Part shown: positions 1-64,000 of the stretch, piece after piece | Position numbering within the stretch: the stretch's first letter is position 1 | Layout: each line of letters opens with the position of its first letter | From: Patescibacteria group bacterium | Lineage (GTDB): Bacteria > Patescibacteriota > UBA1384 > UBA12157 > JAENIV01 | Length of the DNA stretch: 64,000 bases | Assembly (NCBI GenBank): GCA_041666185.1 | Contig: JBAYHL010000003.1 | Coordinates: forward strand, 935 to 64,934 | Direction: 5' to 3' | Translations under genes and position numbers: made by a program | The notes under the pieces: model-generated | What the model was told of the DNA's origin: nothing | Seen by the model: only the letters and a program-made list of their open reading frames with translations | Databases searched by the model: none

Positions 1-1170
1 GACGAAATTAGACCTATAAGTATCGAAACTGGTCTTTTGCCACGAACTCATGGTTCTGGTCTTTTTTCACGTGGTCAAACTCAGGTTTTATCAATTGTAA
101 CTTTAGGGCCACCTTCAGAAGAACAAATTATTGAAACAATGGAAGAAGAAGGCACAAAGCGTTATATGCATCACTATAACTTCCCGCCATTTTCGACTGG
201 TGAAGTTAGGCCAATGAGATCGGTTTCAAGAAGAGAAATTGGTCACGGTGCTTTAGCTGAACGGGCTTTAATTCCAGTTTTGCCATCAAGAGAAGATTTT
301 CCTTATACGATCCGAGTAGTTTCGGAAGTTCTTTCTTCGAATGGTTCTAGCTCAATGGCTTCAACTTGCGGTTCAACTTTGGCCTTAATGGACGCTGGTG
401 TACCAATTAAATCACCGGTAGCTGGTATTGCCATGGGGTTAATGACTTCGGAAGATGGTAAAAATCATAAAATTTTAACTGATATTGCTGGGATTGAAGA
501 TTTTGCTGGTGATATGGATTTCAAAATTACAGCAACCAAAAAAGGTATTACAGCCATTCAGCTTGATACTAAACTTAAAGGTATAAAAGCGGAAATTTTA
601 GAAGAAGCCTTGGTTAGGGCACGCAAAGCCAATGATGAAATTTTGGCTAAAATTACTAAAGTAATTGAAGCGCCTCGTAAAGAACTTTCGTTATATGCTC
701 CACGAATTAAATCAATTACAATTTCTCAAGATAAAATTGGGGAAATTATTGGGCCGGGTGGTAAAACAATTCGTAAAATTATTGAAGAATGTGGCGGTAA
801 AGAAGTTACTTCGATTGACATTGATGATAATGGCACTGTCACAGTTGCCTCAACTGATGCTAAGATGGGAGAGAAGGCAATGGCTTGGGTTGAAGGTGCT
901 ACCAGAGAAGCGAAAGTTGGCGAAGTGTTCGAAGCTCCTGTGACAAATATTGTTAAGGATCGAAACTCGGGTAAAGAAATTGGTGCTATTGTTCAAATTT
1001 TGCCTAATCAGGACGGATTGGTCCACATCTCTCAGATCTCGAACGAACATGTTAATAAAATCGAAGATGTTTTAAAAATTGGTCAAACTGTCAAAGTGAA
1101 AGTCATGGAAGTTGACAGAGAACGTGGTAGAGTAAGTCTTTCGATTAAAGCAGCAAACGATCAAAATTAG
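1..1170 (+). CDS. pnp: Polynucleotide phosphorylase (PNPase), C-terminal part (second RNase PH domain, KH, S1); 5' end lies outside the window
   Basis: The frame is open from base 1. The translation carries PNPase motifs ([21 protein letters not shown]-like [11 protein letters not shown]-terminal S1 domain). Confidence 0.85.
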
Positions 1171-1204
1171 TCTTCGGCGTTTTTAAAATTTCTCTTGGAG
1201 GGGT

Positions 1205-4200
1205 ATGGATTTTAGTTTTTTTAAACTGCCAAGAAAAAAACAGCGGAAAACAAATGCGGAAAACGATTTTTTGTTACCTAAAGATAAAGAAAAAATCGAA
1301 AAGCTAACTAGGACTAAAACAAAATATTTTAAAAATATTAAAAAAATTAATTATCAAATTGATCTTGTTCGTGACTCAACTAAAACATTATTACCAAAAT
1401 TTGCTGGTCTTCACCATGGTTTACGTAAGAAATATTATTGGTATTATAATTGGCACACCAGACCTTATACTAAAAGCATCCATTGGTTAGTTTTGTTACT
1501 CTATATTATTTCTTTGCCTTTGGTTTATTTTTATTTGTCACCTTATACTGATAAAACCAAAGCCACTACTTACGATTTTCCCAGGTGGGAATGGGTAAAT
1601 CCAACGCCGACAGGTGATGATTTAGAAAACGTTATTGCTTGTCCGGACAATCAGACACTTTGGGCGTCTGGTGTAGGTGGGACAACTATTAGATCTACTG
1701 ATGCAGGGGTTAATTGGGAAACTGTTTACAGCACCGCTCAATCAAATTTAAGCATGGTCTGTCTTGACGCTAGTAACGCCTTTGCTGTTGGTGCTCAAGG
1801 TTTAATCATGCAATACAATGGTATTTCTTGGTCAAGTCGTACTAGTGGCACAATCTACGATCTCTCAAAAATTATTTCGCTTGGAAATAATAATCTTATA
1901 GTTATCGGTGCTCATGGAACTATTTTAAAATCAACCGATGGTGGCATAACTTGGAGCGCTAAGGACAGCAAAACAACAGATCCTTTGGGTGATATTTCTT
2001 ATTATAATTCAACCATGATTGTCGGTGGGGAGATGTCTGGTAATATATCTATTTCTCATGACGGGGGTGAAACGTGGACTCTAAATAGCAGTAGCTTCTT
2101 TTTGACAACAAAAGTTTTTGCTTTAAGTGATACGAATTTTTTGGTTTATAATGGTTCAATGTCAATTTCGACTGATGCAGGAGAAACTTGGGATACCAAA
2201 GCTGATTCCGGTGGTATTAACGTCGCCAATATTAGTCAAAATAATTTTGTGACGGCAAATGGTTTAAATGGGTTTGGTGTTTCTCATGATAATGGAAATA
2301 CTTGGAGTATTAAGGCGTGTGATGATCCTGCGAGCTGCCAGTATCTAAGTACGGTTTCTGGCACAGGAGATAATGTTATTGCTACTGGTAGTTATGGTGA
2401 GGTTTATGTTTCTCATAATAGTGGAGACACTTGGGTTAACGAAAGTATTGCTGTTCAGTCTACTTTTTATCCTCCTCTATTTCTTACCGCTAGCAGTGTT
2501 GTTATGGTAGGCGACAATGGGAAAATCTATACCTCTTCCGACGCGGGAGACAACTGGACGGAAATAAATACAGGTTCAATTACCAGTATTTATGGTATGA
2601 CTACTTTTGGGACCAATGATGTTGTTGCTGTGGGTTTGTCTGGTTATCTTGGTGTATCTCACGACAAAGGAGAAGCTTGGACAGTAGAAACTGATGGGAC
2701 AACCAATGGTTTTAGAGCTGTTGCCGCTTGTGGAACTAGTGTTGTCGCTGTGGGCATAAATAATAGCGATGGATGGTCTGCGGCGGTGGCTTACTCGTCA
2801 GATTCTGGGAATACATGGCATTCTGGGACATTTGATTCAGTAAGAAATCTTTTAGGTGTAACTTGTTTTGATGCTAATAATTTTATTGCTGTTGGAGATT
2901 CAGGAGCGATAGCGGTTTCTTCCAATGGTGGCAGCACTTGGACTGCTAAAACTAGTGGCACTGTTCAAACTCTTAAAAAAGTAATAGCTTTTAACACTAC
3001 TTATCTTGTGGCTATTGGCAATAACGGGATGATTGCTAATTCAGTTGATAGTGGTCAAACATGGACACCACAGACCAAGGGTGCTCAAAGTTTTAATGAC
3101 GTTAAAAATTTTGATAACGATTATGCAGTGGCGGTTGGAAATTCTGGCACAATTTATAATAGCTACGACGGAGGAATTAGCTGGTGGGCTACCGGTAAAA
3201 GTGCTGGGACAACATCGCATTTATTGAGTATTACTGTTTTTGATTCATCTCATGGGGTTGTAGTTGGTGGGCCGACAAGCTATTACACTGTCGAGAGGGG
3301 GGAATATTGGTTTAAAAATGCAGATCTAAGTGGTGTTAACCTAACTAGTGTTCATGCATTAGACTCAAGTAATGCTATAGCTGTTGGTAGAAGTGGGGTA
3401 ATTTACACAACGACTAATTATGGTGTGTCTTGGATACAGCAAGCCGTTAATGCTAAAAAAGATTTTAATTATGTTACTAGTTTCGATCCCCTTAATATTT
3501 TTGCTTACAGTTTTAGCATTAGCGGTAGTGGAATAATAAGATACCATAGTCCCGCCAATGCGACGGCAACCAAACTTTTAGTTAAGCTTCCGGGACAATC
3601 TTTTGTTGATGGAGTAGGGGTAAGTGGAACACCAGATGCCGTTCAGGCTGGTGACACAGTTACAGCAACTATTTACGCGGTTGATGATAATAATAATTTA
3701 GATAAAGGTAATGCTTCTTATGCTGGTTTTACCACCACTGATCCGGGGGATACTAATCCTGGAACAATTCAACTCACTCAAGGAGGCACCTGTGTTCAAA
3801 CTGATCGCCAGCCAGGAGATCCCGAATGTGGTATTGGTACGGCAAACTTCATCTTTCACACTGCTGGTGCTTGGACTGTTAGCGCTAATGATGTTTACAG
3901 CATTCTTTCTTCTGGAACTTCCTCGAGTATTACTGTTGATCCGGGTGATCCGGCAAAATTATATCTTTCAAGCCTTCCGGCAACTCTAGATATGGGCTCT
4001 GCTTCAAGTGCGGTTACGGTTGGTATCACAGATGTTTATGGTAACGACACGACTGTTAGTAGCAGTAAAACTATTCGTCTTTCAACTACCTCTTCTGACG
4101 GTCGATTTTCTGCTAGCTCTAATGGTCCTTGGACCAGAAGTCAGCTTGACGTTAATATTTTAAGTGGTTATGGAACGACAACTTTTTATTATTTGGATTT

Positions 4201-6028
4201 TCATACCGGTTCGTCGGTTGTAACAGCATCAGAGACACCTGACATTGGTTGGACTGATACTAGCGGGACGATTACTATTAATTCTGGTGCGCTTTCTTTG
4301 TCATCTTTAGGTGTATCAAGTAATTCCTTGACTGCTTGCGGGGGAACGCTGACAGTTACAGCAATTTTAAAAAATAGCGAGGGTCTTGCTCTGGCTAGCA
4401 GAACCGTTCAGCTTCAATCGTCTAGAAACACAAACGATACTACCTATGATACAATTTCTTCTTCTGTTATCACGGATTCTTCTGGTGTAGCTAGCTTTAC
4501 GGTTGATTCAAGCAATCCTGGTGATTTTACCCTTACAGCTTACGATCAAACAGATGATCTGTATATTCCTCAAAGCCAGGATATTAGTGTAGCGAGTAGT
4601 AGTTTGGGAAGGATTAGTCTTGTAAGCAGTTTAAGTACTGTTAGTGTTGGTTCGCCTTTTGAACTTACCACTACCATGTACAACACTTGTGACAGTGTAT
4701 TTTCTGATTATACGGGGGAAATTATTTTTTCTTCGTCAGATGACGGTGCTAAATTTAACGAAAAAAATTATACTCTTTCGACCGGAGAGGGTGGTAAATA
4801 TACCCAATCAGTTATTTTAGAAAAAGAAGGTGAGCAAACTATTAGTGTTTTAGCCGGCAGCATGACAGCAACAACTTATGTGACCGTTGTACCTGTAAAT
4901 GTTACAACAACTGTTTCAACGCCAACGGCCGTTCCTTCAGCAATTGTTACAACTCCATCGCCAATTTATACCGAACCAGCAAAATCCCTTATCGAGACTT
5001 TTCAGGAATCACCAACTTTGCAAAAAATTTCTAAAGTCTTAACGCCGGTAACGGCAACGGTGGCTACTTTGGGGCTTTTCCCCTTGTTAGTTCAAGCTTT
5101 CCCGCAAGGTTTTCAGGCATTAGCTTCATTATTTCCAGCAATTTTTACCGCGGCGGCTGTTAGGCGTCGTCGCAAACCATGGGGAATTGTTTACGATTCG
5201 TTAACTGGTAAACCAGTTGATTTGGCGATTATTAGAGCCTTTGATGTAAAAACCAAGCGACTTGTTGCCACTAAAGTCACTAATGAAAATGGTCGTTTCC
5301 ATTTTCTTCTTTCCAAAGGCAACTATTATGTAACTGTTACCAAAGCTGGTTATACTTTCCCGCCTAAAATTTCTAAATTTAAAGCCAGTCAACTTGCGAC
5401 TAGGTTTGGTCCACAAGGCGATATTTATTTTGGCCAATCATTTGTTATTGAAAGTGATGATACTAATATTAATTTAAGCATTGGCCTTGAACCTAAAATA
5501 TCAACTTTATCATTTAAGCTTAAATTAGCTATTTGGTTAAAAAATGGTACAGATTGGTTTTTAATTGCTCTTTCTTATTTCGCTGTTCCTTTAATGATTA
5601 TAGGAGCAATTTTAACCAGTTTGACAGTGGTTGTTATTCAATCGAAATTCAATTTATATTTATCTGGATTTTATGCGATTCTTTTGATCGCGTATCTTGT
5701 TAGCAGTCGAATTCGGGCTACGAGATTAGGTCTTATTTTCGATTCTAGAACTCGAGAACCGATTGCCGGAGCAACAGTTCTAATTATTGATAAAGAATAC
5801 GATGTTATTAGAGAAATTAAGACCACTGATCAGTCTGGTCATTTTGCAATTTTAGCCCAACGTGGCCAATATCGTTTAACTGCCTATGCCTCTGGTTATA
5901 AATTTCCAGCCAAGGAGTTCAAGCTTCAAAAAAGTGATAAACGCTTGGGAACTATTTATTTTGGCCAAACAGTTAATAATAAGAAAGCAGGCTTTGTTAA
6001 TGTTGGTATACCTCTTGATAGATTTTAA
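1205..6028 (+). CDS. Large membrane-anchored surface protein. N-terminal signal anchor, 13 or more BNR/Ycf48-like S-x-D-x-G-x-T-W repeats (beta-propeller), Ig-like region, Thr/Pro stalk, and a C-terminal cassette of CarboxypepD_reg-like domain, several TM helices and a second such domain.
   Basis: RBS ggagggg precedes the ATG. Repeats such as STDAGVNWE, STDGGITWS, SHDGGETWT and SSDSGNTWH are visible. The C-terminal part carries RRRRKPWGIVYDSLTGKPVDLAIIRAFD...GNYYVTVTKAGYTF, hydrophobic stretches, then a second similar domain. Confidence 0.8.
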   Translation: MDFSFFKLPRKKQRKTNAENDFLLPKDKEKIEKLTRTKTKYFKNIKKINYQIDLVRDSTKTLLPKFAGLHHGLRKKYYWYYNWHTRPYTKSIHWLVLLLYIISLPLVYFYLSPYTDKTKATTYDFPRWEWVNPTPTGDDLENVIACPDNQTLWASGVGGTTIRSTDAGVNWETVYSTAQSNLSMVCLDASNAFAVGAQGLIMQYNGISWSSRTSGTIYDLSKIISLGNNNLIVIGAHGTILKSTDGGITWSAKDSKTTDPLGDISYYNSTMIVGGEMSGNISISHDGGETWTLNSSSFFLTTKVFALSDTNFLVYNGSMSISTDAGETWDTKADSGGINVANISQNNFVTANGLNGFGVSHDNGNTWSIKACDDPASCQYLSTVSGTGDNVIATGSYGEVYVSHNSGDTWVNESIAVQSTFYPPLFLTASSVVMVGDNGKIYTSSDAGDNWTEINTGSITSIYGMTTFGTNDVVAVGLSGYLGVSHDKGEAWTVETDGTTNGFRAVAACGTSVVAVGINNSDGWSAAVAYSSDSGNTWHSGTFDSVRNLLGVTCFDANNFIAVGDSGAIAVSSNGGSTWTAKTSGTVQTLKKVIAFNTTYLVAIGNNGMIANSVDSGQTWTPQTKGAQSFNDVKNFDNDYAVAVGNSGTIYNSYDGGISWWATGKSAGTTSHLLSITVFDSSHGVVVGGPTSYYTVERGEYWFKNADLSGVNLTSVHALDSSNAIAVGRSGVIYTTTNYGVSWIQQAVNAKKDFNYVTSFDPLNIFAYSFSISGSGIIRYHSPANATATKLLVKLPGQSFVDGVGVSGTPDAVQAGDTVTATIYAVDDNNNLDKGNASYAGFTTTDPGDTNPGTIQLTQGGTCVQTDRQPGDPECGIGTANFIFHTAGAWTVSANDVYSILSSGTSSSITVDPGDPAKLYLSSLPATLDMGSASSAVTVGITDVYGNDTTVSSSKTIRLSTTSSDGRFSASSNGPWTRSQLDVNILSGYGTTTFYYLDFHTGSSVVTASETPDIGWTDTSGTITINSGALSLSSLGVSSNSLTACGGTLTVTAILKNSEGLALASRTVQLQSSRNTNDTTYDTISSSVITDSSGVASFTVDSSNPGDFTLTAYDQTDDLYIPQSQDISVASSSLGRISLVSSLSTVSVGSPFELTTTMYNTCDSVFSDYTGEIIFSSSDDGAKFNEKNYTLSTGEGGKYTQSVILEKEGEQTISVLAGSMTATTYVTVVPVNVTTTVSTPTAVPSAIVTTPSPIYTEPAKSLIETFQESPTLQKISKVLTPVTATVATLGLFPLLVQAFPQGFQALASLFPAIFTAAAVRRRRKPWGIVYDSLTGKPVDLAIIRAFDVKTKRLVATKVTNENGRFHFLLSKGNYYVTVTKAGYTFPPKISKFKASQLATRFGPQGDIYFGQSFVIESDDTNINLSIGLEPKISTLSFKLKLAIWLKNGTDWFLIALSYFAVPLMIIGAILTSLTVVVIQSKFNLYLSGFYAILLIAYLVSSRIRATRLGLIFDSRTREPIAGATVLIIDKEYDVIREIKTTDQSGHFAILAQRGQYRLTAYASGYKFPAKEFKLQKSDKRLGTIYFGQTVNNKKAGFVNVGIPLDRF

Positions 6029-6120
6029 TCGCGAGTATTTGACAAATTTATATATTTGTGTTACCATGTAATTAACATCAAAAAAAAGACCTCTTTAAAT
6101 TAAAGGAATTTTTGACTTAA

Positions 6121-6681
6121 ATGAGCTTAGATGAAATTGCGAGCGAAGTTCGCAAATGTACTAAATGTGCCCTTTCTAAGAATAGAAAAAATGCTGTCCC
6201 AGGTGAAGGAAATCCTAAGACAGAGATTCTTTTTATTGGTGAAGGTCCTGGTCAAAACGAAGATATTCAAGGCAAGCCTTTTGTTGGTGAAGCGGGTAAA
6301 TTTTTAGAAGAAATGCTTTCTTTAATTAACCTTAAAAGGGAAGATATTTTCATTGCTAATGTTGTTAAATGTCGACCACCAAACAATAGAGATCCTTTAG
6401 AAGAAGAAGTTGATGTTTGTACACGTAGCTATTTATATGCCCAAATTAAAGAAATTAAACCTAAATTAATAGTTACTTTAGGTCGTCATTCGATGAGGGT
6501 CTTTTTCCCTCAAATTAAGGCGATTTCCTCGGTTCATGGCAAAGCTTACAAAAAAGCTGGTCAGGTTTACTTAATTTTGTACCATCCAGCGGCAGCTTTG
6601 TATCAACGAAGCTTAAAAGAACAAATGAAAGAAGATTTTCTTCAGATCCCCGAAATACTTAAAAAGATAAACAATAACTAA
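6121..6681 (+). CDS. udg: Uracil-DNA glycosylase, family 4 (Fe-S type)
   Basis: CTKCALSK...VPGEGNPKTEILFIGEGPGQNEDIQGKPFVGEAGKFL is the family-4 UDG signature. Confidence 0.8.
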   Translation: MSLDEIASEVRKCTKCALSKNRKNAVPGEGNPKTEILFIGEGPGQNEDIQGKPFVGEAGKFLEEMLSLINLKREDIFIANVVKCRPPNNRDPLEEEVDVCTRSYLYAQIKEIKPKLIVTLGRHSMRVFFPQIKAISSVHGKAYKKAGQVYLILYHPAAALYQRSLKEQMKEDFLQIPEILKKINNN

Positions 6682-6745
6682 CAACTTACAATTTATAACT
6701 TTATAGTTGTTAGTTGGTAATTGTTAGTTAGGAGTTAACAAACAT

Positions 6746-8464
6746 ATGAACATTACTACTTTACCCAGTAACGGGTTACAAACAAAACCACAGAAAGTTT
6801 TTCCAGCTTTTACCCCACGCTTGAGGATCATTCCTTTAGGTGGTAACGGTGAAATTGGCAAAAATATGATGATTTACGAATATGGCGATGATATTATTAT
6901 TGTCGACTGCGGAATCATGTTTCCTCGTGGTGAAATGCTTGGGATTGATTTTATTATTCCCAATATTTCTTATTTAGAAGAACGTAAAGACAAAATCAGA
7001 GGAATTGTTTTTACTCATGGTCACGAAGACCATATTGGCGCTATTCCTTTTATTTGGCCAAAACTTCAAGCACCAATTTTTGCGACTAAGCTAACAGCTG
7101 GTTTTATTGAAGCGAAAATGACCGAAGCTGGTCAGTCGCCTAATATTCGTTTAGTCAAAGCTGGTGACAAGATTCAACTAGGAGTTTTTAAAATTGAATT
7201 TATTCCATTCTCACACACCTTTTTAGATGATGTTGGTTTGGCTATTGATACTCCGGAAGGGCTAGTGATTCACATTGCCGACTTTAAGTTAGATCAAGAA
7301 AAGTTAGAATCGAAAAAAGTTATTGAAAAATTGGCTCAACTTGGTTCCCAAGGTGTAAAATGTTTGATGCTAGAGTCCACTAATGTGGAATACAAAGGTA
7401 CACCTGTTTCGGAAAATATTATTCATGATACAATTTCATCGATTTTTAAACGGGCTAAAGGCCGATTGATTGTAACTTCTTTTGCTTCTTCATTAGATCG
7501 TATTCAAGGAGTTCTAAATTCAGCCGCGCGAGTTCATAAGAAAGTTGCGATTGCCGGTCGTTCGATGGAAAAAGCCATCAATATTGCTACAAATTTAGGA
7601 TATTTGAAATTACCCCAAGGTGTGATAATCGATTTAAGAAGAATCGAACATATTCCTGATAATGAATTAATTATTTTGTGCACCGGTTCTCAGGGAGAAG
7701 AATATTCTGCTTTAGTTCGAATGGCCAGTGGTGAACACCGCCAAGTCAAAATTAAAAAAGGCGACACGGTGGTTATTTCAGCTTCAGCTATTCCTGGTAA
7801 CGAACGAACTATTTCCGATACAGTAAATAATTTATTTAAAGAAGGAGCAGATGTTTTTTATGGGGGTGAAGCTCAAAGAATTCACTCTTCAGGACATGCT
7901 AAGCGCGATGAATTACAATTGGTTATTGAAACTGTTAAACCAGAATACTTTATTCCAATTCATGGTGAATATCGTCATTTAGTTTTGCATACCAGGTTGG
8001 CGGAATCTTTAACTGTTAAAGAAGGTAACGCTATTGTTTTAGAAGACGGTCAAATTTTTGAAATTCAAAATGGAACCGGACGTATTGCCAAAGAAAAAAC
8101 CGATGCCTCATATGTCTTAGTTGATGGTTTGGGTGTTGGTGATGTAGGTAATATTGTCCTTCGTGATCGTCAAGCAATGGCCAAGGACGGCATTTTTGTC
8201 GTTATCCTTACCATTGATCACGAAAACGGTAAAATCGTTACCTCGCCTGATATAATTTCTCGTGGTTTTATTTACATGCGTGAACGAGAAGATTTAGTTT
8301 ATAAAGCTCGTCAGGAAGTAAGACGAATGTTTTCTCGTCATAACGAAAAATATCCAGCTAACTGGGATTTCATTAAAAAAGCCATTCGTCAGGAAATGGG
8401 TGAATTTCTTTTTAAAGAAACTCAACGCCGTCCAATGATTATCCCGGTCATTATCGAGGTTTAA
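6746..8464 (+). CDS. rnj: Ribonuclease J (metallo-beta-lactamase/beta-CASP RNase)
   Basis: HGHEDHIGAIPF motif and an RNase J-like length of 572 aa. RBS aggag lies upstream. Confidence 0.8.
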   Translation: MNITTLPSNGLQTKPQKVFPAFTPRLRIIPLGGNGEIGKNMMIYEYGDDIIIVDCGIMFPRGEMLGIDFIIPNISYLEERKDKIRGIVFTHGHEDHIGAIPFIWPKLQAPIFATKLTAGFIEAKMTEAGQSPNIRLVKAGDKIQLGVFKIEFIPFSHTFLDDVGLAIDTPEGLVIHIADFKLDQEKLESKKVIEKLAQLGSQGVKCLMLESTNVEYKGTPVSENIIHDTISSIFKRAKGRLIVTSFASSLDRIQGVLNSAARVHKKVAIAGRSMEKAINIATNLGYLKLPQGVIIDLRRIEHIPDNELIILCTGSQGEEYSALVRMASGEHRQVKIKKGDTVVISASAIPGNERTISDTVNNLFKEGADVFYGGEAQRIHSSGHAKRDELQLVIETVKPEYFIPIHGEYRHLVLHTRLAESLTVKEGNAIVLEDGQIFEIQNGTGRIAKEKTDASYVLVDGLGVGDVGNIVLRDRQAMAKDGIFVVILTIDHENGKIVTSPDIISRGFIYMREREDLVYKARQEVRRMFSRHNEKYPANWDFIKKAIRQEMGEFLFKETQRRPMIIPVIIEV

Positions 8465-8484
8465 GATTAACTTATCGTTATACT

Positions 8485-8512
8485 AAAAAAGCCCCATTAC
8501 GGGGCTTTTTTA
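8485..8512 (+). terminator. Rho-independent terminator after rnj
   Basis: Stem GCCCC/GGGGC (8491-8495 / 8501-8505) followed by a T-run. Confidence 0.7.
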
Positions 8513-8520
8513 GTATCAAA

Positions 8521-8715
8521 AAAGCGCAATCGGAAGTCGGCCCAAATTTACTTTAAATTATTGACCGTTCGTTGCGCTTTTTCTGTTAAAGACTTGAGTT
8601 CTTTCCTACCGTCCTGGCTGACCGGGAAAGTAAGAAAAAAGTCTTTTGTCGCCCTAGGCGGATAATCCCTCTCCTTGTAAAGTGCTTGGACAACCAGCGA
8701 TTGCGAGTTATCCAC
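8521..8715 (+). ncRNA. Candidate structured small RNA or regulatory region. Nested stems in an intergenic stretch more GC-rich than its surroundings. Family not recognised.
   Basis: Stem AAAGCGCAAUCG...CGUUGCGCUUU (8521-8579) plus a U-run. Nested stems AAGACTT/AAGTCTT with inner CTTTCC/GGAAAG. Palindrome CGCCCTAGGCGG. Stem GGATAA...TTATCC (8660-8714). Confidence 0.3.
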
Positions 8716-8802
8716 AATTTGTTAAGGGATTGTATTATCATAATACATATAAAATCATTTGTCAAGTGTTTAACCTTATTGGCATGTTTTTTGAATAAAT
8801 TT

Positions 8803-8832
8803 TTGTTAGTAAATTGTTACTTTGTCTTGACT
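8803..8832 (+). promoter_or_regulatory. Direct-repeat boxes TTGTTAGT-aaa-TTGTTACT next to a TTGACT -35-like element upstream of the LuxR-type gene
   Basis: Read directly from the sequence. The same box family occurs at 6676..6729 and 14748..14815. Confidence 0.4.
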
Positions 8833-8904
8833 TTTATGAAATTTTAGTATAAACTTATAAATTGTCTGTATGCTTTCAAAGAAGAGCTTAAGGAGGTCAG
8901 AAGG

Positions 8905-9117
8905 TTGCCAGAATTAACAAGGACAGAGAAAAAAGTACTAAAATATGCTGTAAAAGGAGTGAGTAGTAAAGAAATAGCTGATGCGATGTATGTGAGTAAG
9001 AGGACGGTTGATTTTCATTTTAGTAATATTTACCAAAAACTCAAGGTAAGGAATCGCGCAGGTGCTTTAGGTAAGGCGTTTACACTCGGGATTATCTCAG
9101 TGACAACCAATTCGTAA
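8905..9117 (+). CDS. LuxR/GerE-type HTH transcription regulator (HTH domain only, 70 aa), TTG start
   Basis: SKEIADAMYVSKRTVDFHFSNIYQKLKVRNRAGA is a LuxR-type HTH. RBS aaggagg precedes the start. Confidence 0.65.
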   Translation: MPELTRTEKKVLKYAVKGVSSKEIADAMYVSKRTVDFHFSNIYQKLKVRNRAGALGKAFTLGIISVTTNS

Positions 9118-9186
9118 AGTTACAGATAAAAATCTTGATTCCCGCCCTTTTTATTATGAGGGGCGGGATATTTTTTTATGTTGGCA

Positions 9187-9215
9187 TTGACTTAAGCATA
9201 AATTTGTGATACAAT
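9187..9215 (+). promoter_or_regulatory. Sigma-70-like promoter TTGACT-17-TACAAT
   Basis: ttgact at 9187-9192, 17-nt spacer, tacaat at 9210-9215. It sits about 60 nt upstream of the small ORF. Confidence 0.5.
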
Positions 9216-9276
9216 AGTTTAATATCTCAAGAAAGATAATAAATCTTAAAAGAAAAACAAAAACAAAGGAGAGGGT

Positions 9277-9417
9277 ATGACAACTGAATGTATTGGAGAA
9301 ATTTCTCGCGAGATCAATCAAGAAGCTGTAGCCGAAGTAATCGAGGTTCAAACAGATCCAGAAACTGGTAAATTGGTTGAATTCCACCGAGAATCTTTAG
9401 AAGATGAAACCGCTTAA
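9277..9417 (+). CDS. Small acidic protein, 46 aa (MTTECIGEISREINQEAVAEVIEVQTDPETGKLVEFHRESLEDETA); not in the ORF track
   Basis: RBS aaggagaggg, an ATG, its own promoter upstream and a terminator immediately downstream. Confidence 0.45.
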   Translation: MTTECIGEISREINQEAVAEVIEVQTDPETGKLVEFHRESLEDETA

Positions 9418-9433
9418 ATAAGGCGGTTTTTTC
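9408..9433 (+). terminator. Rho-independent terminator
   Basis: Stem AACCGC/GCGGTT followed by TTTTTT. Confidence 0.6.
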
Positions 9434-9489
9434 TTATGCTAAAAATGATATACTATAAGTAACTTAACTTATTTTTAAGGAGCGGATTA

Positions 9490-11667
9490 ATGGCCAAAAG
9501 GAAGTATCGTCGCAAGGGTCAGCGACTTTCTATTTGGGAAGAATTAGATTGGACAATGAACCCCGACACTACTCGTGATGTGGTGGCGGTAGTTTTACTT
9601 ATTTTAGGATTTATTATTTTCTTAGGGATGTTTAATTTAGCTGGTTCTTTTGGCCGCTTTTTTATTAGACTTTCAGCCAATTGGTGGGGAATAATTGGTT
9701 ATATTATTCCTTTTATTTTCTTGGGTTATGGTGCAGTTTTGCTTTTTCCAAATCGTTTTCAACTCAAACCAACATCTTTAGTCGGCGTCGTTTTTTCTTT
9801 AATTTTTGTCCCAGCCATGATTAGTCCTTGGGGAGGAACTATTGGTGGTGGTATTCGGGCTCTTTTTGCTAGTTTTCTTGGTCCTTATGCTTCATTAATT
9901 TTAGTATTTGCTTTAGCAATTGCTTCAATATTAGTTACTTTTAACACTTCCATCAGGGCTTTGTGGCAAAAACTTGGTCCAGGAGCAACTGAAGCAGGTG
10001 TTAAAATTAACGAACCACGAGCTTCAGTTTTTACAACTTTAGGTCGTAAGAATATGCCAGCAACTTACCCTCAGACTTCTGCTAGTGCTGGGGATATTGC
10101 CTGGGAATATCCGCCAGTGGATTTATTAGACGACAATGCTTCCAAAGCAACTCCTGGTAATATTGCTAAAAATGTTGAGATTACTCAAAAAACTCTTAAA
10201 GATTTTGGAATAGAAGTCACAATGGGTGATGTTAATGTTGGCCCAACCGTGACTCAGTACACTTTAAAACCTGGTTTGTCGGTAAAATTAAATCAAATTA
10301 CTGCTCGAGCAAACGATCTTTCTTTGGCTTTGGCTCAGCATCCAATTAGAATTGAAGCGCCAATCCCGGGAAAATCAGCCGTAGGGATTGAAATTCCAAA
10401 TAAAGTCGGGGCAGTTGTTTCGATGAAAGAAATTTTAAATGCTGATGAATTTAAGGCTAAGAAATCTAATCTTGTTCTACCATTAGGTAGAGATGTTGCT
10501 GGCATACCTTATGCGGCTGATCTTAAAAATATGCCCCATCTTTTAATTGCGGGGGCGACCGGTTCGGGTAAGTCAGTTTGTATAAACAGTATAATTACCG
10601 CTCTTTTGTATCAGAATTCTCCTCAAGATTTAAGATTAATTTTAGTTGACCCGAAAAGGGTTGAATTTACTCACTATAATGGCATCCCCCATCTTTTAGC
10701 ACCAGTTGTTTTCGATGTCGATAAAACTATTTCGGCTCTAAAATGGACGGTGGCAGAAATGGATCGTCGTTTTCGACTTCTTCAGGAAACTAATCGTAGA
10801 AATATTGAAGCTTACAATGCTAACCCGCCAAACGGTCGTTTACCTTATATTGTAGTTGTTATTGACGAGTTAGCTGATTTAATGGCTCAGGCGGCTAATG
10901 AAGTTGAAGCGGCAATTGTTCGTTTAGCGCAAATGGCCAGAGCCGTTGGTATTCACTTGATAATGGCAACTCAGCGTCCTTCAGTGGATGTTATCACTGG
11001 TTTAATTAAAGCTAATATCACTAATCGAATTGCTTTTGCCGTTGCTTCTCAAGTTGACTCTAGAACGATTTTGGATTTGTCGGGTGCTGAACGTTTACTT
11101 GGTAATGGAGATATGCTTTATGTTGGCAATGAACTTGGCAAACCTAAACGTATTCAGGGTGTTTTAATTACTGATAAAGAAATCACCAAAGTTGCTGAAT
11201 TTCTAAAATCCAAAAGTACCCCTCAATACGATGAGACAATTTTAAATTATAGGCCCAGTACTGACCGTGGAGCAACAGGTGAACTTTTGGCAGAAGACGA
11301 ACTTTATGAAGATGCTAAGGAAACTGTTGTTATGGCTGGTAAAGCCTCGGCTTCACTACTGCAAAGACGGCTTCGTGTTGGTTATGCCAGAGCAGCTCGG
11401 CTTTTAGATATTTTGGAACAAGAAGGGATTATCGGACCACCTGATGGGGCAAAACCAAGAGACGTTTTGATAGATGCAATTTCCTTAGATCATGAGCGCC
11501 TTCAGGCGAAGGTGCCTATGAATCAAGCTCAACCTCCTATGTCATCACCAAATCCGTCTTATCAAGCTTTTCCTCAGAGTCCAAATTATCCACCTTCTAC
11601 CCCTCCACCTTATCAAAATCCTTACCCACCAAGTCAGGATCAAGATATAGATAACCAAGCTCAATAA
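9490..11667 (+). CDS. ftsK: DNA translocase FtsK/SpoIIIE
   Basis: N-terminal TM helices, Walker A GATGSGKS and the FtsK gamma-like C-terminus. Confidence 0.85.
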   Translation: MAKRKYRRKGQRLSIWEELDWTMNPDTTRDVVAVVLLILGFIIFLGMFNLAGSFGRFFIRLSANWWGIIGYIIPFIFLGYGAVLLFPNRFQLKPTSLVGVVFSLIFVPAMISPWGGTIGGGIRALFASFLGPYASLILVFALAIASILVTFNTSIRALWQKLGPGATEAGVKINEPRASVFTTLGRKNMPATYPQTSASAGDIAWEYPPVDLLDDNASKATPGNIAKNVEITQKTLKDFGIEVTMGDVNVGPTVTQYTLKPGLSVKLNQITARANDLSLALAQHPIRIEAPIPGKSAVGIEIPNKVGAVVSMKEILNADEFKAKKSNLVLPLGRDVAGIPYAADLKNMPHLLIAGATGSGKSVCINSIITALLYQNSPQDLRLILVDPKRVEFTHYNGIPHLLAPVVFDVDKTISALKWTVAEMDRRFRLLQETNRRNIEAYNANPPNGRLPYIVVVIDELADLMAQAANEVEAAIVRLAQMARAVGIHLIMATQRPSVDVITGLIKANITNRIAFAVASQVDSRTILDLSGAERLLGNGDMLYVGNELGKPKRIQGVLITDKEITKVAEFLKSKSTPQYDETILNYRPSTDRGATGELLAEDELYEDAKETVVMAGKASASLLQRRLRVGYARAARLLDILEQEGIIGPPDGAKPRDVLIDAISLDHERLQAKVPMNQAQPPMSSPNPSYQAFPQSPNYPPSTPPPYQNPYPPSQDQDIDNQAQ

Positions 11668-11685
11668 ATAAAAATAGAAAAAAGG

Positions 11686-13767
11686 ATGGAAGAAACTCAA
11701 ATACAATCAAATTTAGAGGATTTGTATTCAATTTCTCAAATTGCGGCTTCGGCTAAAGATTTACCTAGTATGTGGGGACCGCTGCTGGAAGAAGTTTTAG
11801 CTGTTTTAAAAGTTGATGCCGGATCTCTCATGATTTTAGAAGGCAATGCTCTGGTGAGAAAAGCCGCTCGTGGTTTAGGTGACATTATGGAAGAACCACC
11901 AATTCCTGCATCTTCTGGTGGTGTTTCTTGGAAAGTGGTCAAAAGTCGTAAACCGGTCGTAATTACTGATTTAAGTAAAGAAAAAGTTGCTTCTAAATTT
12001 GTTGAAGAAAATTTTCGTTCTTTAGTGACAGTGCCAATGATGGTTCGCGATCAAGTAATTGGTGTTATGAGTATTTTTACTCGTGAAAAACATCAGTTTT
12101 CTCTAGACGATCTTAACTTTTTTGCAATTATTGCTAATCAGGCGGCTTTAGCAATAATTTCCATTCAATTATCGGAGATTTTGAAAGAAAATCGTCAGCG
12201 GCTTTCAGAATTGGAGGCTCTTAATCAAGTCTCAAAAAGTGTTGCGACGGTTTTTGATTTTGAGGAAACTCTTGATTCAATCTTGGATTCAATTACGACA
12301 ATGTTTTCAAGTGATATTGGTTTAGTAACTTTGTTTGATGGTGAAACTCATCTTCTTTTAGGCAAAAAACCAGCTTACGGTTTAAGCGAACGACAAATTA
12401 ATGATTTTCGATCACGAACAGACGAGGGGGTAATGGGTGAAGCCTTCTGTAAAGGTGTGCCAATTATGGTGGGAAAAATTGATAAGGAAACGGAAGAAGT
12501 TTTAAAAAGAGCCCGTATTACTGGAATTAAAAGTATAATTGCCGCACCCTTAAAGGTTAAGTCTCAAACTTTGGGTGTAGTTCAAATTTTTTCTTCAAAA
12601 GAAAATAATTTTCATTCAAAAGATTTACGTTTATTTTCAATTCTTGCCTCACAAGCGGCTATTGTTGTTAATTCCTCGACAATGTATCGAGAGATTGAAG
12701 AAGAACGTAAAAAAGACGAAGCCCTTTTAACTTCTATTGGCGATGGGGTAATAGCAATAGATAAAAATCAAAAAATAATTCATTTTAATAAAGCGGGTGA
12801 AAAAATTACCGGTTATTTGGCAGAAGAATTACTTGGTGGCGCATTCTTGGAAACCCTAGGTATTTTTAATAAAGAAAAATTACCAGTTGAAGCAAAAGAC
12901 TCTCCTCTTGCAAAGATTTTAAAAGACGGTAATCAAATTATTTCAAAAGATTATTTTTTACGTAAAAGAAATGGTTCTCTTTTTCCGGCTTATCTTTCGT
13001 TGGCAGCCATTTGTGATATTAAAGATGACATTGTTGGGGCGATTGTTGTTTTTCGTGATATTACTTATGAATTTGAGTTGGAGCAAATGAAACAAGAGTT
13101 AATTTCCTTGTCTACTCACGAATTACGAGCGCCTATTACAGCTATTAAAGGTTATTTAGACATGATTTTGTCAGGTGATACAGGTGTTATTAATGAAGAA
13201 ACTAAAGAAACGATTGAGGAAGTCGTCGGTATTAACCGGAGATTAGCTGATTTAGTAGATGATTTATTAAACGTTGGCCGGATCGAACAAGGTAAAATAA
13301 CTATCAAACCAGAACAAATTGATCTTACGAGTTTAATTAGTCAAACGGTTCGTGAATATCAGCCGCAAGCTAAAAATAAAAAACTTGAAATTATTTTTCA
13401 TGATAAATCAATTCCGAAAATTAAAGCCGATTCGGTTCGTGTCCGTCAGGTTTTAAACAATTTAATAAGCAATGCAATCAAATACACTATGCAAGGTTCA
13501 ATCGAAATCAGCGTTCAAGCCAGTGACAAGGAAGTTACTTGTCAAGTGAAAGACACTGGTATTGGTATTAGTAAAGATGCTCAAAAAAAGCTTTTTGGTA
13601 AATTTTATCGAGTTAAAAATGCAAAAACGGTCCAAATTACTGGTACTGGATTAGGACTTTGGATCACCCAAAAACTTTTAGAAATGATGGGCGGGAAGGT
13701 TTGGTTGGAATCAGTTGAAAATAAAGGTTCAACATTTTACTTTACTTTACCTGTTTACACTGCTTGA
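11686..13767 (+). CDS. Cytoplasmic sensor histidine kinase (GAF-GAF-PAS-HisKA-HATPase_c)
   Basis: H-box HELRAPITAIKGY, G2 box GTGLGLWITQKLLEMMGG, no TM segments. Confidence 0.8.
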   Translation: MEETQIQSNLEDLYSISQIAASAKDLPSMWGPLLEEVLAVLKVDAGSLMILEGNALVRKAARGLGDIMEEPPIPASSGGVSWKVVKSRKPVVITDLSKEKVASKFVEENFRSLVTVPMMVRDQVIGVMSIFTREKHQFSLDDLNFFAIIANQAALAIISIQLSEILKENRQRLSELEALNQVSKSVATVFDFEETLDSILDSITTMFSSDIGLVTLFDGETHLLLGKKPAYGLSERQINDFRSRTDEGVMGEAFCKGVPIMVGKIDKETEEVLKRARITGIKSIIAAPLKVKSQTLGVVQIFSSKENNFHSKDLRLFSILASQAAIVVNSSTMYREIEEERKKDEALLTSIGDGVIAIDKNQKIIHFNKAGEKITGYLAEELLGGAFLETLGIFNKEKLPVEAKDSPLAKILKDGNQIISKDYFLRKRNGSLFPAYLSLAAICDIKDDIVGAIVVFRDITYEFELEQMKQELISLSTHELRAPITAIKGYLDMILSGDTGVINEETKETIEEVVGINRRLADLVDDLLNVGRIEQGKITIKPEQIDLTSLISQTVREYQPQAKNKKLEIIFHDKSIPKIKADSVRVRQVLNNLISNAIKYTMQGSIEISVQASDKEVTCQVKDTGIGISKDAQKKLFGKFYRVKNAKTVQITGTGLGLWITQKLLEMMGGKVWLESVENKGSTFYFTLPVYTA

Positions 13768-13809
13768 CCAAGTTTTTGTGAAAGTTTATGATTAAGAGAG
13801 AGGTTTATT

Positions 13810-14193
13810 ATGCCAAGCAAAGGAAAGATTCTTCTTATTGAAGATGACGCAACTTTATCTCGAATGTATGAAAAAAAATTTGTTACCGATGGTTATGAAG
13901 TGGTAACAGCTTATGATGGTTGGGATGGTTTAAAAAAAACAACTAGCGCAAAGCCTGATTTGGTTTTGTTAGATATTTTAATGCCAGGCTTAGATGGTCT
14001 AGCGGTTTTTAAAAAAATGCGATCGCAGACAGCGACTTTTAATACGCCGGTTATTCTTTTAACAAATATTGGTGACGAAAACGCTATTTACGAATCTTTT
14101 AAGCTTGGGGCGGTTGACTACTTAGTTAAATCTGAAGTTACACCAGCTTTGGTGGTAGAAAAAGTAGAAAGTTTCTTGGCCGAACGAAGATAA
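13810..14193 (+). CDS. Response regulator, receiver domain only (CheY-like)
   Basis: ILLIEDD...DLVLLDILMPGLDG is a receiver fold. There is no output domain. Confidence 0.8.
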   Translation: MPSKGKILLIEDDATLSRMYEKKFVTDGYEVVTAYDGWDGLKKTTSAKPDLVLLDILMPGLDGLAVFKKMRSQTATFNTPVILLTNIGDENAIYESFKLGAVDYLVKSEVTPALVVEKVESFLAERR

Positions 14194-14218
14194 TAATTTA
14201 AAATGCTCAAGGAGGATT

Positions 14219-14731
14219 TTGTTTAAAGGGCAAAGGGGAGGATTTAGTTTTATCCAAATTCTAATTATTTTAGCTCTTATTGCGATGTTGGGTGGGGCTA
14301 TTATTTACATTTTGAAACCTTCAAAAGTTTTGGAAAAATCTCGAGATGCGAAACGTTTTGCTGACATAAAAGAACTCTCAATGGCTGTTAACCAATATTT
14401 GGCTGATAAGCACGATTTTCAAGGTTTGGTGGGACCTTATTCTTCGATTGATACTGGTTTTTTTGACGATGCGACTCGTGAAAAGATTGATAGCAAGGGT
14501 TGGATCCCTTTAGATTTTACAATTATCTCGACTGGCGCTTCTTTTAACTCGTTACCAATAGATCCTCTTAATAACTCAACTTATAATTATCGTTTAGGAG
14601 TTTCTGTTAATAATAAGACTTATGAATTTAATTGTGTCTTTGAGCGACCAGAAAATATTACCAAGCACTCAACCGATGGTGGTAACGATCCTAATGTTTA
14701 TGAGCTCGGTACTGATTTGACAATTTTGTAA
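14219..14731 (+). CDS. Type IV pilin or pseudopilin-like protein (class III signal peptide); TTG start with uncertain RBS spacing
   Basis: Leader MFKGQRGG, then the mature N-terminus FSFIQILIILALIAML, a prepilin-like hydrophobic helix. Confidence 0.55.
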   Translation: MFKGQRGGFSFIQILIILALIAMLGGAIIYILKPSKVLEKSRDAKRFADIKELSMAVNQYLADKHDFQGLVGPYSSIDTGFFDDATREKIDSKGWIPLDFTIISTGASFNSLPIDPLNNSTYNYRLGVSVNNKTYEFNCVFERPENITKHSTDGGNDPNVYELGTDLTIL

Positions 14732-14747
14732 ATAACTGACAATCTAT

Positions 14748-14815
14748 AACTAACAAACGACAACTGATTAAAAAACTATTAATATTTTCTAATTGTTAGT
14801 TGGCGATTGTTGGTT
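14748..14815 (+). promoter_or_regulatory. Box triad: AACTAACAA (inverted) ... TTGTTAGTT-N5-TTGTTGGTT upstream of CDS 14843
   Basis: Same architecture as 6676..6729, upstream of rnj. Confidence 0.4.
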
Positions 14816-14842
14816 GTAAATTAAATTTATGAGGTAAATTTT

Positions 14843-15445
14843 ATGAATTGGCTTTTTACTTTATTATTTTGGGTACCATTAGTTTTTTCTTGTGTGGTTG
14901 TTCTTTGGCTTTTCTATTTGACGTTGGTAGGTAAAATTTCTTCTAAAGCTGCTCGTCGAGCATTAATTGCTGTAATCGTGATCTATTTTTTACAGATTGC
15001 CGTCAATATAACTTATTTTTATTTTCGTTTAAAAGGTGATGAGTTTGGAAAATATCTTTTACCACCAAATAGTAATTATTTATATCAAGCCGCTTGGGCG
15101 ATGAGTTCACCTAGCGTTTGGGCTTTAGCGATTGGTATTGGTTTGGTTTTGATTTTGTTGCTCTTGAGAAAAATTTTTCATTCGGAGATTCTTGATCGTT
15201 CAGATTTTTATATTTTGTTATTAACAATTTTTCTTGTTGGGCCATCGAGCGTTTTAGTCCTGGTTTTAGTAAGTTTTCTTCTAATGATTTGTTTCTTAAT
15301 CGGTTTTAGTTTTAAGCAAAAAAAGGTTGATTACAGGGCGAAACTGATTTTATCGCCTTTCTTATTAATCGTTGCTTTTATAATTTTAATTTTAAACAAT
15401 TTTGAATTTTATTTTAAATTTTTAGAAATGCTTCGTTTGACCTAA
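14843..15445 (+). CDS. Polytopic membrane protein, function unknown
   Basis: Several hydrophobic helices. No recognisable motif. Confidence 0.5.
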   Translation: MNWLFTLLFWVPLVFSCVVVLWLFYLTLVGKISSKAARRALIAVIVIYFLQIAVNITYFYFRLKGDEFGKYLLPPNSNYLYQAAWAMSSPSVWALAIGIGLVLILLLLRKIFHSEILDRSDFYILLLTIFLVGPSSVLVLVLVSFLLMICFLIGFSFKQKKVDYRAKLILSPFLLIVAFIILILNNFEFYFKFLEMLRLT

Positions 15446-15471
15446 TCTGGTCTCTTTGTTTTAATTAAAAC

Positions 15472-16137
15472 GTGGCAAGATTTATTAGTAAAAAAATTTT
15501 AACAGAAAAAACTCTAGGCGAGAAATTGCGCGCTTTTCGTAAACGTAAACATCTGAGCTTAGAACAAGCCGAAGAAGAAACAAAAGTAAGAGTTAAATAT
15601 CTTGACGCGCTAGAGCGGGGCTCTTATGGAGAATTGCCGGCCGATGTTTATGTTTTAGGTTTTTTGGCTAAATACGCAGAATTTTTAGGTGCGCCAAAAG
15701 AAGAACTGATTGATTGTTTTCATCACGAAAGAGGAACAAACAATTTACCTAAAAATATTGCTCCCGAGGTTCAGATAAAAGAAAGAAAAGCTTATCTTAC
15801 ACCTAGAATTATTGTTTTAATTTTAGTTTTTTTAGGGATTGTTGGTTTTTTGGGTTATATTTTTTATGCGATCAAAAATTTTACAGCTCCGCCTAATTTG
15901 GAAATTCGGTCCCCTTCAGCTGAGACCGTTATTCATCAAGATAGGGTAGAAGTTATTGGTAAAACTGATGAAGGGTCTTCTTTGAAAATTAATGACCAAG
16001 TGGTATTTTTAGATGACAAAGGTAATTTTAAAGAAACAGTTAAGCTTCAAACAGGATTAAATAATATCGAGATTAGGGCAACTAATCGCGTTCAAAAGGA
16101 GACTGTAAAAGTAATAAAAATTTTAGCTGAGTATTAA
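15472..16137 (+). CDS. RodZ-like cytoskeleton/morphogenesis protein (XRE-type HTH, TM segment, extracytoplasmic domain); GTG start
   Basis: N-terminal HTH (LGEKLRAFRKRKHLSLEQAEEETKVRVKYLDALE), one central TM segment. Confidence 0.55.
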   Translation: MARFISKKILTEKTLGEKLRAFRKRKHLSLEQAEEETKVRVKYLDALERGSYGELPADVYVLGFLAKYAEFLGAPKEELIDCFHHERGTNNLPKNIAPEVQIKERKAYLTPRIIVLILVFLGIVGFLGYIFYAIKNFTAPPNLEIRSPSAETVIHQDRVEVIGKTDEGSSLKINDQVVFLDDKGNFKETVKLQTGLNNIEIRATNRVQKETVKVIKILAEY

Positions 16138-16169
16138 AATAAATTGCTTGCCAATATCCATCAAAGTAC

Positions 16170-16262
16170 CGGACTCAAAATTCCCAGCGAGAATTTTGGT
16201 CCTAAGCGCTCGCCTCGCTCGTTCACTGCGTTCACACCTGCCCGCTCGGCTGCGCGATTTAC
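16170..16262. promoter_or_regulatory. GC-rich structured element upstream of recA. Hairpin CAAAATTC-ccagcgag-GAATTTTG and direct repeat GTTCACtgcGTTCAC.
   Basis: Local GC is far above the window average. A possible operator or leader RNA. Confidence 0.3.
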
Positions 16263-16342
16263 TTTGATAGATATATGGCTCGCTTGGGTCTGGTTTAAAA
16301 ATTAAATCATTGAAAATTATTAGGAGGGATAGAAGGGAAAAA

Positions 16343-17371
16343 ATGGCAACTCACAGTGAAGGGGCAAACAAAGGAAAACAAGAAGCTCTCGAGATGGCTC
16401 TAGGGCAAATCGAGCGACAATTTGGTACGGGGGCAATCATGCGTTTCGGTCAAAAAGAAAGATTACAGGTTGCTTCGATTCCTAGCGGTTCAATTTCTCT
16501 AGATTTAGCTTTAGGTGTTGGCGGTTTTCCTCGCGGGAGAATTATTGAAATTTTTGGACCTGAATCAACTGGTAAATCAACCTTGGCAATGCATGCTATT
16601 GCTGAAGCTCAAAAACAGGGTGGTATTGGTGCTTTCATTGACGCTGAACACGCTTTCGATCCTGACTATGCAAGAAAAATAGGTATTAATGTTGAAGAAT
16701 TATTAATTTCCCAACCAGATACAGGCGAACAAGCTTTAGAAATTGCTGAAACGTTGGTTCGTTCTAATGCAGTTGATGTAATTGTTGTTGATTCAGTAGC
16801 TGCTTTGGTTCCACGAGCAGAAATTGAAGGTGAGATGGGTGACGCTCAAATGGGTATGCAAGCCAGGTTGATGTCACAAGCGTTAAGAAAACTTACTGGG
16901 GCAATTTCCCGTTCTAAAGCGGTGGTAATTTTTATCAATCAGCTTCGAATGAAAATTGGAGTAATGTTTGGTAATCCTGAAACAACTGCTGGCGGTATGG
17001 CTTTGAAGTTTTATTCTTCAATTCGTCTTGATATTCGTCGAACAGAACAAATTAAAGAAGGTGATATTCCTATTGGCAATAGGGTTAAAGTAAAAATTGT
17101 TAAAAATAAAGTTGCCCCGCCTTTTCGGACGGCCGAATTTGACTTAATGTTTAGTGAAGGTATTTCTAAAGAAGGCGATTTATTAGATATAGCAGTTAAA
17201 ATGGGAATAATTAGTAAGGCTGGTTCTTGGTATCAAATGGGTGCTCAGAAATTGGGTCAAGGTCGTGAAGGTGTCAAGCAATTTTTAAGAGAAAATCCTA
17301 AAATTGCCAAATCGATTGAAGAAAAAGTAATGGTCAAAGATGAGAAAGAAGAGAAGGCGGATAAGGAGTAA
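16343..17371 (+). CDS. recA: Recombinase RecA (an alternative TTG start lies at 16310)
   Basis: Walker [10 protein letters not shown] and the highly conserved RecA core. RBS aggagg lies upstream. Confidence 0.9.
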
Positions 17372-17586
17372 GAAGAGATAGCAGCAATCAATGATAGGTC
17401 CTCGGGTCGCTACGCTCGCATTCAGCCACCCTATCCAACCTACTCGTCGCTTCCGATTTTGCCTCATCGCCAAGCTTCGGCAAATCGGAGCGTTCCTCGA
17501 CCGGCTTCGCTCGGTAGCTTCCCTCGGTTCTAAATTTTGTTTAAATAGATACATGGTTTGTTTAAAAATTAGGAATTTGTCATTGT

Positions 17587-18009
17587 ATGCTCGATCCATT
17601 AAAGATTGCTCTTAATTATTTAAAATTTCGTCCGCGAAGTATTTTTGAGGTAACGGAAAAACTCAAAGCGAAGAAAATTTCCGATAAAGAAATAAAAAAG
17701 ACGATCGATGTTTTGGAAAAGAATAAATTGTTGGACGATAAAAAATTTGCTAAAATGTGGGTAGCGGATCGTAATCTTTTGAAACCAGAGGGATCTTATC
17801 TTTTAAAGTTGGAATTAAAAAAGCTAGGAATTTCAGAAGATATTATCGAGGCTGTTTTAATTGGTCAAAACGAAGAAAAGCTAGCCAAGACTGCCCTTGA
17901 TAGTAAAAGTCGGTTAAACGATGCAGACTTTCACAAAAAAGCTAATTTCTTACAACGCCGTGGTTTTAAAATAGAAACAATATATAAGATTTTAAGAAAA
18001 TCACAATAA
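17587..18009 (+). CDS. recX: RecX-like regulatory protein
   Basis: 140-aa helical-repeat protein sitting after recA in the canonical RecX position. Confidence 0.6.
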   Translation: MLDPLKIALNYLKFRPRSIFEVTEKLKAKKISDKEIKKTIDVLEKNKLLDDKKFAKMWVADRNLLKPEGSYLLKLELKKLGISEDIIEAVLIGQNEEKLAKTALDSKSRLNDADFHKKANFLQRRGFKIETIYKILRKSQ

Positions 18010-18042
18010 TGGCCCGTATTAAAAATTTATCAAGGAGGGATT

Positions 18043-20376
18043 TTGTCAAATATTCTTTGGTTTCGAGACGTTTCAAAGGAAGACATTGCTGTTGCCGGCG
18101 GCAAAGGAGCTAATTTAGGTGAACTAACACGAGCAGGATTACCAGTACCACCTGGTTTTATTATAACTTCAACGGCTTATTTTGATTTCTTGAAAAATAC
18201 AGGTTTAAACAAGAAGATAAAAAAAATTATAAGTGGTCTGGATGTTGATGATAGCAAAAGATTAAACGCTATTGCTTTAGAACTCCAAAAAGAAATTTTA
18301 TCAAAACCCCTACCGAGTAGTTTGGCTAAGGAAATAATTGCTGCTTATCAAAAACTTTACACAACGTCGTCTTCGGCGATTTTTGTGGCCGTTCGTTCTT
18401 CCGCTACCGCAGAAGATTTACCAACAGCTTCTTTTGCCGGTCAACAAAAAACCTTTTTAAATGTTTCTGGTTCCGATGGAGTGATTAAAGCTGTTCGTCA
18501 AGCATGGGCGTCTCTGTTTGAACCGCGGGCAATTTATTATCGTAAAATAAATAACTTCGATGATTTAAAAGTTGGTATTGCTGTGCCGGTCCAAAAAATG
18601 ATACAGTCCGAAAAATCGGGCATTATGTTTACGATCGAGCCAGTGAGCTCGGACATGGAAAAAACTGTTATCGAAGGCGGCTGGGGGTTGGGAGAAGCCA
18701 TTGTTAGTGGTAGTGTCACCCCGGATCGTTATGTAGTTAGAAAAAAAGATTTAGAAATTTTGGAACGAAATATTGAACCACAAGCTTGGAAAATTATTAA
18801 GGTTGGTAAAGAAAACAAACATATTACTTGTACTAAAAAAGAACGAGAAGAGCAAAAATTAACTGATGAGGAAATTAAGAAATTAGCTGAATTTGGTGTA
18901 AAAATTGAGGAACATTACGATGCTCCTCAAGATACCGAATGGGCAATTGAGGGTGGTAATATTTATTTTGTTCAATCAAGACCAGTGACGACGATAAAAA
19001 AAACAACAACTGACAATCAACAACCGACAACTAATGAAGCTCGGCAAGAGGGAGAGTCGTCAGCTGGCGATGGTAAGTTGGAAGTTATTCTCAAAGGTAT
19101 TGCCGCTTCTTTGGGAATTGCTTCTGGTCCAGTTAAAATTATTCACTCACCATCAGAGATTGATAAAGTTTTAGAAGGCGAAGTTTTGGTAACGGAAAAA
19201 ACTAGTCCAGATTTTGTGCCGGCCATGAAGAAAGCGGCGGCAATTATTACTGAAACTGGAGGACAAACTTCTCATGCGGCAATTGTTTCACGTGAGTTAG
19301 GTATTCCTTGTGTTGTTGGTACAGGAACGGCGACCCATGTGTTGAAAACTGGTCAAGTTGTTTCTGTTGATGGCGCCAAAGGTTTTGTTTATAAAGGTAA
19401 AATAACACGTACAGAGGCACCGGCGGCTCATGATGATCATGGTGGTTTTGCTGAGGAAGTGCCAATTACGGCGACCAAAGTTTATGTTAATTTGGGTGAG
19501 CCTTCGGTGGCGGAAAAAGTTGCTCAACTACCAGCCGATGGTGTTGGTTTAATGCGAGCAGAATTTATGATTGCCGAAATTGGTGAACATCCCCGCGCTT
19601 TAGTGAAAGCTGGTAAAAGCGAAGAATATGTCAAAAAAATTGTTGATGGATTAACGGATGTATGCAAAGCTTTTTCTCCTCGACCGGTAGTTTACAGGGC
19701 AACTGATTTTAAAACTAATGAATATAGAAATTTAAAAGGTGGCGAAGCTTTTGAGCCTCAAGAAAATAATCCGATGATTGGTTATCGAGGAGCTTATCGT
19801 TATCTTAAAGAACCGGATTTATTCAAACTAGAACTAGAAGCTATTAAGAGTGTAAGGGGAATGTATGAAAATTTATGGTTGATGATTCCTTTTGTTAGAA
19901 CTATTGCCGAATTTAGAAAAGTAAAAGAATTAATTGATGAGTCAGGTTTACGTCGTGGACCAGACTTTAAGCTTTGGATGATGGTTGAGATTCCTTCAAA
20001 TGTTATTTTGATTAATGAATTTTGCCAGGAAGGTATTGATGGAGTTTCGATCGGTTCAAATGATTTAACACAATTAACTTTAGGAATAGATCGTGATAAC
20101 GAAGTTTTGGCGGAGGAATTTGATGAAAGAGATGAGTCTGTCAGGATTAGCATTGCCCATGTAATTAAAACTTGTCGTAGACACCATATCAGTGTCTCTA
20201 TTTGTGGTCAGGCGGCAACAACTTATCCGGAAATTGCTGAGTTAATGGTCAAAGAAGGAGCAACTTCAGTTTCAGTTTCACCTGATTCGGTGGTGGCAAC
20301 GCGAAAATTAATTGCTTCAGTAGAGAAAAAAATAATGCTTTCAAAAATTATTGACGATGAAGAACAGGTTGGTTAA
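18043..20376 (+). CDS. ppsA: Phosphoenolpyruvate synthase (pyruvate, water dikinase); TTG start
   Basis: GGKGANLGEL ATP-grasp motif, phospho-His motif GGQTSHAAIVSRELGIPCVVG, C-terminal PEP-utilising TIM domain. Confidence 0.85.
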   Translation: MSNILWFRDVSKEDIAVAGGKGANLGELTRAGLPVPPGFIITSTAYFDFLKNTGLNKKIKKIISGLDVDDSKRLNAIALELQKEILSKPLPSSLAKEIIAAYQKLYTTSSSAIFVAVRSSATAEDLPTASFAGQQKTFLNVSGSDGVIKAVRQAWASLFEPRAIYYRKINNFDDLKVGIAVPVQKMIQSEKSGIMFTIEPVSSDMEKTVIEGGWGLGEAIVSGSVTPDRYVVRKKDLEILERNIEPQAWKIIKVGKENKHITCTKKEREEQKLTDEEIKKLAEFGVKIEEHYDAPQDTEWAIEGGNIYFVQSRPVTTIKKTTTDNQQPTTNEARQEGESSAGDGKLEVILKGIAASLGIASGPVKIIHSPSEIDKVLEGEVLVTEKTSPDFVPAMKKAAAIITETGGQTSHAAIVSRELGIPCVVGTGTATHVLKTGQVVSVDGAKGFVYKGKITRTEAPAAHDDHGGFAEEVPITATKVYVNLGEPSVAEKVAQLPADGVGLMRAEFMIAEIGEHPRALVKAGKSEEYVKKIVDGLTDVCKAFSPRPVVYRATDFKTNEYRNLKGGEAFEPQENNPMIGYRGAYRYLKEPDLFKLELEAIKSVRGMYENLWLMIPFVRTIAEFRKVKELIDESGLRRGPDFKLWMMVEIPSNVILINEFCQEGIDGVSIGSNDLTQLTLGIDRDNEVLAEEFDERDESVRISIAHVIKTCRRHHISVSICGQAATTYPEIAELMVKEGATSVSVSPDSVVATRKLIASVEKKIMLSKIIDDEEQVG

Positions 20377-20385
20377 CGCAGGGTA

Positions 20386-20414
20386 TTGACAAGCGGTTTT
20401 CGTTTCGTCATAAT
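20386..20414 (+). promoter_or_regulatory. Sigma-70-like promoter TTGACA-17-CATAAT
   Basis: ttgaca at 20386-20391 and cataat at 20409-20414. A leader hairpin follows at about 20487-20530. Confidence 0.45.
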
Positions 20415-20540
20415 CAATAACATAGAATTATACATACCTCACAGGAAGGGGGTGGGTAGTTTGTTAAACAGTAGTTGAAGTACTCTTGTTCTTGGTAACG
20501 ACGACCATTGTAAGTAAACAAGAACAGGAGGAGTAGTAAA

Positions 20541-20822
20541 ATGTCTGTTATGTTTGTAACTGAAGGAAGGATAGAGAAGGTATTCGGTGTCGAGCTTGGG
20601 TTGTCCAACGGAGAAATGAATAAATTGGACAGTATGGCAGCCAAAGGCTCGGAAGGTGAATTGAAGGCATTGAATAGGCTGGTTCGTAAGGCTGAGAAAA
20701 TCAGTGCGTCCCCTCCTAACGGGAATGGCCATAATGGTCATGGCCATCGGAGTAAGAAACCGTCTAAGGCACCTGCCACTATGCGCGTGTCTCGCGTTGT
20801 TGTCGCGTGTATGTGCCGGTAA
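20541..20822 (+). CDS. Small His/Gly-rich protein (NGNGHNGHGH, C-terminal CMCR), 93 aa, GC-rich relative to the window
   Basis: RBS aggagg 8 nt upstream, its own promoter, and terminator GGCCGCC..GGCGGCC at about 20851-20880. Confidence 0.45.
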   Translation: MSVMFVTEGRIEKVFGVELGLSNGEMNKLDSMAAKGSEGELKALNRLVRKAEKISASPPNGNGHNGHGHRSKKPSKAPATMRVSRVVVACMCR

Positions 20823-20921
20823 CTTGCCTGCGATCTATGTTTTTATGTCGGCCGCCTTTTTTATCAGGCGGCCTTTTAAGTTACAGGAATAATTGGTATA
20901 ATAAGATTAAATTTTAAATTT

Positions 20922-21167
20922 ATGAATTATACATATCTTATTAAAAGTAAAATTAAAGAATGGGTTTATATTGGTTCAACGAAAGATCTTGTTAAGCGTT
21001 TTAGTGAACATAACAATGGTAAAGTCAGAAGTACAAAAGGGTTGATTCCATTTGAGCTGATTTATTACGAAGCATATCAAACTTATCATTTGGCAAGGAA
21101 ACGAGAGGTTGAGTTAAAAAAGCAAGGTCAACAGAAAGAAATATTGTTTAATAGATTAGGATTATGA
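20922..21167 (+). CDS. GIY-YIG nuclease family protein (small, YhbQ/UPF0213-like)
   Basis: WVYIGSTKDLVKRFSEHN...PFELIYYE shows the GIY-YIG motif pattern. Confidence 0.65.
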   Translation: MNYTYLIKSKIKEWVYIGSTKDLVKRFSEHNNGKVRSTKGLIPFELIYYEAYQTYHLARKREVELKKQGQQKEILFNRLGL

Positions 21168-21186
21168 GTTTTATTCTTTGTTGAGC

Positions 21187-21273
21187 GGAGAGGTCGCATA
21201 GAGGCCGAGTGCGTTCGCTTGGAAAGCGAATAGGTTCGTAAGAGCCTCGCGAGTTCGAATCTCGCCCTCTCCG
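21187..21273 (+). tRNA. tRNA-Ser (anticodon GGA), class II with a long variable arm
   Basis: Acceptor GGAGAGG/CCTCTCC. D-stem GCA/TGC. Anticodon stem TTCGC/GCGAA with loop TTGGAAA. T-arm GCGAG-TTCGAAT-CTCGC. CCA is not encoded. Confidence 0.75.
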
Positions 21274-21391
21274 CTTAGTAAAGAATAAGGGTTCTGACCC
21301 TGCGGGTCATCAACCGTAGGTTGAGAATCCCTGCCTCTCCGTTTATCCTGACTTGTCCCGAGTGTAATCGAAGGACCATTTCAGTAAACTT

Positions 21392-21658
21392 TTGGTGAGT
21401 CGTATGAATAAAAAATGGTTTTTTTATATTGTAAGGTGTAGTGATAATTCGCTGTATTCTGGAATAACGAATAACATTAACGAAAGGATATCCAAGCATA
21501 ATAAAGGAAAGGGTGCAAAATATACATCCTGTAGAAGGCCTGTTAAGCTTGTTTATAGTGAAGAGTGTGAGGATATTTCTAGTGCAAGAAAAAGGGAAGA
21601 GCAGGTAAAAAGGTGGAAAAAGGAAAAGAAAGAAGTGTTAATAAAGGATTTCTCTTGA
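21392..21658 (+). CDS. GIY-YIG nuclease family protein (second, diverged paralogue)
   Basis: FFYIVRCSDNSLYSGITNNINERISKHN...PVKLVYSE. Confidence 0.65.
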   Translation: MVSRMNKKWFFYIVRCSDNSLYSGITNNINERISKHNKGKGAKYTSCRRPVKLVYSEECEDISSARKREEQVKRWKKEKKEVLIKDFS

Positions 21659-21686
21659 CTACGTTTAGGGTAAACGAATCCGCGGT

Positions 21687-21715
21687 TGATACTTTTCGAC
21701 AGTAATGTTATAGTG
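21687..21715 (+). promoter_or_regulatory. Promoter TTGATA-17-TATAGT for the RRM gene
   Basis: Seen directly in the sequence. Confidence 0.4.
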
Positions 21716-21822
21716 AGCATGTTAATTTACTTAAGTACTAAAGCAAACATACCGATGTAAGCTGAACTATTAAGAAATTAGGTCGGTTTACAATTAAATG
21801 TTAATTAAAAAGAAAGAAAAAA

Positions 21823-22095
21823 ATGGCTAAAAAATTATTTGTTGGTGGCTTGTCTTACAACATGACAGAAGACACTTTACGAGAAACTTTTACTAAAGTT
21901 GGTACAGTTGAATCCGCAGTTATTATTAACGATAAAATGACCGGGCAATCAAAAGGTTTTGGTTTTGTTGAAATGGCAACTGAAGAAGAAGCGAAAAAAG
22001 CAATCGAAACACTTAACGGGTCAGAATTAGATGGAAAAAAACTTACCGTTAATGAAGCACGTCCAATGGAAGATCGTCCACGAAGAAGTTTCTAA
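21823..22095 (+). CDS. RNA-binding protein with a single RRM domain
   Basis: RNP-2 LFVGGL and RNP-1 KGFGFVEM. Confidence 0.8.
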   Translation: MAKKLFVGGLSYNMTEDTLRETFTKVGTVESAVIINDKMTGQSKGFGFVEMATEEEAKKAIETLNGSELDGKKLTVNEARPMEDRPRRSF

Positions 22096-22123
22096 TTGAA
22101 AAAAATAAACTAAAAAGACGGCG

Positions 22124-22150
22124 TTTTCGCCGTCTTTTTAGTTTCTATCC
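22124..22150. terminator. Bidirectional rho-independent terminator
   Basis: Stem AGACGGCG-tttt-CGCCGTCT flanked by A-runs and T-runs. Confidence 0.7.
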
Positions 22151-22357
22151 GACCAATCCTGCTAGGTGCAGGAGGTAAAGAAATAGGCCTAATGGAATTA
22201 TGAATAGTGCCCAGCCAAGACTTAGTCCAACTGGTGAGCCCCATTCATCCCATCTTGATCTTCGCCATAACGGGTATGGTTCTTCTAGAACTTGCTTCTG
22301 AACCGATTCCTCCATGGCTTTGTTAAACTCTTTTTTGTCCATGATTTCTCCAATCAA
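22145..22357 (-). CDS. Small membrane protein, 70 aa, hypothetical
   Basis: C-terminal hydrophobic helix. RBS ggag. Convergent with the RRM gene, sharing its terminator. Confidence 0.35.
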   Translation of the reverse strand: MIGEIMDKKEFNKAMEESVQKQVLEEPYPLWRRSRWDEWGSPVGLSLGWALFIIPLGLFLYLLHLAGLVG

Positions 22358-22569
22358 GTTAGGTTTATAAAGCTATTCAATTCGACCGTATTTGAATAGT
22401 TGGGGCCCTTAAGTTCTCATGTTTGGACTCCTTTTGGTGTCCCAAGGGTAGGACAGGAGTATCTTATCCAACAGCCGTATTATATCTTAATTTAGATCTA
22501 ATTGTCCATTGACCATGACTTATATAAAAAATCCGTCGTAGAGAAACGACGGAAGAAAACTAGTGGCAA

Positions 22570-22683
22570 TTAACCCAATCTCGGCGCCAACCACCGACGT
22601 GATAGAAAAGAAGTGTAAAGAAAGGGATAGCTAAAAAAAAGAGAAGAGCGGCAATAGGTAAATAGAACAGTGCAATCAACCAT
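22570..22683 (-). CDS. Possible 37-aa hydrophobic peptide (MVDCTVLFTYCRSSLFFSYPFLYTSFLSRRWLAPRLG), speculative
   Basis: The ORF is followed 17 nt downstream by a minus-strand terminator (stem CCGTCGT/ACGACGG, 22533-22552, plus T-run). RBS is weak. Confidence 0.2.
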   Translation of the reverse strand: MVDCTVLFTYCRSSLFFSYPFLYTSFLSRRWLAPRLG

Positions 22684-22832
22684 GACCTTTTTAGCATCTC
22701 AGCCTACCTCGTTTCGTCTTGGTTTTATTATCATATACTAATTTTATTGTCTTTGTCACCTTTTCTGCCTGACCGCCATTGCAAGCCCAAAACTTGCTTC
22801 AGGCGTAGTAGGCGGGGTATATTGAAAATACT

Positions 22833-24575
22833 ATGAATGACCAAGTCGAAGAGATAAAAAAAAGAATTGATGTTGTTGATCTAATTTCAAATTATTTAAC
22901 CCTAAAAAAAGCTGGGGTTAATTATAGAGCAGTTTGTCCTTTTCATAATGAAAAAACACCTTCTCTAATGATATCCCCAGAAAAACAAATTTGGCATTGT
23001 TTTGGTTGCTCTGAAGGTGGTGACATCATTACTTTTATAATGAAGATGGAAAATTTAGAATTTCCAGAAGCTTTAAAAATGTTAGCTGACCGAGCAGGGG
23101 TGATTTTAAAACGCCGAACTCAAGACGAGATCTCCCAAGTGCAACCTGATAAAAAAAGTCGGCTTTTTACTGTCAACGCATTTGCTGCGAAAGTTTTTAA
23201 TAAAATTTTAATTACTCATCCGGCGGGAAAAATAGCCTTAGAATACTTAAAAAAAAGAAAACTAACAGATTTAACTATTAAAGAATTTATGATTGGTTAC
23301 GGGCCTTCATCGCGAGCGATGATGCAATTATTAAAGAAGCATGGTTTTTCCGACCAAGAGCTTCAGGGTGCTGGTAACCCCGATAAGTTTTACAAAAGAA
23401 TTATTTTTCCCATTCGTGATGTTATGGGTAATACAATTGCTTTTACTGGTCGTGTGTTAGATTCTAATCAAGAACCAAAATATTTAAACACTCCCGAGAC
23501 GGTAATTTTTCATAAGAGTCGAGTTCTTTATAATCTTGAGAAAGCCAGAGGAGCAATCAGAACCGAGAAGGCTACTGTTGTTGTCGAAGGTCAAATGGAT
23601 GTAATCGCTTCTTGGCAGTCAGGGGTTAAAAATGTTGTTGCTACTTCTGGGACAGCTTTAACTCCCGATCATTTGCAAATTCTTTATCGTTACAGCCCAA
23701 ATATTATTTTCGCTTTTGATTCTGATACAGCCGGTCTTACAAGTGCCAAAAAAGCATACGAGATGGCAATTAGTGAAAGTTTTAATGTTAAAATGGTAAC
23801 TTTGGGTGAGTTTAAAGATCCGGGAGAAATGATTGCTGAAGATCCCAAGCTTTGGTTGGAAGCTGTCAAAAATGCTCGATCAATTATAGATTGGTATTTC
23901 GAATTAGCCTTAAAAAATCATCCGTCAGGTCTTGAAGCAACCGACAAGAAAGAAATTGCTAAAGAAGTTTTGCCAATTTTGAAAAAAATTCCTGATACAA
24001 TTGAGCAGGCTCATTATGTTGGGCTTTTAGCCAAAAAATTGGCAGTTTCTGAGCAAATTATTTTCGATGCTCTGACAAAAGTTACTCCCGAAAAGTCGAA
24101 AAAACAAAAAGAAATCACGCAAGAAAAAAAACCGAAAATATCCGCTCAAGAATTGCTTTTGTCAATTTTATTTAAAAATCCGGTTAAAATTAAAGAAGCC
24201 GGAAAAGCACTTCAGGCAGAAGACTTCCAAGACACTGATTTGAAAATGATTTACAATTATCTCTTGGAATGGTATAATAAAAATAATCAAAGAACCGATA
24301 TTCAGTTAACTGAAAAAGAACTTAAAGAGTCTTTGCGAAAAGATCTTAATCGTCAATTGCAGATTAAAATTGACGAACTTATTTTGATTACCAATGAACA
24401 GGTAGATGATGATCTTATGGAGGATTGGCAAGTAGTTTTAGAAAAAGTCCAAAGCGATAAGAAAGAAGCCTTAAAAGATTATTATTCTCAAGAAATTAAA
24501 AAAGCTGAAATATCTAACGATCTCGAACGGCTAAAAAAATTAATTAAGGAGTTCCAGGATGCCATATCAAAGTAA
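22833..24575 (+). CDS. dnaG: DNA primase DnaG
   Basis: CHC2 zinc finger [25 protein letters not shown] and a TOPRIM region. Confidence 0.85.
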
Positions 24576-25758
24576 TTACAAAACTTCTCGGGCGGCTAAA
24601 TCTTCTAGGGACAGACAAGACAAATCTTCAAAAGAAAGATTGAGCTTGAAGGCAAAAATGAGCAAGAAAAAAGTTTCGCCTTCAAAACGCAAAAAGGAAG
24701 TTGAAATTAAGTTTCCAGAAAACTTAAAAAAGCTTTTGGAAAAAGGTCATCAGGCAGGCTTTGTTACTTACCAAGAAATTTTACAAGCTTTTGAAGAACC
24801 GGAAAAAAAGGTTCCTCTTTTAGATGCTTTGTATGATGAATTTTTTCTTCAAGGAATTGATGTTAAAGAAGGCCGAAAGTTATTGGAAATTGAAGACGAG
24901 CCAACCCAAAAAGTTGGTGAGCTAAAAGATATTTCCGATGATTCAGTAAGAATGTATTTGCGAGAAATTGGCCGAATTCCTCTTTTAAAACCGGATGAAG
25001 AGGTTCGTTTAGCCAAACGTATCGAAGCAGGTGACGAAACGGCTAAGAAAAAATTAGCTGAGGCCAATCTACGATTGGTAGTTTCGATTGCTAAAAAATA
25101 TATTGGCCGCGGACTTTCACTTCTAGATTTGATCCAAGAAGGAAACACCGGACTTTTACGAGCAGTTGTTAAATTTGATTATCATAAAGGTTATAAATTT
25201 TCGACTTATGCAACCTGGTGGATTAGGCAAGCAATTACCAGGGCAATTGCTGATCAAGCCAGAACTATTAGAATTCCTGTTCATATGGTTGAGACAATCA
25301 ACAAGCTTATTCGTACCCAAAGACAATTAGTTCAAGATTTGGGTCGAGAGCCATTACCTGAAGAAATTGCGGCGGAAATGGAAATACCGGTTGAAAAAGT
25401 TGAACATATTATAAAAATTTCTCAAGAAACAGTTTCTTTAGAAACACCAGTTGGTGAAGAAGATGATTCGCGTTTGGGTGATTTTATTGAAGACAAAGAA
25501 TCTCTTTCACCTGAAGAAAATGCTATTTATCAATTAATGAAAGGCCACGTTGGTGAATCGTTAATTTTTCTTTCACCAAGAGAACAAAAAATTCTTAAAA
25601 TGAGATTTGGTTTAGAAGACGGTCGCACCCATACTTTAGAAGAAGTTGGTAAAGAATTTGGTGTGACTCGAGAACGTATTCGTCAAATTGAAGCTAAGTC
25701 TTTACAGAAGCTCAAGAAAAATGAGCAATCTCAAAAACTAAAAGATTACTTAAGATAA
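24559..25758 (+). CDS. rpoD: RNA polymerase sigma factor RpoD (sigma-70)
   Basis: Regions 2 to 4 are recognisable ([18 protein letters not shown]...[18 protein letters not shown]). It overlaps dnaG by 17 nt, the classical dnaG-rpoD arrangement. Confidence 0.85.
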
Positions 25759-25780
25759 ATAACAAAATTAAGTCCTAATT

Positions 25781-26446
25781 TTATTTGTATTTTTGTAATA
25801 TAACTTCTTTAACGTCTGGTTTTAGGTAATCAAGAGGTTTAACAATTACTCCTGAAGAAAATGAACTCTTGGTTCCTTCTGTAAGATTCTCATCAGCAAT
25901 CGAGAAAGCTAATAAATTACTATCTGGTTGACTGCCAATTAAGCCAGTGCCAATTGGTTGGCCTTCTCTGACCAAGTCACCCTCTTTAGCTAAAGGCTTT
26001 TCAATTGCTAAATATCTTCCCCATAAACCATAGGAAAAATTAACAATTACTTCGTATTCTCCTAAGCCTTTTCGATTAACTTTTTCAACTTTACCAGAAG
26101 CTAAGCTGTTGATTTGGGTGCCTTCTTTAATATCCATCCAAACAAAATCGTAAACCTTGGGGTCGTCAGTTTGGACACCTAAACCCCCTAACCCTTTTTT
26201 CTGAGAAATCATTAATTTACTAATTGAGGTAGGCAGGTTAAGGCGAACAGTCGAGGCATTAGTTGGTAGGTCACTAACAATATCATCCTTTTTCTCAAGA
26301 TTTTTATCTTTTTCATCTAGCCAACTAGAATTTGACAAATTAACAGAAGGTAAATAATTAGTTCTATATAGTGCGTATAAACCACCGGCGATAACAATGA
26401 CAGCTAAAATTATAACTATTAAAATAATTTTTGCTCGATGACTCAT
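25781..26446 (-). CDS. Membrane-anchored LytM/M23-like protein with degenerate catalytic motifs
   Basis: N-terminal TM helix. The C-terminal beta-domain resembles peptidase M23 but lacks the HxxxD and HxH motifs. Confidence 0.5.
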   Translation of the reverse strand: MSHRAKIILIVIILAVIVIAGGLYALYRTNYLPSVNLSNSSWLDEKDKNLEKKDDIVSDLPTNASTVRLNLPTSISKLMISQKKGLGGLGVQTDDPKVYDFVWMDIKEGTQINSLASGKVEKVNRKGLGEYEVIVNFSYGLWGRYLAIEKPLAKEGDLVREGQPIGTGLIGSQPDSNLLAFSIADENLTEGTKSSFSSGVIVKPLDYLKPDVKEVILQKYK

Positions 26447-26550
26447 AAAATCCTCCTTTTAAGCTTTCTATATTTAGAATAAAACAAAATTTGAATAAAT
26501 ACAAATATGTGTTTACTTTGCTTGCTTAAAATGATAAAATAACTTTGTAT

Positions 26551-26625
26551 TCCCCGGTAGCTCAACGGTAGAGCAAATCGCTGTTAACGATTAGGTTGTC
26601 CGTTCGAATCGGACCCGGGGAGCCA
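26551..26625 (+). tRNA. tRNA-Asn (anticodon GTT), CCA encoded
   Basis: Acceptor TCCCCGG/CCGGGGA. D-arm GCTC-AACGGTA-GAGC. Anticodon loop CTGTTAA. T-arm GTCCG-TTCGAAT-CGGAC. Confidence 0.85.
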
Positions 26626-26714
26626 TCAAAAAATACGGTTTAAAGCCGTCTTTTTTGTGTTTAAGATCACAGAGTTTTTAAAAATATTAAACACCCAATT
26701 AAAAGAGCGCACCG

Positions 26715-26752
26715 TCCCTAATAACCAAGTTAAGGAAATTTTGTGGTATAAT
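26715..26752 (+). promoter_or_regulatory. Putative promoter with an extended -10 (TGgTATAAT) for the ytxG-to-giant-gene cluster
   Basis: tataat at 26747-26752 with TG at -14. The -35 is weak. Confidence 0.35.
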
Positions 26753-26775
26753 AATATTGAGTTGAAAGGATTTTT

Positions 26776-27072
26776 ATGAATTTAAATAGTTTTTTCCAGG
26801 TTTCTGTCAGTATCTTTTGTCTTGTGGGCACAATTTTTATGATCATTCTCTTTATTTGGGCGGTAATAATTCGTATCCAAATCAATAAATTAATCAGGAA
26901 GTTTGAAGAAATTGCTATTACAGCCAAAACTACCACAGGGGAATTCAAGGATTTTATCGAACGAACAATTACTTCATTGGAAAAATTTAAAGACAGCATT
27001 TTAACATTTGAATTTATCCGTAAAATGACTTCCGAAGTAATTACCTTAATAAAAAGTAATAAAAAGGAGTAA
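26776..27072 (+). CDS. DUF948 (YtxG-like) general-stress membrane protein
   Basis: N-terminal TM helix followed by a coiled coil. Paired with a YtxH-like gene as in Firmicutes. Confidence 0.5.
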   Translation: MNLNSFFQVSVSIFCLVGTIFMIILFIWAVIIRIQINKLIRKFEEIAITAKTTTGEFKDFIERTITSLEKFKDSILTFEFIRKMTSEVITLIKSNKKE

Positions 27073-27074
27073 CC

Positions 27075-27416
27075 ATGACAATGGACAAAACAACAAAAGG
27101 AATAATCATTGGAGCATCGGTTGGTGTGCTTGCAGGGGCAATCGCCGGCATTTTATTTGCACCGCAATCCGGCAAAGAAACACGGGAGGATATTAAAAAA
27201 TATCTTCATGAAATCAAAGAAAAAATTGCCGAAGAGCTATCACTGGTTGGAGATATCACCAAAGAAAAGTATGATGAGGTTGTTGGTAAAGTGGTAAAAA
27301 TTTACGAAACGGAAAAAAAGATTACCAGTGAAGATGCCACTGACATTAAAGACAAGCTAAAAAATAACTATCACGAAGTAGTAAAAATTGCCACCGAAAA
27401 AACAGACAAAAAGTAA
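27075..27416 (+). CDS. YtxH-like protein
   Basis: GASVGVLAGAIAGILFAPQSGKETREDI is the YtxH signature. Confidence 0.6.
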   Translation: MTMDKTTKGIIIGASVGVLAGAIAGILFAPQSGKETREDIKKYLHEIKEKIAEELSLVGDITKEKYDEVVGKVVKIYETEKKITSEDATDIKDKLKNNYHEVVKIATEKTDKK

Positions 27417-27452
27417 TTAAAAATGTTTAAATAAAAGAAGGAGGTGATTATT

Positions 27453-27926
27453 ATGTCAGAAATTATTAAAGAGACAACAACAACACAGGACAACACTAAC
27501 ACTGTTGCAACAAACCCTGCTAGTAGTGGGACGGCTGATAGCCAGTCAAGTCAAACAACAACGACTCAGCGAAACATTAATCCGGCGGTGGATAATCAGG
27601 GTAATAGGCAAGCAAGTGGTTCTCAGACGGCTACGTATTTCGTCTATTTCTTGTTCGGAGTGCTGGAAATACTATTAGCTTTCCGTTTTGTTTTGAAGCT
27701 TGCGGGAGCAAGTCATACAAGTGGTTTTGTCAATTTCATTTATGGTTTAAGTGGAGTTTTTGTGGCGCCTTTTAATGGAATATTTCATACGAGTTTAGCC
27801 CAAGGAGCCGAAACAACCTCAATTTTTGAGCCATCAGCATTAGTTGCGCTGATTGTTTACGCTTTGGTGGCTTGGGGGATTGTTAAACTTATACAAATAT
27901 CCTCTGGTAAACAGCAAGCCGAATAG
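27453..27926 (+). CDS. Membrane protein with a Ser/Thr/Gln-rich N-terminus (ATG at 27453 preferred over GTG at 27444)
   Basis: RBS aaggagg sits 9 nt upstream of the ATG. Two or three hydrophobic helices. Confidence 0.5.
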   Translation: MSEIIKETTTTQDNTNTVATNPASSGTADSQSSQTTTTQRNINPAVDNQGNRQASGSQTATYFVYFLFGVLEILLAFRFVLKLAGASHTSGFVNFIYGLSGVFVAPFNGIFHTSLAQGAETTSIFEPSALVALIVYALVAWGIVKLIQISSGKQQAE

Positions 27927-27940
27927 TTTAAAATAAAAAT

Positions 27941-28306
27941 ATGAAGAATATTTTAATTATTGAAGACGATGAATTATTGAGCAAAATTTTGTTTGATTCT
28001 TTTGCAAAGGCTGGTTTTAATACAACTAAAACAGTTGACGCTCTACAGGGTCAGCAAGCAGTTTTTTCTCTTAAGCCAGATGTGGTAATTTTAGATTTAA
28101 TGTTACCAGCGGGCAACGGGGTTGTGCTTTTAAGAAATTTACGTGCTTCGGCTCAGACTCAGGCAATTCCAATTATTGTTATGACTTCTTATCGCGATGA
28201 GGAAGTTCGTAAAGAAATGGAAGAAGTTGGTGTTCATGGTTATTTTCATAAACCATTTGAACCTGATGAAATGATTCAAAAAATTAATAGTATTCTAAAT
28301 TCATAA
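27941..28306 (+). CDS. Orphan response-regulator receiver domain protein
   Basis: ILIIEDDELL...DVVILDLMLPAGNG. Receiver only. Confidence 0.75.
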   Translation: MKNILIIEDDELLSKILFDSFAKAGFNTTKTVDALQGQQAVFSLKPDVVILDLMLPAGNGVVLLRNLRASAQTQAIPIIVMTSYRDEEVRKEMEEVGVHGYFHKPFEPDEMIQKINSILNS

Positions 28307-28666
28307 ATGGCTGATTTACAAAAATATGAGGAAACTTTTTTAAGGCAAACGAGAGATATTGCCGGTAAGCTTCAAGAAGTTTTGAAAATTTTAATTTCTG
28401 ATTTAAAAAACGAAGTAGCTTTAAGAGAAGGTGAGCGTTTAGCCCATGTTCTTAAGGGTAGTGCAGCTTTAATGAGGTGCGAAAATTTATCTAAATTAGC
28501 AGAAAAAATAGAAGAGTTTTTCCGTAAATCTCTAGAAAATACTTTAGAAATTAATCAAGATATTTTAAAAGAAATAGAGAATTTTTGTTTAGTGCTTTTA
28601 CGAACATCAAATTTTGAAGAGTTACAGAGTGTAAATTTCAAAATTAAAGACTTAAATACCATTTAA
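28307..28666 (+). CDS. Histidine phosphotransfer (HPt) domain protein
   Basis: AHVLKGSAALM matches the HPt HxxKG motif. Its start codon abuts the receiver gene's stop. Confidence 0.6.
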   Translation: MADLQKYEETFLRQTRDIAGKLQEVLKILISDLKNEVALREGERLAHVLKGSAALMRCENLSKLAEKIEEFFRKSLENTLEINQDILKEIENFCLVLLRTSNFEELQSVNFKIKDLNTI

Positions 28667-28676
28667 TATTTTTTCT

Positions 28677-28706
28677 TTGGATTTTTAAGTTTTTATAATA
28701 TATAAT
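28677..28706 (+). promoter_or_regulatory. Possible internal promoter TTGGAT-18-TATAAT ahead of the giant gene, followed by a leader hairpin AAGAGT/ACTCTT
   Basis: Seen directly in the sequence. Confidence 0.3.
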
Positions 28707-28774
28707 ATAGTAGGAATTTATTTTTCTAAAAAGAGTGGGAAACTCTTAGGTTTTGTGTAGCAGGAGGGGTTTTA

Positions 28775-31700
28775 ATGAACCAAGATGAGGTAAATGAAGC
28801 GAAGTCTTTAGATGCCGAAATTTCTAAAATTACAAAAAGCACTCGAGCGACCGTGCCGGCAATGACGCCGTTGCACGATATTTTGCGTCAAAAATATCCT
28901 TGGTATTACAGGTGGCACTTAAATCCTTTGAGTAAAGTTGTCCATACCTTAGTTTTGGGTTTGTGGATAGTTTTAGTTACGGGAACAGTTGTCTATAGTA
29001 ATGTTTATCAGGCGCCAACGGCTAAAGCCGCCGCTGATTTTACTTGTACTTGGGACGGAACAACTGGTAACTGGTCGGATACGGCTAAGTGGGGTGGTTG
29101 TAACAGTGAATATCCAGGGCAAACTGGGACTACTACTTACGATGTTTCGATCCCTTCAGGGTCAGTGACTTTGGATGTTGCTAGCGTCGATATCACCGCT
29201 GCCGGAACAACTGCAGGGGATATTTCTGTGGTTGGAACTTTAAATACAAATGGCAATGCTCTTACCTTACATTCAATGTTGGTTGATACTGGAGGAACTC
29301 TTGTAGCTGGGATTTCTACTTTTACTGTAAAAAGTAACTGGAATCATTCCGCGGGAACATTTATTCACAATACTTCTACCATTGCAATGACAGGAGCTAC
29401 AGGTTCGATCACCACAGGTACAGATTTAAAATATGTATATAACTTAACAACAACTACTGCTGGCCAAACCATTACTTTTGCCAATAGAACTGGCATCAAA
29501 GGAGTGCTAACAGTAGGTAATGCCTCTAGTGCGGTTACATTAAATGGTAATCAACTTATAGATTTGTACGACAATACTACACCGCTTTCTTTGACTGGAT
29601 TGTATAGCATAACATCAGTACAAATGACCTTCAGGGCAACATCTCCTTTGTCTATACCGGCTGCAACCTATGGAGTAGTTTATATATTTCTTAATGCCAC
29701 CAATACCATATCTTTAAGTGGAACAACTACTTTTAGTGCACTTGATATTTACTCTGCTGTGGACAGCGCTACGTCTACACTTGACACTGCCGGCTACACT
29801 GTAAATACTGTCAATCTTTCGATAGGATCAGCTAGTGGAACTAGTCATTGTGGCAAATTTATTGCCAATAACTCAACAGTAAATGTTAGTGGAAATGTTC
29901 TTATTCGCGCTTGTGGTGCAGGGACTGCTGAACTTGATGCTGGAAGTTCTACTATTAATGTTGGTGGAGATTACACTAATAATAGTACTTTCACTGCCAG
30001 TACCTCGACCATTAATTTTAATAAAACTTCCGGTACACAAACTCTTACTTCAGGTGGTACGGGAACAGGAAAATTATTTAATAATCTTACTCATTCTGGT
30101 GCGGGAATTTTGAGGTTAGCCACCAACGATATTGATGTGAATGGCACTTTCACTAATTCTGCCGGAACTTTTGATGCTGATACAAACGATAAAAGTATGA
30201 ATTTTGCTGGAGCTTGGAACAATACTGGGTCGGCGACATTTTCAAGAGGATCTGGGATGTTATATTTTGATGGAGCAACAACATTGACTGACTCTTCTTC
30301 CAACGCCGGCGATTTGGGGGTGGTATATATAACCCCTACATGTGTCTTAACTCTTGGGTCGAATGCCAAAATGACCTCTGTTACTAGTGTGGTTTTCTTA
30401 GGAAATCTCAACATGGGAAGTGGAAATACTTTGACGCTTACTGGCACTGGAACGCCCATGTCGTGGTTTGATACAACAACCTTTCAAAAAGGTACCAATT
30501 CGACTGTAACTTATACTGGCACAACCACGGCGACAAATGTTGCAACAGTTGCCTACAACAATCTAACCTTAACTCCAACAGCCGCTACTACTTACAGCTT
30601 AGCCGGTAATTTAACTGGTGCTAGTGCGATGAGTGGGAATTTGACTATTAATGCAAACGCTACTTTAAATACAACAACCTCAAATTACGGAATATCTACA
30701 ATAAATTTAACTATTAATGGAACTCTTTCCGCCAATGCTTCAGCAATTACTTTATCGGGTTCATGGAATAGCACTACTGGCCATTATAATAGGACAAGCG
30801 GCTCAAGCGGCTCTCATGTTACAATGACTGGCACAACAGGGACAGCCTCTATTAATTTTAATCCGGCTGATTTTTGGACCAGCACAACATCTTTTAACTA
30901 TCTAGAAATTAATGCGCCGGGTAACACAGTTACTTTGTCGAGTGACATTACTTTTTGGTATGATTGTCAATTAAATCTTCAAAGTGGCACAATAAATGGT
31001 AGCCGGTATATTACTTTTGCTTATCCTAATAACTCGTCTCCATATATTAATACTGCTGCCTCTTTTGGTGCTTCTTTGCCGACAGTCAGCTATATTATTG
31101 GCACTTCAAATCCTGCCTCTCCTACAATTGTATCGAGCGAAATTTATCCCAATTTAACTATCACTACTGGTAGCGCATGTCCAGCCGGCACCGAATGTTA
31201 TGCTAAATTATCCAGCGGTATTTCTGCTAACAACCTTATAGTCTCTGGTCAGACTGGTAAAAAAGCAACTTTAAATGCCGACATTCACGATATATCTGTA
31301 GGTAATGCTTTAATTATGGGAACAGCAGGTGGTTATTATGGCGAATTGGATATAAATAGCTCTTTAACTGTTAACAATTATGTCAGCATAGTTAATTCTG
31401 GTGTCGCCTTTTCAAACAAGCTCGTTGCTGGCACAGGCACATCTATCTCTGTCGCTAATGATTTCATGAACTATGACACCTTTGAGGCCGGCACTTCGAC
31501 AATCACCTTTAACGGATCAACAACAAATAGAGGCATTACGACTAATGGGGATGCTTTTTATAATTTAACCATTGACGGAGCTGGTGGTGGTTGGATAGCC
31601 CAAAGTGCAGTTAATGTAACCCATGACTTTAATATTACTAATGGTACATTTGATCTTAAGAGCGGCAGTAATTATGCCTTAAATGTTGGTAACGATTTTA

Positions 31701-34700
31701 TTGGTAACAATGGCACTTGGACATTTGAAATGAGGGCTTCAACCATTACAGTTTCCGGTAACTGGAATACTTCAGCTAAAGCATGGGATAGCACAAACAA
31801 CAATGCTCTTAAAACAGGGACTTCAACTGTTGTAATGAATGGAACAGGTACTAAAACAATTACAACTGGTGTCACAAATGCCTGGGAATCAAGATTTTAT
31901 AATTTAACTGTTGGCCAAAGTGGTAACACCACCAGCCTTGCACAAGCAGTTGGGACTGATGGGGTTCTGACAGTCGGGACAGGGACTTTTTCAATTGCGA
32001 CTGATAAAACCATTTATCTCAAAAAACCAACTGGCGATGTTTTATCACTTGATCCGGCTGCGGTTTTAGTAGGAGTAGGTACTGGCCATCTCAGTCTTCA
32101 CAGTAATGGTACGAGCGGTACTTTAAATCTGCCAGCACACACTTATGATATGTCAATATGGCTAAGTGGTGGTGGTTTTACTGTGGCTCAAACTGGTGAC
32201 GTAATTATAAATGGTAATTTAATGGTAAATGGAGATCAGCAAGCTAGCAGAGTTGCTAATTACAACACAGGCAATCATTCTTTAACCATTTCTGGCAATC
32301 TTCAAGTTGGTTACAATACTACTACTTACGATGCTAATAAGACTTTCACTGCTGGTAGTTCGACTGTTACGGTTGGTGGCAATATGACTCAATATGGTAT
32401 TCTAACCGCCGGTAGTTCTACCTTTGATTTTAATTCTGCAAGTAGCCGAACCTTAGACTCTGGTGGCACAGGTGCCAATCAAACATTTAATAATCTTACT
32501 CACTCAGGTAATAATACTTTGCAGCTTGTGACCAACTCTATTAATATTAATGGTAATCTTACTAATTCTGCCGGCGAATTTGATGCTAATGGGCTAAATG
32601 TTGATGTTGCTGGTAATTGGGATGTTGCCGGTGGAGGTTTTTATGCCGGGGCGACTCCTGGAACGCAAACAGTCACTTTGGATGGCGCAGGAGGATCCAC
32701 TCAAGCAATTTCTGGTTCAACAACTTTTAATAATTTAACGGCGACAACTGCAACTGCTAGAACTCTACAATTTGCTGCGGCATCGACTACGGTTGTAGAA
32801 GGTGTTTTGACAATGGACGGTGCGGCAGGACAACTGCTTTCCTTACGTTCGTCTTCTTCTGGTTCTTGGTGGTATTTTGGTACTCTTAATCCAGCCGAAA
32901 CCTCTTACCTAGATATTCAGGATTCAGACGCTTCTTTGGGTGCCACCAATACGGCTAACACTTCTAATGATTCTGGTAATAATCAAAATTGGGTTTTTGG
33001 TGGGGGAGTTACTTATATTTCCGGAACGGTCTATACTAATGAAAACAAATCCACCAACGTTGGTGCGGGAATAACGGTGGCTATTTCAGTTAATGGTGGA
33101 GCAAAGAATACAATAACAACGACTGCCGGCGGGGTATTTAGCTTTAATTCTGTGGGAGTAGCCGCTAACAACACTCTTACTATTTTTACTGATGATGTTA
33201 CCTATAAATCAAATCTTGTTACCCAAGTTTTAAATACGGTAGATGACATTACGGGCTTGGAAATGTACACCGGAGATATTTCGCTTCGTCATGAAACTGC
33301 GGGACCCTTAACTAACACATTACTTGCAACAGCTGATAATCTAGCTGACCCTAATATGTTTTTCTCGGTTGATGGTTCTAATAACGCAACTTTTTCCAAA
33401 AAACTCTGGGTAGAAAGTGGTTACAACTATACACCAGGAGGTAACGTTACGGTTAACGATAGTACGGAAATTAGAAGTCTTGCTACTTTAAACCTGGGTT
33501 CTTCTGGTTATATTTTAACCTTGGGTGGTACATCAGCTACACCATTAGTGGTTTCTGGGACGCTTTCAACTGGCAGTAGTTCAACTGTTAAATACACAGC
33601 TGTTAATGCTGGGAGCAATGTCAGTGTTGTCGCTACTCCTTACAACAATCTTCAATTTTCACCTGCCTCGGCTGAAAGCTATGATTTAGCTGGTAACCTT
33701 ACTGTTGCTAATGCCATGACGGGCAGTTTAACAGTTGATGCTAATGCAACGCTTAATACCTACGTTGGAACTACAAGTTACAACATTTCTTGTGTAAATG
33801 GAACTGTTAATGCTAGTGGAACTCTTTATGCTGGCGCAAATGGCAGCACTGGCACGTCAACTTTTACGGCTTCTGGTAACTGGGACACCTCCAATGGTAC
33901 ATTTACTTACGGGACTTCAACAGTTGTTCTTACGGGTACAGCAAATTTAGGTGCTGGATCGTCTGCTTCTCATTCACTGTACAATTTGACAATGACTACT
34001 CCCGGTCAAATTGTAACTTTGTCTAGCATTGCTACAAAAGTTTACGGTACTTTTACAGTTGGTAGTACCTCGGGTGCTAAAGTTACTCTACAGAGAGGTG
34101 GTGGGAATGCATGGTTTTATTTGTACAACAATACTACCCCGTTAGTTTTCAACGGAACTTACAATGGGAGCCCTGGGTATAATATTGATGATTTAAATAC
34201 AGTATATAATCCTACATTAGACACATCTTTTGTTGGTGGTCATTTTGGGAATTTATATTTTACTTGTAACAACAAGACTATCACACTTGCTAATGCTGTT
34301 ACCGCAACTGGTAATCTTTTTATTTATAGCTCCAATAGCACTTATCGCTCAACCGTTGATACGGCAAGTAATGCAGTTACTGCTGGGACTTTAAATCTTG
34401 GCCAGGCTAGCTATACGTCAAATTACGCTACTTTATTAGCCAATGCTTCAACTATTACGGCGGCGAATGTTGTTATAAGAACCGGAGCTTTGGCAAACAA
34501 TATTTTAAACGCTGGTTCGGCAACTATTAATGTTTCTACCAACTGGACAAATGCTGACACATTTACAGCCGGAACTTCAACAGTTAATTTCAATGGTACG
34601 ACAACCCAAACTATTACCGGTGCTAATACTTGGTATAATTTGACGATCGCCAATACCGCTGGTACACCAAGTGATACTTACGATGTTGACCCAACTGCTG

Positions 34701-37700
34701 CTCAAACTGTGACTAATACTTTTAATATTAACGATGGCCAATGGAGCGGTTTTAATGGCGACACCTATAACAATATTAATATTAATTATACTAACGGCAC
34801 TGTTAATGGCATTTTTAAACCAGACGCAGGTGCTAATATTAATATTTCTAGCAACTGGACACAAGCGCTTAATTCCGTTTTTACTTATGGTACGAGTACA
34901 ATTACTTTTACTGGTAGCGGCAAAACTATTGGTGGAACAGCAAGCTACAGTATTTTTTATAATATAACAATAAATCCAGGTGCGTCAGTTACCAATAATC
35001 TTCCTTATGTGTATAACTTTGGTCCTAATTTTACGGCTAATGGTACCTTTACAGTTGGGGATGGTAAATATGTAGGTCTTTATTATGTTGGTGGGTCAAC
35101 GGTTTCTATCGGTGATGGTGGTTTAATTCAAGGAATTGATGTTGCCGATTCCATTTTTAACGTAGAAGATCTTGCGCCAACGGTTAATTTAACTGGTACA
35201 GGAAATTTTGGTTCTAATCTTTATTTAAGGTTTATGTTTGTCGATAGTAATGGCACACTGCCTTCTCTCAATTATAAAGCAGGAAAAGTAGAAGCTTATG
35301 GTTTATATTTTACAAGTGGTACTTATACTATCACACCAACAGCCGGGACATTAGATATTGATGGTGATTTTTCTATCATGGGCGAAGAGTACGATCAAAT
35401 GACTTCTACTATCGACTTTAATAATTCCAACAATACGACGATTAATATTGGTGGAAGTTTTTCTAGGACAGATGCCTTTGGCGTTCCTGAAATTAAATAT
35501 ACCAAGGGTACGACTGATACAGTCACTTTTGATGCCGCTGCAGGTACAAAAACTTTTGATCCAGGCACAACATCCGTTTTCAATAATCTTACTCACTCTG
35601 GTGCGGGAACTTTACAACTTGCTAATACTGCCTTAAATATTGATGGCAACTTTTCTAACTCAGAATCTGCGGGAGAATTTGATGCCAATGGTTTAAATAT
35701 TAATGCCGCTGGCAATTGGGACGTTGCCGGTGGAGGTTTTTATGCCGGGGCGACTCCTGGAACGCAAACAGTCACTTTAGATGGTGCAGGAGGATCCACT
35801 CAAGCAATTTCTGGTTCAACAACTTTTAATAATTTAACAGCAACAGCTGCTACTGCCCGGACTTTACAGTTTGAAGGTGGTCAATTAAATATGGTTTCTG
35901 GTACTTTAACCATGAATGGCGCGGCAGGACAACTGCTTTCTTTGCGCTCATCTTCTCCTGGTACTACTTGGTATTTTGCCACTTCCGGCACGCCAACAAC
36001 TTCTTATCTAGATGTTAAGGACTCCGATGCTACTTTGGGAGCAACAATTAGCGCTAGCAATTCATTAAATTCTGGTAATAATTACAACTGGAGTTTTGGT
36101 GGCGGTGTAAATTATATGTCTGGTACGGTCTATACCAATGAAAACAAATCCACCAACGTTGGTGTTGGTGTTACGGTGGCAGTTTCAGTTAACGGTACGG
36201 CTAAACAGACAACGACAACCACGGCTGGCGGAGTATTTAGTTTTAACTCTGTTGGGGTTGCCGCTAACGAAACTTTAACCTTTTTCACTGACGATGTAAC
36301 TTACAAATCAAACCTTGTTACACAAGTTTTAAATACGGTAGATGACATCACGGGATTGGAAATGTACACCGGAGATATTTCACTTCGTCACGAAACCGCC
36401 GGGCCAATAACCAACACCTTGCTTGCAACAGCTGATAATCTGGCTGACCCTAATATGTTTTTCTCGGTTGATGGTTCTAATAACGCAACTTTCTCAAAGA
36501 AACTTTGGCTAGAATCAGGTTACACTTACACGCCAGGAGGAAATGCTACGGTTAATGACAATACTGAAGTTAGATCAACTGCTACCTTAAATCTAGGTTC
36601 GTCTGGTTACATCTTAACTTTAGGTGGTACATCAGCCACACCATTAGTGGTTTCTGGGACGCTTTCAACTGGCAGTAGTTCAACTGTTAAATACACAGCT
36701 GTCAATGCCGGCGGCAATGTTAATGTGACAACTGTACCTTACAACAACCTCCAATTCACACCGGCGTCAGCTGAAAGCTACGATTTAACCGGTAATCTTA
36801 CTGTTGCTAATGCTATGACAGGGAGTCTTACAATTGATACTAACGCAACCTTTAGCACAACAGCTTCTAACTACAATGTCGCTGGGATTAATGCGACGAT
36901 CGTGGGTACTTTAACGCCAAATGCTTCAACTATTACTCTTTCCGGTAACTGGGATTCGTCGACAGGGACTGTTAATATGACTGGGAATACTTCGACCGTT
37001 GAAATTACCGGTAATAGCTCAATTAATGGTAAAAGCTGGGTTAATACTTTTTATAATCTAAAAACAGCTTATACCGACAAAAATGTTAGCTGGACAAATA
37101 ATAGTGCCATAATTAATCAGCTTACGTTGATGGGGACCAATCCAAGTACCTCTCATATTACTGGAGTTGCTAGTCAATATGGTCCTAATTTGAATGTTAG
37201 CGGGTCTAATTTAGTTGTTTCTAACGGTGCCAATATGGTGAACTTGACAATTCTTTATACTGGTTCGGGAGCAACGACTATTACTCCCGGTACTTTTTAC
37301 TCTATTTTGGCGGTTGCTCCATCTTCATCAACTCAGACTTTAGGTGGCGATGTTACCTGTGATTATGTTAGAGTTTTTGGTTCTTCTGGGCAAACAGCCA
37401 CATTGGATTTGAATGGTTACACCTTAAATTCTGTTTCAAGCACTGGTTTTAACCAAATTGGTTGGGATGGTGACAACACGCGTTATGGCAAAATTATCAA
37501 TAGCTCTCAGACAACTGACGCGACAATTAATGCTAATGGCGGTGGTAGTGGTGGTATAAAAATTAGTACCTCCAATACAGGTGGTAAAAATATTCTTGAT
37601 GCCAGCGGCGTTGGTCCTGCTAATCATACGATTAATGTTAATATGGCTGGTAACTGGACGAATAACGATCAATTTATATACAGTAATTCAACAGTTAAAT

Positions 37701-40700
37701 TTACCGGTACGGGAGCGATCGACAATACTGCTAGTTGGGGTGATAACAATAAGCGTATGCACAGCCTAATCATTGAAGCCGGTGCTGGTACGGTGACTCT
37801 AACAAACGGAGCCTATTTAATGGGCACAGGAACTTTAACTTTAAATAGCGGCATTCTTACTGGTAATAAAAATATCTATGTAAATGCATTTAATGGGTCG
37901 TATGTTAATAACGGTATTAGTAATTTTGGCGCCTCAAAACCAGTTATTACCATGATGGTTAGTTCGACTAACCCAGCTTCGCCAGATATTATCTCTGGGG
38001 CTTCAGCAACCTATCCTTATCCTTATCTAGAAACCCGTGGCGGAATTAGCAGCGCGACTGTTTATGGCAAAATGGGTGGCAATATCACCAGCTCTAGTTT
38101 TACTATTGCCCCTTGGCAAACTAACGATACCTTAGAAGTTGACACCGACAATTATTCTATTACTGTTAACGGTTGGATGTTTGTTGGCGCTAACTGGGCA
38201 ACTTCCCATGCCTCAATTTTGAATGCTCGTCACTCAACAATCACTGTTACTGGTGAAGTTGGTATATATTCTCACGATACTAATCCTACTCCAAGCGAGC
38301 TTCGTTTTGATGACACTGGTGGTAGCCTTTCGGTGATGGGCAATTTTAACTTTGATACTGCAGGTGGCTCAGTAAGAGGCATTTTCACACCAGGTCACTC
38401 AACAGTTACCTTTAATGGAGCCAATACCCAAGCCATTATCGGTGCCAACACTTGGTATAACTTAACGATTGCCAATACTGCTGGTTCACCAAGCGACACT
38501 TACGACGTTGATCCAACGGCGGCTCAAACAGTTACTAACACTTTCAATATTAACGACGGTCAATATAGCGCTTTTAATGGTGACAGTTACAATGACATTA
38601 ATATTAATTATACCAGTAGTACTGTTAAGGGTATATTTAAACCAGATGCGGCAGCAAGTGTTACTGTTTCTGGCAACTGGTCTCTAGCAACTAGCGCTAC
38701 CTTTACTTATGGTACAAGTACAATCATCTTTACTGGTAGTGGTAAAACTATTGGGGGGACGTCGCTTAGTTGGTCTCTTTATAGTCTCGTAATTAATCCA
38801 GGCGCTTCTATTACAAGCAATACAGCTTATATATATGTTTATGGCACTACTTTTACAGTTAATGGTACATTTAGTGTAAATAATATAAGTGTTTATGCTC
38901 CTACTGTTACGGTCAACAGTACCCTGACTGTTGGTGATGCTAAGATGTTGTATTGGTCGAACTCTAACCAAACGCTTAACATTGGTGACGGTGGCTTGAT
39001 TCAAGGAGTCGATGTTGCAGATTCTGTGTTTAGAATAATTGGTGACGCAACACCAACTATCAATTTAACCGGAACGGGAAATTTTGGTTCCAGTCTTTAT
39101 TTACAGTTTATGATTTATTATGGTGATTTAGCGCTGCCTTCTTTAAATTATCAAGCTGGTAAGGTTGAAGTGTTTGGCTCTTTTGCATTTGAAAGTATTG
39201 TTCATAATATTGTACCAACAGCTGGAAATTTAGATATTGATTGGGACCTTAGTATCAAATGTGAATTGATATTTGGAACGGGCACTCCTACTATGAATCT
39301 TTATAACTCCAATAACACACCCATTAATATTGGTGGAAGTTTTACAAGGGCAGAGATTGGTGCTGTTGGTGCCATTGCTAAATACACTAAAGGCACAACT
39401 GACACGGTTACTTTTGATGCTGCTTCTGGGACAAAAACTTTTGATCCAGGGTCATTATCTACCTTCAATAATGTTACTCACTCTGGTGCAGGAACACTTC
39501 AGCTTGCTAATACTGCTCTAAATGCTGATGGTAACCTTACTAACTCTGCCGGAACTTTTGATGCTAACGGTTTAAATATTAATGTCGCTGGTAACTTTGA
39601 TATTTCTGGTGGGTCATTTTCTGCCGGAACTGTTCCTGGAACCCAAACAGTCACTTTAGATGGTGCGGGAGGATCTACTCAGGCAATCTCTGGCTCAACG
39701 ACCTTTAATAATTTGACGGCGTCAGCAACGGCGGCTAGAACTTTACAATTTGCGGCTTCGTCAACAACCGCTGTTTCTGGTACTCTAACAATGAATGGCG
39801 CGACTAGTCAACTGATAAGTTTACGCTCATCATCTTCTGGCACTGCTTGGAATCTTAACGCCACTAATGCGCCAACTCTTACCTATGTTGATGCCCAAGA
39901 TTCTAACGCTTCTGGTGGAGCGCTAATTACTGCTAATAACTCTAACGACTCTGGTAATAACACAAATTGGACTTTTGGCGGGGGAGTAACCTATATTTCC
40001 GGGACAGTCTATACAAATGAAAATAAATCCACCAATGTTGGTGCCGGTATCACTGTGGCGATCTCTGTTGATGGTGAGGCTAAACAAACAACCACGACGA
40101 CAACTGGTGGAGTCTTTGCCTTTAATTCTGTTGGTGTTGCCGCTAACAATACTTTAACTCTCTTTACAGATGATGTTACTTATAAAGGTAACTTAATTAC
40201 TCAAGTTTTAAATACCACCAACGACATTACTGGTTTAGAAATGTATACCGAAGATATTGTTATTCGTCATGAAACTGTAGGACCAATGACCAATACCTTA
40301 CTTGCAACAGCGGCTACCCTTGCCGATCCCAATATGTTTTTCTCGGTTAGTGGTGGCAACGCGACATTTACGAAAAAACTTTGGTTGGAAAGTGGCTTTA
40401 ATTACACATCGGGAGGGCAGGCATCAGTCACCGACTTAGAGACAAGAGGTACTTCGACTTTTGCTCCGCAAGCTAATAGTGTTTTTGCGTCTGGTAACTG
40501 GACAATCTCGGCGACTGGAATTTTGACAACTTCAGGAACAATTGATTTTACTAAATTATCTGGGACACAAACATTAAACTCTGGTGGTACTGATTCAAAT
40601 CATCAGCTTTATGGTCTTACTCACTCTGGTGCTGGTACTTTACAATTGACTTCCAATGCCATTGTTGAGAATAATACCTTTACTAACTCTGATGGCACTT

Positions 40701-43700
40701 TTGATACTAATAACTTAAATACATTTTTCCTTGGTGATTGGAATAATACTGGTGATGCGATTTATTCTAGAGGTAGTGGTATTTTAGATTTTGTTGGTAC
40801 TTCGATTATTACTAATACTTCAACTAATGCAGAAAGTTTGGCAGGTGTTATTATTATTGGGACTGCTACTCTTAACTCTAATCTGACAATTCAGTCAGTT
40901 ACTGGTTCAGGTACTTTAAATCTTGGTAGTGGTTCGTACACCCTTACGGTAACAAGCACTGGATCAGGTTTAGGCGTGACCAATTTCAACAAAGGTACTG
41001 GTTCAACAGTTGTTTTTACTGGTACTGGTGCCAGTGTTAACATTGCTACTTTTGCTTATAATAATTTAACTTTGTCACCGGCAACATCGGCAACTTACAG
41101 TTTAACTGGTAATCTTACGGGTGCCAATGCTATGAGCGGCAATCTTACTATTAATACTAACGCGACTTTAGACCTGCGGCCTTCAACAACCGATTATAGT
41201 CTGACGGCAGTTAATGTGACTGTTGGCGGAGTTTTGGATGCTGGCAGTTCGTCGTCTACTGTTACGGTTGGTGGTAACTGGGATGTTTCTACTGGTACTT
41301 TCACAAGGGGAACCAGCATAGTTGCTTTCACTGGGAGTTCGGCTTCTATAAATTGTGGTGCTGCTTATTGGAACAATCAGTTTTGGACAATCAACTTTCC
41401 TTCAGCCGGAACAACAACTACTACTTTAACGAATTCTATTTCGGTCAGAAATACTTCTTTAGGAAGTTCTACAAATACAATTACTAGTGCAACCAATTTA
41501 TCTATTGAGGTTTGGAACAGTGGTACACCGGTAACTAATAATAACGCTGTTTTAAGTAATGTTCAGCTAACATATAACGCAAGTGGGGCTACTAATGTGG
41601 CCGCCGGAAATTCTTTTGGTAATGTTAAGTTTTTTTCAGATACCAATAGTGTTACTTACACTTTGCAAGGTGACATTAACGCCGCTGTGGTTACTGTTTA
41701 TTCCAGTAACGACAACAGAACTGCGACACTTGATTTAGATGGCCACAACTTAACTCTTTCTAGTAGTCTTTCCGTTGGTTTAACTGGGAACACTATTAGA
41801 AATGGTGTTATCCAAAATACTAATGTAACAACTAAATCGACAATCACGTCAACCGACCTAACAATCTATAACGGTGCCGGTAATAACAAGATTTTAGCTA
41901 ATGGCACTCAAACTATTGACTTCAATGTTGCTGGCAACTGGACCAATTCTGACACATTTACTGCTGGTGCTTCGACAGTGACTTTCAATGGCACGACAAC
42001 CCAAACTATCACTGGCGCTAATACTTGGTACAACTTAACCATTGCTAACACCTACGTGACCCCAAGTGACACTTATGACGTTGACCCAACGGCGGCTCAA
42101 ACTGTTACTAACACTTTCAATGTTAACGACGGGCAATACAGCGCTTTCAATGGTGACAGCTACAATGATATTAATATTAATTATACCAGCAGCTCCGCTA
42201 AGGGTATTTTAAAACCAGACGCGGCGGCGAGCATCACTGTTTCTGGTAACTGGACATATATGTCTGGTGCTACTATTACTACTGGCACAAGTACATTCAC
42301 CTTTACTGGTAGTGGTAAGACTATTGGAGGAACTGGATCTTCATCTTTCTACAATTTTGTAATTAATCCAGGGGCATCTATTACAGGTAATGCAACCTCT
42401 TTATATGTGTACGGTCCAACATTTACAGTTAATGGCACATTTAACATTAATTCTGTATATTTTTATGGTGCTACCCTCACAGTTAATAGCACATTAACTG
42501 TTGGAGATGGAAAGATTTTTTATTGGTCATATCCAGACCTAACACTTTCTATTGGTGATGGTGGATTAATTCAAGGAGTAGATGTTAATGATTCTATATT
42601 TGAAATAAGCAATGATTCAACGCCTACTATTAATTTGGCTGGAACAGGAAATTTTGGTTCTAATCTTTATTTGCAGTTTTATCTTTATTCTGGCAGTCTT
42701 TCTATTCCTTCCTTGCATTACCAAGCCGGTAAGGTTGAGGTATATGGTTCTTTCGCGTTCGAAAGTTCTACTCACACTGTTGTACCGACAGCTGGGACAT
42801 TAGACATTGACGGAAATTTCAGTCTTAAAAGTGAGGTTTTCATTTCAGGTACTCCTGTTATTGACTTCAATAACTCCAATAATACGACTATTAATATTGG
42901 TGGAAATTTTTCCAGAACAGAGATAGGGGGTGCTGTTGCTAAATACACTAAAGGTACAACCGATACAGTTACTTTTGACGCTGCTTCTGACACAAAAACT
43001 TTTGATCCTGGTTCTACCTCAGTTTTCAACAATGTTACTCACTCTGGTGAAAGTACTTTGCAGCTTGTTAATACTAATCTAAACGTCGATGGCAACTTCA
43101 CTAATTCGGCTGGTACTTTTGATGCTAATGGTCGTGATATAACTGTTGCGGGATCGTGGAGCAACACGGCTACTTTTGACAAAGAAACGAGGACAGTCAC
43201 TTTCGATGGTGGTGCAACCGGAAAAACAATTAATGGTGGTGCCTCCGGATTTTATAATTTAACAATCAATGGAGCCGGTGGAGGATGGACTTTAGATACT
43301 AGTAACTTAACCACTGTTACAAACATTAGCATTAATTCCGGAACATTAAACACTGGCACTCTTTCTCTGGGAACAGCTTCCAGCACGGTTTTGAATGTTG
43401 ATGGAGGAAACTTAAATGGTGGAAGTAACACAATTAATGCTAAAACTTTTAATGTGTTAAGTGGTGCTTTTGTGTCTGGTAGCGGGCAAGTTAATTTAGG
43501 GACAAACTCGTCTTGGGGTTATTATGGACACACTAGCGGAACCGCTGATTGGACTACTAACAACACAACACTTTATATCTATTCAAATAGTGAGAGGACT
43601 TTACCTCCAGATACGTATCATCATCTTACCTTAGCAGCTGTTATAATTCCTTTTTCTGGTGATCCAATCTATAGTTTAACCGGGGCAACTGTGTTGGAAG

Positions 43701-46700
43701 GGAATCTAGAGATTTTAGGAGTTACTGGTCTTTCTTCGGCGCAACTTTCTGTTACCAGTAATGATTTAACTGTTTACGGTAATTTAACTATCGGTGATGT
43801 GGCCACTCTTTCGGCGACGACAGCTAATATTTTAGTTGGTGGTGACTGGACTAACTCCAATACGTTTACTCCTGGTACTTCGATAGTTGATTTTACTAAA
43901 TCGGTTGGTGCTCAGACATTGAACTCGGGTGGTACTGGGACAGGCAAAGCCTTTAACAACCTTACTCACTCAGGGGCTGGAACTCTTCAACTTTCAACTA
44001 ATGCAATTAATATTGATGGTAATTTTACAAACTCTAATGGGGTTTTCAATGCCAATGGTTTAAACGTTAATGTTGCTAAAGATTGGAATATTTCTGTCGG
44101 TTCTTTTTCTGCAGGAGCAACCCCAGGTGATCAAACAGTTACTTTTGATTCAACTAGCCCAACAGTAATTTCTGGTTCGACAGATTTCAATAACTTAACC
44201 ATGGATGCTTCGGTTGATGGAGCTAAAACTATTACCTTTGAAGCTGGTTTTGTCCAGACAATCGCTGATGGAAAGACTTGGGATCTAAATGGTGGCAGCG
44301 GTAAGGTTTTAACTCTTCGTAGTTCAATACCTGATACTGCTTGGGAATTTGTAATTCCAGCTGATATGACTTCAGGGGAGTATATTGATGTTAAAGACAG
44401 CCAAAATAATACCAATGAGTTTAGAATTACACCTGGAGCAAATTGTATTGACTCTGGTAATAACGTTCCTGGTTGGTTGTTGTTCCCAGATGCGCCGACA
44501 ATTGGCACTCCACAAGCAATTTCGACAACGGCTGTTCGTTGGACATTTACAGACACTTCTTACAACGAAATTGGTTTTAAAGTTTACGATGCAGGCGATA
44601 ATTTGAAGGCAACTTGCCCAGGCGTGGATTTGACTTATTGCGATGAGGTTGGACTTTCAACAAACACTCAGTACTCTGGTCGCTACGTTGTTTCTTACAA
44701 CATGGCTGGTCAATCATCGCATTCAGGTACAGCGGCTTCAACTTACACTTTAGCCGACACGCCTTTAGCGCCAACCCTTCAGCAGTCATCTAGTACCTCT
44801 CTTAAGGTGATCGTCAATGTTAATGGTAACCCTTCTCCAACTCAATTTGCTATTTCCAACGAAAGTTTGGGTAAATATGTCCAGGCCGATGGCAGTAATG
44901 GCGATACCGCCGTTTGGCAAGATTATGCTACTTGGGGTGGAGAAAATGGTATTACCAACACTGGTTTAGTTCATTCAACAAATTATACTTATAGAGTTAA
45001 AGCTAGAAATGGCGATAATATTGAAACGGCAGTTTCTCCGTCGAACTCAGAGACGACACTGTCCCAAGGTCATGGTGACAAGCCTCCTTCACCGACACTA
45101 TCATCAACAGAGTCGCCAACAACATCTCCGGGCGCAACTCCTTCAGGTGGGGTAACAACGTCTCCAGGCGCAAGCCCTGTGCCAACTTCTTCGTCGGCCG
45201 ATGTTCAAGCGCCAACCGTGCCATCGAATTTACGAGCAACTAAGCTAGGAGCGATTACCTTAACTTTAGCTTGGGATAGTTCTTCAGATGACATTAGTGT
45301 TCAAGGGTACGAAATTTATAATCCTACTACCAATATTTTAGTTGGCACAACAGCAAATAACTTCTTTGATTTTTCAGGGCTTTTACCTAACACAACTTAC
45401 AAGTTTTACGTTCGGGCTTTTGATGGCGCTAACCATTACAGTCCAAACTCGGAAGTTTTAACGATTACTACCTTGGAAAGTCGTACAGAAGAGGAAAAGG
45501 CGATTGAAAAGCAGGGTGGGGTAGTTGCCTTCTTGATTATGGGTAATATGCCGCAATCAAGAAATGCCGGACAAAGTTTCCCAGCAGTTAAACTAACAGC
45601 CGCTGATGTTGGTGGTAATGTAGTTAAAGGCTACGATAAATCAGTTTATTTTACCTCTAGCGATACTCAAGCCAAGCTAACTTATGATGAATCTCATCCT
45701 TATACATTCCAAAGCTCCGATAATGGTGTTCATACATTTGCCCCTCGTGATTTTATTCTCAACACTCCTGGTCGTCAGCAAATTGCCGTAAGTGATAATT
45801 CAACAAAATCAACGGCTGAAATTCAAGTGAATTCGACAACTTCGGCGGTTTTACAGCGATCAGCTATTTATGTTGCAGGATTCTTAAATAGTCCTGAACA
45901 GGTTTCTAAGGCAAATCTAGTAGTGGCAGTTTTGATTGCCGGCGCTTTGCTTATGCCAACACTGGTTAATGCTTTTTCTAACGTAAATAATTTATGGCCA
46001 CAGCTTATTTATGGGTTTACTTATCTTTCGCAAATGCTTGGCCTTTCTAAGAGGCGACGTAAAACTTGGGGAGTGATTTTTAACTCTCAAACTGGTCAAC
46101 CAATACCATTTTCAATAGTAAAACTTCTTGATAAGAATAATCATTTAGTAGAGCTTGCTATTTCTGACAAGCAAGGAAGATACACTTTTGCTATGAAAGA
46201 GGGTACTTTTACCTTGAAAGTAAGTCGGGCTGATTTTGTTTTTCCTTCAAGTGAAAAGGCATCTAGTTTTTACGAGAAAGTTTACACTGGTTCAGAAATT
46301 AAAATTGCCGATGTAAATCAAAGCATTTTCTTTAACATACCTCTTGATCCACACGCCAAATCAACGTTTGGCTTAGGTTTGTGGATCTTTGTCATCAGAT
46401 TAAATCATTTTACTCAACAGATTCGTTTACCGCTTTTTGCTTTAGGAATGATTTTTGCGATTATGATGTTGGTGATTAATTTTAATCCGGTTTATATTAT
46501 CTTCTTAGCATTTTGTGCCCTGATGATTGTTCTTGATGTTACGCGCTTTGGGAGGGTTGTCGCCGCAGGTATGGTCTCTGACACCTACTCACGTCCTTTA
46601 CCTAAAGCGATTGTTCGTATTTACCATAAAGAAGATAACCGATTGATTAGCACGGATATTTCTAATAAATCTGGTCGGTTTAAGTTTAAAGTAAATCCTG

Positions 46701-46831
46701 GAGTTTACTATCTTGTGGCGACAAGACCACAATATGTTGATTTTAAAACTCACCTTATGTATCTTGAAAAAGATCAGAAGAAGGGGATTGCCACATCGAT
46801 TAATATTGAGCTTAGAAAAGAAACAAAGTAG
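28775..46831 (+). CDS. Giant cell-surface protein (6018 aa). N-terminal signal anchor, very long T/G/N/S-rich beta-helix-like repetitive region built from about 3.5-kb super-repeats, two FN3 domains, an Ig-like region, and a C-terminal cassette of CarboxypepD_reg-like domain, TM helices and a second such domain.
   Basis: Uninterrupted 18-kb ORF with RBS aggagggg. Motif N-L-T-H-S-G recurs. FN3 at PSNLRATKLGAITLTLAWD...YKFYVRAFD. C-terminus KRRRKTWGVIFNSQTGQPIPFSIVKLLD..., hydrophobic helices, then a second similar domain. Confidence 0.8.
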   Translation: MNQDEVNEAKSLDAEISKITKSTRATVPAMTPLHDILRQKYPWYYRWHLNPLSKVVHTLVLGLWIVLVTGTVVYSNVYQAPTAKAAADFTCTWDGTTGNWSDTAKWGGCNSEYPGQTGTTTYDVSIPSGSVTLDVASVDITAAGTTAGDISVVGTLNTNGNALTLHSMLVDTGGTLVAGISTFTVKSNWNHSAGTFIHNTSTIAMTGATGSITTGTDLKYVYNLTTTTAGQTITFANRTGIKGVLTVGNASSAVTLNGNQLIDLYDNTTPLSLTGLYSITSVQMTFRATSPLSIPAATYGVVYIFLNATNTISLSGTTTFSALDIYSAVDSATSTLDTAGYTVNTVNLSIGSASGTSHCGKFIANNSTVNVSGNVLIRACGAGTAELDAGSSTINVGGDYTNNSTFTASTSTINFNKTSGTQTLTSGGTGTGKLFNNLTHSGAGILRLATNDIDVNGTFTNSAGTFDADTNDKSMNFAGAWNNTGSATFSRGSGMLYFDGATTLTDSSSNAGDLGVVYITPTCVLTLGSNAKMTSVTSVVFLGNLNMGSGNTLTLTGTGTPMSWFDTTTFQKGTNSTVTYTGTTTATNVATVAYNNLTLTPTAATTYSLAGNLTGASAMSGNLTINANATLNTTTSNYGISTINLTINGTLSANASAITLSGSWNSTTGHYNRTSGSSGSHVTMTGTTGTASINFNPADFWTSTTSFNYLEINAPGNTVTLSSDITFWYDCQLNLQSGTINGSRYITFAYPNNSSPYINTAASFGASLPTVSYIIGTSNPASPTIVSSEIYPNLTITTGSACPAGTECYAKLSSGISANNLIVSGQTGKKATLNADIHDISVGNALIMGTAGGYYGELDINSSLTVNNYVSIVNSGVAFSNKLVAGTGTSISVANDFMNYDTFEAGTSTITFNGSTTNRGITTNGDAFYNLTIDGAGGGWIAQSAVNVTHDFNITNGTFDLKSGSNYALNVGNDFIGNNGTWTFEMRASTITVSGNWNTSAKAWDSTNNNALKTGTSTVVMNGTGTKTITTGVTNAWESRFYNLTVGQSGNTTSLAQAVGTDGVLTVGTGTFSIATDKTIYLKKPTGDVLSLDPAAVLVGVGTGHLSLHSNGTSGTLNLPAHTYDMSIWLSGGGFTVAQTGDVIINGNLMVNGDQQASRVANYNTGNHSLTISGNLQVGYNTTTYDANKTFTAGSSTVTVGGNMTQYGILTAGSSTFDFNSASSRTLDSGGTGANQTFNNLTHSGNNTLQLVTNSININGNLTNSAGEFDANGLNVDVAGNWDVAGGGFYAGATPGTQTVTLDGAGGSTQAISGSTTFNNLTATTATARTLQFAAASTTVVEGVLTMDGAAGQLLSLRSSSSGSWWYFGTLNPAETSYLDIQDSDASLGATNTANTSNDSGNNQNWVFGGGVTYISGTVYTNENKSTNVGAGITVAISVNGGAKNTITTTAGGVFSFNSVGVAANNTLTIFTDDVTYKSNLVTQVLNTVDDITGLEMYTGDISLRHETAGPLTNTLLATADNLADPNMFFSVDGSNNATFSKKLWVESGYNYTPGGNVTVNDSTEIRSLATLNLGSSGYILTLGGTSATPLVVSGTLSTGSSSTVKYTAVNAGSNVSVVATPYNNLQFSPASAESYDLAGNLTVANAMTGSLTVDANATLNTYVGTTSYNISCVNGTVNASGTLYAGANGSTGTSTFTASGNWDTSNGTFTYGTSTVVLTGTANLGAGSSASHSLYNLTMTTPGQIVTLSSIATKVYGTFTVGSTSGAKVTLQRGGGNAWFYLYNNTTPLVFNGTYNGSPGYNIDDLNTVYNPTLDTSFVGGHFGNLYFTCNNKTITLANAVTATGNLFIYSSNSTYRSTVDTASNAVTAGTLNLGQASYTSNYATLLANASTITAANVVIRTGALANNILNAGSATINVSTNWTNADTFTAGTSTVNFNGTTTQTITGANTWYNLTIANTAGTPSDTYDVDPTAAQTVTNTFNINDGQWSGFNGDTYNNININYTNGTVNGIFKPDAGANINISSNWTQALNSVFTYGTSTITFTGSGKTIGGTASYSIFYNITINPGASVTNNLPYVYNFGPNFTANGTFTVGDGKYVGLYYVGGSTVSIGDGGLIQGIDVADSIFNVEDLAPTVNLTGTGNFGSNLYLRFMFVDSNGTLPSLNYKAGKVEAYGLYFTSGTYTITPTAGTLDIDGDFSIMGEEYDQMTSTIDFNNSNNTTINIGGSFSRTDAFGVPEIKYTKGTTDTVTFDAAAGTKTFDPGTTSVFNNLTHSGAGTLQLANTALNIDGNFSNSESAGEFDANGLNINAAGNWDVAGGGFYAGATPGTQTVTLDGAGGSTQAISGSTTFNNLTATAATARTLQFEGGQLNMVSGTLTMNGAAGQLLSLRSSSPGTTWYFATSGTPTTSYLDVKDSDATLGATISASNSLNSGNNYNWSFGGGVNYMSGTVYTNENKSTNVGVGVTVAVSVNGTAKQTTTTTAGGVFSFNSVGVAANETLTFFTDDVTYKSNLVTQVLNTVDDITGLEMYTGDISLRHETAGPITNTLLATADNLADPNMFFSVDGSNNATFSKKLWLESGYTYTPGGNATVNDNTEVRSTATLNLGSSGYILTLGGTSATPLVVSGTLSTGSSSTVKYTAVNAGGNVNVTTVPYNNLQFTPASAESYDLTGNLTVANAMTGSLTIDTNATFSTTASNYNVAGINATIVGTLTPNASTITLSGNWDSSTGTVNMTGNTSTVEITGNSSINGKSWVNTFYNLKTAYTDKNVSWTNNSAIINQLTLMGTNPSTSHITGVASQYGPNLNVSGSNLVVSNGANMVNLTILYTGSGATTITPGTFYSILAVAPSSSTQTLGGDVTCDYVRVFGSSGQTATLDLNGYTLNSVSSTGFNQIGWDGDNTRYGKIINSSQTTDATINANGGGSGGIKISTSNTGGKNILDASGVGPANHTINVNMAGNWTNNDQFIYSNSTVKFTGTGAIDNTASWGDNNKRMHSLIIEAGAGTVTLTNGAYLMGTGTLTLNSGILTGNKNIYVNAFNGSYVNNGISNFGASKPVITMMVSSTNPASPDIISGASATYPYPYLETRGGISSATVYGKMGGNITSSSFTIAPWQTNDTLEVDTDNYSITVNGWMFVGANWATSHASILNARHSTITVTGEVGIYSHDTNPTPSELRFDDTGGSLSVMGNFNFDTAGGSVRGIFTPGHSTVTFNGANTQAIIGANTWYNLTIANTAGSPSDTYDVDPTAAQTVTNTFNINDGQYSAFNGDSYNDININYTSSTVKGIFKPDAAASVTVSGNWSLATSATFTYGTSTIIFTGSGKTIGGTSLSWSLYSLVINPGASITSNTAYIYVYGTTFTVNGTFSVNNISVYAPTVTVNSTLTVGDAKMLYWSNSNQTLNIGDGGLIQGVDVADSVFRIIGDATPTINLTGTGNFGSSLYLQFMIYYGDLALPSLNYQAGKVEVFGSFAFESIVHNIVPTAGNLDIDWDLSIKCELIFGTGTPTMNLYNSNNTPINIGGSFTRAEIGAVGAIAKYTKGTTDTVTFDAASGTKTFDPGSLSTFNNVTHSGAGTLQLANTALNADGNLTNSAGTFDANGLNINVAGNFDISGGSFSAGTVPGTQTVTLDGAGGSTQAISGSTTFNNLTASATAARTLQFAASSTTAVSGTLTMNGATSQLISLRSSSSGTAWNLNATNAPTLTYVDAQDSNASGGALITANNSNDSGNNTNWTFGGGVTYISGTVYTNENKSTNVGAGITVAISVDGEAKQTTTTTTGGVFAFNSVGVAANNTLTLFTDDVTYKGNLITQVLNTTNDITGLEMYTEDIVIRHETVGPMTNTLLATAATLADPNMFFSVSGGNATFTKKLWLESGFNYTSGGQASVTDLETRGTSTFAPQANSVFASGNWTISATGILTTSGTIDFTKLSGTQTLNSGGTDSNHQLYGLTHSGAGTLQLTSNAIVENNTFTNSDGTFDTNNLNTFFLGDWNNTGDAIYSRGSGILDFVGTSIITNTSTNAESLAGVIIIGTATLNSNLTIQSVTGSGTLNLGSGSYTLTVTSTGSGLGVTNFNKGTGSTVVFTGTGASVNIATFAYNNLTLSPATSATYSLTGNLTGANAMSGNLTINTNATLDLRPSTTDYSLTAVNVTVGGVLDAGSSSSTVTVGGNWDVSTGTFTRGTSIVAFTGSSASINCGAAYWNNQFWTINFPSAGTTTTTLTNSISVRNTSLGSSTNTITSATNLSIEVWNSGTPVTNNNAVLSNVQLTYNASGATNVAAGNSFGNVKFFSDTNSVTYTLQGDINAAVVTVYSSNDNRTATLDLDGHNLTLSSSLSVGLTGNTIRNGVIQNTNVTTKSTITSTDLTIYNGAGNNKILANGTQTIDFNVAGNWTNSDTFTAGASTVTFNGTTTQTITGANTWYNLTIANTYVTPSDTYDVDPTAAQTVTNTFNVNDGQYSAFNGDSYNDININYTSSSAKGILKPDAAASITVSGNWTYMSGATITTGTSTFTFTGSGKTIGGTGSSSFYNFVINPGASITGNATSLYVYGPTFTVNGTFNINSVYFYGATLTVNSTLTVGDGKIFYWSYPDLTLSIGDGGLIQGVDVNDSIFEISNDSTPTINLAGTGNFGSNLYLQFYLYSGSLSIPSLHYQAGKVEVYGSFAFESSTHTVVPTAGTLDIDGNFSLKSEVFISGTPVIDFNNSNNTTINIGGNFSRTEIGGAVAKYTKGTTDTVTFDAASDTKTFDPGSTSVFNNVTHSGESTLQLVNTNLNVDGNFTNSAGTFDANGRDITVAGSWSNTATFDKETRTVTFDGGATGKTINGGASGFYNLTINGAGGGWTLDTSNLTTVTNISINSGTLNTGTLSLGTASSTVLNVDGGNLNGGSNTINAKTFNVLSGAFVSGSGQVNLGTNSSWGYYGHTSGTADWTTNNTTLYIYSNSERTLPPDTYHHLTLAAVIIPFSGDPIYSLTGATVLEGNLEILGVTGLSSAQLSVTSNDLTVYGNLTIGDVATLSATTANILVGGDWTNSNTFTPGTSIVDFTKSVGAQTLNSGGTGTGKAFNNLTHSGAGTLQLSTNAINIDGNFTNSNGVFNANGLNVNVAKDWNISVGSFSAGATPGDQTVTFDSTSPTVISGSTDFNNLTMDASVDGAKTITFEAGFVQTIADGKTWDLNGGSGKVLTLRSSIPDTAWEFVIPADMTSGEYIDVKDSQNNTNEFRITPGANCIDSGNNVPGWLLFPDAPTIGTPQAISTTAVRWTFTDTSYNEIGFKVYDAGDNLKATCPGVDLTYCDEVGLSTNTQYSGRYVVSYNMAGQSSHSGTAASTYTLADTPLAPTLQQSSSTSLKVIVNVNGNPSPTQFAISNESLGKYVQADGSNGDTAVWQDYATWGGENGITNTGLVHSTNYTYRVKARNGDNIETAVSPSNSETTLSQGHGDKPPSPTLSSTESPTTSPGATPSGGVTTSPGASPVPTSSSADVQAPTVPSNLRATKLGAITLTLAWDSSSDDISVQGYEIYNPTTNILVGTTANNFFDFSGLLPNTTYKFYVRAFDGANHYSPNSEVLTITTLESRTEEEKAIEKQGGVVAFLIMGNMPQSRNAGQSFPAVKLTAADVGGNVVKGYDKSVYFTSSDTQAKLTYDESHPYTFQSSDNGVHTFAPRDFILNTPGRQQIAVSDNSTKSTAEIQVNSTTSAVLQRSAIYVAGFLNSPEQVSKANLVVAVLIAGALLMPTLVNAFSNVNNLWPQLIYGFTYLSQMLGLSKRRRKTWGVIFNSQTGQPIPFSIVKLLDKNNHLVELAISDKQGRYTFAMKEGTFTLKVSRADFVFPSSEKASSFYEKVYTGSEIKIADVNQSIFFNIPLDPHAKSTFGLGLWIFVIRLNHFTQQIRLPLFALGMIFAIMMLVINFNPVYIIFLAFCALMIVLDVTRFGRVVAAGMVSDTYSRPLPKAIVRIYHKEDNRLISTDISNKSGRFKFKVNPGVYYLVATRPQYVDFKTHLMYLEKDQKKGIATSINIELRKETK
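32340..43200 (+). repeat. Intragenic super-repeats within the giant gene. Block A (about 1.4 kb) lies at about 32380, 35480, 39380, with partial copies at 42950 and 43880. Block B (about 1.05 kb) lies at about 34560, 38390, 41950. Block C at about 30000-30680 repeats at about 40560-41180.
   Basis: Example: 32622-32760 and 35722-35860 are near-identical DNA, with 2 mismatches in about 115 bp. Peptide ANTWYNLTIANTAGTPSDTYDVDPTAAQTVTNTFNINDGQ occurs three times. Peptide SGTVYTNENKSTNVG occurs three times. Confidence 0.85.
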
Positions 46832-46854
46832 GGGGTACAAACAATCGCGGGTAA

Positions 46855-46894
46855 CAAAAAAGACTCCTGGAGGGGCTCTAGGAGTCTTTTTTGA
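46855..46894. terminator. Bidirectional terminator (AGACTCCT...AGGAGTCT plus T-run), followed by a second perfect 11-bp stem GAACCTGTCTT/AAGACAGGTTC (46893-46932)
   Basis: Seen directly. It lies between the convergent giant gene and the ldt gene. Confidence 0.7.
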
Positions 46895-46952
46895 ACCTGT
46901 CTTTATCATATTCGTGATAGCAAGACAGGTTCAACTCAAATTAAATCTTCTG

Positions 46953-48437
46953 TTAATAATGAATGTAGACCGGTGTACCAACGTCATCCCAGTTAAAGAT
47001 CCATTCAGCGTCAGAAGTGGCCATATTAACACAACCATGAGACATTGGGTGACCAAAATTACTGTGCCAATAGGTACCATGAATAGAATAATCACCAGAA
47101 AACCAACTAATGTAAGGAACACCTGGTAGATAGTAGTCAGGTCCATCCATTAAAGCTGCACGATCTTTACCATAAACACTAAATTCGCCTGTAGGAGTCG
47201 CGTAACCGCTTTTACCAGTCGAGACTAAGAACTGGTTAACCAAAGTGCTGCCTTCGAAAGCGTATAAAGTTTGTTCAGAAAGATTAATATCAATATATTT
47301 ACTACCATAACGACCTGGTTGAGCGTGAGGATATATAGTTTTTTGTCCTCGTGGAATAGTAGAAGTGACCATTGCAAAACTGCTACTTTGTGAGCGAGCT
47401 AAAGCGTCTCTGATTTGAGCTGTTAAGGTGTCAGTATCGACTCCACGGCCATCTTGGCCCTCGGAAATAACATTGCCAGTACCATCTTCAACTTCACGAT
47501 CAGTGGCAGGAACTTCAACTTGCTCGGCTACCCAATTAACAAAAGCATTTGGTGAAATGGAAGTAGCAAGTTTATCACCATCTTCATTAAATTTAATCCA
47601 AGAGCTGATTTCTCTGCTTCCTGCTGACCAAGAAGAGGTGTCAAAAGTCACGGTAATAGGCGCAGCCGTGAGATATTTTTCTGCTTGAGATTTGGCTTCA
47701 GTAGTGCCCTCGTCGTTTATAGCTGGTTCTAAATCGGAAGTTTGCATAACAATAGATCCTGAAATATTACCAGAATTAATAAGGGCAGTTAAATCATTCT
47801 TTAATTGATCCTTATTTAACCCGCGGCCTTTTTCAGAAGGAGTAAGGTTAACTTGACCATTTTCAATTGAAAGAGTTGCATTTTTTGGTTCTTTTTCGAC
47901 AACAGAAGATAATTGTGATAAATACTCATTAAACTTTACTTCATCAATTTGAGGTTTAATCTCTAAAACAAAACCACTAATTGCTAATTGATAATTTTCT
48001 TGTAATTTTTCTTTAAGACTCTCTCCACGGCCATAATTAAAAGCTTGGTCTAAAATTTTATCTGTATCAAAAGTAATTCCCATCTCAGAAAGGGTAGGTT
48101 TTACGGTCTGATCGTTATAAGTGATTTCTGGACCATTATTTTCTAAAATTTTAATTTTTTCTTCAACTTGGGTTTTAGCTTGTTCGTGAGTTAGGCCGCC
48201 AACTTTAATGCCGGCAACCATTACCTTAGGGTAAATTTTATCAGCGTAAGCACGATTAAAATACCAAACACCGCTGATTAGAGTAGTAATTACCAAAAAA
48301 CTTATACCAATTTTAATATAAGTTTGTTTAGAAATTACCAAAGATTTCTTTTTGGTTGTAGCTTTTGATTGTTTAGTTTTTGTTTTACCACTAGGCAAAA
48401 TGTTTAATTTTGTCGCGGTAGTTGTTAAGTTGTTCAT
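46953..48437 (-). CDS. L,D-transpeptidase (YkuD family), membrane anchored
   Basis: C-terminal YkuD domain with the catalytic ...SHGCVNM... motif. N-terminal TM helix. Confidence 0.8.
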   Translation of the reverse strand: MNNLTTTATKLNILPSGKTKTKQSKATTKKKSLVISKQTYIKIGISFLVITTLISGVWYFNRAYADKIYPKVMVAGIKVGGLTHEQAKTQVEEKIKILENNGPEITYNDQTVKPTLSEMGITFDTDKILDQAFNYGRGESLKEKLQENYQLAISGFVLEIKPQIDEVKFNEYLSQLSSVVEKEPKNATLSIENGQVNLTPSEKGRGLNKDQLKNDLTALINSGNISGSIVMQTSDLEPAINDEGTTEAKSQAEKYLTAAPITVTFDTSSWSAGSREISSWIKFNEDGDKLATSISPNAFVNWVAEQVEVPATDREVEDGTGNVISEGQDGRGVDTDTLTAQIRDALARSQSSSFAMVTSTIPRGQKTIYPHAQPGRYGSKYIDINLSEQTLYAFEGSTLVNQFLVSTGKSGYATPTGEFSVYGKDRAALMDGPDYYLPGVPYISWFSGDYSIHGTYWHSNFGHPMSHGCVNMATSDAEWIFNWDDVGTPVYIHY

Positions 48438-48477
48438 TGCCCCTCCACTCCGTGTTTTGTGTTCCTTTTTATTTTTT

Positions 48478-48552
48478 GTTTTAAGGTATCTGTTTTTATG
48501 ACATTAAGACAGTATATCAAAAAAATCGTCTTCTGTCAAGATGGAAGACGAA
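48478..48552 (-). promoter_or_regulatory. Consensus promoter TTGACA-17-TATACT and conserved leader for ldt (minus strand). The -35 lies in the loop of the tRNA operon terminator CGTCTTC...GAAGACG.
   Basis: On the minus strand: TTGACA (plus 48534-48539), 17-nt spacer, TATACT (plus 48511-48516). The leader is nearly identical to the one at 50732..50790. Confidence 0.55.
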
Positions 48553-48555
48553 AAT

Positions 48556-48589
48556 TGGTGCGCGGAGCAGGATTCGAACCTGCAACCGG
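48556..48589 (-). pseudogene. tRNA 3' fragment (variable region, T-arm GCAGG-TTCGAAT-CCTGC, acceptor 3' strand, CCA) lacking a 5' half
   Basis: Minus strand reads CGGTTGCAGGTTCGAATCCTGCTCCGCGCACCA. No complementary acceptor 5' strand or D/anticodon arms lie upstream. Confidence 0.5.
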
Positions 48590-48615
48590 GCGTGTATGGT
48601 TATCTTTTTTGCTTT

Positions 48616-48690
48616 TGGTGGGCGCGGATGGATTCGAACCATCAACCGATCGGATATAAGCCGATTGCTCCGCCGTTGAGCTACGCGCCC
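48616..48690 (-). tRNA. tRNA-Ile with anticodon TAT (UAU), CCA encoded
   Basis: Acceptor GGGCGCG/CGCGCCC. D-arm GCTC-AACGGCG-GAGC. Anticodon stem ATCGG/CCGAT with loop CTTATAT. T-arm GATGG-TTCGAAT-CCATC. Discriminator A, then CCA. Confidence 0.7.
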
Positions 48691-48733
48691 ACCAGCAACA
48701 AAAAAGAAAAGACGCCTGTTGAAATCTACTAAC

Positions 48734-48762
48734 ATTTTATCCTGTTTTTCTAATAATTTCAA
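48734..48762 (-). promoter_or_regulatory. Promoter for the minus-strand tRNA-Ile transcript (TTGAAA-17-TAAAAT on the minus strand)
   Basis: Plus strand shows tttcaa at 48757-48762 and atttta at 48734-48739. Confidence 0.35.
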
Positions 48763-48777
48763 TCATTTTACTGTTTT

Positions 48778-48878
48778 GTCCTGTGCTACTCGGCACAGGA
48801 CTTGACCCCCACACCTATTGTCGATTTGGTTGTTTTGGATCACAAAACAAAGTTTGTTGATGAAATAGGTGTGGGGGT
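48778..48878. repeat. Two adjacent long palindromes: perfect 9-bp hairpin GTCCTGTGC-tactcg-GCACAGGAC, and 15-bp inverted repeat ACCCCCACACCTATT / AATAGGTGTGGGGGT separated by 44 nt
   Basis: Seen directly. The right arm abuts the -35 of the promoter at 48878. Confidence 0.6.
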
Positions 48879-48906
48879 TGACATTGATTGTCCTTGCCAC
48901 TAATAT
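48878..48906 (+). promoter_or_regulatory. Consensus promoter TTGACA-17-TAATAT, followed by a structured leader of about 160 nt ahead of CDS 49072
   Basis: ttgaca at 48878-48883 and taatat at 48901-48906. Confidence 0.5.
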
Positions 48907-49071
48907 CTGTTATTTTTGATTTGCTATAGTTTTACGCAAAAATCTTCAGGGACGATCTTACGCACAAATTTAGGGTCCGCCTTGGCTTGACGCCAGGCGA
49001 GATGGGTAGGGTCACCAGTCCGGATTATGGCACAGTTAATAGTAGCTTAAAAATTTATTATAAGGAGTAAA

Positions 49072-50187
49072 ATGAAAAGAAACATATCGAAAATGTTAAA
49101 ACGCTGTTTGATTTATAGTTTGATTTTGATTTTTGGTTTGCCATTTGGAGCAATTGCTTTCGGTGCGGATAAGGCTTCGGCATCAGAAAAAAAGGTCAGT
49201 GTATCGAAAGCCGAGTTTTCAAAAAAAACCACTTCCGAACCAGAGAAAGCAATAGTTCAAAAAGACATTACATCTCCACTGCCTCCAAAAATCGAAGGTT
49301 TTGCACAAGATAGAGTTTATCTTCAAGGCCAAAAAATTGATTTAAACATGTTCTTCAAAGGAGAGAAAAATTTGGACGTTTGGGCAAATACAAGTGTCCT
49401 TGATCCAAGTTTTCCAGAAAAATTAAATGCCTTACCTGTTGGAGATGGTATTTGGCACCTTGAAACACCAAAATTGACCGAAAATCTAAATATAAAAACT
49501 TCTGGTTTTACGATTTATGCCACAGATCCAAGTGGTAATAGTATTAATCAACAGGTTAAAATTGTCTTAAAACAGTCGCCAAAGATGGCAAATGTTACCC
49601 ACAGTCTTTCAACTGACAACGAGTTAACTCTTAGTTGGAATTATTCTAAATTAGTTGAGCAGTATTTGGTTGAATGGAATATTTATGGCGAAAGTAATGT
49701 TTCACAAAAAGTTTTAAATGGTAATTTAACTGGCACGAAGATTAATAATCTCCAATCAGGAACATCTTATGTTGTTAAGGTTTTGATTCTAAAAAAAGGT
49801 GAAAAGGGGAGAGTTACAGAGCTTAATGTAAAAACTTCCGGAATTTCACCAAAAAGTGTTATTGGAACTTCGTCTATTAATAACACATTAACAACAAAGA
49901 CCACGCCTTCAATTGGAAACGGTGTTGCGACGACTAAAAGAGTTGCTCAAACACCAAAATCTGATGCAAATGTAACGCCAGAGGCTACTACTAGCCCCAC
50001 TCCTAGCCCGACACCTTCCGAAAAAGGTGCGGCAGCAGGTGGTTGGAGTAAACTCTTGGTTGCTTTAAGTATTTTAATTATTGCTGCTGGCGCAGCTCTT
50101 GGTGGGTATTATGGTTATGAATGGTTAATGCTTCGTTCGAAAGACAAAGAAGATAGAGAACCACCAGAATCAAACAGTCGTTGGTGA
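49072..50187 (+). CDS. Secreted/surface protein with an N-terminal signal, an FN3-like domain, an S/T/P-rich linker and a C-terminal TM anchor
   Basis: Signal-like N-terminus. C-terminal hydrophobic helix LLVALSILIIAAGAALGG followed by a charged tail. Confidence 0.55.
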   Translation: MKRNISKMLKRCLIYSLILIFGLPFGAIAFGADKASASEKKVSVSKAEFSKKTTSEPEKAIVQKDITSPLPPKIEGFAQDRVYLQGQKIDLNMFFKGEKNLDVWANTSVLDPSFPEKLNALPVGDGIWHLETPKLTENLNIKTSGFTIYATDPSGNSINQQVKIVLKQSPKMANVTHSLSTDNELTLSWNYSKLVEQYLVEWNIYGESNVSQKVLNGNLTGTKINNLQSGTSYVVKVLILKKGEKGRVTELNVKTSGISPKSVIGTSSINNTLTTKTTPSIGNGVATTKRVAQTPKSDANVTPEATTSPTPSPTPSEKGAAAGGWSKLLVALSILIIAAGAALGGYYGYEWLMLRSKDKEDREPPESNSRW

Positions 50188-50209
50188 TCACTCACATTGT
50201 ATGTAAACA

Positions 50210-50240
50210 AAAGCCCCGTAATTTGACGGGGTTTTTGTTT
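50210..50240 (+). terminator. Rho-independent terminator
   Basis: Stem CCCCGT/ACGGGG plus T-run. Confidence 0.7.
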
Positions 50241-50277
50241 ATTATATAGTATACTATATATAGTAGGTGCATAGTTA

Positions 50278-50700
50278 ATGATGAAATTTAATCAAAATAA
50301 AATATTGTCTAAAATTACTAAGGTAGGGGTTTATCTTGGAGTTTTTTGGGTGCTTTTTTTGTTGGGCCGGGCTATTTGGCAAAATTGGGATTTAAAACAT
50401 TCAATTTACAAGTTAAATGAACAAATTGTGATTCTGAACCAACAAAAAAAAGATTTAGAAAATCTTAATTTATATTATCAGTCGGATTCTTTTAAAGAAT
50501 TAGAGGCGCGTAAACTATTGGGACTTAAAAAATCAGGAGAAAAACTGGTTATTTTACCAATAGAAACTCCTAAAGCAGAATCATCGGCTGCTAATAGTTT
50601 TCCGGAACAACTCAATAAAGAAAAAGAAACAGTGGCGGGAGTAACAGCGCCAACAAGAATTCCTAACTGGCTTTTATGGTGGCAATACTTTACTAAGTAA
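50278..50700 (+). CDS. FtsB/DivIC-like septum formation initiator
   Basis: N-terminal TM helix, a coiled coil, and the ELEARKLLGLKKSGEKLVIL motif. Confidence 0.55.
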   Translation: MMKFNQNKILSKITKVGVYLGVFWVLFLLGRAIWQNWDLKHSIYKLNEQIVILNQQKKDLENLNLYYQSDSFKELEARKLLGLKKSGEKLVILPIETPKAESSAANSFPEQLNKEKETVAGVTAPTRIPNWLLWWQYFTK

Positions 50701-50731
50701 AAATCCTTAAGTTCTCTCGAATATCGCAACA

Positions 50732-50790
50732 TTGACAGGCGGTCTTTTTTGTGATATACTGTCTTAATGTCATAAAAAGACACCTTAAAA
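50732..50790 (+). promoter_or_regulatory. Consensus promoter TTGACA-17-TGaTATACT (extended -10) and conserved leader for the CAP-domain gene. Inverted copy of the ldt promoter module.
   Basis: ttgaca at 50732-50737 and tatact at 50755-50760. Leader GTCTTAATGTCATAAAAAGACACCTTAAAAC. The RBS/start context GGAGGGGCAATGAA is shared with ldt. Confidence 0.55.
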
Positions 50791-50874
50791 CAAAAATAAA
50801 AGGAAAGCGTCCCCCTACGCCCTGACGGGCTTCGGAGGGACTTCCCCGATATTGCATCGGGGAGCGGAGGGGCA

Positions 50875-51942
50875 ATGAATAAAATTCAATTCAAAGCAAT
50901 TAAATATATATTTGGTCTTGTTGTTTTTATTAGTACTCTTATTTTTAATATTTCTTTTGCGAGCGCGGCAACTTATTCAGCTGATACCTTAGTTAGTTTA
51001 ACTAATGAATCTAGATCTCAAAACGGATTAGGCAATCTATTAGCAAATTCTAAATTATCTAATGCTGCTTATGCGAAAGCTCAAGACATTTTAGCTAAAG
51101 ATTATTTTGCTCACAATTCCCCAGATGGTAAAACCCCTTGGGATTTTATTAATGAATCTGGTTATGTTTATACTTATGCTGGCGAAAACTTAGCAATTGG
51201 TTACAGTGACGCTAATGAACTTTTTACAGCTTGGATGAATTCACCAACTCATAGAGAAAATATCTTAGGTCCAAACTATCGTGAAATTGGTATTGCGGTG
51301 GTTTCTGGTGAATTTCAAGGTGCTGAGACGATTGTTGCTGTTCAGGAATTTGGTACGGCTGCAGAAGGAAATTTAGCTGAACAACAAGTTGCTGCTCAGC
51401 TTTCAACACCAACACCTTCGCCATCAGTTACTGCTTCGCCAACATCTATTCCAACAGGAGCAAAAAGTTTTGAATTTATTAAAGATAAAACCGCTTTTAC
51501 TCCTAACAGCATTTTTTCTGGTGAGGAAGTAGAATTTAAAGTTACAATTTCTGGTGAAGTTAAATCTCTTGAAGCTCAGGTATTTGATAAAAAATATAAT
51601 CTCTTAGAAGCAGCTAGCGTAACTGGTTCTGGTAAAGAAAAAACATATACTTTAGATCAAAAAATTGAAAATAATGGCACTTCCGAAGTTAAGATTTTGG
51701 CGACTGATAATAATGGTAATTCGGACACTTTAAGTTTCGGTACTTTAAATGTTAAAGAAACGGTGATTAGTAAAGATCAGCCTGAAAAAATTAGTTTAAT
51801 TGCCGGTTTTAAGCAATCTTTCAAATTGTACTGGTTTGTTTATTTAGCAGTTTCAGTTTTAATTGCTTTAGCAATTGCTTTTTACTTTATTTCAAAAAGA
51901 AGCAGATTTAATGGTGGTCTTCTTACTTCTTGGCGTTTCTAA
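50875..51942 (+). CDS. CAP/SCP (YkwD-like) domain secreted protein with a C-terminal membrane anchor
   Basis: CAP motifs ...KDYFAHNSPDGKTPWDFI...GENLAIGY...WMNSPTHRENIL. C-terminal TM helix. Confidence 0.65.
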   Translation: MNKIQFKAIKYIFGLVVFISTLIFNISFASAATYSADTLVSLTNESRSQNGLGNLLANSKLSNAAYAKAQDILAKDYFAHNSPDGKTPWDFINESGYVYTYAGENLAIGYSDANELFTAWMNSPTHRENILGPNYREIGIAVVSGEFQGAETIVAVQEFGTAAEGNLAEQQVAAQLSTPTPSPSVTASPTSIPTGAKSFEFIKDKTAFTPNSIFSGEEVEFKVTISGEVKSLEAQVFDKKYNLLEAASVTGSGKEKTYTLDQKIENNGTSEVKILATDNNGNSDTLSFGTLNVKETVISKDQPEKISLIAGFKQSFKLYWFVYLAVSVLIALAIAFYFISKRSRFNGGLLTSWRF

Positions 51943-52045
51943 GACAATACACACCTTGATTTTACAAGCTCTCTTTGCTAAAATAACTATAGAGCTAAAT
52001 TTCTTGAGGCTTTTTGAGTAAGATTAGCTTCAAGTTTTTTAATAT

Positions 52046-52120
52046 CGCGGGGTGGAGAAGTAGTATCTCGTCAGGCTCATAACCTGAAGATCAGCGGTGC
52101 AATTCCGTTCCCCGCTACCA
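52046..52120 (+). tRNA. Initiator tRNA-fMet (anticodon CAT), CCA encoded
   Basis: Close similarity to bacterial tRNA-fMet. CGCGGGG acceptor with an unpaired 1:72 position (C:U). Anticodon loop CTCATAA. Confidence 0.7.
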
Positions 52121-52170
52121 AATTATCTTTAAAGACGGCCCAAGTGAGTTTACTCTGAGGATAACGAAGG

Positions 52171-52245
52171 GGCTGAGTAGCTCAGTGGTAGAGCGAGGTC
52201 TTCATAAGGCCGAGGTCGCAGGTTCGAATCCTGCCTTAGCCACCA
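52171..52245 (+). tRNA. tRNA-Met (anticodon CAT; elongator type by acceptor similarity, but an Ile2/lysidine tRNA cannot be excluded)
   Basis: Acceptor GGCTGAG/CTTAGCC (one G:U pair). D-arm GCTC-AGTGGTA-GAGC. Anticodon loop TTCATAA. T-arm GCAGG-TTCGAAT-CCTGC. Ends ACCA. Confidence 0.65.
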
Positions 52246-52275
52246 TTTCAAAATTTTTAAATAAAACTTTTTATC

Positions 52276-54069
52276 ATGAATATAAATTTAAAATCAAGTT
52301 GTTTTCGAAATATTTTTTATTTAATTACTGTTGTTGTCTTTGCCTTAATTATTTATTCTTTAGTTGTGCCACTCAACCGCTCAGAAACAAAAGAAGTGCC
52401 AGTTTCTCAAATTGCTAAAGAGGTGAGTGATAATCAAGTTTCTTCTATTACGGTTGATCAAAATCAAATAACTGCTAAGTTAAAAGACGGCACAGAAATT
52501 AAATCTTATAAAGAATCCGGAGTCGGTCTAAAAGACTACGGTATTACCTCCGACAAGGTGAGTATTGATGTTAAAAATCCTGATCGAGGGAATTTTTGGT
52601 CCTCATTTTTATCAATTATTTTACCTTTTCTTTTGATTGGCGGTATTTTATATTTTATGCTTCGTCAGGCCCAGGTTGGCAACAATAAGGCTATGTCTTT
52701 TGGTCAATCGAGAGCCAGACTTTTTACCCCAGGAGCTAAGAAAACTACATTTAAAGATGTTGCTGGTCTGATTGAGCCAAAACAAGAGCTACAAGAAGTA
52801 GTAGAATTTTTAAAAACCCCAGCTAAATTTAAAAGTCTTGGCGCAGAAATTCCTAAAGGTGTTTTGCTAGTTGGTCCACCAGGTTGTGGTAAAACACTTT
52901 TAGCCAGAGCGGTTGCCGGAGAGGCTAATGTGCCATTTTTCTCAATCTCTGCTTCTGAATTTGTCGAAATGTTTGTTGGGGTTGGGGCTGCAAGAGTTAG
53001 GGATTTGTTTTTAAAAGCTAAAAGAAATTCCCCGGCAATTTTATTTATCGATGAACTAGATGCCATTGGGCGACAACGTGGGTCAGGTCTTGGTGGTTCT
53101 CATGACGAAAGAGAACAAACTTTAAACCAAATCTTGGTTGAAATGGATGGTTTTGAAACAGATACTCGGGTAATTGTTATGGCAGCAACCAATCGGCCAG
53201 ATGTTTTAGATCCGGCTTTACTTCGACCGGGTCGGTTTGATAGACGAATTGTCATTGACCTACCCGATATTAAAGAAAGAGAAGCAATTTTAAAAATTCA
53301 TTCTCACGGCAAACCTTTTGCCAAAGATGCTGATTTAGAAAAACTTGCTCGCTCAACCGTTGGTCTTTCAGGAGCTGATTTAAGAAATGTTGTTAATGAA
53401 GCGGCTATTTTAGCAGCTAGAAATGGCTTAAAAGAAATCAGACAAGATGAATTAAATTCATCGATTGAAAAAGTTATTCTCGGACCAGAGAGAAAATCAC
53501 ATCTTCTTTCGGAGCAAGAGAAAGAAATTTCCGCCTTTCATGAGGTAGGCCATGCAATTATTGGCAAAAGTTTACCTAACTGCGATCCTATTCACAAAGT
53601 TTCTATTGTTTCTCGCGGAATGGCTTTAGGGTACACTTGGTCTTTACCAACAGAAGATAAGAAACTTTATTCAAGAGCTAAGTTCCAAGATGAAGTCGCT
53701 CAATTATTGGGTGGTTATGTAGCCGAAAAAATAATTTTTGGTGATGTAACAACCGGTGCTCAAAACGATTTAAAGAGGGCAACACAAATTGCTCGTGATA
53801 TGGTAATGGTTTACGGAATGTCAGATAAAATTGGGCCAATTGTTTTAGGTGAAAAAGAAGAAATGATCTTTTTAGGCCGAGAGATTTCCGAACAAAGAAA
53901 CTATTCAGAAAGCAAAGCTGCTCAAATTGACGAAGAAGTAGCTAAAATTATTACCGATGCGCAGAAAGTGGCGGCAAAGATTTTACAAAATAAAAAAGTA
54001 TCTTTAAAAAGAATAACAAAAGATTTAATTAAATTGGAAACTATTGAAGGCGACAAGCTAAAAATTTAA
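52276..54069 (+). CDS. ftsH: ATP-dependent zinc metalloprotease FtsH
   Basis: Walker A GPPGCGKT, second region of homology (SRH), and HEVGHA zinc motif. Confidence 0.9.
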
Positions 54070-54078
54070 GGAGGGAAA

Positions 54079-54201
54079 ATGATAGAAGTTGCAGGGATTA
54101 CTATTACACCAAAATTTATTTGGCTTGTTTATCTAATTATCTCTTTGAGTGTTACTGGTATAGTTGGTTATTTCTGGTTTTGGCGTAAACGTAAATCTTA
54201 A
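54079..54201 (+). CDS. Small hydrophobic peptide, 40 aa (MIEVAGITITPKFIWLVYLIISLSVTGIVGYFWFWRKRKS); not in the ORF track
   Basis: RBS aaggaggg sits 7 nt upstream of the ATG, directly after the ftsH stop. One TM helix and a basic tail. Confidence 0.4.
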   Translation: MIEVAGITITPKFIWLVYLIISLSVTGIVGYFWFWRKRKS

Positions 54202-54245
54202 ATTTAAACCTTGTTTTAAGTGTTTAAATCTCGTAGAATGGACTT

Positions 54246-55844
54246 ATGAGAAAATTTTTAAGCTTTTTGGGAGGCAAGAATTCTTATCTTAGCGCTTCCC
54301 TAATTCTTATCGTAACCCTTTTTTTGTCAAATGTTTTAGGAGTGTTGCGAGACCACTATTTGACTCAAAAAATTCCTACAGATATTTTATCGACTTACTA
54401 TGCTGCTTTCAGGATTCCTGATCTCTTGTTTAATGTTCTAATTTTAGGCGCAATATCGTCAGCTTTTATTCCGGTTTTTTCGAGTCTTGTTTATCAAAAA
54501 AAAGAAAGTGAGGCTTGGAAAGTTGCTAGCTCGGTTATTAACATTGCTATTTTAAGCTTAATAATTTTTTGTTTGATTTTAGGCGTTTTAATGCCATATA
54601 TTGCTCCAGTATTTGTGCCAGGGTTCAATCAAGAAGAACTTTCGCTTACAGTTAAATTAACTCGAATAATGTTGGCTTCGCCAATCTTTTTTGGTCTTTC
54701 TTATATCTTTGGAGCTATTCTAAATTCTTATAAAAGATTTTTAGTTTATTCTCTAGCGCCTCTTATTTATAATTTATCAATTATTTTGGGAACATTATTT
54801 CTTTCGCCACGCATTGGTGTTGTGGGGGTAGCAATTGCCGTTGTTGTGGGTGCTTTTCTACATATGTCAATCCAAATTCCAGTTGCTATAAGGCTTGGGT
54901 TTAAATGGGAGATGGTGGCTGATTTTAAAAATAGTTTTGTTAGAAAAATTGGTATCTTGATGTTTCCGCGAGCAATTGGCTTGGGCGCTAATCAAATAAT
55001 GCTTTTGTTTTTTACTAGCATTGCTTCTGTTTTAGGTGGTTCGGCAATTGCGATTTATAATTTGGCTGATAATATTCAAACCATGCCAATGGTAGTTTTT
55101 GGAACTTCTTTTGCAATGGCAATTTTTCCAACTCTTTCAGAAAAAATTTCTCATAATGATTGGCAAGGTTTTAGAAACGATTTTACTAAAACTCTGCGAT
55201 CAATTCTTTTTTTCATTGTTCCGATGGTTTTTGGTATTATTCTTCTTAGAGCGCAAATAGTAAGAATTATTTTAGGTTCTGGTCATTTTGGTTGGCAACA
55301 AACCATCGATACCGCTAACACTTTAGGTTATTTTGCTCTCTCCCTTGTTTTTACAAGCACAGTTCCGCTCCTTGCTAGGGCATCTTACGCTTTACATAAT
55401 ACTAAAATACCTATGATGGTAACGGTTATTACGGTTATTATCTCAGTAATTACTGGTAAAATTTTAGCAGGTTCAATGGGCGTTCTTGGTCTAGCATTAG
55501 CGTATTCCATTGGTTCATTTTTTAATGCTTCAATTTTATATTTACTTTTAAGAAAAAAAATACAAATAACAGAATGGCCAGTGGTGGCATTCTTTTTAAA
55601 AGTTCTTTTAGCTTCACTTATTATGGCGGTTGCCTTGCAAGAGACAAAGTTTGTAATGGCGATTTTTGTTGACATGACTCGTTTTTGGGGAGTGCTAATT
55701 CAAACGTTGGCAAGCACCGCGATAGCAGTTTTGATCTATTTAGTTTTAACTTGGATATTTGGTTGCGAAGAAACTTCTTCTATAAAAGTGATTTTTGGTC
55801 GTTTTCGAGGAAAGGTGGTTAGAGATGAAGAACCAGGAAGATGA
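54246..55844 (+). CDS. murJ: Lipid II flippase MurJ (MviN)
   Basis: 532-aa polytopic protein with a MurJ-like N-terminus. Confidence 0.75.
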   Translation: MRKFLSFLGGKNSYLSASLILIVTLFLSNVLGVLRDHYLTQKIPTDILSTYYAAFRIPDLLFNVLILGAISSAFIPVFSSLVYQKKESEAWKVASSVINIAILSLIIFCLILGVLMPYIAPVFVPGFNQEELSLTVKLTRIMLASPIFFGLSYIFGAILNSYKRFLVYSLAPLIYNLSIILGTLFLSPRIGVVGVAIAVVVGAFLHMSIQIPVAIRLGFKWEMVADFKNSFVRKIGILMFPRAIGLGANQIMLLFFTSIASVLGGSAIAIYNLADNIQTMPMVVFGTSFAMAIFPTLSEKISHNDWQGFRNDFTKTLRSILFFIVPMVFGIILLRAQIVRIILGSGHFGWQQTIDTANTLGYFALSLVFTSTVPLLARASYALHNTKIPMMVTVITVIISVITGKILAGSMGVLGLALAYSIGSFFNASILYLLLRKKIQITEWPVVAFFLKVLLASLIMAVALQETKFVMAIFVDMTRFWGVLIQTLASTAIAVLIYLVLTWIFGCEETSSIKVIFGRFRGKVVRDEEPGR

Positions 55845-56442
55845 ATTCTATTCTGAGCTAGATAAAAAAGCGCTCCATAAAAGTTGTTGTACTTTTCAAA
55901 CAATGATTCTCTTTTTTGTTGGTTTATTGGTGCTGGCAATTATTGGTACGTTTTATTGTTATAATCAAATCAAAAAAATAAACTTTCCTTCTAAGATTGT
56001 CGCCTCAACGTTTCAAGATAAAGATAGTTTTTACGAAAAAATAAAATCCTCGGATTTGCAAGAAAATATTGAAATAACCATAACACAAGAAGAATTAACT
56101 GCTGTAACTTCAGGGGGGTTATCGGGCAGGAATTTTATTATTAAGAATACCCAAGTTATTATTAATGAAAATAGTGTTGATATTTTTGGAACATTAACAA
56201 AACCATTAAGTTCTCAAATAAAAATTGTTACAGTTCCAAAAGTAAATAGTGGTAAAGTTAAATTTGAAGTTCAAAAATTTACTGCTGGTAATCTTTCCAT
56301 GCCAAAATTTATTAGTGATAAAATAGCAGAATCTATTAGCAAGACGATGGATGAAAATTTCTCAGAATTCTATACAAATTATGAAGTTGAAAACATCAAT
56401 CTTTTTGATGGTAAAATGATCATAAGTGGAAAATTAAAATAA
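55795..56442 (+). CDS. Membrane-anchored hypothetical protein
   Basis: One TM helix. Overlaps the murJ 3' end. Confidence 0.45.
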   Translation: MVVFEERWLEMKNQEDEFYSELDKKALHKSCCTFQTMILFFVGLLVLAIIGTFYCYNQIKKINFPSKIVASTFQDKDSFYEKIKSSDLQENIEITITQEELTAVTSGGLSGRNFIIKNTQVIINENSVDIFGTLTKPLSSQIKIVTVPKVNSGKVKFEVQKFTAGNLSMPKFISDKIAESISKTMDENFSEFYTNYEVENINLFDGKMIISGKLK

Positions 56443-56466
56443 TAAAGCGACTGAAGGGAGCGTTTC

Positions 56467-56727
56467 ATGCAGCAAGCTTTTTTGCTAATCATTTCAATTT
56501 TAGGGGCAATTTATTCTTTTACAACACATCAAACAAAAATTGGTTTCGGGCTTTTAATTATTGGTATTTCTTTTATTTTTTCAATTCCTGGTTTAGTTAC
56601 TGGTGTTTGGGCTGATGTTTTTGAGGCGATTACAATGGTTGTTTTCGCTCTAGGGGTCTTTGTGATTGTTTTTCAAAAAAAAGTGGTTGGCAAGAAAGAA
56701 GAATCGTCTAAGCAAGAAAATGAATAA
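56467..56727 (+). CDS. Small membrane protein, hypothetical
   Basis: Two hydrophobic helices. Confidence 0.45.
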   Translation: MQQAFLLIISILGAIYSFTTHQTKIGFGLLIIGISFIFSIPGLVTGVWADVFEAITMVVFALGVFVIVFQKKVVGKKEESSKQENE

Positions 56728-57655
56728 AGATAAAATTTTAGTCACAAGTAATGCCAATCCCGATTTAGATGGCTACGCCTCAGCCATTGGCTACACGGAT
56801 TTACTTAAAAAACAAGGGAAAAATGCTCAGGCAATTTTATTGGGTAATTTTTCCGATGAAATTATTTTTGTTGCTAATTATCTTAAAGAAAAGGTTTTAC
56901 CAGTTTTCGAAGGTAATTTAGATCAATTTGATCAAATTATTATGGTGGACACAAGTTTTTTAGGAACTTTAGGGAAAGAAATTAGTCCTCAAAAACTTAA
57001 GGAAATTATTGATCATCGAATAGCTAATGAGTCTCATCTTTATCCATGGGCAAAAGTTCAAATTGAGCTCGTTGGTTCTTGCGCAACTTTAATTGTCGAA
57101 AAATATAAAAAAACAAAAATTGAACCCAGCAAAGAAATAGCAGTTTATCTTTATGGAGCGATTGCTTCTAATACGATTAATTTTAAAAGTAATCTTACAA
57201 CCAAAAGAGATATTGTGGCTGCCAACTATCTTAAGAAACTGACAAAAATTCCGGATAATTTTATCAATCAAATGTTTGTCTTTAAATCTGATCTAACTGG
57301 TGAAAAACTTTTTAAACAAATGACACACGATGTTCTTGATCACTTAGAGTTTAATAATAAAAAAATTTTTATTTTTCAAATAGAGTCTGCTAATTGCAAA
57401 GATTTGATTGAAAATAGAATTAATGAAATTAACAACTTTGTTTTTAAAAGTCTCAAAGGTAAAAATATTGATTTCGTTTTTACTAATATTATAGATATTG
57501 TCGAAGGATATAATTATATTATTTCAATGGATGAGAAAACAAGAAAATTTTTAGAAGATGTTTTGGGGTTAGAATTTAATAATAATGTAGCAAAAACAGA
57601 CAGTATTATTATGCGTAAAGAAATAGTTGCAAAAATAAAAGATTATTTTTGTTAA
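56720..57655 (+). CDS. DHH-family protein resembling family II inorganic pyrophosphatase (PpaC) with substituted active-site motifs
   Basis: NANPDLDGYASAIGY, IMVDTS and IIDHRIANE align to PpaC motifs H-x-PD-x-D, DHN and DHH. The start overlaps the upstream stop (ATGAATAA). Confidence 0.5.
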   Translation: MNKDKILVTSNANPDLDGYASAIGYTDLLKKQGKNAQAILLGNFSDEIIFVANYLKEKVLPVFEGNLDQFDQIIMVDTSFLGTLGKEISPQKLKEIIDHRIANESHLYPWAKVQIELVGSCATLIVEKYKKTKIEPSKEIAVYLYGAIASNTINFKSNLTTKRDIVAANYLKKLTKIPDNFINQMFVFKSDLTGEKLFKQMTHDVLDHLEFNNKKIFIFQIESANCKDLIENRINEINNFVFKSLKGKNIDFVFTNIIDIVEGYNYIISMDEKTRKFLEDVLGLEFNNNVAKTDSIIMRKEIVAKIKDYFC

Positions 57656-57711
57656 CCCTAAATTTACTAAGCAGTCTCGCTAACAGAAGAAAAATGTGCT
57701 AAAATTAGAGT

Positions 57712-59100
57712 ATGGAAAAAATTAATTTTGAAATTGAACGTAAAATAACTCCTTTAGAAGAAGCGGCCTTTGGTATTGTTAGAGTTTTGCAAGAAAAAGG
57801 ATTCGAGGCCTATATTGCCGGTGGGGCAGTTAGAGATTTTTATTTAGGAAAAGATCCTCATGATATTGATATTGCCACTTCAGCAAAACCAGAAGAAGTT
57901 AAGGAAATATTTCCGTCTAGTTACGATCGAGGTAAAGCTTTTGGTGTAATGGCAGTTAATATAGAAGATTTCGAATTTGAAGTTGCAACTTTCCGTAGCG
58001 ATATTGGTATCGCTGATCATCGCCGCCCAGAGAAAATAGAATTCACAACGGCAGAGAAAGATGCTCAAAGGCGTGATTTTACTATCAACGCTCTTTTTTA
58101 CGATCCGGAAAAATTGCAAATTATCGATTTTGTTGATGGTATAAAAGATTTGGAAAATAAAATTGTTCGGTTTGTTGGAATCCCAGAAGAAAGAATCGAA
58201 GAAGATTATTTAAGAATGCTTAGAGCAATAAGATTTACCTATCGATTTGAGTTTAGCTTAGAAGAAAAAACTCAAAAAGCGATTATTAAAAATGCTTCGA
58301 AAATTGGAGAAATTTCTATTGAAAGAATCCGTGAAGAATTGACATTAATTATAACTGGTTTAAATAGGAAAGAAGCTTTAATTAAATTGTTAGAATCAGG
58401 TTTGGTAAAAACTATACTTCCGGAATTAGAAAAATTAAAAGGTGTAGAGCAACCACCAGAATTTCATAGTGAAGGTGATGTTTTGGCTCATACTTTAATG
58501 GCGATGGAGTCTTTAGAAAATCCATCAGCCGAGCTTGCTTGGACAGTTTTGCTCCACGATATCGGAAAGCCTGACACTCAAGGTTTTCGTGATCATCCTA
58601 AAAGTAAAATTACTTTTTTTGAACATGACATCTTGAGTGCTAAAATGACGAATGAAATTTTGCAGAGATTAAAGTTTTCTAATGAATTTATTGATTCGTG
58701 TGTTTGGGCAATCACGCAGCACATGCGGATTGTTCATGCTTTTCAGGGAATGTCAGAAAGAAAACAAAAAAAACTTTTTACTAATTCACATATTCAATTA
58801 TTGTTAGATCTAACAAAGGCTGATTTGGGCTCATCAATTAGACCTGATGGCCAACCAGAAATAGGGATGTATTTTGAAGCCTTAAAGAAAAAAGAGCAGT
58901 TTGAAAAGCAGGCCAATGAAGAAGAAAAAGAACAATTGAAAAAATTTACATTAATTACCGGTCAAGATATTATAGAAATTTTAAATATTACTGCTGGTCC
59001 TAAAGTGGGGGAGATAAAAAAGAAAATTGAAGAAGCCTTTTTAGAAGGTACGATTTCTACTCGTGAAGAAGCCCTGAAAATGATAGAGGATTTAAAATAA
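57712..59100 (+). CDS. cca: CCA-adding tRNA nucleotidyltransferase with an HD domain
   Basis: GGAVRDFYLGKDPHDIDIAT head domain. HD motif ...LLHDIGK. Confidence 0.8.
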   Translation: MEKINFEIERKITPLEEAAFGIVRVLQEKGFEAYIAGGAVRDFYLGKDPHDIDIATSAKPEEVKEIFPSSYDRGKAFGVMAVNIEDFEFEVATFRSDIGIADHRRPEKIEFTTAEKDAQRRDFTINALFYDPEKLQIIDFVDGIKDLENKIVRFVGIPEERIEEDYLRMLRAIRFTYRFEFSLEEKTQKAIIKNASKIGEISIERIREELTLIITGLNRKEALIKLLESGLVKTILPELEKLKGVEQPPEFHSEGDVLAHTLMAMESLENPSAELAWTVLLHDIGKPDTQGFRDHPKSKITFFEHDILSAKMTNEILQRLKFSNEFIDSCVWAITQHMRIVHAFQGMSERKQKKLFTNSHIQLLLDLTKADLGSSIRPDGQPEIGMYFEALKKKEQFEKQANEEEKEQLKKFTLITGQDIIEILNITAGPKVGEIKKKIEEAFLEGTISTREEALKMIEDLK

Positions 59101-60837
59101 ATGAAGTTTGAAAATATTAGAAATTTTTGTATTATTGCCCACATTGATCATGGAAAATCGACATTAGCTGATAGAATGTTAGAGGTGACTGGAACAATTT
59201 CAAAAGATAAAATTAAGCCACAAATGTTAGACACGATGGATTTGGAGCGCGAACGAGGTATAACAATTAAACTACAGCCAGTAAGAATGGAATATGAAAT
59301 TGCTGGTTTGGTATATACTCTAAACTTAATTGATACTCCTGGTCATGTAGATTTTTCTTATGAAGTTTCTCGTTCATTAGCGGCTGTTGAGGGGGCGATT
59401 TTATTAGTTGATGCAACGAAAGGTATTCAGGCCCAAACTTTAGCAAACTTACATTTAGCCCAGGCTCATAATTTAACAATCATTCCGGTGATAAATAAAA
59501 TTGATTTAGTAAATGCTGAGGTTGAGAGGGTAGAGGAAGAGATTGAAGAACTGCTGCAAATCGATAGAAATGAAATTATAAAAGTTTCTGCTAAAACTGG
59601 TGAGGGAGTGGAAAAAGTTTTGAAAGAAGTTGTTGAAAAGATTCCGGCACCAAAAAAAGAAGTAGGGGATAAATTTAAAGCATTAATTTTCGATTCTGTT
59701 TATGATTCTTTTCGTGGAGTTATTGCTTACGTTAGGGTTTTCGAAGGTGCGATTAAAAAGGGAAGCAAGATTGAATTTTTGGCTAATCAAAAAACCGAGG
59801 ACACAATCGAAGTGGGGGAATTTAAACTTAAATATTTGCCAAAGGACACATTGGAGGCGGGGGAGATAGGTTATATTATTACCGGCGCTAAAAATCTAAG
59901 TGAGGTCCAAGTTGGTGACACGATTACTTCAGAATCCCCTGTTAATGTCTCCCCTATTGCCGGTTTTAAAAAATTGCAACCAATGGTTTTCGCTAACTTT
60001 TTTATGCAGGGTGAGGATACTAGTTCCCTTCGCCAAGCATTAGAAAAACTTCAACTTAATGATTCTAGTTTGACTTTTTTGCCAGAAAATTCCGAAGCTT
60101 TTGGCCAAGGTTTTAGATGTGGTTTTTTGGGATTATTGCATTTAGAAATTATTAAAGAACGTTTAGAGCGTGAATACGATCTTGATTTAATTGTTACTCA
60201 GCCTTCGGTAATGTATAAAACACATGAAGTTAATGGAAAAATTGAATACGAAGAGCCTTGGGTTGATTTAGAGATAATCACACCACCTCAACATATGGGG
60301 GCGATAATGGAGCTTGTTCAATCAAAGAGAGGTGTTTATAAAAATACTCATTATATTGGTGATCGGACTTTGCTTGATTACGAAGTGCCGCTTTCAGAAA
60401 TAATTGTTGATTTTTATGATAAATTAAAGTCTGGCAGTTCTGGTTATGCGTCGCAAAATTATGAATTGATTGGCTGGCGGCCAGGTGATCTTGTCAAGCT
60501 TGATGTAATGATTGCCGGCGATGTGATTTCTGAATTTAATCGCATTGTCCCCCGCTCGCGCGTTCAGAGTGAGTCTCAAAGTCTAGCTTTAAAATTAAAA
60601 GATTTAATTCCACGGCAAATGTTTGAAGTTGCTATTCAAGTTGCGGTTGGTGGTAAAATTTTGGCTCGTGAAAATATTTCTGCTATGAAAAAAGATGTTA
60701 CGGCTAAACTTTATGGCGGTGATGTTACTCGTAAGAATAAACTACTTAAAAAACAGGCTAAAGGTAAGAAGAAGATGAAGAGCTTAGGTCGAGTTGAAAT
60801 TCCTAGCAATGTTTTTATCGATATTTTAAAGTCCTAA
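59101..60837 (+). CDS. lepA: Elongation factor 4 (LepA)
   Basis: NFCIIAHIDHGKSTLADR G-domain and a LepA-specific C-terminal domain. Confidence 0.85.
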   Translation: MKFENIRNFCIIAHIDHGKSTLADRMLEVTGTISKDKIKPQMLDTMDLERERGITIKLQPVRMEYEIAGLVYTLNLIDTPGHVDFSYEVSRSLAAVEGAILLVDATKGIQAQTLANLHLAQAHNLTIIPVINKIDLVNAEVERVEEEIEELLQIDRNEIIKVSAKTGEGVEKVLKEVVEKIPAPKKEVGDKFKALIFDSVYDSFRGVIAYVRVFEGAIKKGSKIEFLANQKTEDTIEVGEFKLKYLPKDTLEAGEIGYIITGAKNLSEVQVGDTITSESPVNVSPIAGFKKLQPMVFANFFMQGEDTSSLRQALEKLQLNDSSLTFLPENSEAFGQGFRCGFLGLLHLEIIKERLEREYDLDLIVTQPSVMYKTHEVNGKIEYEEPWVDLEIITPPQHMGAIMELVQSKRGVYKNTHYIGDRTLLDYEVPLSEIIVDFYDKLKSGSSGYASQNYELIGWRPGDLVKLDVMIAGDVISEFNRIVPRSRVQSESQSLALKLKDLIPRQMFEVAIQVAVGGKILARENISAMKKDVTAKLYGGDVTRKNKLLKKQAKGKKKMKSLGRVEIPSNVFIDILKS

Positions 60838-60872
60838 ATTTTAAAAAACCCGAGAATAATTCCCGGGCAAAG
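60838..60872 (-). terminator. Terminator for the minus-strand lipoprotein gene (hairpin CCCGGG..CTCGGG plus T-run on the minus strand)
   Basis: Seen directly in the sequence. Confidence 0.4.
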
Positions 60873-60878
60873 ATGCGC

Positions 60879-61220
60879 TCAAAAGCGGTAAAGTTTTATG
60901 TTAGCATCTGTTGTGAGGTGGTAATCCCCTGCATAAATCGATGGCTCGATATTGTCGACTTTGTAACCCCAGTTACCAGTAAGCCCGTTGATGGTAGTTT
61001 TCTTATCCCCTTTTTGGTATGGGAAGGCGGTTTTGATAGCATCGACAACCGTACTATTGGGTTCGAGAGTTACAATCTTGCTGGTCTGTCCCTCTAGGTC
61101 AACCTTGACCTTGATGCTGGGATTTGGTGTTTGATTTTCTCCGCTGCCGCCACCGCAGCCAGCGATTAAAACACTAATTAGCAAAGCACCCGTAAATTTC
61201 AGAAATTCTCGTCTTTTCAT
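60879..61220 (-). CDS. Tat-signal lipoprotein, hypothetical (the ORF extends to 61289, but the ATG at 61220 has an RBS)
   Basis: RREFLKF twin-arginine motif, lipobox LIAGC, RBS ggaggag. Confidence 0.5.
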   Translation of the reverse strand: MKRREFLKFTGALLISVLIAGCGGGSGENQTPNPSIKVKVDLEGQTSKIVTLEPNSTVVDAIKTAFPYQKGDKKTTINGLTGNWGYKVDNIEPSIYAGDYHLTTDANIKLYRF

Positions 61221-61329
61221 CGTCTCCTCCATCACAGACATTACAGAATTAACATAAACTAATATTAACCTAATTTTTCTCTTTTTCAAGGGTTTTGGGT
61301 GAGGATTTAAATTATGTTACAATTAGATT

Positions 61330-62502
61330 ATGATCATACATAAAATATATATTGGTGGTTGGTTTCAGAGGACAACTCTGCATCTCACCGAAGTTTGGGA
61401 TTTTTTAAAAAGTGGAAAAACAGATCTGTCTTTTGATGCGGAGGAATTTAAATTAGCTCGAGAAAGACTTGATGTCAAAGATATTTCTAGACAAAATAAT
61501 TTTTTAGAATACGTTTTTGTTAACACAAATGATAAAATAGATTATCGAATATACGAAGATGGTTTAATCGTATTAGAAAAAGAATTTGAAGATTTAGAAA
61601 AAGATTTTAAAGCAATTAAAGATTATTATGACAGCAAACTTTCTAAGAGTTTATCATATTTATTTAGCAAAGGTGCGCCCGTACCTAAAGAATTAGCCAA
61701 TATTAAGACAATTTTGCCGTATATTGTTATGGTAAGTGATGCAACTAAGCAAGAGGCTCAAGAATTATTTAATGATCATAATGAAGAAGTCTACTCAATG
61801 TTGTCTACTGGGAAAATTGAAGTTTATCGTAGCCCAGGCATCATTTTAATTAATAATTTAGAAAGCGATAAATTAGCTAGGGAAATAATTGAAGCAGAAA
61901 TATTCTTTCGTGAGTATAAGACACAACTACATAGGTATTTATCGATTCATCGAACTATTTGGGAGAAAATAGAAAGAATTAAAGAGTTGGACGAAATTAA
62001 GGGTAGTGAGATTGAAAAGTATAGAAACGAACTATCGATTTATCAAAAAACCATTACTTTAATAGACGCTAGAATAGAACAAATGGATACCTATATTCAA
62101 ACTAGGCAAAAAATTGTAAATTTACAGCAAATTGACGAAAAGCTCAAGCCATTATTTGATTTTAAGTATGAAACTTTACAAGATACTCATGAATATATTA
62201 AAGATTTGTGGTTAATGACTAAGGATTATCTTGATTCAGCCATACAAATGCTTGAAGAATTACAATCTCAAAGTACGGTTAGTGCAATTTCTTCCTTGAG
62301 ACTAATCACTAGTATCGGGGTTGTTGCTGGTGTTGTCGGCTATTTAGAAGTTAAAAAAATACCTAAATTTACTCTTGAAGGAATATTTTATTTTATCATT
62401 CTTTTGGTGGCAGCGATTGCTGTTAATCAGTTAATTACAAAATTTTATTTGACAAAAAAATATCGTATTGATGATCAAGAAATCGATAAGAACATTAAAT
62501 AA
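61330..62502 (+). CDS. Hypothetical coiled-coil protein with a C-terminal TM anchor
   Basis: 390-aa ORF. No recognisable domain. Confidence 0.4.
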   Translation: MIIHKIYIGGWFQRTTLHLTEVWDFLKSGKTDLSFDAEEFKLARERLDVKDISRQNNFLEYVFVNTNDKIDYRIYEDGLIVLEKEFEDLEKDFKAIKDYYDSKLSKSLSYLFSKGAPVPKELANIKTILPYIVMVSDATKQEAQELFNDHNEEVYSMLSTGKIEVYRSPGIILINNLESDKLAREIIEAEIFFREYKTQLHRYLSIHRTIWEKIERIKELDEIKGSEIEKYRNELSIYQKTITLIDARIEQMDTYIQTRQKIVNLQQIDEKLKPLFDFKYETLQDTHEYIKDLWLMTKDYLDSAIQMLEELQSQSTVSAISSLRLITSIGVVAGVVGYLEVKKIPKFTLEGIFYFIILLVAAIAVNQLITKFYLTKKYRIDDQEIDKNIK

Positions 62503-62576
62503 ATTATTATATAAGTATTGAAAAGAGTGTATTTGTATACATCGAGATTGGGATTTTAAATTACAAAAGGAGGATT

Positions 62577-63161
62577 ATGTCTCGATCGAAAGGGATGAGC
62601 ACTATTTGGGTGGTTTTAATTTCAGTTGGAGCAACATTGTTGTTCCTTGGGGTTATTGGTCTCGTTTGGTATAGCACGTCTCAGCTTAAAAAAGCATCAG
62701 AGATTACTAAAAACCAAACTCCAACTCTTTCTGCTAGCCCTTCAGCTAGCCCGTCTTCAAAAGCTCCTGTTGAGGAACCGGCTCAAATTGCCGAGAATTT
62801 TCAAAAAAGTATTTTTGATACATTTTCCGGTTCCAGTATTGATTTAACTAAGGCTAAAAGCTATCTCACACAAGAACTTCAAGCAAAAGTTGATGACACG
62901 AAAGAATCATATTGGGATTTACATAATGTTTACATTGTCGCCGGTCCTTGTCGAATAAGTACTGAAGAGCTAGACAAGACCAGTACCACGGCAACGGCTC
63001 AAGTTAGCGCTGAATGGGGAATAGGTACGTGTAATATTACATCGATGCAACCAGAATTTCAATACAAGATGGTAAATGACAACGGTCAGTGGAAAATTTC
63101 TCAAATTGTACCGCTTCATCCTGATACAGAAGGTCAAGAAAACGTTCCTAGAGGTTTTTGA
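62577..63161 (+). CDS. Membrane-anchored hypothetical protein (N-terminal TM helix, S/P linker, small globular domain)
   Basis: RBS aaggagg. N-terminal hydrophobic helix. Confidence 0.45.
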   Translation: MSRSKGMSTIWVVLISVGATLLFLGVIGLVWYSTSQLKKASEITKNQTPTLSASPSASPSSKAPVEEPAQIAENFQKSIFDTFSGSSIDLTKAKSYLTQELQAKVDDTKESYWDLHNVYIVAGPCRISTEELDKTSTTATAQVSAEWGIGTCNITSMQPEFQYKMVNDNGQWKISQIVPLHPDTEGQENVPRGF

Positions 63162-63202
63162 GTTTACTAAAAAAGTGGACTTTCGTCCACTTGATATGTG
63201 AT

Positions 63203-63865
63203 TTAAAGATAAGATGTTAGCTTTTCGGCTATTTCTTTAAGCCATTCATAAGGGTTATCAGGTCTTTGATTGATTTGACTTGTAATTTGGATAATGGCTT
63301 TTTCTTGTCTATCCATCATGTAAAAAATATCTGTAGTGTCATTTTCCGGACGATAAGTATGATATAGCTCTTTGCACAAACGAACAATGGCTTCTTTGCC
63401 TGGCATTTTGAGGTTATCAAGTTTAACATCTTCCCCTTGTTGGTGGCATTCTGTAAACAGAAAATAACCATAACTACCATTGCCGTCTTTTGCCAAATCA
63501 GTAAAGAAAGTAATACATTCAACATAATCTTTGGAAATCTTTGTTTCGTTTAGTGAAAGTGTAAGGTCAACTGTAAAATCTCCAAATCCCGTTGGGTCCA
63601 TGCCATCGGCAAAATGGTTTTCACTTATCCATTTCTGCTTTGGATCAAAAAGGTCCTCATTCCACGTTTGTGCCTGTCTAGCTGAATATTCATCGGTCAG
63701 GTCAAGATGAGCGCTAGAATAGGTTGGACTAAATGTTATTATTCCTAGATTGCCGACTAAATAACTGCGTTGAGCTGGCCGTTGCGCCCGCTCTGCCTCT
63801 TCTTGAGCTTGCCGCTTAATATAATTGGCTTGTATTTCTTCTATTGATTGCAGTTGACCTAGCAT
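63203..63865 (-). CDS. Hypothetical cytoplasmic protein
   Basis: 220-aa ORF. RBS aaggagg on the minus strand. Confidence 0.4.
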   Translation of the reverse strand: MLGQLQSIEEIQANYIKRQAQEEAERAQRPAQRSYLVGNLGIITFSPTYSSAHLDLTDEYSARQAQTWNEDLFDPKQKWISENHFADGMDPTGFGDFTVDLTLSLNETKISKDYVECITFFTDLAKDGNGSYGYFLFTECHQQGEDVKLDNLKMPGKEAIVRLCKELYHTYRPENDTTDIFYMMDRQEKAIIQITSQINQRPDNPYEWLKEIAEKLTSYL

Positions 63866-64000
63866 AAGTATTCCTCCTTTTTAAGGTACAAGTTCAAACT
63901 CAGATTTTAATATAGCACTCGGTAAAATTTCTGGCAACAATTCTTGCGGTGACCTGATTGAAATAAAAATATTGTTATGTTACCTTAAAAGAGAAAAAGA

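What the first reader, a model, noticed from the sequence alone, without database searches (positions are those of the whole stretch)
28775..46831. 18-kb gene for a 6018-aa repetitive surface protein built from recently homogenised super-repeats
Giant genes are rare. This one has an N-terminal signal anchor, a T/G/N/S-rich beta-helix-like body, two FN3 domains and a membrane-anchoring C-terminus. It occupies more than a quarter of the window. Its body is made of blocks of about 1 to 1.4 kb repeated three or four times, period about 3.5 to 3.8 kb. Some segments are nearly identical at the nucleotide level (32622-32760 versus 35722-35860). That points to ongoing gene conversion or recombination, which could generate size or antigenic variation. 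In a reduced-genome, possibly episymbiotic lineage, such a protein is a prime candidate for host or cell attachment.
Basis: partly seen in the sequence, partly recalled or inferred. Interest (0 to 1): 0.85.

Follow-up and report, generated by a model that had tools for sequence, protein, structure and literature searches.

The report
Giant beta-helix surface protein, Patescibacteria
This is a real 18-kb gene of an ultrasmall (CPR/Patescibacteria) bacterium that encodes a membrane-anchored, probably ~100-nm surface fibre built from old, diverged repeats; it belongs to a so-far undescribed family of surface proteins that share an unusually conserved export leader and a distinctive membrane anchor.

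The parts
28762..28767 (+). Shine-Dalgarno AGGAGG, 7 nt before the ATG at 28775
   Evidence: Read directly from the sequence
28775..46831 (+). Giant gene, 6018 codons plus stop
   Evidence: The identical protein is on record as NCBI MFA6492866.1
28775..29029 (+). Conserved leader, aa 1-85. It has a ~51-aa basic cytoplasmic n-region (SLDAEI..KSTR..VPA..PLHDILRQKYPWYYRWH..SK.H), an h-region at aa ~55-75, and a predicted signal-peptidase site TAKA(85)|A(86)ADF
   Evidence: No Pfam or NCBIfam model matches it
29030..44401 (+). Ectodomain body, aa 86-5209. T/G/N/S-rich right-handed beta-helix modules (A, C, D, X types) with three inserted beta-sandwich modules (B)
29963..32389 (+). Degenerate proto-unit U0 (aa 397-1205): partial A, C and D-like segments
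32390..35494 (+). Super-repeat unit U1 (aa 1206-2240): modules A-B-C-D
35495..39367 (+). Super-repeat unit U2 (aa 2241-3531): A-B-C-X-D
39368..42925 (+). Super-repeat unit U3 (aa 3532-4717): A-B-A'-C-X'-D
42926..44401 (+). Partial unit U4 (aa 4718-5209): partial A, a less related stretch, then a full A module (aa 5022-5209)
33005..33574 (+). B module copy 1 (aa 1411-1600). A CnaB/transthyretin-like beta-sandwich at aa ~1410-1505 plus a linker. The other copies are at 36104-36673 and 39983-40462
32624..32737 (+). Conversion-like tract between U1 and U2 (partner 35723-35836): 35 of 38 codons identical, with exact runs of 56 and 53 nt
33344..33391 (+). Conversion-like tract between U1 and U2 (partner 36443-36490): 16 identical codons
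33539..33601 (+). Conversion-like tract between U1 and U2 (partner 36638-36700): 21 identical codons, and the longest exact repeat in the gene (65 nt)
   Evidence: permutation P=0.0034
44486..45061 (+). Two degenerate FN3-like sandwiches (aa ~5238-5429). Only the second has weak statistical support
   Evidence: Pfam fn3 second stretch. Titin FN3 hit at E 0.022. The rest is inferred from sequence pattern
45062..45214 (+). P/T/S-rich linker (aa 5430-5480)
   Evidence: Read directly from the sequence
45221..45457 (+). Canonical FN3 domain (aa 5483-5561)
   Evidence: Pfam E 1e-15. PDB chitinase A1 FN3 at E 4e-11
45530..45832 (+). Ig-like beta-sandwich (aa ~5586-5686), membrane-proximal
   Evidence: AF2 anchor model, strands 17-117, pLDDT 76-91. 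Conserved in homologues
45908..46057 (+). First anchor helix or helices (aa 5712-5754) followed by the polybasic KRRRK (aa 5759-5763)
   Evidence: pLDDT is only 52-69 here, so the number of membrane crossings is uncertain
46058..46351 (+). CarboxypepD_reg / transthyretin-like domain 1 (aa ~5762-5859)
46367..46552 (+). Transmembrane helical hairpin (aa 5865-5901 and 5905-5926), then a basic stretch (TRFGR; RKARP in the family consensus)
46556..46813 (+). CarboxypepD_reg domain 2 (aa ~5928-6013)
   Evidence: Pfam PF13620, E 2e-17, best stretch at aa 363-434 of the query. AF2
46953..48437 (-). Convergent L,D-transpeptidase (PG_binding_4 + YkuD). It is a conserved neighbour of the orthologues
49072..50187 (+). 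371-aa FN3 type-I membrane protein, a conserved third gene of the locus
   Evidence: 35-38% identity to the L006 and L009 partners
1205..6028 (+). Paralogous family member in the same window. 1607 aa, with the same leader (aa 46-125), the same anchor cassette (aa 1164-1580), and a BNR/Big_1 ectodomain

Best explanation
The gene encodes a Sec-exported, C-terminally membrane-anchored surface fibre of a Patescibacteria cell. It is an adhesin-like protein whose great length gives it reach.

Shown:
- The ORF is intact, lies in a housekeeping chromosomal context, and has a strong RBS.
- The body is a right-handed beta-helix with inserted CnaB/transthyretin-like sandwiches, followed by FN3/Ig domains next to the membrane.
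- The C-terminus is a conserved cassette: hydrophobic helix, KRRRK, CarboxypepD_reg, TM hairpin, basic stretch, CarboxypepD_reg.
- The N-terminus is an ~85-aa leader with near-invariant residues, shared by hundreds of mostly large proteins.
- Leader and anchor co-occur on proteins of 856-6018 aa with interchangeable ectodomains.
- The gene is the positional orthologue of 2.4 to more than 3.8 k-aa genes in Berkelbacteria and related genomes.
- The extra length comes from duplication of a 1035-1291-aa super-unit. The copies are old (dS about 1) and each is under purifying selection. There are a few short conversion tracts, only between units 1 and 2.

Inferred:
- The leader is cleaved at AKA|A, so the N-terminal beta-helix is the distal tip and the FN3/Ig stalk is proximal.
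- The positive-inside rule places both CarboxypepD_reg domains in the cytoplasm.
- At about 27 residues per 0.48-nm coil, the extended fibre would be roughly 85-110 nm.
- Its role is binding to a host cell, a particle or a polysaccharide.
For: Gene reality:
- ORF and composition. SD AGGAGG 7 nt upstream.
- Housekeeping neighbours: DnaG, RpoD, RecA, FtsH, MurJ.
- The identical protein is in NCBI.
- An independent Logan contig is 100% identical over 41955-48672.

Fold:
- AF2 of aa 1206-1610 gives pLDDT 86.3, all-beta.
- hhalign ties modules C/D/X to A, and N/M/X to C/D.

Anchor:
- Two PF13620 domains, E 2e-17.
- Conserved alignment. AF2 pLDDT 78.

Leader:
- 284 representatives at E<=1e-3, always N-terminal.
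- Invariant R39 and Y45 in 155/155 sequences; S21, T22, H35, W44, Y46, W48, H49 and H58 at 91-99%.
- AxA after the TM in 43% of sequences vs 16% in controls. A looser motif occurs in 72% vs 38%.
- 27 leader proteins carry the anchor at their extreme C-terminus.

Orthology and synteny:
-.

Repeat age:
- dS 0.91/1.35/1.20, dN 0.18-0.23. Run-length test. Segment-wise identities.
Against: - There is no expression, localisation or binding evidence.
- No recognisable ligand-binding or lectin domain was found in this protein.
- Only 405 aa of the body were modelled. Modules C, D and X are linked to the beta-helix only by profile similarity (probability 71-81% to A).
- Region aa 4830-5025 is unassigned.
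- Leader cleavage rests on motif enrichment only.
- The first anchor helix has low confidence (pLDDT 52-69). The number of membrane crossings, and therefore which side the CarboxypepD_reg domains lie on, is unresolved.
- Such domains are usually extracytoplasmic.
Confidence: 0.65

Rival explanations
1. One reading: the super-repeats are being actively homogenised by gene conversion or recombination, so the locus works as a generator of size or antigenic variation.
For: - Four tracts of 16-21 identical codons between units 1 and 2 lie in a background of pS about 0.5 (P=0.003).
- The closest pair changes from segment to segment: c2-c3 is closest in aa 1216-1300, c1-c2 in the B module. This indicates past exchange.
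- recA is present in the window.
- Orthologue lengths differ more than two-fold.
Against: - dS between copies is 0.9-1.35 and dN/dS about 0.15-0.2.
- Five of the six copy pairs tested show no runs beyond chance.
- The longest exact repeat is 65 nt, a poor substrate for frequent RecA recombination.
- B-module copies are as far from each other as from an Azambacteria homologue.
- No population variants could be retrieved.
Confidence: 0.12
2. Doubly anchored envelope protein: the leader is not cleaved, so both ends stay in the membrane and the 5600-aa ectodomain forms a loop or surface layer with a structural (S-layer-like) role rather than acting as an extended adhesin.
For: - The leader is far more conserved than ordinary signal peptides and co-occurs with the anchor. 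This would fit an interaction between the cytoplasmic leader and the putatively cytoplasmic CarboxypepD_reg domains.
- An L,D-transpeptidase is a conserved neighbour.
Against: - A signal-peptidase-like P-x-[small]-x-A|A motif is enriched 10-16 residues after the h-region.
- The anchor also occurs on proteins with ordinary cleavable signal peptides (P0041, P0051), so the anchor does not need the leader.
- The SlaB match is to a single generic sandwich domain.
Confidence: 0.15
3. Surface-displayed polysaccharide-degrading enzyme: the beta-helix modules are lyase, hydrolase or depolymerase domains that attack a host cell wall or capsule, as in phage tailspikes.
Against: - There is no match to any catalytic Pfam or NCBIfam family, even at E<=1.
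- There is no sequence relative among solved enzymes.
- The top structural hits are non-enzymatic adhesins.
- Active-site residues could not be examined.
Confidence: 0.08
4. Assembly artefact or pseudogene: the repeat structure was created or distorted by metagenome assembly.
For: The contig is a MAG contig. Related genes are very often broken at contig ends. The Logan contig ends at 41955, about 30 nt inside repeat copy 41924-42223.
Against: - An uninterrupted 6018-codon frame cannot arise by chance in ~40% GC DNA (inference).
- Repeats are only 67-83% identical with at most 65 nt exact, well below read length. Collapse or expansion is therefore unlikely.
- The 3' 4.9 kb of the gene is reproduced exactly by an independent assembler.
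- Purifying selection acts on every copy.
- Orthologues in complete genomes are also multi-kb.
Confidence: 0.03

Closest known systems
Giant membrane and surface proteins of CPR/Patescibacteria (Vampirococcus lugosii, 1392-4163 aa, PMC8080830; Absconditicoccaceae proteins >1500 aa, PMC13059738)
   Same: Ultrasmall reduced-genome host. Very large TM- or signal-peptide-bearing proteins with FN3 and other adhesion-type domains, proposed to form a fibrous surface and mediate host attachment.
   Different: This protein is larger (6018 aa) and its body is beta-helix with no Pfam match. Those papers do not describe the conserved leader or the TM/CarboxypepD_reg anchor cassette. No homology to those particular proteins was tested.
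Beta-helix adhesins: tapirins (6n2c), L. reuteri SRRP binding region (5nxk), Candida Awp A-domains (7o9p), autotransporter passengers (Pet, Hap, Hbp, pertactin), TpsA proteins (FHA, HxuA)
   Different: About 10% sequence identity. There is no beta-barrel translocator, TPS domain, LPXTG or aSec signal. Anchoring is by alpha-helical TM segments. The size is many-fold larger, with serial beta-helix modules.
Extended signal peptides of very large secreted proteins (ESPR of autotransporters/TpsA; YSIRK and KxYKxGKxW of Gram-positive surface proteins)
   Same: A conserved N-terminal extension before the hydrophobic core, associated with unusually large exported proteins. Probably cleaved by signal peptidase.
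   Different: The sequence motif is different (IQKSTR..P..PLH..LR.KY.WYY.WH..P..H). There is no match to ESPR, YSIRK or KxYKxGKxW models or motifs. It is much longer (~50-aa n-region), with several invariant aromatic and His residues.
Omnitrophota giant proteins (West-Roberts et al. 2023, bioRxiv 10.1101/2023.11.21.568195)
   Same: Giant genes in ultrasmall, host-dependent bacteria. Mostly extracellular. Beta-helix segments were found only by structure prediction. Attachment and cell-wall interaction were proposed.
   Different: Those are >30,000 aa, with many TM regions, SecA-DEAD domains and an antiparallel beta-helix. None of these features is present here.
CarboxypepD_reg (PF13620) / transthyretin-like and CnaB domains
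   Same: Two bona fide PF13620 domains in the anchor. CnaB-like sandwiches in the B modules.
   Different: Here the domains are interleaved with TM helices and each is preceded by a basic motif. No solved structure matched that arrangement. They may be cytoplasmic (inference).

Membership tests
Right-handed parallel beta-helix (pectate-lyase-like) fold class | Three-stranded right-handed beta-helix coils | tested here: met
Right-handed parallel beta-helix (pectate-lyase-like) fold class | Sequence match to Pfam Beta_helix/PbH1/pectate lyase families | tested here: not met
   No Pfam or NCBIfam hit in the body, even at E<=1
Autotransporter (type Va) adhesins | C-terminal beta-barrel translocator domain | tested here: not met
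   The C-terminus is alpha-helical TM plus CarboxypepD_reg. No Autotransporter Pfam hit
Autotransporter / TpsA | ESPR extended signal peptide or N-terminal TPS domain (PF05860) | tested here: not met
   The leader matches no Pfam or NCBIfam model at E<=1, apart from sub-threshold hits to unrelated families
Sortase-anchored Gram-positive surface proteins (incl. SRRPs) | C-terminal LPXTG + hydrophobic segment + basic tail; YSIRK or KxYKxGKxW signal | tested here: not met
   No LPXTG-like, YSIRK or KxYKxGKxW motif. About 260 aa follow the first hydrophobic/basic element
T1SS giant RTX/BAP adhesins (LapA, SiiE, MpIBP type) | RTX nonapeptide repeats and tandem Big/BIg repeats | tested here: not met
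   No GGxGxDxUx motif. No Big/RTX Pfam hits in the body
Exosortase/archaeosortase substrates (PEP-CTERM, PGF-CTERM) | PEP or PGF motif + TM + basic cluster at the extreme C-terminus | tested here: not met
   No PEP or PGF in the last 370 aa. The element is internal, although a conserved 'PE..SK.N' precedes the helix
Omnitrophota giant proteins | >30,000 aa, many TM regions, SecA-DEAD domain | tested here: not met
   6018 aa. TM segments only at the two ends. No SecA hit. Criteria taken from 10.1101/2023.11.21.568195
FN3 domain-containing proteins (the NCBI annotation) | PF00041 above the gathering score | tested here: met
   58 bits vs a cut-off of 25. This describes under 2% of the protein
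CarboxypepD_reg (PF13620) | PF13620 above the gathering score | tested here: met
   Only motif enrichment and the positive-inside rule (inference)

The most novel reading that the evidence does not exclude
The ~85-aa leader and the TM/CarboxypepD_reg cassette together mark a dedicated, previously undescribed export-and-anchoring system for large surface proteins across Patescibacteria. The leader, with its invariant S-T-R, His, Arg and WYY.WH residues, would be a recognition element for a specific targeting, insertion or processing step. The basic-motif-flanked transthyretin-like domains would sit in the cytoplasm and tether giant fibres to an intracellular partner. If so, the leader is a sequence tag that identifies much of the surface proteome of these uncultivated episymbionts.
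Probability: 0.3. Interest if true: 0.65.

Novelty: new variant of a known kind. Interest (0 to 1): 0.45.

Why it matters
Giant surface proteins are the leading candidates for how ultrasmall CPR bacteria find and hold their hosts. They are poorly annotated and usually fragmented in assemblies. This locus provides one complete 6018-aa example. It also shows that its ends define a recognisable family: a leader found in 284 representative proteins, and a conserved anchor. That offers a practical handle for cataloguing CPR surface proteomes and for recognising fragments of broken giant genes. It also yields specific testable hypotheses about export and anchoring in monoderm-like CPR envelopes. Finally, the analysis corrects the idea that the repeats are a fast-evolving variation device. 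They are old, selected duplications that doubled the fibre's length relative to its orthologues.

Tried and rejected
- The word-indexed search with the 130-aa leader found nothing, although the exhaustive phmmer search later found 284 hits. The first result was therefore a sensitivity artefact.
- The afdb50 fold library was unavailable.
- The metagenome scan for close relatives of module A-B returned one distant locus only, so copy-number polymorphism could not be assessed.
- Hydrophobicity autocorrelation gave only weak, irregular peaks (lags ~20-28 and 40-45). I do not use it as evidence.
- Promoter and terminator scans around the gene were at chance level.
- I tested the idea that the Azambacteria P0001 module is the specific orthologue of copy 3, which would prove pre-speciation duplication. 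Overall the three copies of the giant cluster together, and only some segments favour c3-P0001. The claim is therefore limited to 'copies are as diverged from each other as from that homologue in the B module'.
- Sorting motifs (LPXTG, PEP/PGF-CTERM, RTX, YSIRK, KxYKxGKxW, Tat, lipobox) are all absent.
- NxS/T sequon density (3.3 per 100 aa) is only modestly above the compositional expectation (2.55). I draw no glycosylation claim from it.
- PDB sequence searches gave no relative for the repeat unit.
Full report

The window holds one ATG-started ORF at 28775..46831 on the + strand, 6018 aa. No alternative ORF of 150 aa or more lies on either strand inside it. An AGGAGG box lies 7 nt before the ATG.

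The product is 47% T+G+S+N and 0.3% Cys. Hydrophobic segments occur only at aa ~52-75 and in the last 310 aa.

The neighbours are ordinary chromosomal genes: PNPase fragment, RNase J, FtsK, RecA, PPDK, DnaG, RpoD, FtsH, MurJ, CCA enzyme and LepA.

The identical 6018-aa protein is already on record as NCBI MFA6492866.1, 'MAG: fibronectin type III domain-containing protein [Patescibacteria group bacterium]'. It sits on a 65-kb contig and is a singleton at 90% identity.

Two independent assemblies reproduce parts of the window exactly. An ENA contig matches 22903-27099. A Logan contig of run SRR6484324 matches 41955-48672, which covers the last 4.9 kb of the gene.

**2. The repeats**

Direct repeats are real and large. 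The main pairs are:
- 32486-33750 vs 35579-36849: 80% over 1277 nt.
- 34577-36540 vs 38399-40416: 71% over 2037 nt.
- 38399-39571 vs 41972-43132: 75% over 1175 nt.

At protein level the body is a mosaic of four recurring module types (HMM map):
- A, ~205 aa.
- B, ~190 aa.
- C, ~190 aa.
- D, ~420 aa.
- plus an X segment.

These are arranged as three full super-units and two partial ones:
- U1, aa 1206-2240 (full).
- U2, aa 2241-3531 (full).
- U3, aa 3532-4717 (full).
- U0, aa 397-1205 (degenerate).
- U4, aa 4718-5209 (partial).

The periods are therefore 3099, 3822-3885 and 3561-3573 nt.

At offset 3099 it is 93.5% identical; at offset 3100 it is 32%. The longest exact repeat anywhere in the gene is 65 nt.

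**3. Are the repeats recently homogenised?**

No. Codon alignments of the A-B(-C) region give dS = 0.91 (U1-U2), 1.35 (U1-U3) and 1.20 (U2-U3). dN is 0.18-0.23, so dN/dS is about 0.15-0.2. These are old copies, each kept by purifying selection.

Low synonymous divergence is confined to short patches of U1 vs U2:
- aa 1284-1321 (two runs of 18 and 17 identical codons; 35 of 38 identical).
- aa 1524-1539.
- aa 1589-1609 (21 consecutive identical codons).

The longest run is significant against permutation (P=0.0034). The other two A-B pairs and all three D-module pairs show nothing beyond chance.

Which pair is closest changes from segment to segment. In the B module, U3, the U1/U2 pair and a Candidatus Azambacteria homologue are all 77-79% identical to one another.

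The history is therefore ancient duplication with occasional short conversion events. It is not ongoing homogenisation. With at most 65 nt of exact identity, the gene is also a poor substrate for frequent unequal recombination (inference).

**4. What the protein is made of**

The ~5100-aa body matches no Pfam or NCBIfam family, even at E<=1. It has no sequence relative among solved structures.

An AlphaFold2 model of aa 1206-1610 was built on 36 internal and external homologous fragments. It is confident (pLDDT 86.3) and all-beta.

Profile-profile comparison links modules C, D and X to A (probability 71-81%, E~1e-5). It links the N-terminal (aa 90-400) and middle (aa 800-1205) regions to C and D (88-99%). 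Region aa 4830-5025 and module B are not related to A.

Module A (aa ~1208-1408) is the piece most widely shared with large proteins from other phyla. These include Dehalococcoidales, Omnitrophica, Pyrinomonadaceae and gammaproteobacterial DUF11 proteins.

After the body come, in order:
- two degenerate FN3-like stretches, only one of which has weak statistical support;
- a P/T/S linker;
- one canonical FN3 (aa 5483-5561);
- an Ig-like sandwich.

**5. The two ends define a family**

*C-terminus.* The order is a long helix (aa 5712-5754), KRRRK, CarboxypepD_reg 1, a TM helical hairpin (aa 5865-5926), a basic stretch (RKARP in the family consensus), then CarboxypepD_reg 2. Evidence is Pfam PF13620 at E 2e-17 and an AF2 model with pLDDT 78.

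The cassette is conserved at 41-66% identity in Patescibacteria proteins. It also occurs on short proteins that have ordinary signal peptides.

*N-terminus.* Aa 1-85 align at 42-54% identity with the N-termini of the Berkelbacteria genes and of an Azambacteria fragment.

An exhaustive phmmer search of 1.84 billion representatives finds 284 proteins at E<=1e-3 and 39 at E<=1e-10. The match is at the extreme N-terminus in nearly all of them. Of the 147 newly returned proteins among the 150 listed, 66 are 1000 aa or longer and 12 are 3000 aa or longer.

Across 155 aligned leaders, R39 and Y45 are invariant. S21, T22, H35, W44, Y46, W48, H49 and H58 are 91-99% conserved. That is far more conservation than a normal signal-peptide n-region shows.

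Ten to sixteen residues after the hydrophobic core there is a recurrent P-x-[small]-x-A|A[S/T] motif. Strict AxA occurs in 43% of sequences vs 16% in control windows. A looser pattern occurs in 72% vs 38%. In the giant the site is TAKA85|A86. I therefore read the leader as a long, probably cleavable signal peptide rather than a permanent signal anchor. This is an inference.

Twenty-seven of the listed leader-bearing representatives also end with the complete anchor, at sizes of 856-6018 aa. Most of the remainder are obvious fragments.

Ectodomains differ between members: Laminin_G_3, Big_1, FN3 and BNR.

The window itself holds a second member at 1205-6028 (1607 aa). It has the same leader and anchor with a BNR/Big_1 ectodomain.

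Other leader-bearing giants exist, for example a 5188-aa Patescibacteria protein annotated as Calx-beta domain-containing. Several of them also contain internal repeats.

**6. Orthologues and context**

A scan of species-representative genomes with the anchor alignment recovered eight loci. The closest are:
- two Patescibacteria MAGs (66-67% identity), both truncated at contig ends;
- then Berkelbacteria, including two loci from single-sequence genomes of 915 and 929 kb (CP011213, labelled complete; OY969116, labelled chromosome 1).

In the five loci with enough flanking sequence the order is the same as in the window: large anchored gene, then a convergent L,D-transpeptidase (PG_binding_4 + YkuD). 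Where it was checked (L006, L009), a ~350-aa FN3 membrane protein follows, again as in the window. These are positional orthologues.

Their sizes are 2431, 3333, 3295 and more than 3771 aa. The gene in the window has thus roughly doubled.

The Berkelbacteria versions keep the leader, the FN3 region and the anchor but use other ectodomain modules. The Azambacteria fragment P0001 is collinear with the giant's first ~1400 aa.

**7. Most likely mechanism**

Shown: a beta-helix plus sandwich ectodomain lies between a conserved export leader and a conserved helical anchor, in a Patescibacteria chromosome.

Inferred:
- Export is by Sec, with the leader cleaved.
- The C-terminal anchor then holds the FN3/Ig stalk at the membrane, and the N-terminal beta-helix is distal.
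- The AF2 model has about 22 strands in 205 residues, or about 27 residues per 0.48-nm coil. About 4800 beta-helix residues plus about seven sandwich domains would then span roughly 85-110 nm. That is comparable to the size of the cell.
- Both CarboxypepD_reg domains follow basic motifs and are joined by a helical hairpin. They are therefore on the same side of the membrane and, by the positive-inside rule, probably cytoplasmic. The first helix is of low confidence (pLDDT 52-69), so this remains open.

Binding to a host cell or a polymer is the most plausible role. The fold's best matches are adhesins, and giant CPR surface proteins have been proposed to mediate host attachment (PMC8080830, PMC13059738). 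Nothing here tests binding.

**8. Comparison with known systems and novelty**

The protein works like a fibrillar beta-helix adhesin. It fails the defining features of every established class that I tested:
- autotransporters (no beta-barrel, no ESPR);
- TpsA proteins (no TPS domain);
- sortase substrates (no LPXTG, YSIRK or KxYKxGKxW);
- RTX/BAP adhesins (no RTX or Big repeats);
- exosortase substrates (no PEP or PGF);
- Omnitrophota giant proteins (wrong size, no SecA domain, few TM segments).

The general idea of giant adhesive surface proteins in CPR bacteria is published. I found no paper describing this leader or this anchor, though the searchable library is limited.

I therefore rate the locus a new variant of a known kind, of moderate interest.

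Noticed in passing
window 1205-6028 (+): A second large surface protein (1607 aa) with the same conserved leader (aa 46-125) and the same TM/CarboxypepD_reg anchor (27% identity to giant aa 5615-6003). Its ectodomain is a BNR/PSII_BNR propeller plus Big_1. The genome therefore uses the cassette more than once.
   Followed up: partly
window 27941-28306 and 28307-28666 (+): A stand-alone response-regulator receiver domain (121 aa, E 7e-23) and an Hpt phosphotransfer protein (119 aa, E 1e-9) abut each other and end 108 nt upstream of the giant gene on the same strand. A GAF-PAS histidine kinase lies at 11686-13767. This may be a regulatory link. The pair was not seen upstream of the Berkelbacteria orthologues.
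   Followed up: partly
window 48616-48690 (-): A tRNA-Ile with anticodon TAT (UAU). To my knowledge most bacteria read AUA with a lysidine-modified CAU tRNA, so this is an uncommon decoding solution.
   Followed up: no
window 52046-52120 and 52171-52245 (+): Two adjacent tRNA genes with anticodon CAT. They could be initiator and elongator Met, or one could be an Ile2-type tRNA. They were not distinguished.
   Followed up: no
window 46953-48437 (-) and 49072-50187 (+); L002, L006, L007, L009: An L,D-transpeptidase (PG_binding_4 + YkuD), convergent with the giant gene, is conserved in five genomes. A ~350-aa FN3 type-I membrane protein follows it where checked. This may be a functional link to the cell wall or merely inherited gene order.
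   Followed up: partly
L002/L004 7375-7640 (-): A bAvd gene (accessory protein of diversity-generating retroelements) lies about 6 kb downstream of the closest orthologue. No DGR component was seen in the window.
   Followed up: no
L007 284-1063 (+); L006 1998-3884 (-): In the Berkelbacteria loci a heliorhodopsin gene (E 2e-103) sits immediately upstream of one orthologue. A TMEM260-like/PMT_2 protein O-mannosyltransferase with TPR repeats sits upstream of another. The latter hints at O-glycosylation of these Thr/Ser-rich proteins.
   Followed up: no
giant aa ~5695-5712 (window ~45857-45910) and alignment A2: A conserved 'PE..SK.N' motif directly precedes the first anchor helix and is followed by a polybasic cluster. 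This superficially resembles a PEP-CTERM-type sorting signal, but it is internal, and PEP itself is absent.
   Followed up: partly
P0091 (4642 aa, leader search hit): This protein matched the leader query through seven internal stretches (e.g. aa 3520-3554) rather than at its N-terminus. It consists of ~100-aa tandem repeats 91-93% identical to each other. It is a different kind of protein, and the match may be spurious or repeat-derived.
   Followed up: no
L009 11343-13130 (+): In one orthologous locus an extra 595-aa Beta_helix + DUF11 protein is inserted between the large gene and the L,D-transpeptidase.
   Followed up: no

Follow-up and report, generated by a model that had tools for sequence, protein, structure and literature searches.

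Why do two neighboring cell-envelope genes of an uncultured bacterium carry nearly the same promoter and leader in opposite orientations: does the repeat mark a shared regulatory element, the ends of a mobile segment, or regulatory DNA that was copied from one site to the other? The source genome is that of an uncultured member of the Patescibacteria belonging to the Berkelbacteria-like lineage, for which we know of no experimental work on promoters, terminators or leaders. The analyzed stretch of DNA (64 kb; hereafter the window) contains ldt, encoding an L,D-transpeptidase of 494 aa with Pfam PG_binding_4 and YkuD domains (46953-48437, minus strand), and a gene for a CAP (SCP/YkwD-like) domain protein of 355 aa (50875-51942, plus strand; Pfam CAP), for which orthologs were found. 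The ldt product is 100% identical to a protein from an NCBI Patescibacteria MAG, and the sequence upstream of ldt is identical in a separate assembly (L001).

Anatomy of the two arms

The preliminary description reported inverted repeats of ~50 bp. The repeats do exist, but they are longer than stated: each arm spans ~78 nt (48462-48539 and 50732-50806), and the two lie 2.2 kb apart with ~85% identity, interrupted by indels of one and two bases. Genes for tRNA-Ile, an fn3-domain membrane protein and DivIC are located between the arms, while ldt and the CAP gene are located outside them. As a by-product of the analysis, a covarying leader RNA was observed upstream of the fn3-DivIC genes. The 24-mer TATACTGTCTTAATGTCATAAAAA occurs exactly twice when up to three mismatches are allowed (0 occurrences expected), the leader box ACCTTAAAACAAAAA is present without mismatch in each copy, and so is GGAGGGGCAATGAA, which lies right at the start codons 48437 (minus strand) and 50875 (plus strand) and comprises the Shine-Dalgarno sequence and start context (48433-48446 on the minus strand for ldt). 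This context is also present in the ldt orthologs of L004, L008, L091 and L092, and GGAGGGGCAATG is the start context ancestral to ldt orthologs. Similarity is unevenly distributed within the arms: the longest exact block measures 26 nt, from the TG dinucleotide of the promoter to +20, and the neighboring spacer matches at only 8 of 15 positions.

The arrangement TTGACA-17-TATACT is found at exactly two sites in the window (0.04 expected by chance). The ldt promoter (48511-48539, minus strand) consists of a -35 element TTGACA at 48539-48534, a 17-nt spacer with a T-run, TG at 48519-48518 and a -10 element TATACT at 48516-48511; the CAP promoter (50732-50760, plus strand) has the same -35 element and spacer length, TG at 50752-50753 and TATACT at 50755-50760. 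Both match the consensus at 11 of 12 hexamer positions and read TGaTATACT. Transcription is predicted to start at A48504 for ldt, 7 nt past the -10 element, and at A50767 for the CAP gene. A primary sigma factor (RpoD) with Sigma70 regions 1.1, 1.2, 2, 3 and 4 (Pfam) is encoded at 24559-25758. Exact matches thus bear out what had been described at the level of sequence (two TTGACA-17-TATACT promoters, a conserved leader and an identical start context), and the proposal that the two copies drive ldt and the CAP gene is plausible, both having the appearance of strong sigma-70-type promoters with leaders.

The ldt promoter is interleaved with a terminator-like hairpin (CGTCTTC/GAAGACG; 48527-48550, minus strand) that has a 7-bp stem, a 10-nt loop holding the -35 element, and a folding energy of -9.6 kcal/mol; the terminator scan did not list it, as that scan admits loops of 3-8 nt only. 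The seven T that directly follow the hairpin (48519-48525) are also part of the promoter spacer. The hairpin is predicted to end the transcription unit of tRNA-Ile (anticodon UAU; 48616-48690, minus strand; ARAGORN; Rfam tRNA, 68.4 bits), and between the two lies the 3' half of a tRNA-Ile(UAU)-like gene, detected as a direct repeat and extending from anticodon base A35 to CCA (48556-48597, minus strand), so that the order on the minus strand is tRNA-Ile, 3' half fragment, hairpin and ldt. Comparison with L089/L090 and L007 identifies this fragment as the remnant of a split outer tRNA; tRNA-Ile(UAU) genes that are split or nested were a further by-product of the analysis. At the CAP -35 element there is a weaker hairpin (ATCGC/GCGGU; 50723-50743, plus strand) of 5 bp (-3.9 kcal/mol for a fold including flanking pairs), with the DivIC stop codon 23 nt before it and a T-run (50745-50750) after it. 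Where the spacers of the two copies diverge, the bases involved are those of the 3' stem strands of these hairpins. Promoter and terminator activity at both loci is predicted from these sequence features.

The leaders downstream are A-rich. That of ldt (48447-48504, minus strand) begins with AUGUCAUAA, holds the box CTTAAAACAAAAA and is unstructured; the shared part of the CAP leader, delimited by alignment of the arms (50761-50806, plus strand), contains TTAATGTCATAAAAA, CTTAAAACAAAAA and TAAAAGGAA. The earlier suggestion that the conserved leader is a shared cis-regulatory RNA element finds no support: the ldt leader has a folding energy of -3.1 kcal/mol (z = +0.72), which 153 of 200 shuffled sequences equal or surpass, and neither leader matches an Rfam family, whether at the gathering threshold or with E <= 10. 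Structure is present in an element that the preliminary description did not mention, a GC-rich insert of ~55 nt (50809-50863, plus strand) with two hairpins (H1, 50809-50841; H2, 50843-50863) located between the A-rich leader and the Shine-Dalgarno sequence. It is found in the CAP copy only, not in the window ldt copy; its fold has a z of -3.14 and leaves the Shine-Dalgarno sequence (50866-50872) unpaired.

Promoter design in related genomes

In at least ten related metagenomic genomes, the orthologous loci follow the same generic design at both genes: TTGACa, a T-rich 17-nt spacer, TGnTATAaT, three variable bases, TTAATrTC and an A-rich leader. The consensus of 18 ldt and CAP promoters from relatives reads TTGACa / ..aatTTT.TG. 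/ TATAaT / Att / tTAATatc / ..AAAA. When a weight matrix built from the relatives only was applied to the window, exactly three sites scored above 12 bits (shuffle maximum, 10.7 bits): ldt (45.0), CAP (43.7) and a third at position 9187 (39.1). This third promoter and leader of the class (9187-9276, plus strand) has the structure TTGACT-17-TGaTACAAT-AGT-TTAATATC ... CTTAAAAGAAAAA ... GGAGAGGG and drives a 46-aa ORF (ORF46), FtsK and a histidine kinase (Pfam). The preliminary description had left room for a recent local duplication with neither further copies nor conservation of the leader; we found, on the contrary, that orthologous loci and this third operon also contain the block TTAATrTC, placed at the predicted start, and the box CTTAAAACAAAAA. 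The ~65-kb contig was the extent of the same-genome search for copies of the module, and a scan of a genome collection returned a single match, in an unrelated Muribaculaceae genome.

The same recurrence speaks against the module being a mark of envelope genes, since its features are found at the ORF46-FtsK-histidine kinase operon and, shifted by one base, upstream of the UDG/RNase J operon at 6039. Sequence comparison shows that most of what the two arms share is the way in which promoters and leaders are generally built in this lineage; the module is not special to envelope genes.

The placement of the -35 element in the loop of a hairpin, claimed by the preliminary description for ldt and its tRNA terminator, is real and is kept in relatives with different stems. 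The -35-enclosing hairpins reach -9.6 kcal/mol at the window ldt gene, -7.7 in L011, -5.2 in L012, -11.9 in L089 and -10.1 at the CAP gene of L096, compared with 0 to -4 kcal/mol at promoters that have a separate terminator or lack a co-oriented upstream unit. The stems around the -35 element are AATCACC/GGTGATT (L011), AATACC/GGTATT (L012), CGCC/GGCG (L089/L090) and ATGCC/GGCAT (L096 CAP); this recurrence with different stems in five loci was established by inspection, the stems not sharing one alignment register.

Probable copying between the two sites and competing readings

A lineage-wide design accounts for what the two arms have in common with other promoters, and the remaining similarity is specific to the pair. 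The window pair ranks first among 190 module pairs, with a similarity of 0.85 (mean 0.668, s.d. 0.041). Genome-wide drift fails to explain this, because the 9187 promoter of the same genome matches the ldt copy at the baseline level (31 of 54 positions, counted by hand from aligned sequences). Each copy is also mosaic, its proximal part being CAP-type and its distal leader ldt-type. The window ldt promoter and the CAP promoter of L096, which is the nearest CAP relative, have an identity of 0.78, the same as the ldt promoter has to its own partner; no pairing with an ldt ortholog exceeds 0.74; the -10 element is TATAAT in ldt orthologs and mostly TATACT in CAP orthologs. The window CAP leader is 114 nt long, whereas the leaders of seven CAP orthologs measure 28-57 nt; it can be aligned from one end to the other with the L008 ldt leader (local score 46, versus 18-29 for CAP orthologs). 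Across genomes, ldt and CAP modules are more similar within than between genomes (permutation P = 0.0018; 0.007-0.01 without the window); the excess within the other genomes is modest (0.56 versus 0.49 at variable positions) and may in part be due to a base composition or a factor particular to each genome, not to conversion. RecA is encoded at 16310-17371.

Taken together, we consider it probable that the twin modules are explained by the generic lineage design combined with recombinational copying between the two sites. On this reading the arms serve ldt and the CAP gene as regulatory regions. Each has a predicted strong promoter of the housekeeping, sigma-70-type extended -10 kind, whose -35 element lies in the loop of the hairpin predicted to end the upstream unit (tRNA-Ile at ldt, DivIC at CAP) and whose T-rich spacer doubles as the U-tract of that hairpin. 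Next come a conserved initiation region, TTAATGTC, then an A-rich leader that lacks structure, and a strong GGAGGGG ribosome-binding site. We infer both the mechanism and its direction: gene conversion between inverted copies 2.2 kb apart would have produced a single chimeric module, CAP-type in its promoter-proximal part (TATACT.TCTTAATGTC) and ldt-type in its distal leader and start context (CTTAAAACAAAAA..AAGGAA..[GC hairpins]..GGAGnGGAGGGGCAATG). The ldt copy would either have lost the GC-rich hairpins later or never have received them, and to arrive at the chimeric pattern, two or more conversion tracts are required, or else a single copying event and a subsequent deletion. The outcome would probably be similar, high constitutive expression of two secreted envelope proteins, each insulated from its upstream unit. 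Two observations sit less easily with copying: the 26-nt exact block beside a poorly matching spacer also fits purifying selection on the start region, and the distant genome L011 has TAATGTCwTwAAAA at ldt and CAP alike, which exceeds what one would expect from a recent neutral copy.

Such conservation at the start region is the substance of another reading, in which the operator TTAATGTCAT and/or the box CTTAAAACAAAAA form a specific cis-regulatory site for a dedicated protein or small RNA that controls a small envelope and division regulon (ldt, the CAP gene and the FtsK operon). We regard this as possible but rather unlikely. The start motif and the 13-mer box stand at fixed leader positions in distant relatives and in the FtsK operon (for example at ldt of L010, with an exact 13-mer, at ldt of L004 and at 9245 in the window), and TAATGTCTT is found at both genes of L011; however, the similar motif one base off register before the UDG/RNase J operon does not fit such a regulon. 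Matches outside leaders are rare (~7 in 0.73 Mb of DNA, both strands) and tRNA promoters lack the motif, but few non-class mRNA promoters were available as controls, and what is seen here may be no more than the consensus that mRNA promoters and starts in this lineage generally follow. The within-genome co-variation of both promoters fits co-evolution with a factor, whereas there is neither dyad symmetry conserved between the copies nor a stable RNA fold, and domain scans of the ORFs revealed no candidate regulator gene adjoining the ldt and CAP loci. A broader version of the idea envisages a lineage-specific promoter class with a terminator around the -35 element, a TTAATrTC start element (AUGUCAUAA at the predicted 5' end) and the box CTTAAAACAAAAA read by a dedicated factor that ties the expression of envelope genes (ldt, CAP) to that of division genes (FtsK operon), the copies in each genome being kept matched through co-evolution with this factor rather than by neutral conversion; it seems to us doubtful.

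Control at the RNA level, by a riboswitch, thermometer or stabilizer formed by the GC-rich hairpins and SD-like repeats of ldt-type leaders with the A-rich part serving as a spacer, is improbable as an explanation of the repeat, which it cannot account for: the insert is missing from the window ldt copy and from most orthologous leaders. Where related inserts occur, they do fold. The CAP insert can be aligned with the L008 ldt leader and has junction motifs in common with the ldt leaders of L003 and L091, and each of these leaders folds well alone (z of -6.7 for L008, -5.0 for L003 and -2.5 for L091); the shared junction motifs are UAC, UUCGG, GGACUUCC and GGAGnGGAGGGGCA. The four homologous leaders are poorly alignable and contain a few double changes in the insert hairpins. 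Pairing between the Shine-Dalgarno sequence and the C-rich 5' strands could form instead, but the best folds of the leaders of window CAP, L008 and L091 leave the former unpaired, and Rfam again gives no match. Finally, it is very improbable that the arms bound a mobile or invertible 2.2-kb segment as its terminal inverted repeats (transposon ends or an inverton switch): although the arms are inverted at such a distance and the variable orientation of tRNA-Ile beside ldt among related genomes indicates that rearrangements occur in this region, there is no transposase or invertase between or beside them, the order ldt/fn3/DivIC/CAP and the promoter positions are constant in all relatives even without high identity, and an inversion would not alter which of the genes is expressed, since the promoters face outward and similarity reaches the start codons. 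No recombinase other than RecA was detected among the scanned ORFs of the window (about ten small ORFs lay outside the scan).

With lineage design plus copying as the preferred reading, the loci give a clean comparative picture of promoters in this lineage (consensus sigma-70 elements, a conserved start-region block and an A-rich leader box), an instance of signal packing in a very small genome, where a terminator hairpin wraps the -35 element of the next promoter, and a probable example of regulatory DNA, rather than genes, homogenized between neighboring loci. Nothing here overturns current ideas; the value lies in guidance for annotation, the weight matrix being usable for promoter calling in the lineage, and in the caution that leader identity within a genome need not signify a riboswitch or regulon.

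Comparison with known systems

Invertons, in which phase variation results from promoter inversion, likewise have inverted repeats associated with promoters; here, however, there is no invertase, the promoters lie inside the arms and point outward, and housekeeping genes are located between them. Bacillus mRNAs are stabilized through their 5' UTRs by 5' stem-loops and by SD-like STAB-SD elements. The CAP leader resembles these in having GC-rich hairpins and repeated SD-like GGAG just before the Shine-Dalgarno sequence, in a genome with an RNase J gene (6746-8464), but its hairpins adjoin the Shine-Dalgarno sequence rather than the 5' end and occur in only one of the two copies.

In compact genomes, intrinsic terminators may abut or overlap the next promoter. 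The common element is a GC-rich hairpin with a U-tract that ends the upstream unit just before the next promoter, whereas here the signals are interleaved, the -35 element being the loop and the U-tract the spacer, at two different genes and in several genomes; a literature search found no precise precedent for this -35-in-loop interleaving. Gene conversion between inverted duplicates, leading to concerted evolution, is known from tufA/tufB in Salmonella and from rRNA operons. As in tufA/tufB, the intragenomic copies are closer to each other than to orthologs, inverted and mosaic, and RecA is present; here, however, the converted unit would be an 80-140 nt non-coding promoter-leader rather than a gene, and exact matching extends over no more than 26 nt at a stretch, which is short for RecA-dependent exchange. 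The closest likeness in the promoters themselves is to the extended -10 sigma-70/sigma-A promoters (TTGACA-17-TGnTATAAT) of E. coli and Bacillus, with which the window copies share the consensus -35 element, the 17-nt spacer, TG at -15/-14 and a near-consensus -10 element. They differ by an additional block, TTAATrTC, at about -3 to +5 and followed by an A-run, which lies outside the classical promoter consensus and is kept across at least ten related genomes.

Paired promoter-leader modules at ldt and CAP

The L,D-transpeptidase gene ldt (46953..48437, minus strand; PG_binding_4 and YkuD domains) and the CAP-domain protein gene (CAP; 50875..51942, plus strand) each lie downstream of one of two inverted arms of about 78 nt (48462-48539 and 50732-50806) that share about 85% identity. 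TTGACA-N17-TATACT occurs at exactly two sites in the 64-kb window, 48539-48511 (minus strand) and 50732-50760 (plus strand), against 0.04 expected by chance, and both promoters carry TG one base 5' of the -10. The 24-mer TATACTGTCTTAATGTCATAAAAA is confined to these arms even when up to three mismatches are allowed (0 expected in the window), and ACCTTAAAACAAAAA and GGAGGGGCAATGAA are identical in the two copies. The twin promoter-leader of the preliminary description was thereby confirmed, as was its inverted repeat, although the arms are longer than described. Following the common TAAAAGGAA, the ldt copy reaches GGAGTGGAGGGGCAATG after 10 A-rich bases, and in the CAP copy about 55 nt of GC-rich sequence (50809-50863) lead up to GGAGCGGAGGGGCAATG. 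Between the arms are encoded a tRNA-Ile(UAU), an fn3-domain membrane protein and a DivIC-like protein. The predicted 5' ends of the ldt (48496-48504, minus strand) and CAP (50767-50775, plus strand) transcripts, exactly 7 nt past the -10, read AUGUCAUAA (Met-Ser-stop), and AUGUCUUAA occupies the corresponding place in the CAP promoters of two relatives (L096 and L011); this leaderless mini-ORF is probably incidental, because most relatives have AUAUC at that 5' end.

The window ldt protein has a 100% identical counterpart in an NCBI Patescibacteria MAG, and some of its homologs carry the name Candidatus Berkelbacteria; an exact-protein look-up with the window CAP protein returned no record. 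A metagenome scan with the ldt alignment retrieved mostly generic YkuD domains, the true orthologs being L009-L013 only, and a scan for TATACTGTCTTAATGTCAT in a genome collection that did not include the source genome gave a single match, in an unrelated Muribaculaceae MAG. In the contigs with ldt or CAP orthologs that were fetched from related metagenomic genomes (given L numbers here), the ldt proteins are 44% to 68% identical to that of the window, and the closest CAP reaches 67%. Gene order is conserved: ldt, divergent fn3, DivIC, sometimes extra genes, then CAP.

A lineage-wide design and its overlap with a predicted terminator

Every ldt and CAP ortholog was found to have the same design: cTTGACa, then a spacer of 17 nt that closes with a T-run and TGn, then TATAaT, three bases and TTAATrTC, followed by an A-run, an A-rich leader and GGAGGGG near the start codon. 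The column consensus of 20 modules was TTGACa / ..aatTTT.TG. / TATAaT / Att / tTAATatc / ..AAAA. When the window was scanned with a weight matrix trained on 18 modules from relatives only, exactly three sites scored above 12 bits, namely ldt (45.0), CAP (43.7) and 9187 (39.1), against a best score of 10.7 in shuffled sequence. The third promoter and its leader (9187-9276, plus strand), which includes the box CTTAAAAGAAAAA, precede a 46-aa ORF (9277-9417), FtsK (9490-11667) and a GAF/PAS histidine kinase (11686-13767). A start-region-like motif, its register off by one base, lies upstream of the UDG/RNase J operon at 6039, and tRNA promoters (TTGAT-17-TAAAAT) lack the downstream block. The leader box CTTAAAACAAAAA is present, with at most one mismatch, in the leaders of ldt and CAP in the window, of ldt in L004 and L010 (exact in L010), and of the 9187 operon; about seven unrelated matches were found in 0.73 Mb of DNA scanned on both strands. 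GGAGGGGCAATG forms the ldt start context in four relatives (L004, L008, L091 and L092). The primary sigma factor encoded in the window, with regions 1.1-4, fits these promoter signals. Since the same design stands at the orthologs and at the 9187 operon, most of what the ldt and CAP copies share appears, from sequence comparison, to be a convention of the lineage and no mark of two envelope genes. The unusual Shine-Dalgarno GGAGGGG, at 1197, 28763, 48446 (minus strand) and 50866, precedes four window genes, each of which encodes a large secreted or surface protein (a BNR/Ig-like protein of 1607 aa, a giant protein of 6018 aa, ldt and CAP); the sites of most other window genes are AAGGAGG-like.

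At ldt, the loop of a hairpin, CGTCTTC/GAAGACG (48527-48550, -9.6 kcal/mol), holds the -35, and the seven T directly after it form the promoter spacer. The same arrangement, with other stems, occurs wherever tRNA-Ile is co-oriented upstream of ldt, in L011 (-7.7), L012 (-5.2) and L089/L090 (-11.9), and a -35 hairpin of this design (-10.1) follows DivIC at the L096 CAP promoter. The window CAP copy has a weak hairpin, ATCGC/GCGGU (-3.9), whose stem strands coincide exactly with the spacer positions at which the two window copies differ. Because the design recurs with different stems in relatives, the reported overlap of a predicted tRNA terminator with the ldt -35 is real; the element directly upstream of the hairpin is a tRNA 3' half fragment and not the tRNA itself. 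Literature searches on terminator-promoter overlap found no direct precedent. Where tRNA-Ile is divergent from ldt (L004 5146-5157, L008 about 69-80, L092 4832-4843 and L009 about 4095-5001), back-to-back promoters have overlapping -35 hexamers within the palindrome CTTGACATCAAG, which reads TTGACA on one strand and TTGATG on the other. These palindromes were rejected as operators, being ldt and divergent tRNA-Ile promoters that share an overlapping -35. L010 has a similar palindrome, CTTGACTTCAAG, but no matching tRNA promoter was listed.

A recurrent feature of the tRNA-Ile(UAU) genes themselves is a split after U34 (...GUCUU / insert / AUACAC...), where a short insert holds another complete but different tRNA-Ile(UAU). 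In the window, a well-preserved 3' half (48556-48597) and a decayed 5' half (about 48709-48733) flank the intact gene (48616-48690), all on the minus strand. L089 (about 1100-1282) equals the uninterrupted allele L090 (1118-1192) plus a 105-nt insert at the split point, several nested layers occur in L007 (7500-7870, minus strand), and further split loci lie in L012 (5711-5870) and L095 (3850-4060, minus strand). A group I intron was rejected as the identity of the insert. No direct precedent for split tRNA-Ile in the Candidate Phyla Radiation (CPR) emerged from literature searches, and a 2026 paper on Patescibacteria tRNA introns makes no mention of split tRNA-Ile(UAU) (PMC13011429). Other elements in relatives (L096 4315-4506, plus strand; L004 679-918, minus strand; L007 5595-5718, minus strand; L097 2417-5500, plus strand) include group I introns beside tRNA-Met genes downstream of CAP, a LOOT RNA (RF03000, 65 bits) that separates DivIC from the gene after it, and, within FtsH, an intein containing a LAGLIDADG domain; none of these is present in the window.

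RNA structure in the leaders and the fn3 operon

The proposal that the shared leader is a structured cis-regulatory RNA was not borne out: the fold of the ldt leader (-3.1 kcal/mol, z = +0.72) is no more stable than that of shuffled sequence, and Rfam matched neither leader, either across the whole window at the gathering threshold or within 48300-51000 at E <= 10. The earlier interpretation is partly supported: it stands for the promoter-leaders and the terminator overlap, and finds no support for a structured shared leader RNA or for a mark of envelope genes. The GC-rich insert of the CAP leader is predicted to form two adjacent hairpins (50809-50841 and 50843-50863; z = -3.1) that leave the Shine-Dalgarno free. 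Related inserts are found in the ldt leaders of L008 (z = -6.7), L003 (z = -5.0) and L091 (z = -2.5); the four share the junction motifs UAC, UUCGG, GGACUUCC and GGAGnGGAGGGGCA and differ in stem sequence. Among 24 sites with GGAGGGG closely 5' of a start codon in the window and related loci, only these four exceed 50% G+C in the preceding 70 nt. MAFFT and RNAalifold, applied to four insert sequences only, gave a poor alignment with differing hairpin registers and a few double changes. The insert, in a window that also has an RNase J gene, may possibly act in mRNA stability or translation. Its absence from the ldt copy means that it cannot account for the repeat.

A strongly conserved structured RNA makes up the 5' leader of the fn3/DivIC operon (48920-49058, plus strand; promoter 48878-48906) and in L096 (1287-1441), L004 (4879-4989), L091 (1717-1839), L092 (3718-3819), L094 (89-199), L006 (4961-5068) and L010 (1939-2053), all but the L096 copy on the minus strand. 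It comprises helices P1 (GCUAUAGUUU with a partner ending CUAUGGC), P1b (GGAC/GUCC) and P2 (GAUCUUAC/GUAGGGUC), a variable apical hairpin, and UUUAAU..AGCUUAAAAAUU before the Shine-Dalgarno. Across seven sequences, 94.5% of cells are paired (29-50% in slid controls), and double changes occur in six pairs; 0 of 500 shuffles reached the covariation score of 0.312, versus 0.167. A covariance model matched upstream of fn3, or at the corresponding position beside ldt, in related loci, including non-training matches in L010 (50 bits), L003 and L089/L090; the only others were two marginal ones, in L011 and L012 (E 0.5-0.75), and about 75 unrelated loci gave no match. Nothing in Rfam 15 matched this leader, a candidate new cis-regulatory RNA. 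Upstream of it, a 7-bp hairpin, CCTGTGC/GCACAGG (48780-48799, plus strand), precedes a perfect inverted repeat of 15 bp, ACCCCCACACCTATT / AATAGGTGTGGGGGT, with a 44-nt loop (48805-48878); the 3' arm of the repeat adjoins the -35 of the fn3 promoter. In L096, the closest relative, a reverse-transcriptase gene lies upstream of fn3.

Origin of the close match between the copies

Of 190 module pairs, the window ldt/CAP pair has the highest similarity (0.85; mean 0.668, sd 0.041), whereas the 9187 promoter equals the ldt copy at only 31 of 54 positions by direct count, which is the between-genome baseline. The -10 is TATACT in most CAP orthologs and TATAAT in ldt orthologs, and the promoter of the closest CAP relative, L096, reads TTGACAGAAGGCATTTTTTTTGATATACTATCTTAATGTCTTAAAAAAGCGAGGGGTTATG, with 0.78 identity to the window ldt promoter over 54 nt including the spacer. 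The window CAP leader, at 114 nt compared with 28-57 nt in seven CAP orthologs, aligns end to end with the L008 ldt leader, including the GC-rich part and GGAGGGGCAATG (local alignment score 46, versus 18-29 for CAP orthologs). Taken together, the -10 types, the L096 identity and the L008 alignment mark both window copies as mosaics of a CAP-type promoter-proximal part and an ldt-type distal leader. In the seven genomes where both promoters are present, ldt and CAP promoters of the same genome have higher identity than between-genome pairings (exact permutation P = 0.0018; P = 0.007-0.01 without the window), and the excess persists after the -35, TG and -10 columns are dropped.

The ldt/CAP identity is most simply explained by gene conversion, in which recombination would copy sequence between the two regulatory regions in inverted orientation; the window also encodes RecA. 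A start region under selection would fit as well with the exact 26-nt block, which lies beside a spacer with only 8 of 15 positions equal. In the other genomes the within-genome excess is modest, and base composition or a factor particular to each genome could contribute to it. Readings as transposon ends or as an inverton were rejected, as no recombinase gene other than RecA appears among the window ORFs scanned, synteny is conserved and the promoters face outward, and so was an assembly artefact, since exact repeats do not exceed 26 nt and the ldt upstream sequence is identical in an independent assembly (L001, from run SRR6484324). Beside gene conversion as the favoured account of the match, the element itself is of an ordinary kind, a strong promoter with a leader and a terminator, in an unstudied lineage and with local homogenisation.

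Follow-up and report, generated by a model that had tools for sequence, protein, structure and literature searches.

In this study, we found that a 64-kb stretch of DNA, referred to below as the window, carries a tRNA-Ile gene with a UAU anticodon, and, as far as sequence can tell, this tRNA most likely stands in for TilS and Ile2(CAU) in a CPR bacterium of the Berkelbacteria-like clade. Descriptions of TilS usually present it as essential and as found in nearly all bacteria, and its replacement by a tRNAIle(UAU) has been reported as a rare exception. The preliminary description of the window had already read the gene as a sign of lysidine-independent AUA decoding. This reading is supported here, as the anticodon itself, the Met identity of the two CAT tRNAs, the empty tilS slot upstream of ftsH, the kinship of the tRNA with Ile2 tRNAs and the use of AUA codons all agree with it.

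Genomic Context and Host

By its sequence, the window belongs to the chromosome of a Patescibacteria (CPR) bacterium that is closely related to Candidatus Berkelbacteria. When FtsH was searched against one genome per prokaryotic species, the top matches were all Patescibacteria (CPR), with identities ranging from 82% to 57%; the closest (82%) was a 'Patescibacteria group bacterium', and Candidatus Berkelbacteria, including the complete chromosomes CP011213.1 and OY969116.1, reached 71–77%. The FtsH protein of the window was also found on a contig of ENA metagenome assembly ERZ27249449. The window has about 37% GC and encodes PNPase, RNase J, FtsK, RecA, RecX, a PEP-utilising enzyme, DnaG, RpoD and FtsH, together with MurJ, a DHH phosphoesterase, the CCA-adding enzyme and LepA, and this housekeeping gene content indicates that it is chromosomal and not viral.

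Two large proteins of the window deserve mention. An ORF of 6018 aa fills 18 kb (28775-46831, plus strand) just upstream of the tRNA region; its sole Pfam match is one fibronectin type III domain, and its product is probably a giant surface protein of a kind typical for CPR genomes. Large ORFs occur at the matching position in three related loci (L006, L007, and L008). In addition, a 1607-aa protein at 1205-6028 on the plus strand has BNR/Ycf48-like, Big_1 and carboxypeptidase-regulatory-like domains and is probably extracellular.

The tRNA-Ile(UAU) Gene and Its Anticodon

48616..48690, minus strand: tRNA-Ile(UAU) gene, 75 nt, CCA encoded (ARAGORN; Rfam RF00005; covariance model R1)
48656..48658, minus strand: anticodon U34-A35-U36, TAT on the minus and ATA on the plus strand (sequence and cmscan structure line)

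ARAGORN predicted five tRNA genes in the window, one of which is tRNA-Ile(tat) at 48616-48690 on the minus strand, with the sequence GGGCGCGTAGCTCAACGGCGGAGCAATCGGCTTATATCCGATCGGTTGATGGTTCGAATCCATCCGCGCCCACCA, in which CCA is encoded. The preliminary description had claimed a tRNA-Ile with a UAU anticodon at this place; ARAGORN returned the same coordinates and placed the anticodon identically, with no one-nucleotide shift of the loop, so that only the strand (minus) has to be added. In Rfam cmscan, RF00005 (gathering score 29) matched 48619-48690 on the minus strand with 68.4 bits (E 8.8e-13), the model being covered entirely (1-71) with zero non-canonical pairs. The anticodon stem AUCGG/CCGAU is perfect in 5/5 pairs, and the anticodon loop is the 7-nt CUUAUAU, with A at position 37 and U at position 38. 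Because a perfect 5-bp stem closes a 7-nt loop, the UAU anticodon is unambiguous and a shift is impossible. The tRNA also has the discriminator A73, U12-A23 and C4-G69, and with 96.7 bits it was the best scorer on covariance model R1, which was built from 14 UAU tRNAs (that of the window and those of the related loci described below).

Kinship and Conservation of the UAU tRNA

Clustering of CAT, TAT and GAT tRNAs separated the initiators and the elongator Met tRNAs from a group in which the TAT tRNAs were mixed with the 'GGG...' CAT tRNAs of tilS-bearing loci. When the anticodon was masked, the nearest non-UAU tRNA was of the Ile2(CAU) type for 14/14 UAU tRNAs, with 67–89% identity, the comparison set consisting of CAT- and GAT-anticodon tRNAs, with GAT represented by one aberrant tRNA only. 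On the UAU covariance model, most Ile2-type CAT tRNAs scored 82–90 bits, interleaved with the model's own members (84–97 bits), and the Met elongators scored 62–81 bits, most of them below the Ile2-type tRNAs. The UAU tRNA is best seen, from these comparisons of tRNA bodies, as an Ile2 gene with T for C at position 34; an origin from tRNAIle1(GAU) is the possible alternative. The sole tRNA-Ile(GAU) call in the fetched loci, at L035 13579-13656 on the minus strand, has the loop CAGAUUA with A33 and U37 and may be mis-called or aberrant.

For the 14 orthologues, RNAalifold recovered the cloverleaf, with 21/21 pairs kept in every sequence and compensatory double changes in 13 of the 21 pairs. The stretch C32-U33-U34-A35-U36-A37 (CUUAUA), A73 and U12-A23 are invariant in all 14, and C4-G69 is present in 13/14. 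The set A73, U12-A23 and C4-G69 is the identity set of E. coli IleRS. As judged from its fold and conservation, the window tRNA-Ile(UAU) is a real, conserved and functional tRNA.

Position 38 behaves differently in the two types of tRNA: it is U in seven, C in three and A in four of the 14 UAU tRNAs, and A in 14/14 Ile2(CAU) tRNAs of tilS-bearing relatives. In E. coli, A38 belongs to the identity elements of IleRS. Along the FtsH tree, position 38 of the UAU tRNAs switches repeatedly. Its change may point to altered recognition or decoding tuning, or to a lost TilS/IleRS constraint.

The tilS and ftsH Neighbourhood in Relatives

52276..54069, plus strand: ftsH, the synteny anchor (TIGR01241, 796 bits)
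52046..52120, plus strand: initiator tRNA-fMet(CAU) with a C1/A72 mismatch (ARAGORN; cmscan pair 1-72 non-canonical)
52171..52245, plus strand: elongator tRNA-Met(CAU), grouping with Met elongators and apart from Ile2-type tRNAs

The comparison set consisted of 80 FtsH-anchored loci from species-representative genomes, in which tRNAs were called by ARAGORN and TilS was searched with an in-house HMM built from ORFs with the signature SGGxDS...HxNHxLR; five of these signature ORFs were confirmed as TilS by NCBIfam TIGR02432, with scores of 176–198 bits (cut-off 93.6). Among the related Patescibacteria loci, 26 have a tilS gene that ends 0–850 bp upstream of ftsH (HMM E 1e-92 to 1e-130). Half of them (13/26) also carry a third, Ile2-type CAT tRNA with a body beginning GGG, and a TAT tRNA occurs in 0/26. 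A second arrangement is shared by the window and 13 loci (L006-L009, L011-L014, L016, L026, L038, L042, and L065), with tRNA-Ile(TAT) 3–9 kb upstream of ftsH, the fMet and Met tRNAs directly upstream, and tilS absent; in the window, the slot upstream of ftsH is occupied by the two Met tRNAs only. Eleven further loci share the fMet/Met-ftsH order, their upstream sequence being usually too short to judge, and three clade members with 5–10 kb upstream of ftsH (L003, L005, and L017) have no UAU tRNA in that stretch.

Every clade member for which enough sequence is available has an empty tilS slot. The TilS HMM found nothing in the 64-kb window (best E 2.4), and with filters off and all ORFs of at least 30 aa included, it detected no relic in the window or in any UAU-bearing locus. 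In a neighbour-joining tree of FtsH, a single gene, every UAU or no-tilS locus falls into a single clade, and every tilS locus falls outside this clade. The canonical pair of TilS and an Ile2-type CAT tRNA is thus represented by neither member in the window, and by both in the corresponding region of 13 related loci. In about 20 further loci from Patescibacteria, with the order tRNA-Leu(UAG), ftsH, tRNA-Val(GAC), no tilS and no Ile tRNA lies within 10 kb of ftsH, and because of them the local absence of tilS is not by itself proof of its loss.

We also ran a TilS profile search of a protein database. Among the 120 of 562 matches listed, the TilS of the Kazan complete genome ranked first, the other named matches were from 'Patescibacteria group' or other bacteria, and none was named Berkelbacteria, although most matches carried no name; this is a weak sign that Berkelbacteria lack tilS.

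The preliminary description had taken the other CAT tRNAs of the window for initiator and elongator Met, and the C1/A72 mismatch, the clustering and the R1 scores bear this out. The tRNA at 52046-52120 groups with initiators and reached 38 bits on the UAU covariance model. The tRNA at 52171-52245 groups with those Met elongators that tilS-bearing loci have alongside separate Ile2-type CAT tRNAs, and it scored 73.0 bits on R1, against 75–90 bits for Ile2-type CAT tRNAs. No Ile2-type CAT tRNA was found within the 64-kb window by ARAGORN, clustering or R1.

A separate observation concerns the tRNA-fMet of L005 (JBEKTP010000004.1, 9424-9708, plus strand), the anticodon loop of which is interrupted by a group I intron at 9446-9650 (Rfam RF00028, 60.1 bits, gathering score 50). 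ARAGORN missed this tRNA because the intron splits it. Intron-split tRNAs therefore occur in the clade, and an Ile2(CAU) tRNA split in this way would escape ARAGORN.

Use of AUA Codons

The long ORFs of the window contain 185 AUA codons, which amount to 10.7 per 1000 codons and 14% of Ile codons, and at least one AUA is present in 26/26 ORFs of at least 150 aa, including ftsH, recA, rpoD, dnaG and lepA. In the ftsH genes of the clade, 120 AUA codons align with I, V and L of outgroup FtsH at 37, 20 and 20%, respectively, like ATT and ATC, and ATG codons align with M at 44%. The frequency, the spread over ORFs and the alignment to I/V/L indicate that AUA is a regular Ile codon that needs an efficient reader, so that the codon frequency check proposed in the preliminary description shows AUA to be normal and frequent. 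Clades with and without tilS differ little in AUA usage (GC-adjusted difference about -2.6 percentage points of Ile codons), so that AUA usage adds no signal on tilS status.

Elements Flanking the tRNA Gene

48734..48762, minus strand: promoter-like site TTGAAA-17-TAAAAT, about 45 nt upstream of the tRNA 5' end (consensus scan, 10/12)
48556..48597, minus strand: 3' relic of a second tRNA-Ile(UAU)-type gene, 42 nt, 18 nt downstream of the intact gene
48518..48551, minus strand: terminator-like hairpin with an 8-bp stem and a 10-nt loop, then AUUUUUUU (RNA fold -9.6 kcal/mol, z = -2.98)
48539-48511, minus strand: promoter-like site TTGACA-17-TG-TATACT with 11/12 consensus matches, facing the L,D-transpeptidase gene
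46953-48437, minus strand: L,D-transpeptidase gene, downstream of the tRNA unit

By its match to the consensus, the TTGAAA-17-TAAAAT site is a candidate promoter for tRNA-Ile(UAU), and the hairpin at 48518-48551 is predicted from its fold to be a terminator-like end of the tRNA transcription unit; the terminator scan made no call here because its loop limit is 8 nt. The loop and 3' arm of the hairpin contain the second promoter-like site, which gives a compact terminator/promoter overlap at 48511-48551 on the minus strand.

The relic between the gene and the hairpin spans A35 of the anticodon loop ('AUAC'), the T arm, the acceptor 3' strand and A73-CCA, and its 5' half is absent. Its best full-length local alignments were to the 3' parts of tRNA-Ile(UAU) from L007 (35/42) and L042 (34/42), to which it is closer than to the intact gene beside it, and other isotypes align with it from the T arm onward only. 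This suggests gene turnover or replacement at the tRNA-Ile(UAU) site. Rfam made no tRNA call on the 42-nt relic, and the 'Plastid-ycf2' Rfam matches at this position were rejected as antisense tRNA look-alikes far under threshold.

Distribution Beyond the Clade

A generic UAU-tRNA pattern, which matches 12/14 of the clade tRNAs, was run on metagenome and viral collections and gave at least 120 matches in metagenome contigs and at least 120 in viral contigs. UAU-anticodon tRNA genes are therefore not rare in environmental and viral DNA. The preliminary description had called a UAU anticodon rare; this holds for the published surveys of complete bacterial genomes (17 genomes) but not for these two collections.

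In 29 of the 120 metagenome contigs listed, ftsH adjoins tRNA-Ile(UAU). A frequent order on these contigs (L083-L202) is ftsH, tRNA-Ile(UAU), tRNA-Val(GAC), as in L190 (7714-9770), L113 (8001-10030), L120, L108 and L170, and it mirrors the order tilS, ftsH, tRNA-Ile2(CAU), tRNA-Val(GAC) of Moranbacteria-type loci (L032, L034, L049, L052, and L062). The TilS HMM found nothing in the 240 scan loci (the matches listed), among them 16 with an ftsH-adjacent UAU tRNA and at least 2 kb upstream of ftsH. The FtsH proteins of these metagenome contigs form a second large cluster apart from the Berkelbacteria-like clade, and since this cluster has tRNA-Ile(UAU) with no tilS upstream, the trait is present in at least two Patescibacteria groups. 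From these gene orders, tRNA-Ile(UAU) without tilS is apparently common in Patescibacteria; the single-gene FtsH tree cannot say how many times the trait originated. No IleRS gene was found in the window or in about 320 loci, the class Ia synthetases found being ValRS, LeuRS and MetRS.

Discussion

Considering the above results, we regard it as likely that tRNA-Ile(UAU) is the host's reader of AUA, that it derives from Ile2(CAU) by a C34 to U34 change which made TilS dispensable, and that tilS has been lost in the Berkelbacteria-like clade. In the model that we propose, the C34 to U34 change in the Ile2(CAU) gene would have made TilS unnecessary, and tilS would then have been lost from its place upstream of ftsH. 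Transcription of the tRNA gene, on the minus strand, would start at the promoter-like site of the gene and stop at the hairpin and U-run, as the consensus and fold matches suggest, and the transcript would be matured with its genome-encoded CCA. t6A at A37 is probable, as in other tRNAs reading ANN codons, and charging with Ile would be carried out by an IleRS tolerant of U34, either one with Arg at the position of E. coli W905 / M. mobile R865 or one of the eukaryote type. On the ribosome, U34 would pair with the A of AUA, and the reading of AUG could be limited by competition from tRNA-Met(CAU), by the ribosome itself, as happens in Mycoplasma mobile, or by a modification of U34, all three being candidates. 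We infer four parts of this model: the loss of tilS from the genome as a whole, the specificity of IleRS, how the tRNA is modified, and how AUG is discriminated against.

A different explanation, which we consider unlikely, is that decoding is redundant, with tilS and tRNAIle2(CAU) encoded elsewhere in the genome and the UAU tRNA serving as an extra AUA reader, an arrangement that has been proposed for Lactobacillus casei, Cyanothece and Ferrimonas. Double systems do exist, for example in Lactobacillus casei and Cyanothece (PMC3575796), the sequence read is 64 kb, about 7%, of a genome that is itself probably about 0.9 Mb, and tilS is not always beside ftsH in Patescibacteria. However, the UAU tRNA has the appearance of an Ile2(CAU) counterpart and not of an additional gene, and the slot of tilS is empty throughout the clade where sequence suffices. 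Moreover, tilS and a TAT tRNA were found together in none of the 80 genome loci and 240 scan loci (the latter being the matches listed), and the lack of a match named Berkelbacteria in the TilS profile search (among the 120 of 562 listed) argues weakly in the same direction.

The UAU tRNA could also be an accessory gene from a phage or mobile element that supplements AUA decoding outside the core system, which appears very improbable. In its favor, tRNA-Ile(UAU) is very common on viral contigs (at least 120 matches), and the adjoining truncated second copy is the kind of scar left by recombination at tRNA genes. Against it, the 6.5 kb around the gene have no match among 50,697 phage records, housekeeping or cell-envelope genes flank the gene on both sides with no integrase or phage gene seen nearby, and the closest viral tRNA among the matches listed is only 85% identical to that of the window. 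The place of the gene relative to ftsH is also kept in 13 diverged relatives, and the stem covariation is typical of vertical descent. Finally, a pseudogene or mis-called tRNA, for example a decayed Ile2 gene whose anticodon mutation was neutral because AUA is unused, has nothing but the adjoining relic fragment in its favor and is scarcely credible, its refutation following from conservation and codon usage, given the 68.4-bit Rfam score, the perfect cloverleaf with encoded CCA, the absence of any broken pair, the CUUAUA loop invariant across 14 orthologues, and the presence of AUA in every long ORF at Ile/Val/Leu positions.

The replacement of TilS/Ile2(CAU) by tRNA-Ile(UAU), which we favor, has precedents in several bacteria and archaea. 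Taniguchi et al. (2013; PMC3575796) reported nine species from three clades that lack tilS and have tRNAIle(TAT), and in Mycoplasma mobile it was shown that U34 is unmodified, that A37 carries t6A, that Arg865 of IleRS gives specificity for UAU, and that the ribosome blocks reading of AUG (PMC3575796). Like the host of the window, M. mobile is a bacterium with a small reduced genome, TAT in place of Ile2(CAT), and AUA as a frequent Ile codon; it lacks tilS, as the host does in the region covered by the window. U34, IleRS and the ribosome have been studied by experiment in M. mobile, whereas the window system is described from its genes. Here, in addition, the trait belongs to Patescibacteria and extends across a deep clade instead of a few species, and position 38 is U, varying among U, C and A.

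The tRNAscan-SE 2.0 survey (PMC8450103) listed 17 bacterial genomes with 'Ile3-TAT' for Ile2, all of Bifidobacterium adolescentis, Mycoplasma or Neorickettsia, and such cases are still called rare in a 2026 preprint. Bifidobacterium adolescentis and Neorickettsia have tRNAIle(UAU) but neither Ile2(CAU) nor tilS (PMC8450103 File S5; PMC3575796), and the same holds within the window; these bacteria carry a eukaryote-type IleRS that has been suggested to accept UAU (PMC3575796). The Ile3-TAT trait arose by independent losses in separate phyla (PMC3575796; PMC8450103). The canonical system of TilS and lysidine-modified tRNAIle2(CAU) is kept in sister Patescibacteria of the Kazan, Moranbacteria and Peregrinibacteria types, which share the Met tRNAs, the ftsH neighbourhood and a homologous tRNA body with the window, whereas the window has T instead of C at position 34 and lacks tilS upstream of ftsH.

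A tRNAIle(UAU) that suppresses a tilS deletion in Bacillus subtilis demonstrates that one anticodon mutation to UAU suffices in the absence of TilS (Fabret, 2011; Kohrer, 2014, PMC3919564). That suppressor was recruited in the laboratory from tRNAIle1(GAU), whereas the window tRNA has an Ile2(CAU)-like body and its change would be ancient and natural. The tRNAIle3(UAU) of Nanoarchaeum equitans and Korarchaeum cryptofilum (PMC8450103) also belongs to ultrasmall or episymbiotic lineages and replaces a modified-cytidine system, as here, but in another domain, where the enzyme replaced is TiaS (agmatidine) and not TilS. In the searchable literature, we found no paper that connects Patescibacteria, CPR or Berkelbacteria with tilS or lysidine. 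The class of mechanism is therefore known, and that literature does not appear to describe the lineage or how widely the trait occurs within it.

A broader proposition, for which we see evenly balanced prospects, is that lysidine-independent AUA decoding is common and ancient in large parts of Patescibacteria, comprising all of the Berkelbacteria-like clade and one or more additional large clusters, with in-place C34 to U34 conversion of Ile2, complete loss of TilS, and an undescribed solution for charging the UAU tRNA and avoiding AUG, by IleRS, the ribosome, U34 modification or position 38. The paired orders (tilS, ftsH, Ile2(CAU), Val(GAC) and ftsH, Ile(UAU), Val(GAC)) are unusually direct evidence of how such a switch happens. 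If these readings are true, TilS would no longer be a safe 'universal bacterial' marker or drug target for Patescibacteria, and annotation pipelines that expect fMet, Met and Ile2 CAT tRNAs would under-score the completeness of these genomes. This strategy has so far been reported from a few bacterial genera, and here a whole branch of the ultrasmall CPR bacteria seems to have switched. If a class-level CPR clade and other Patescibacteria do live without TilS, they would constitute a natural experiment in dozens of diverged lineages, in which one could study how a U34 that could wobble onto AUG is handled by IleRS and the ribosome.
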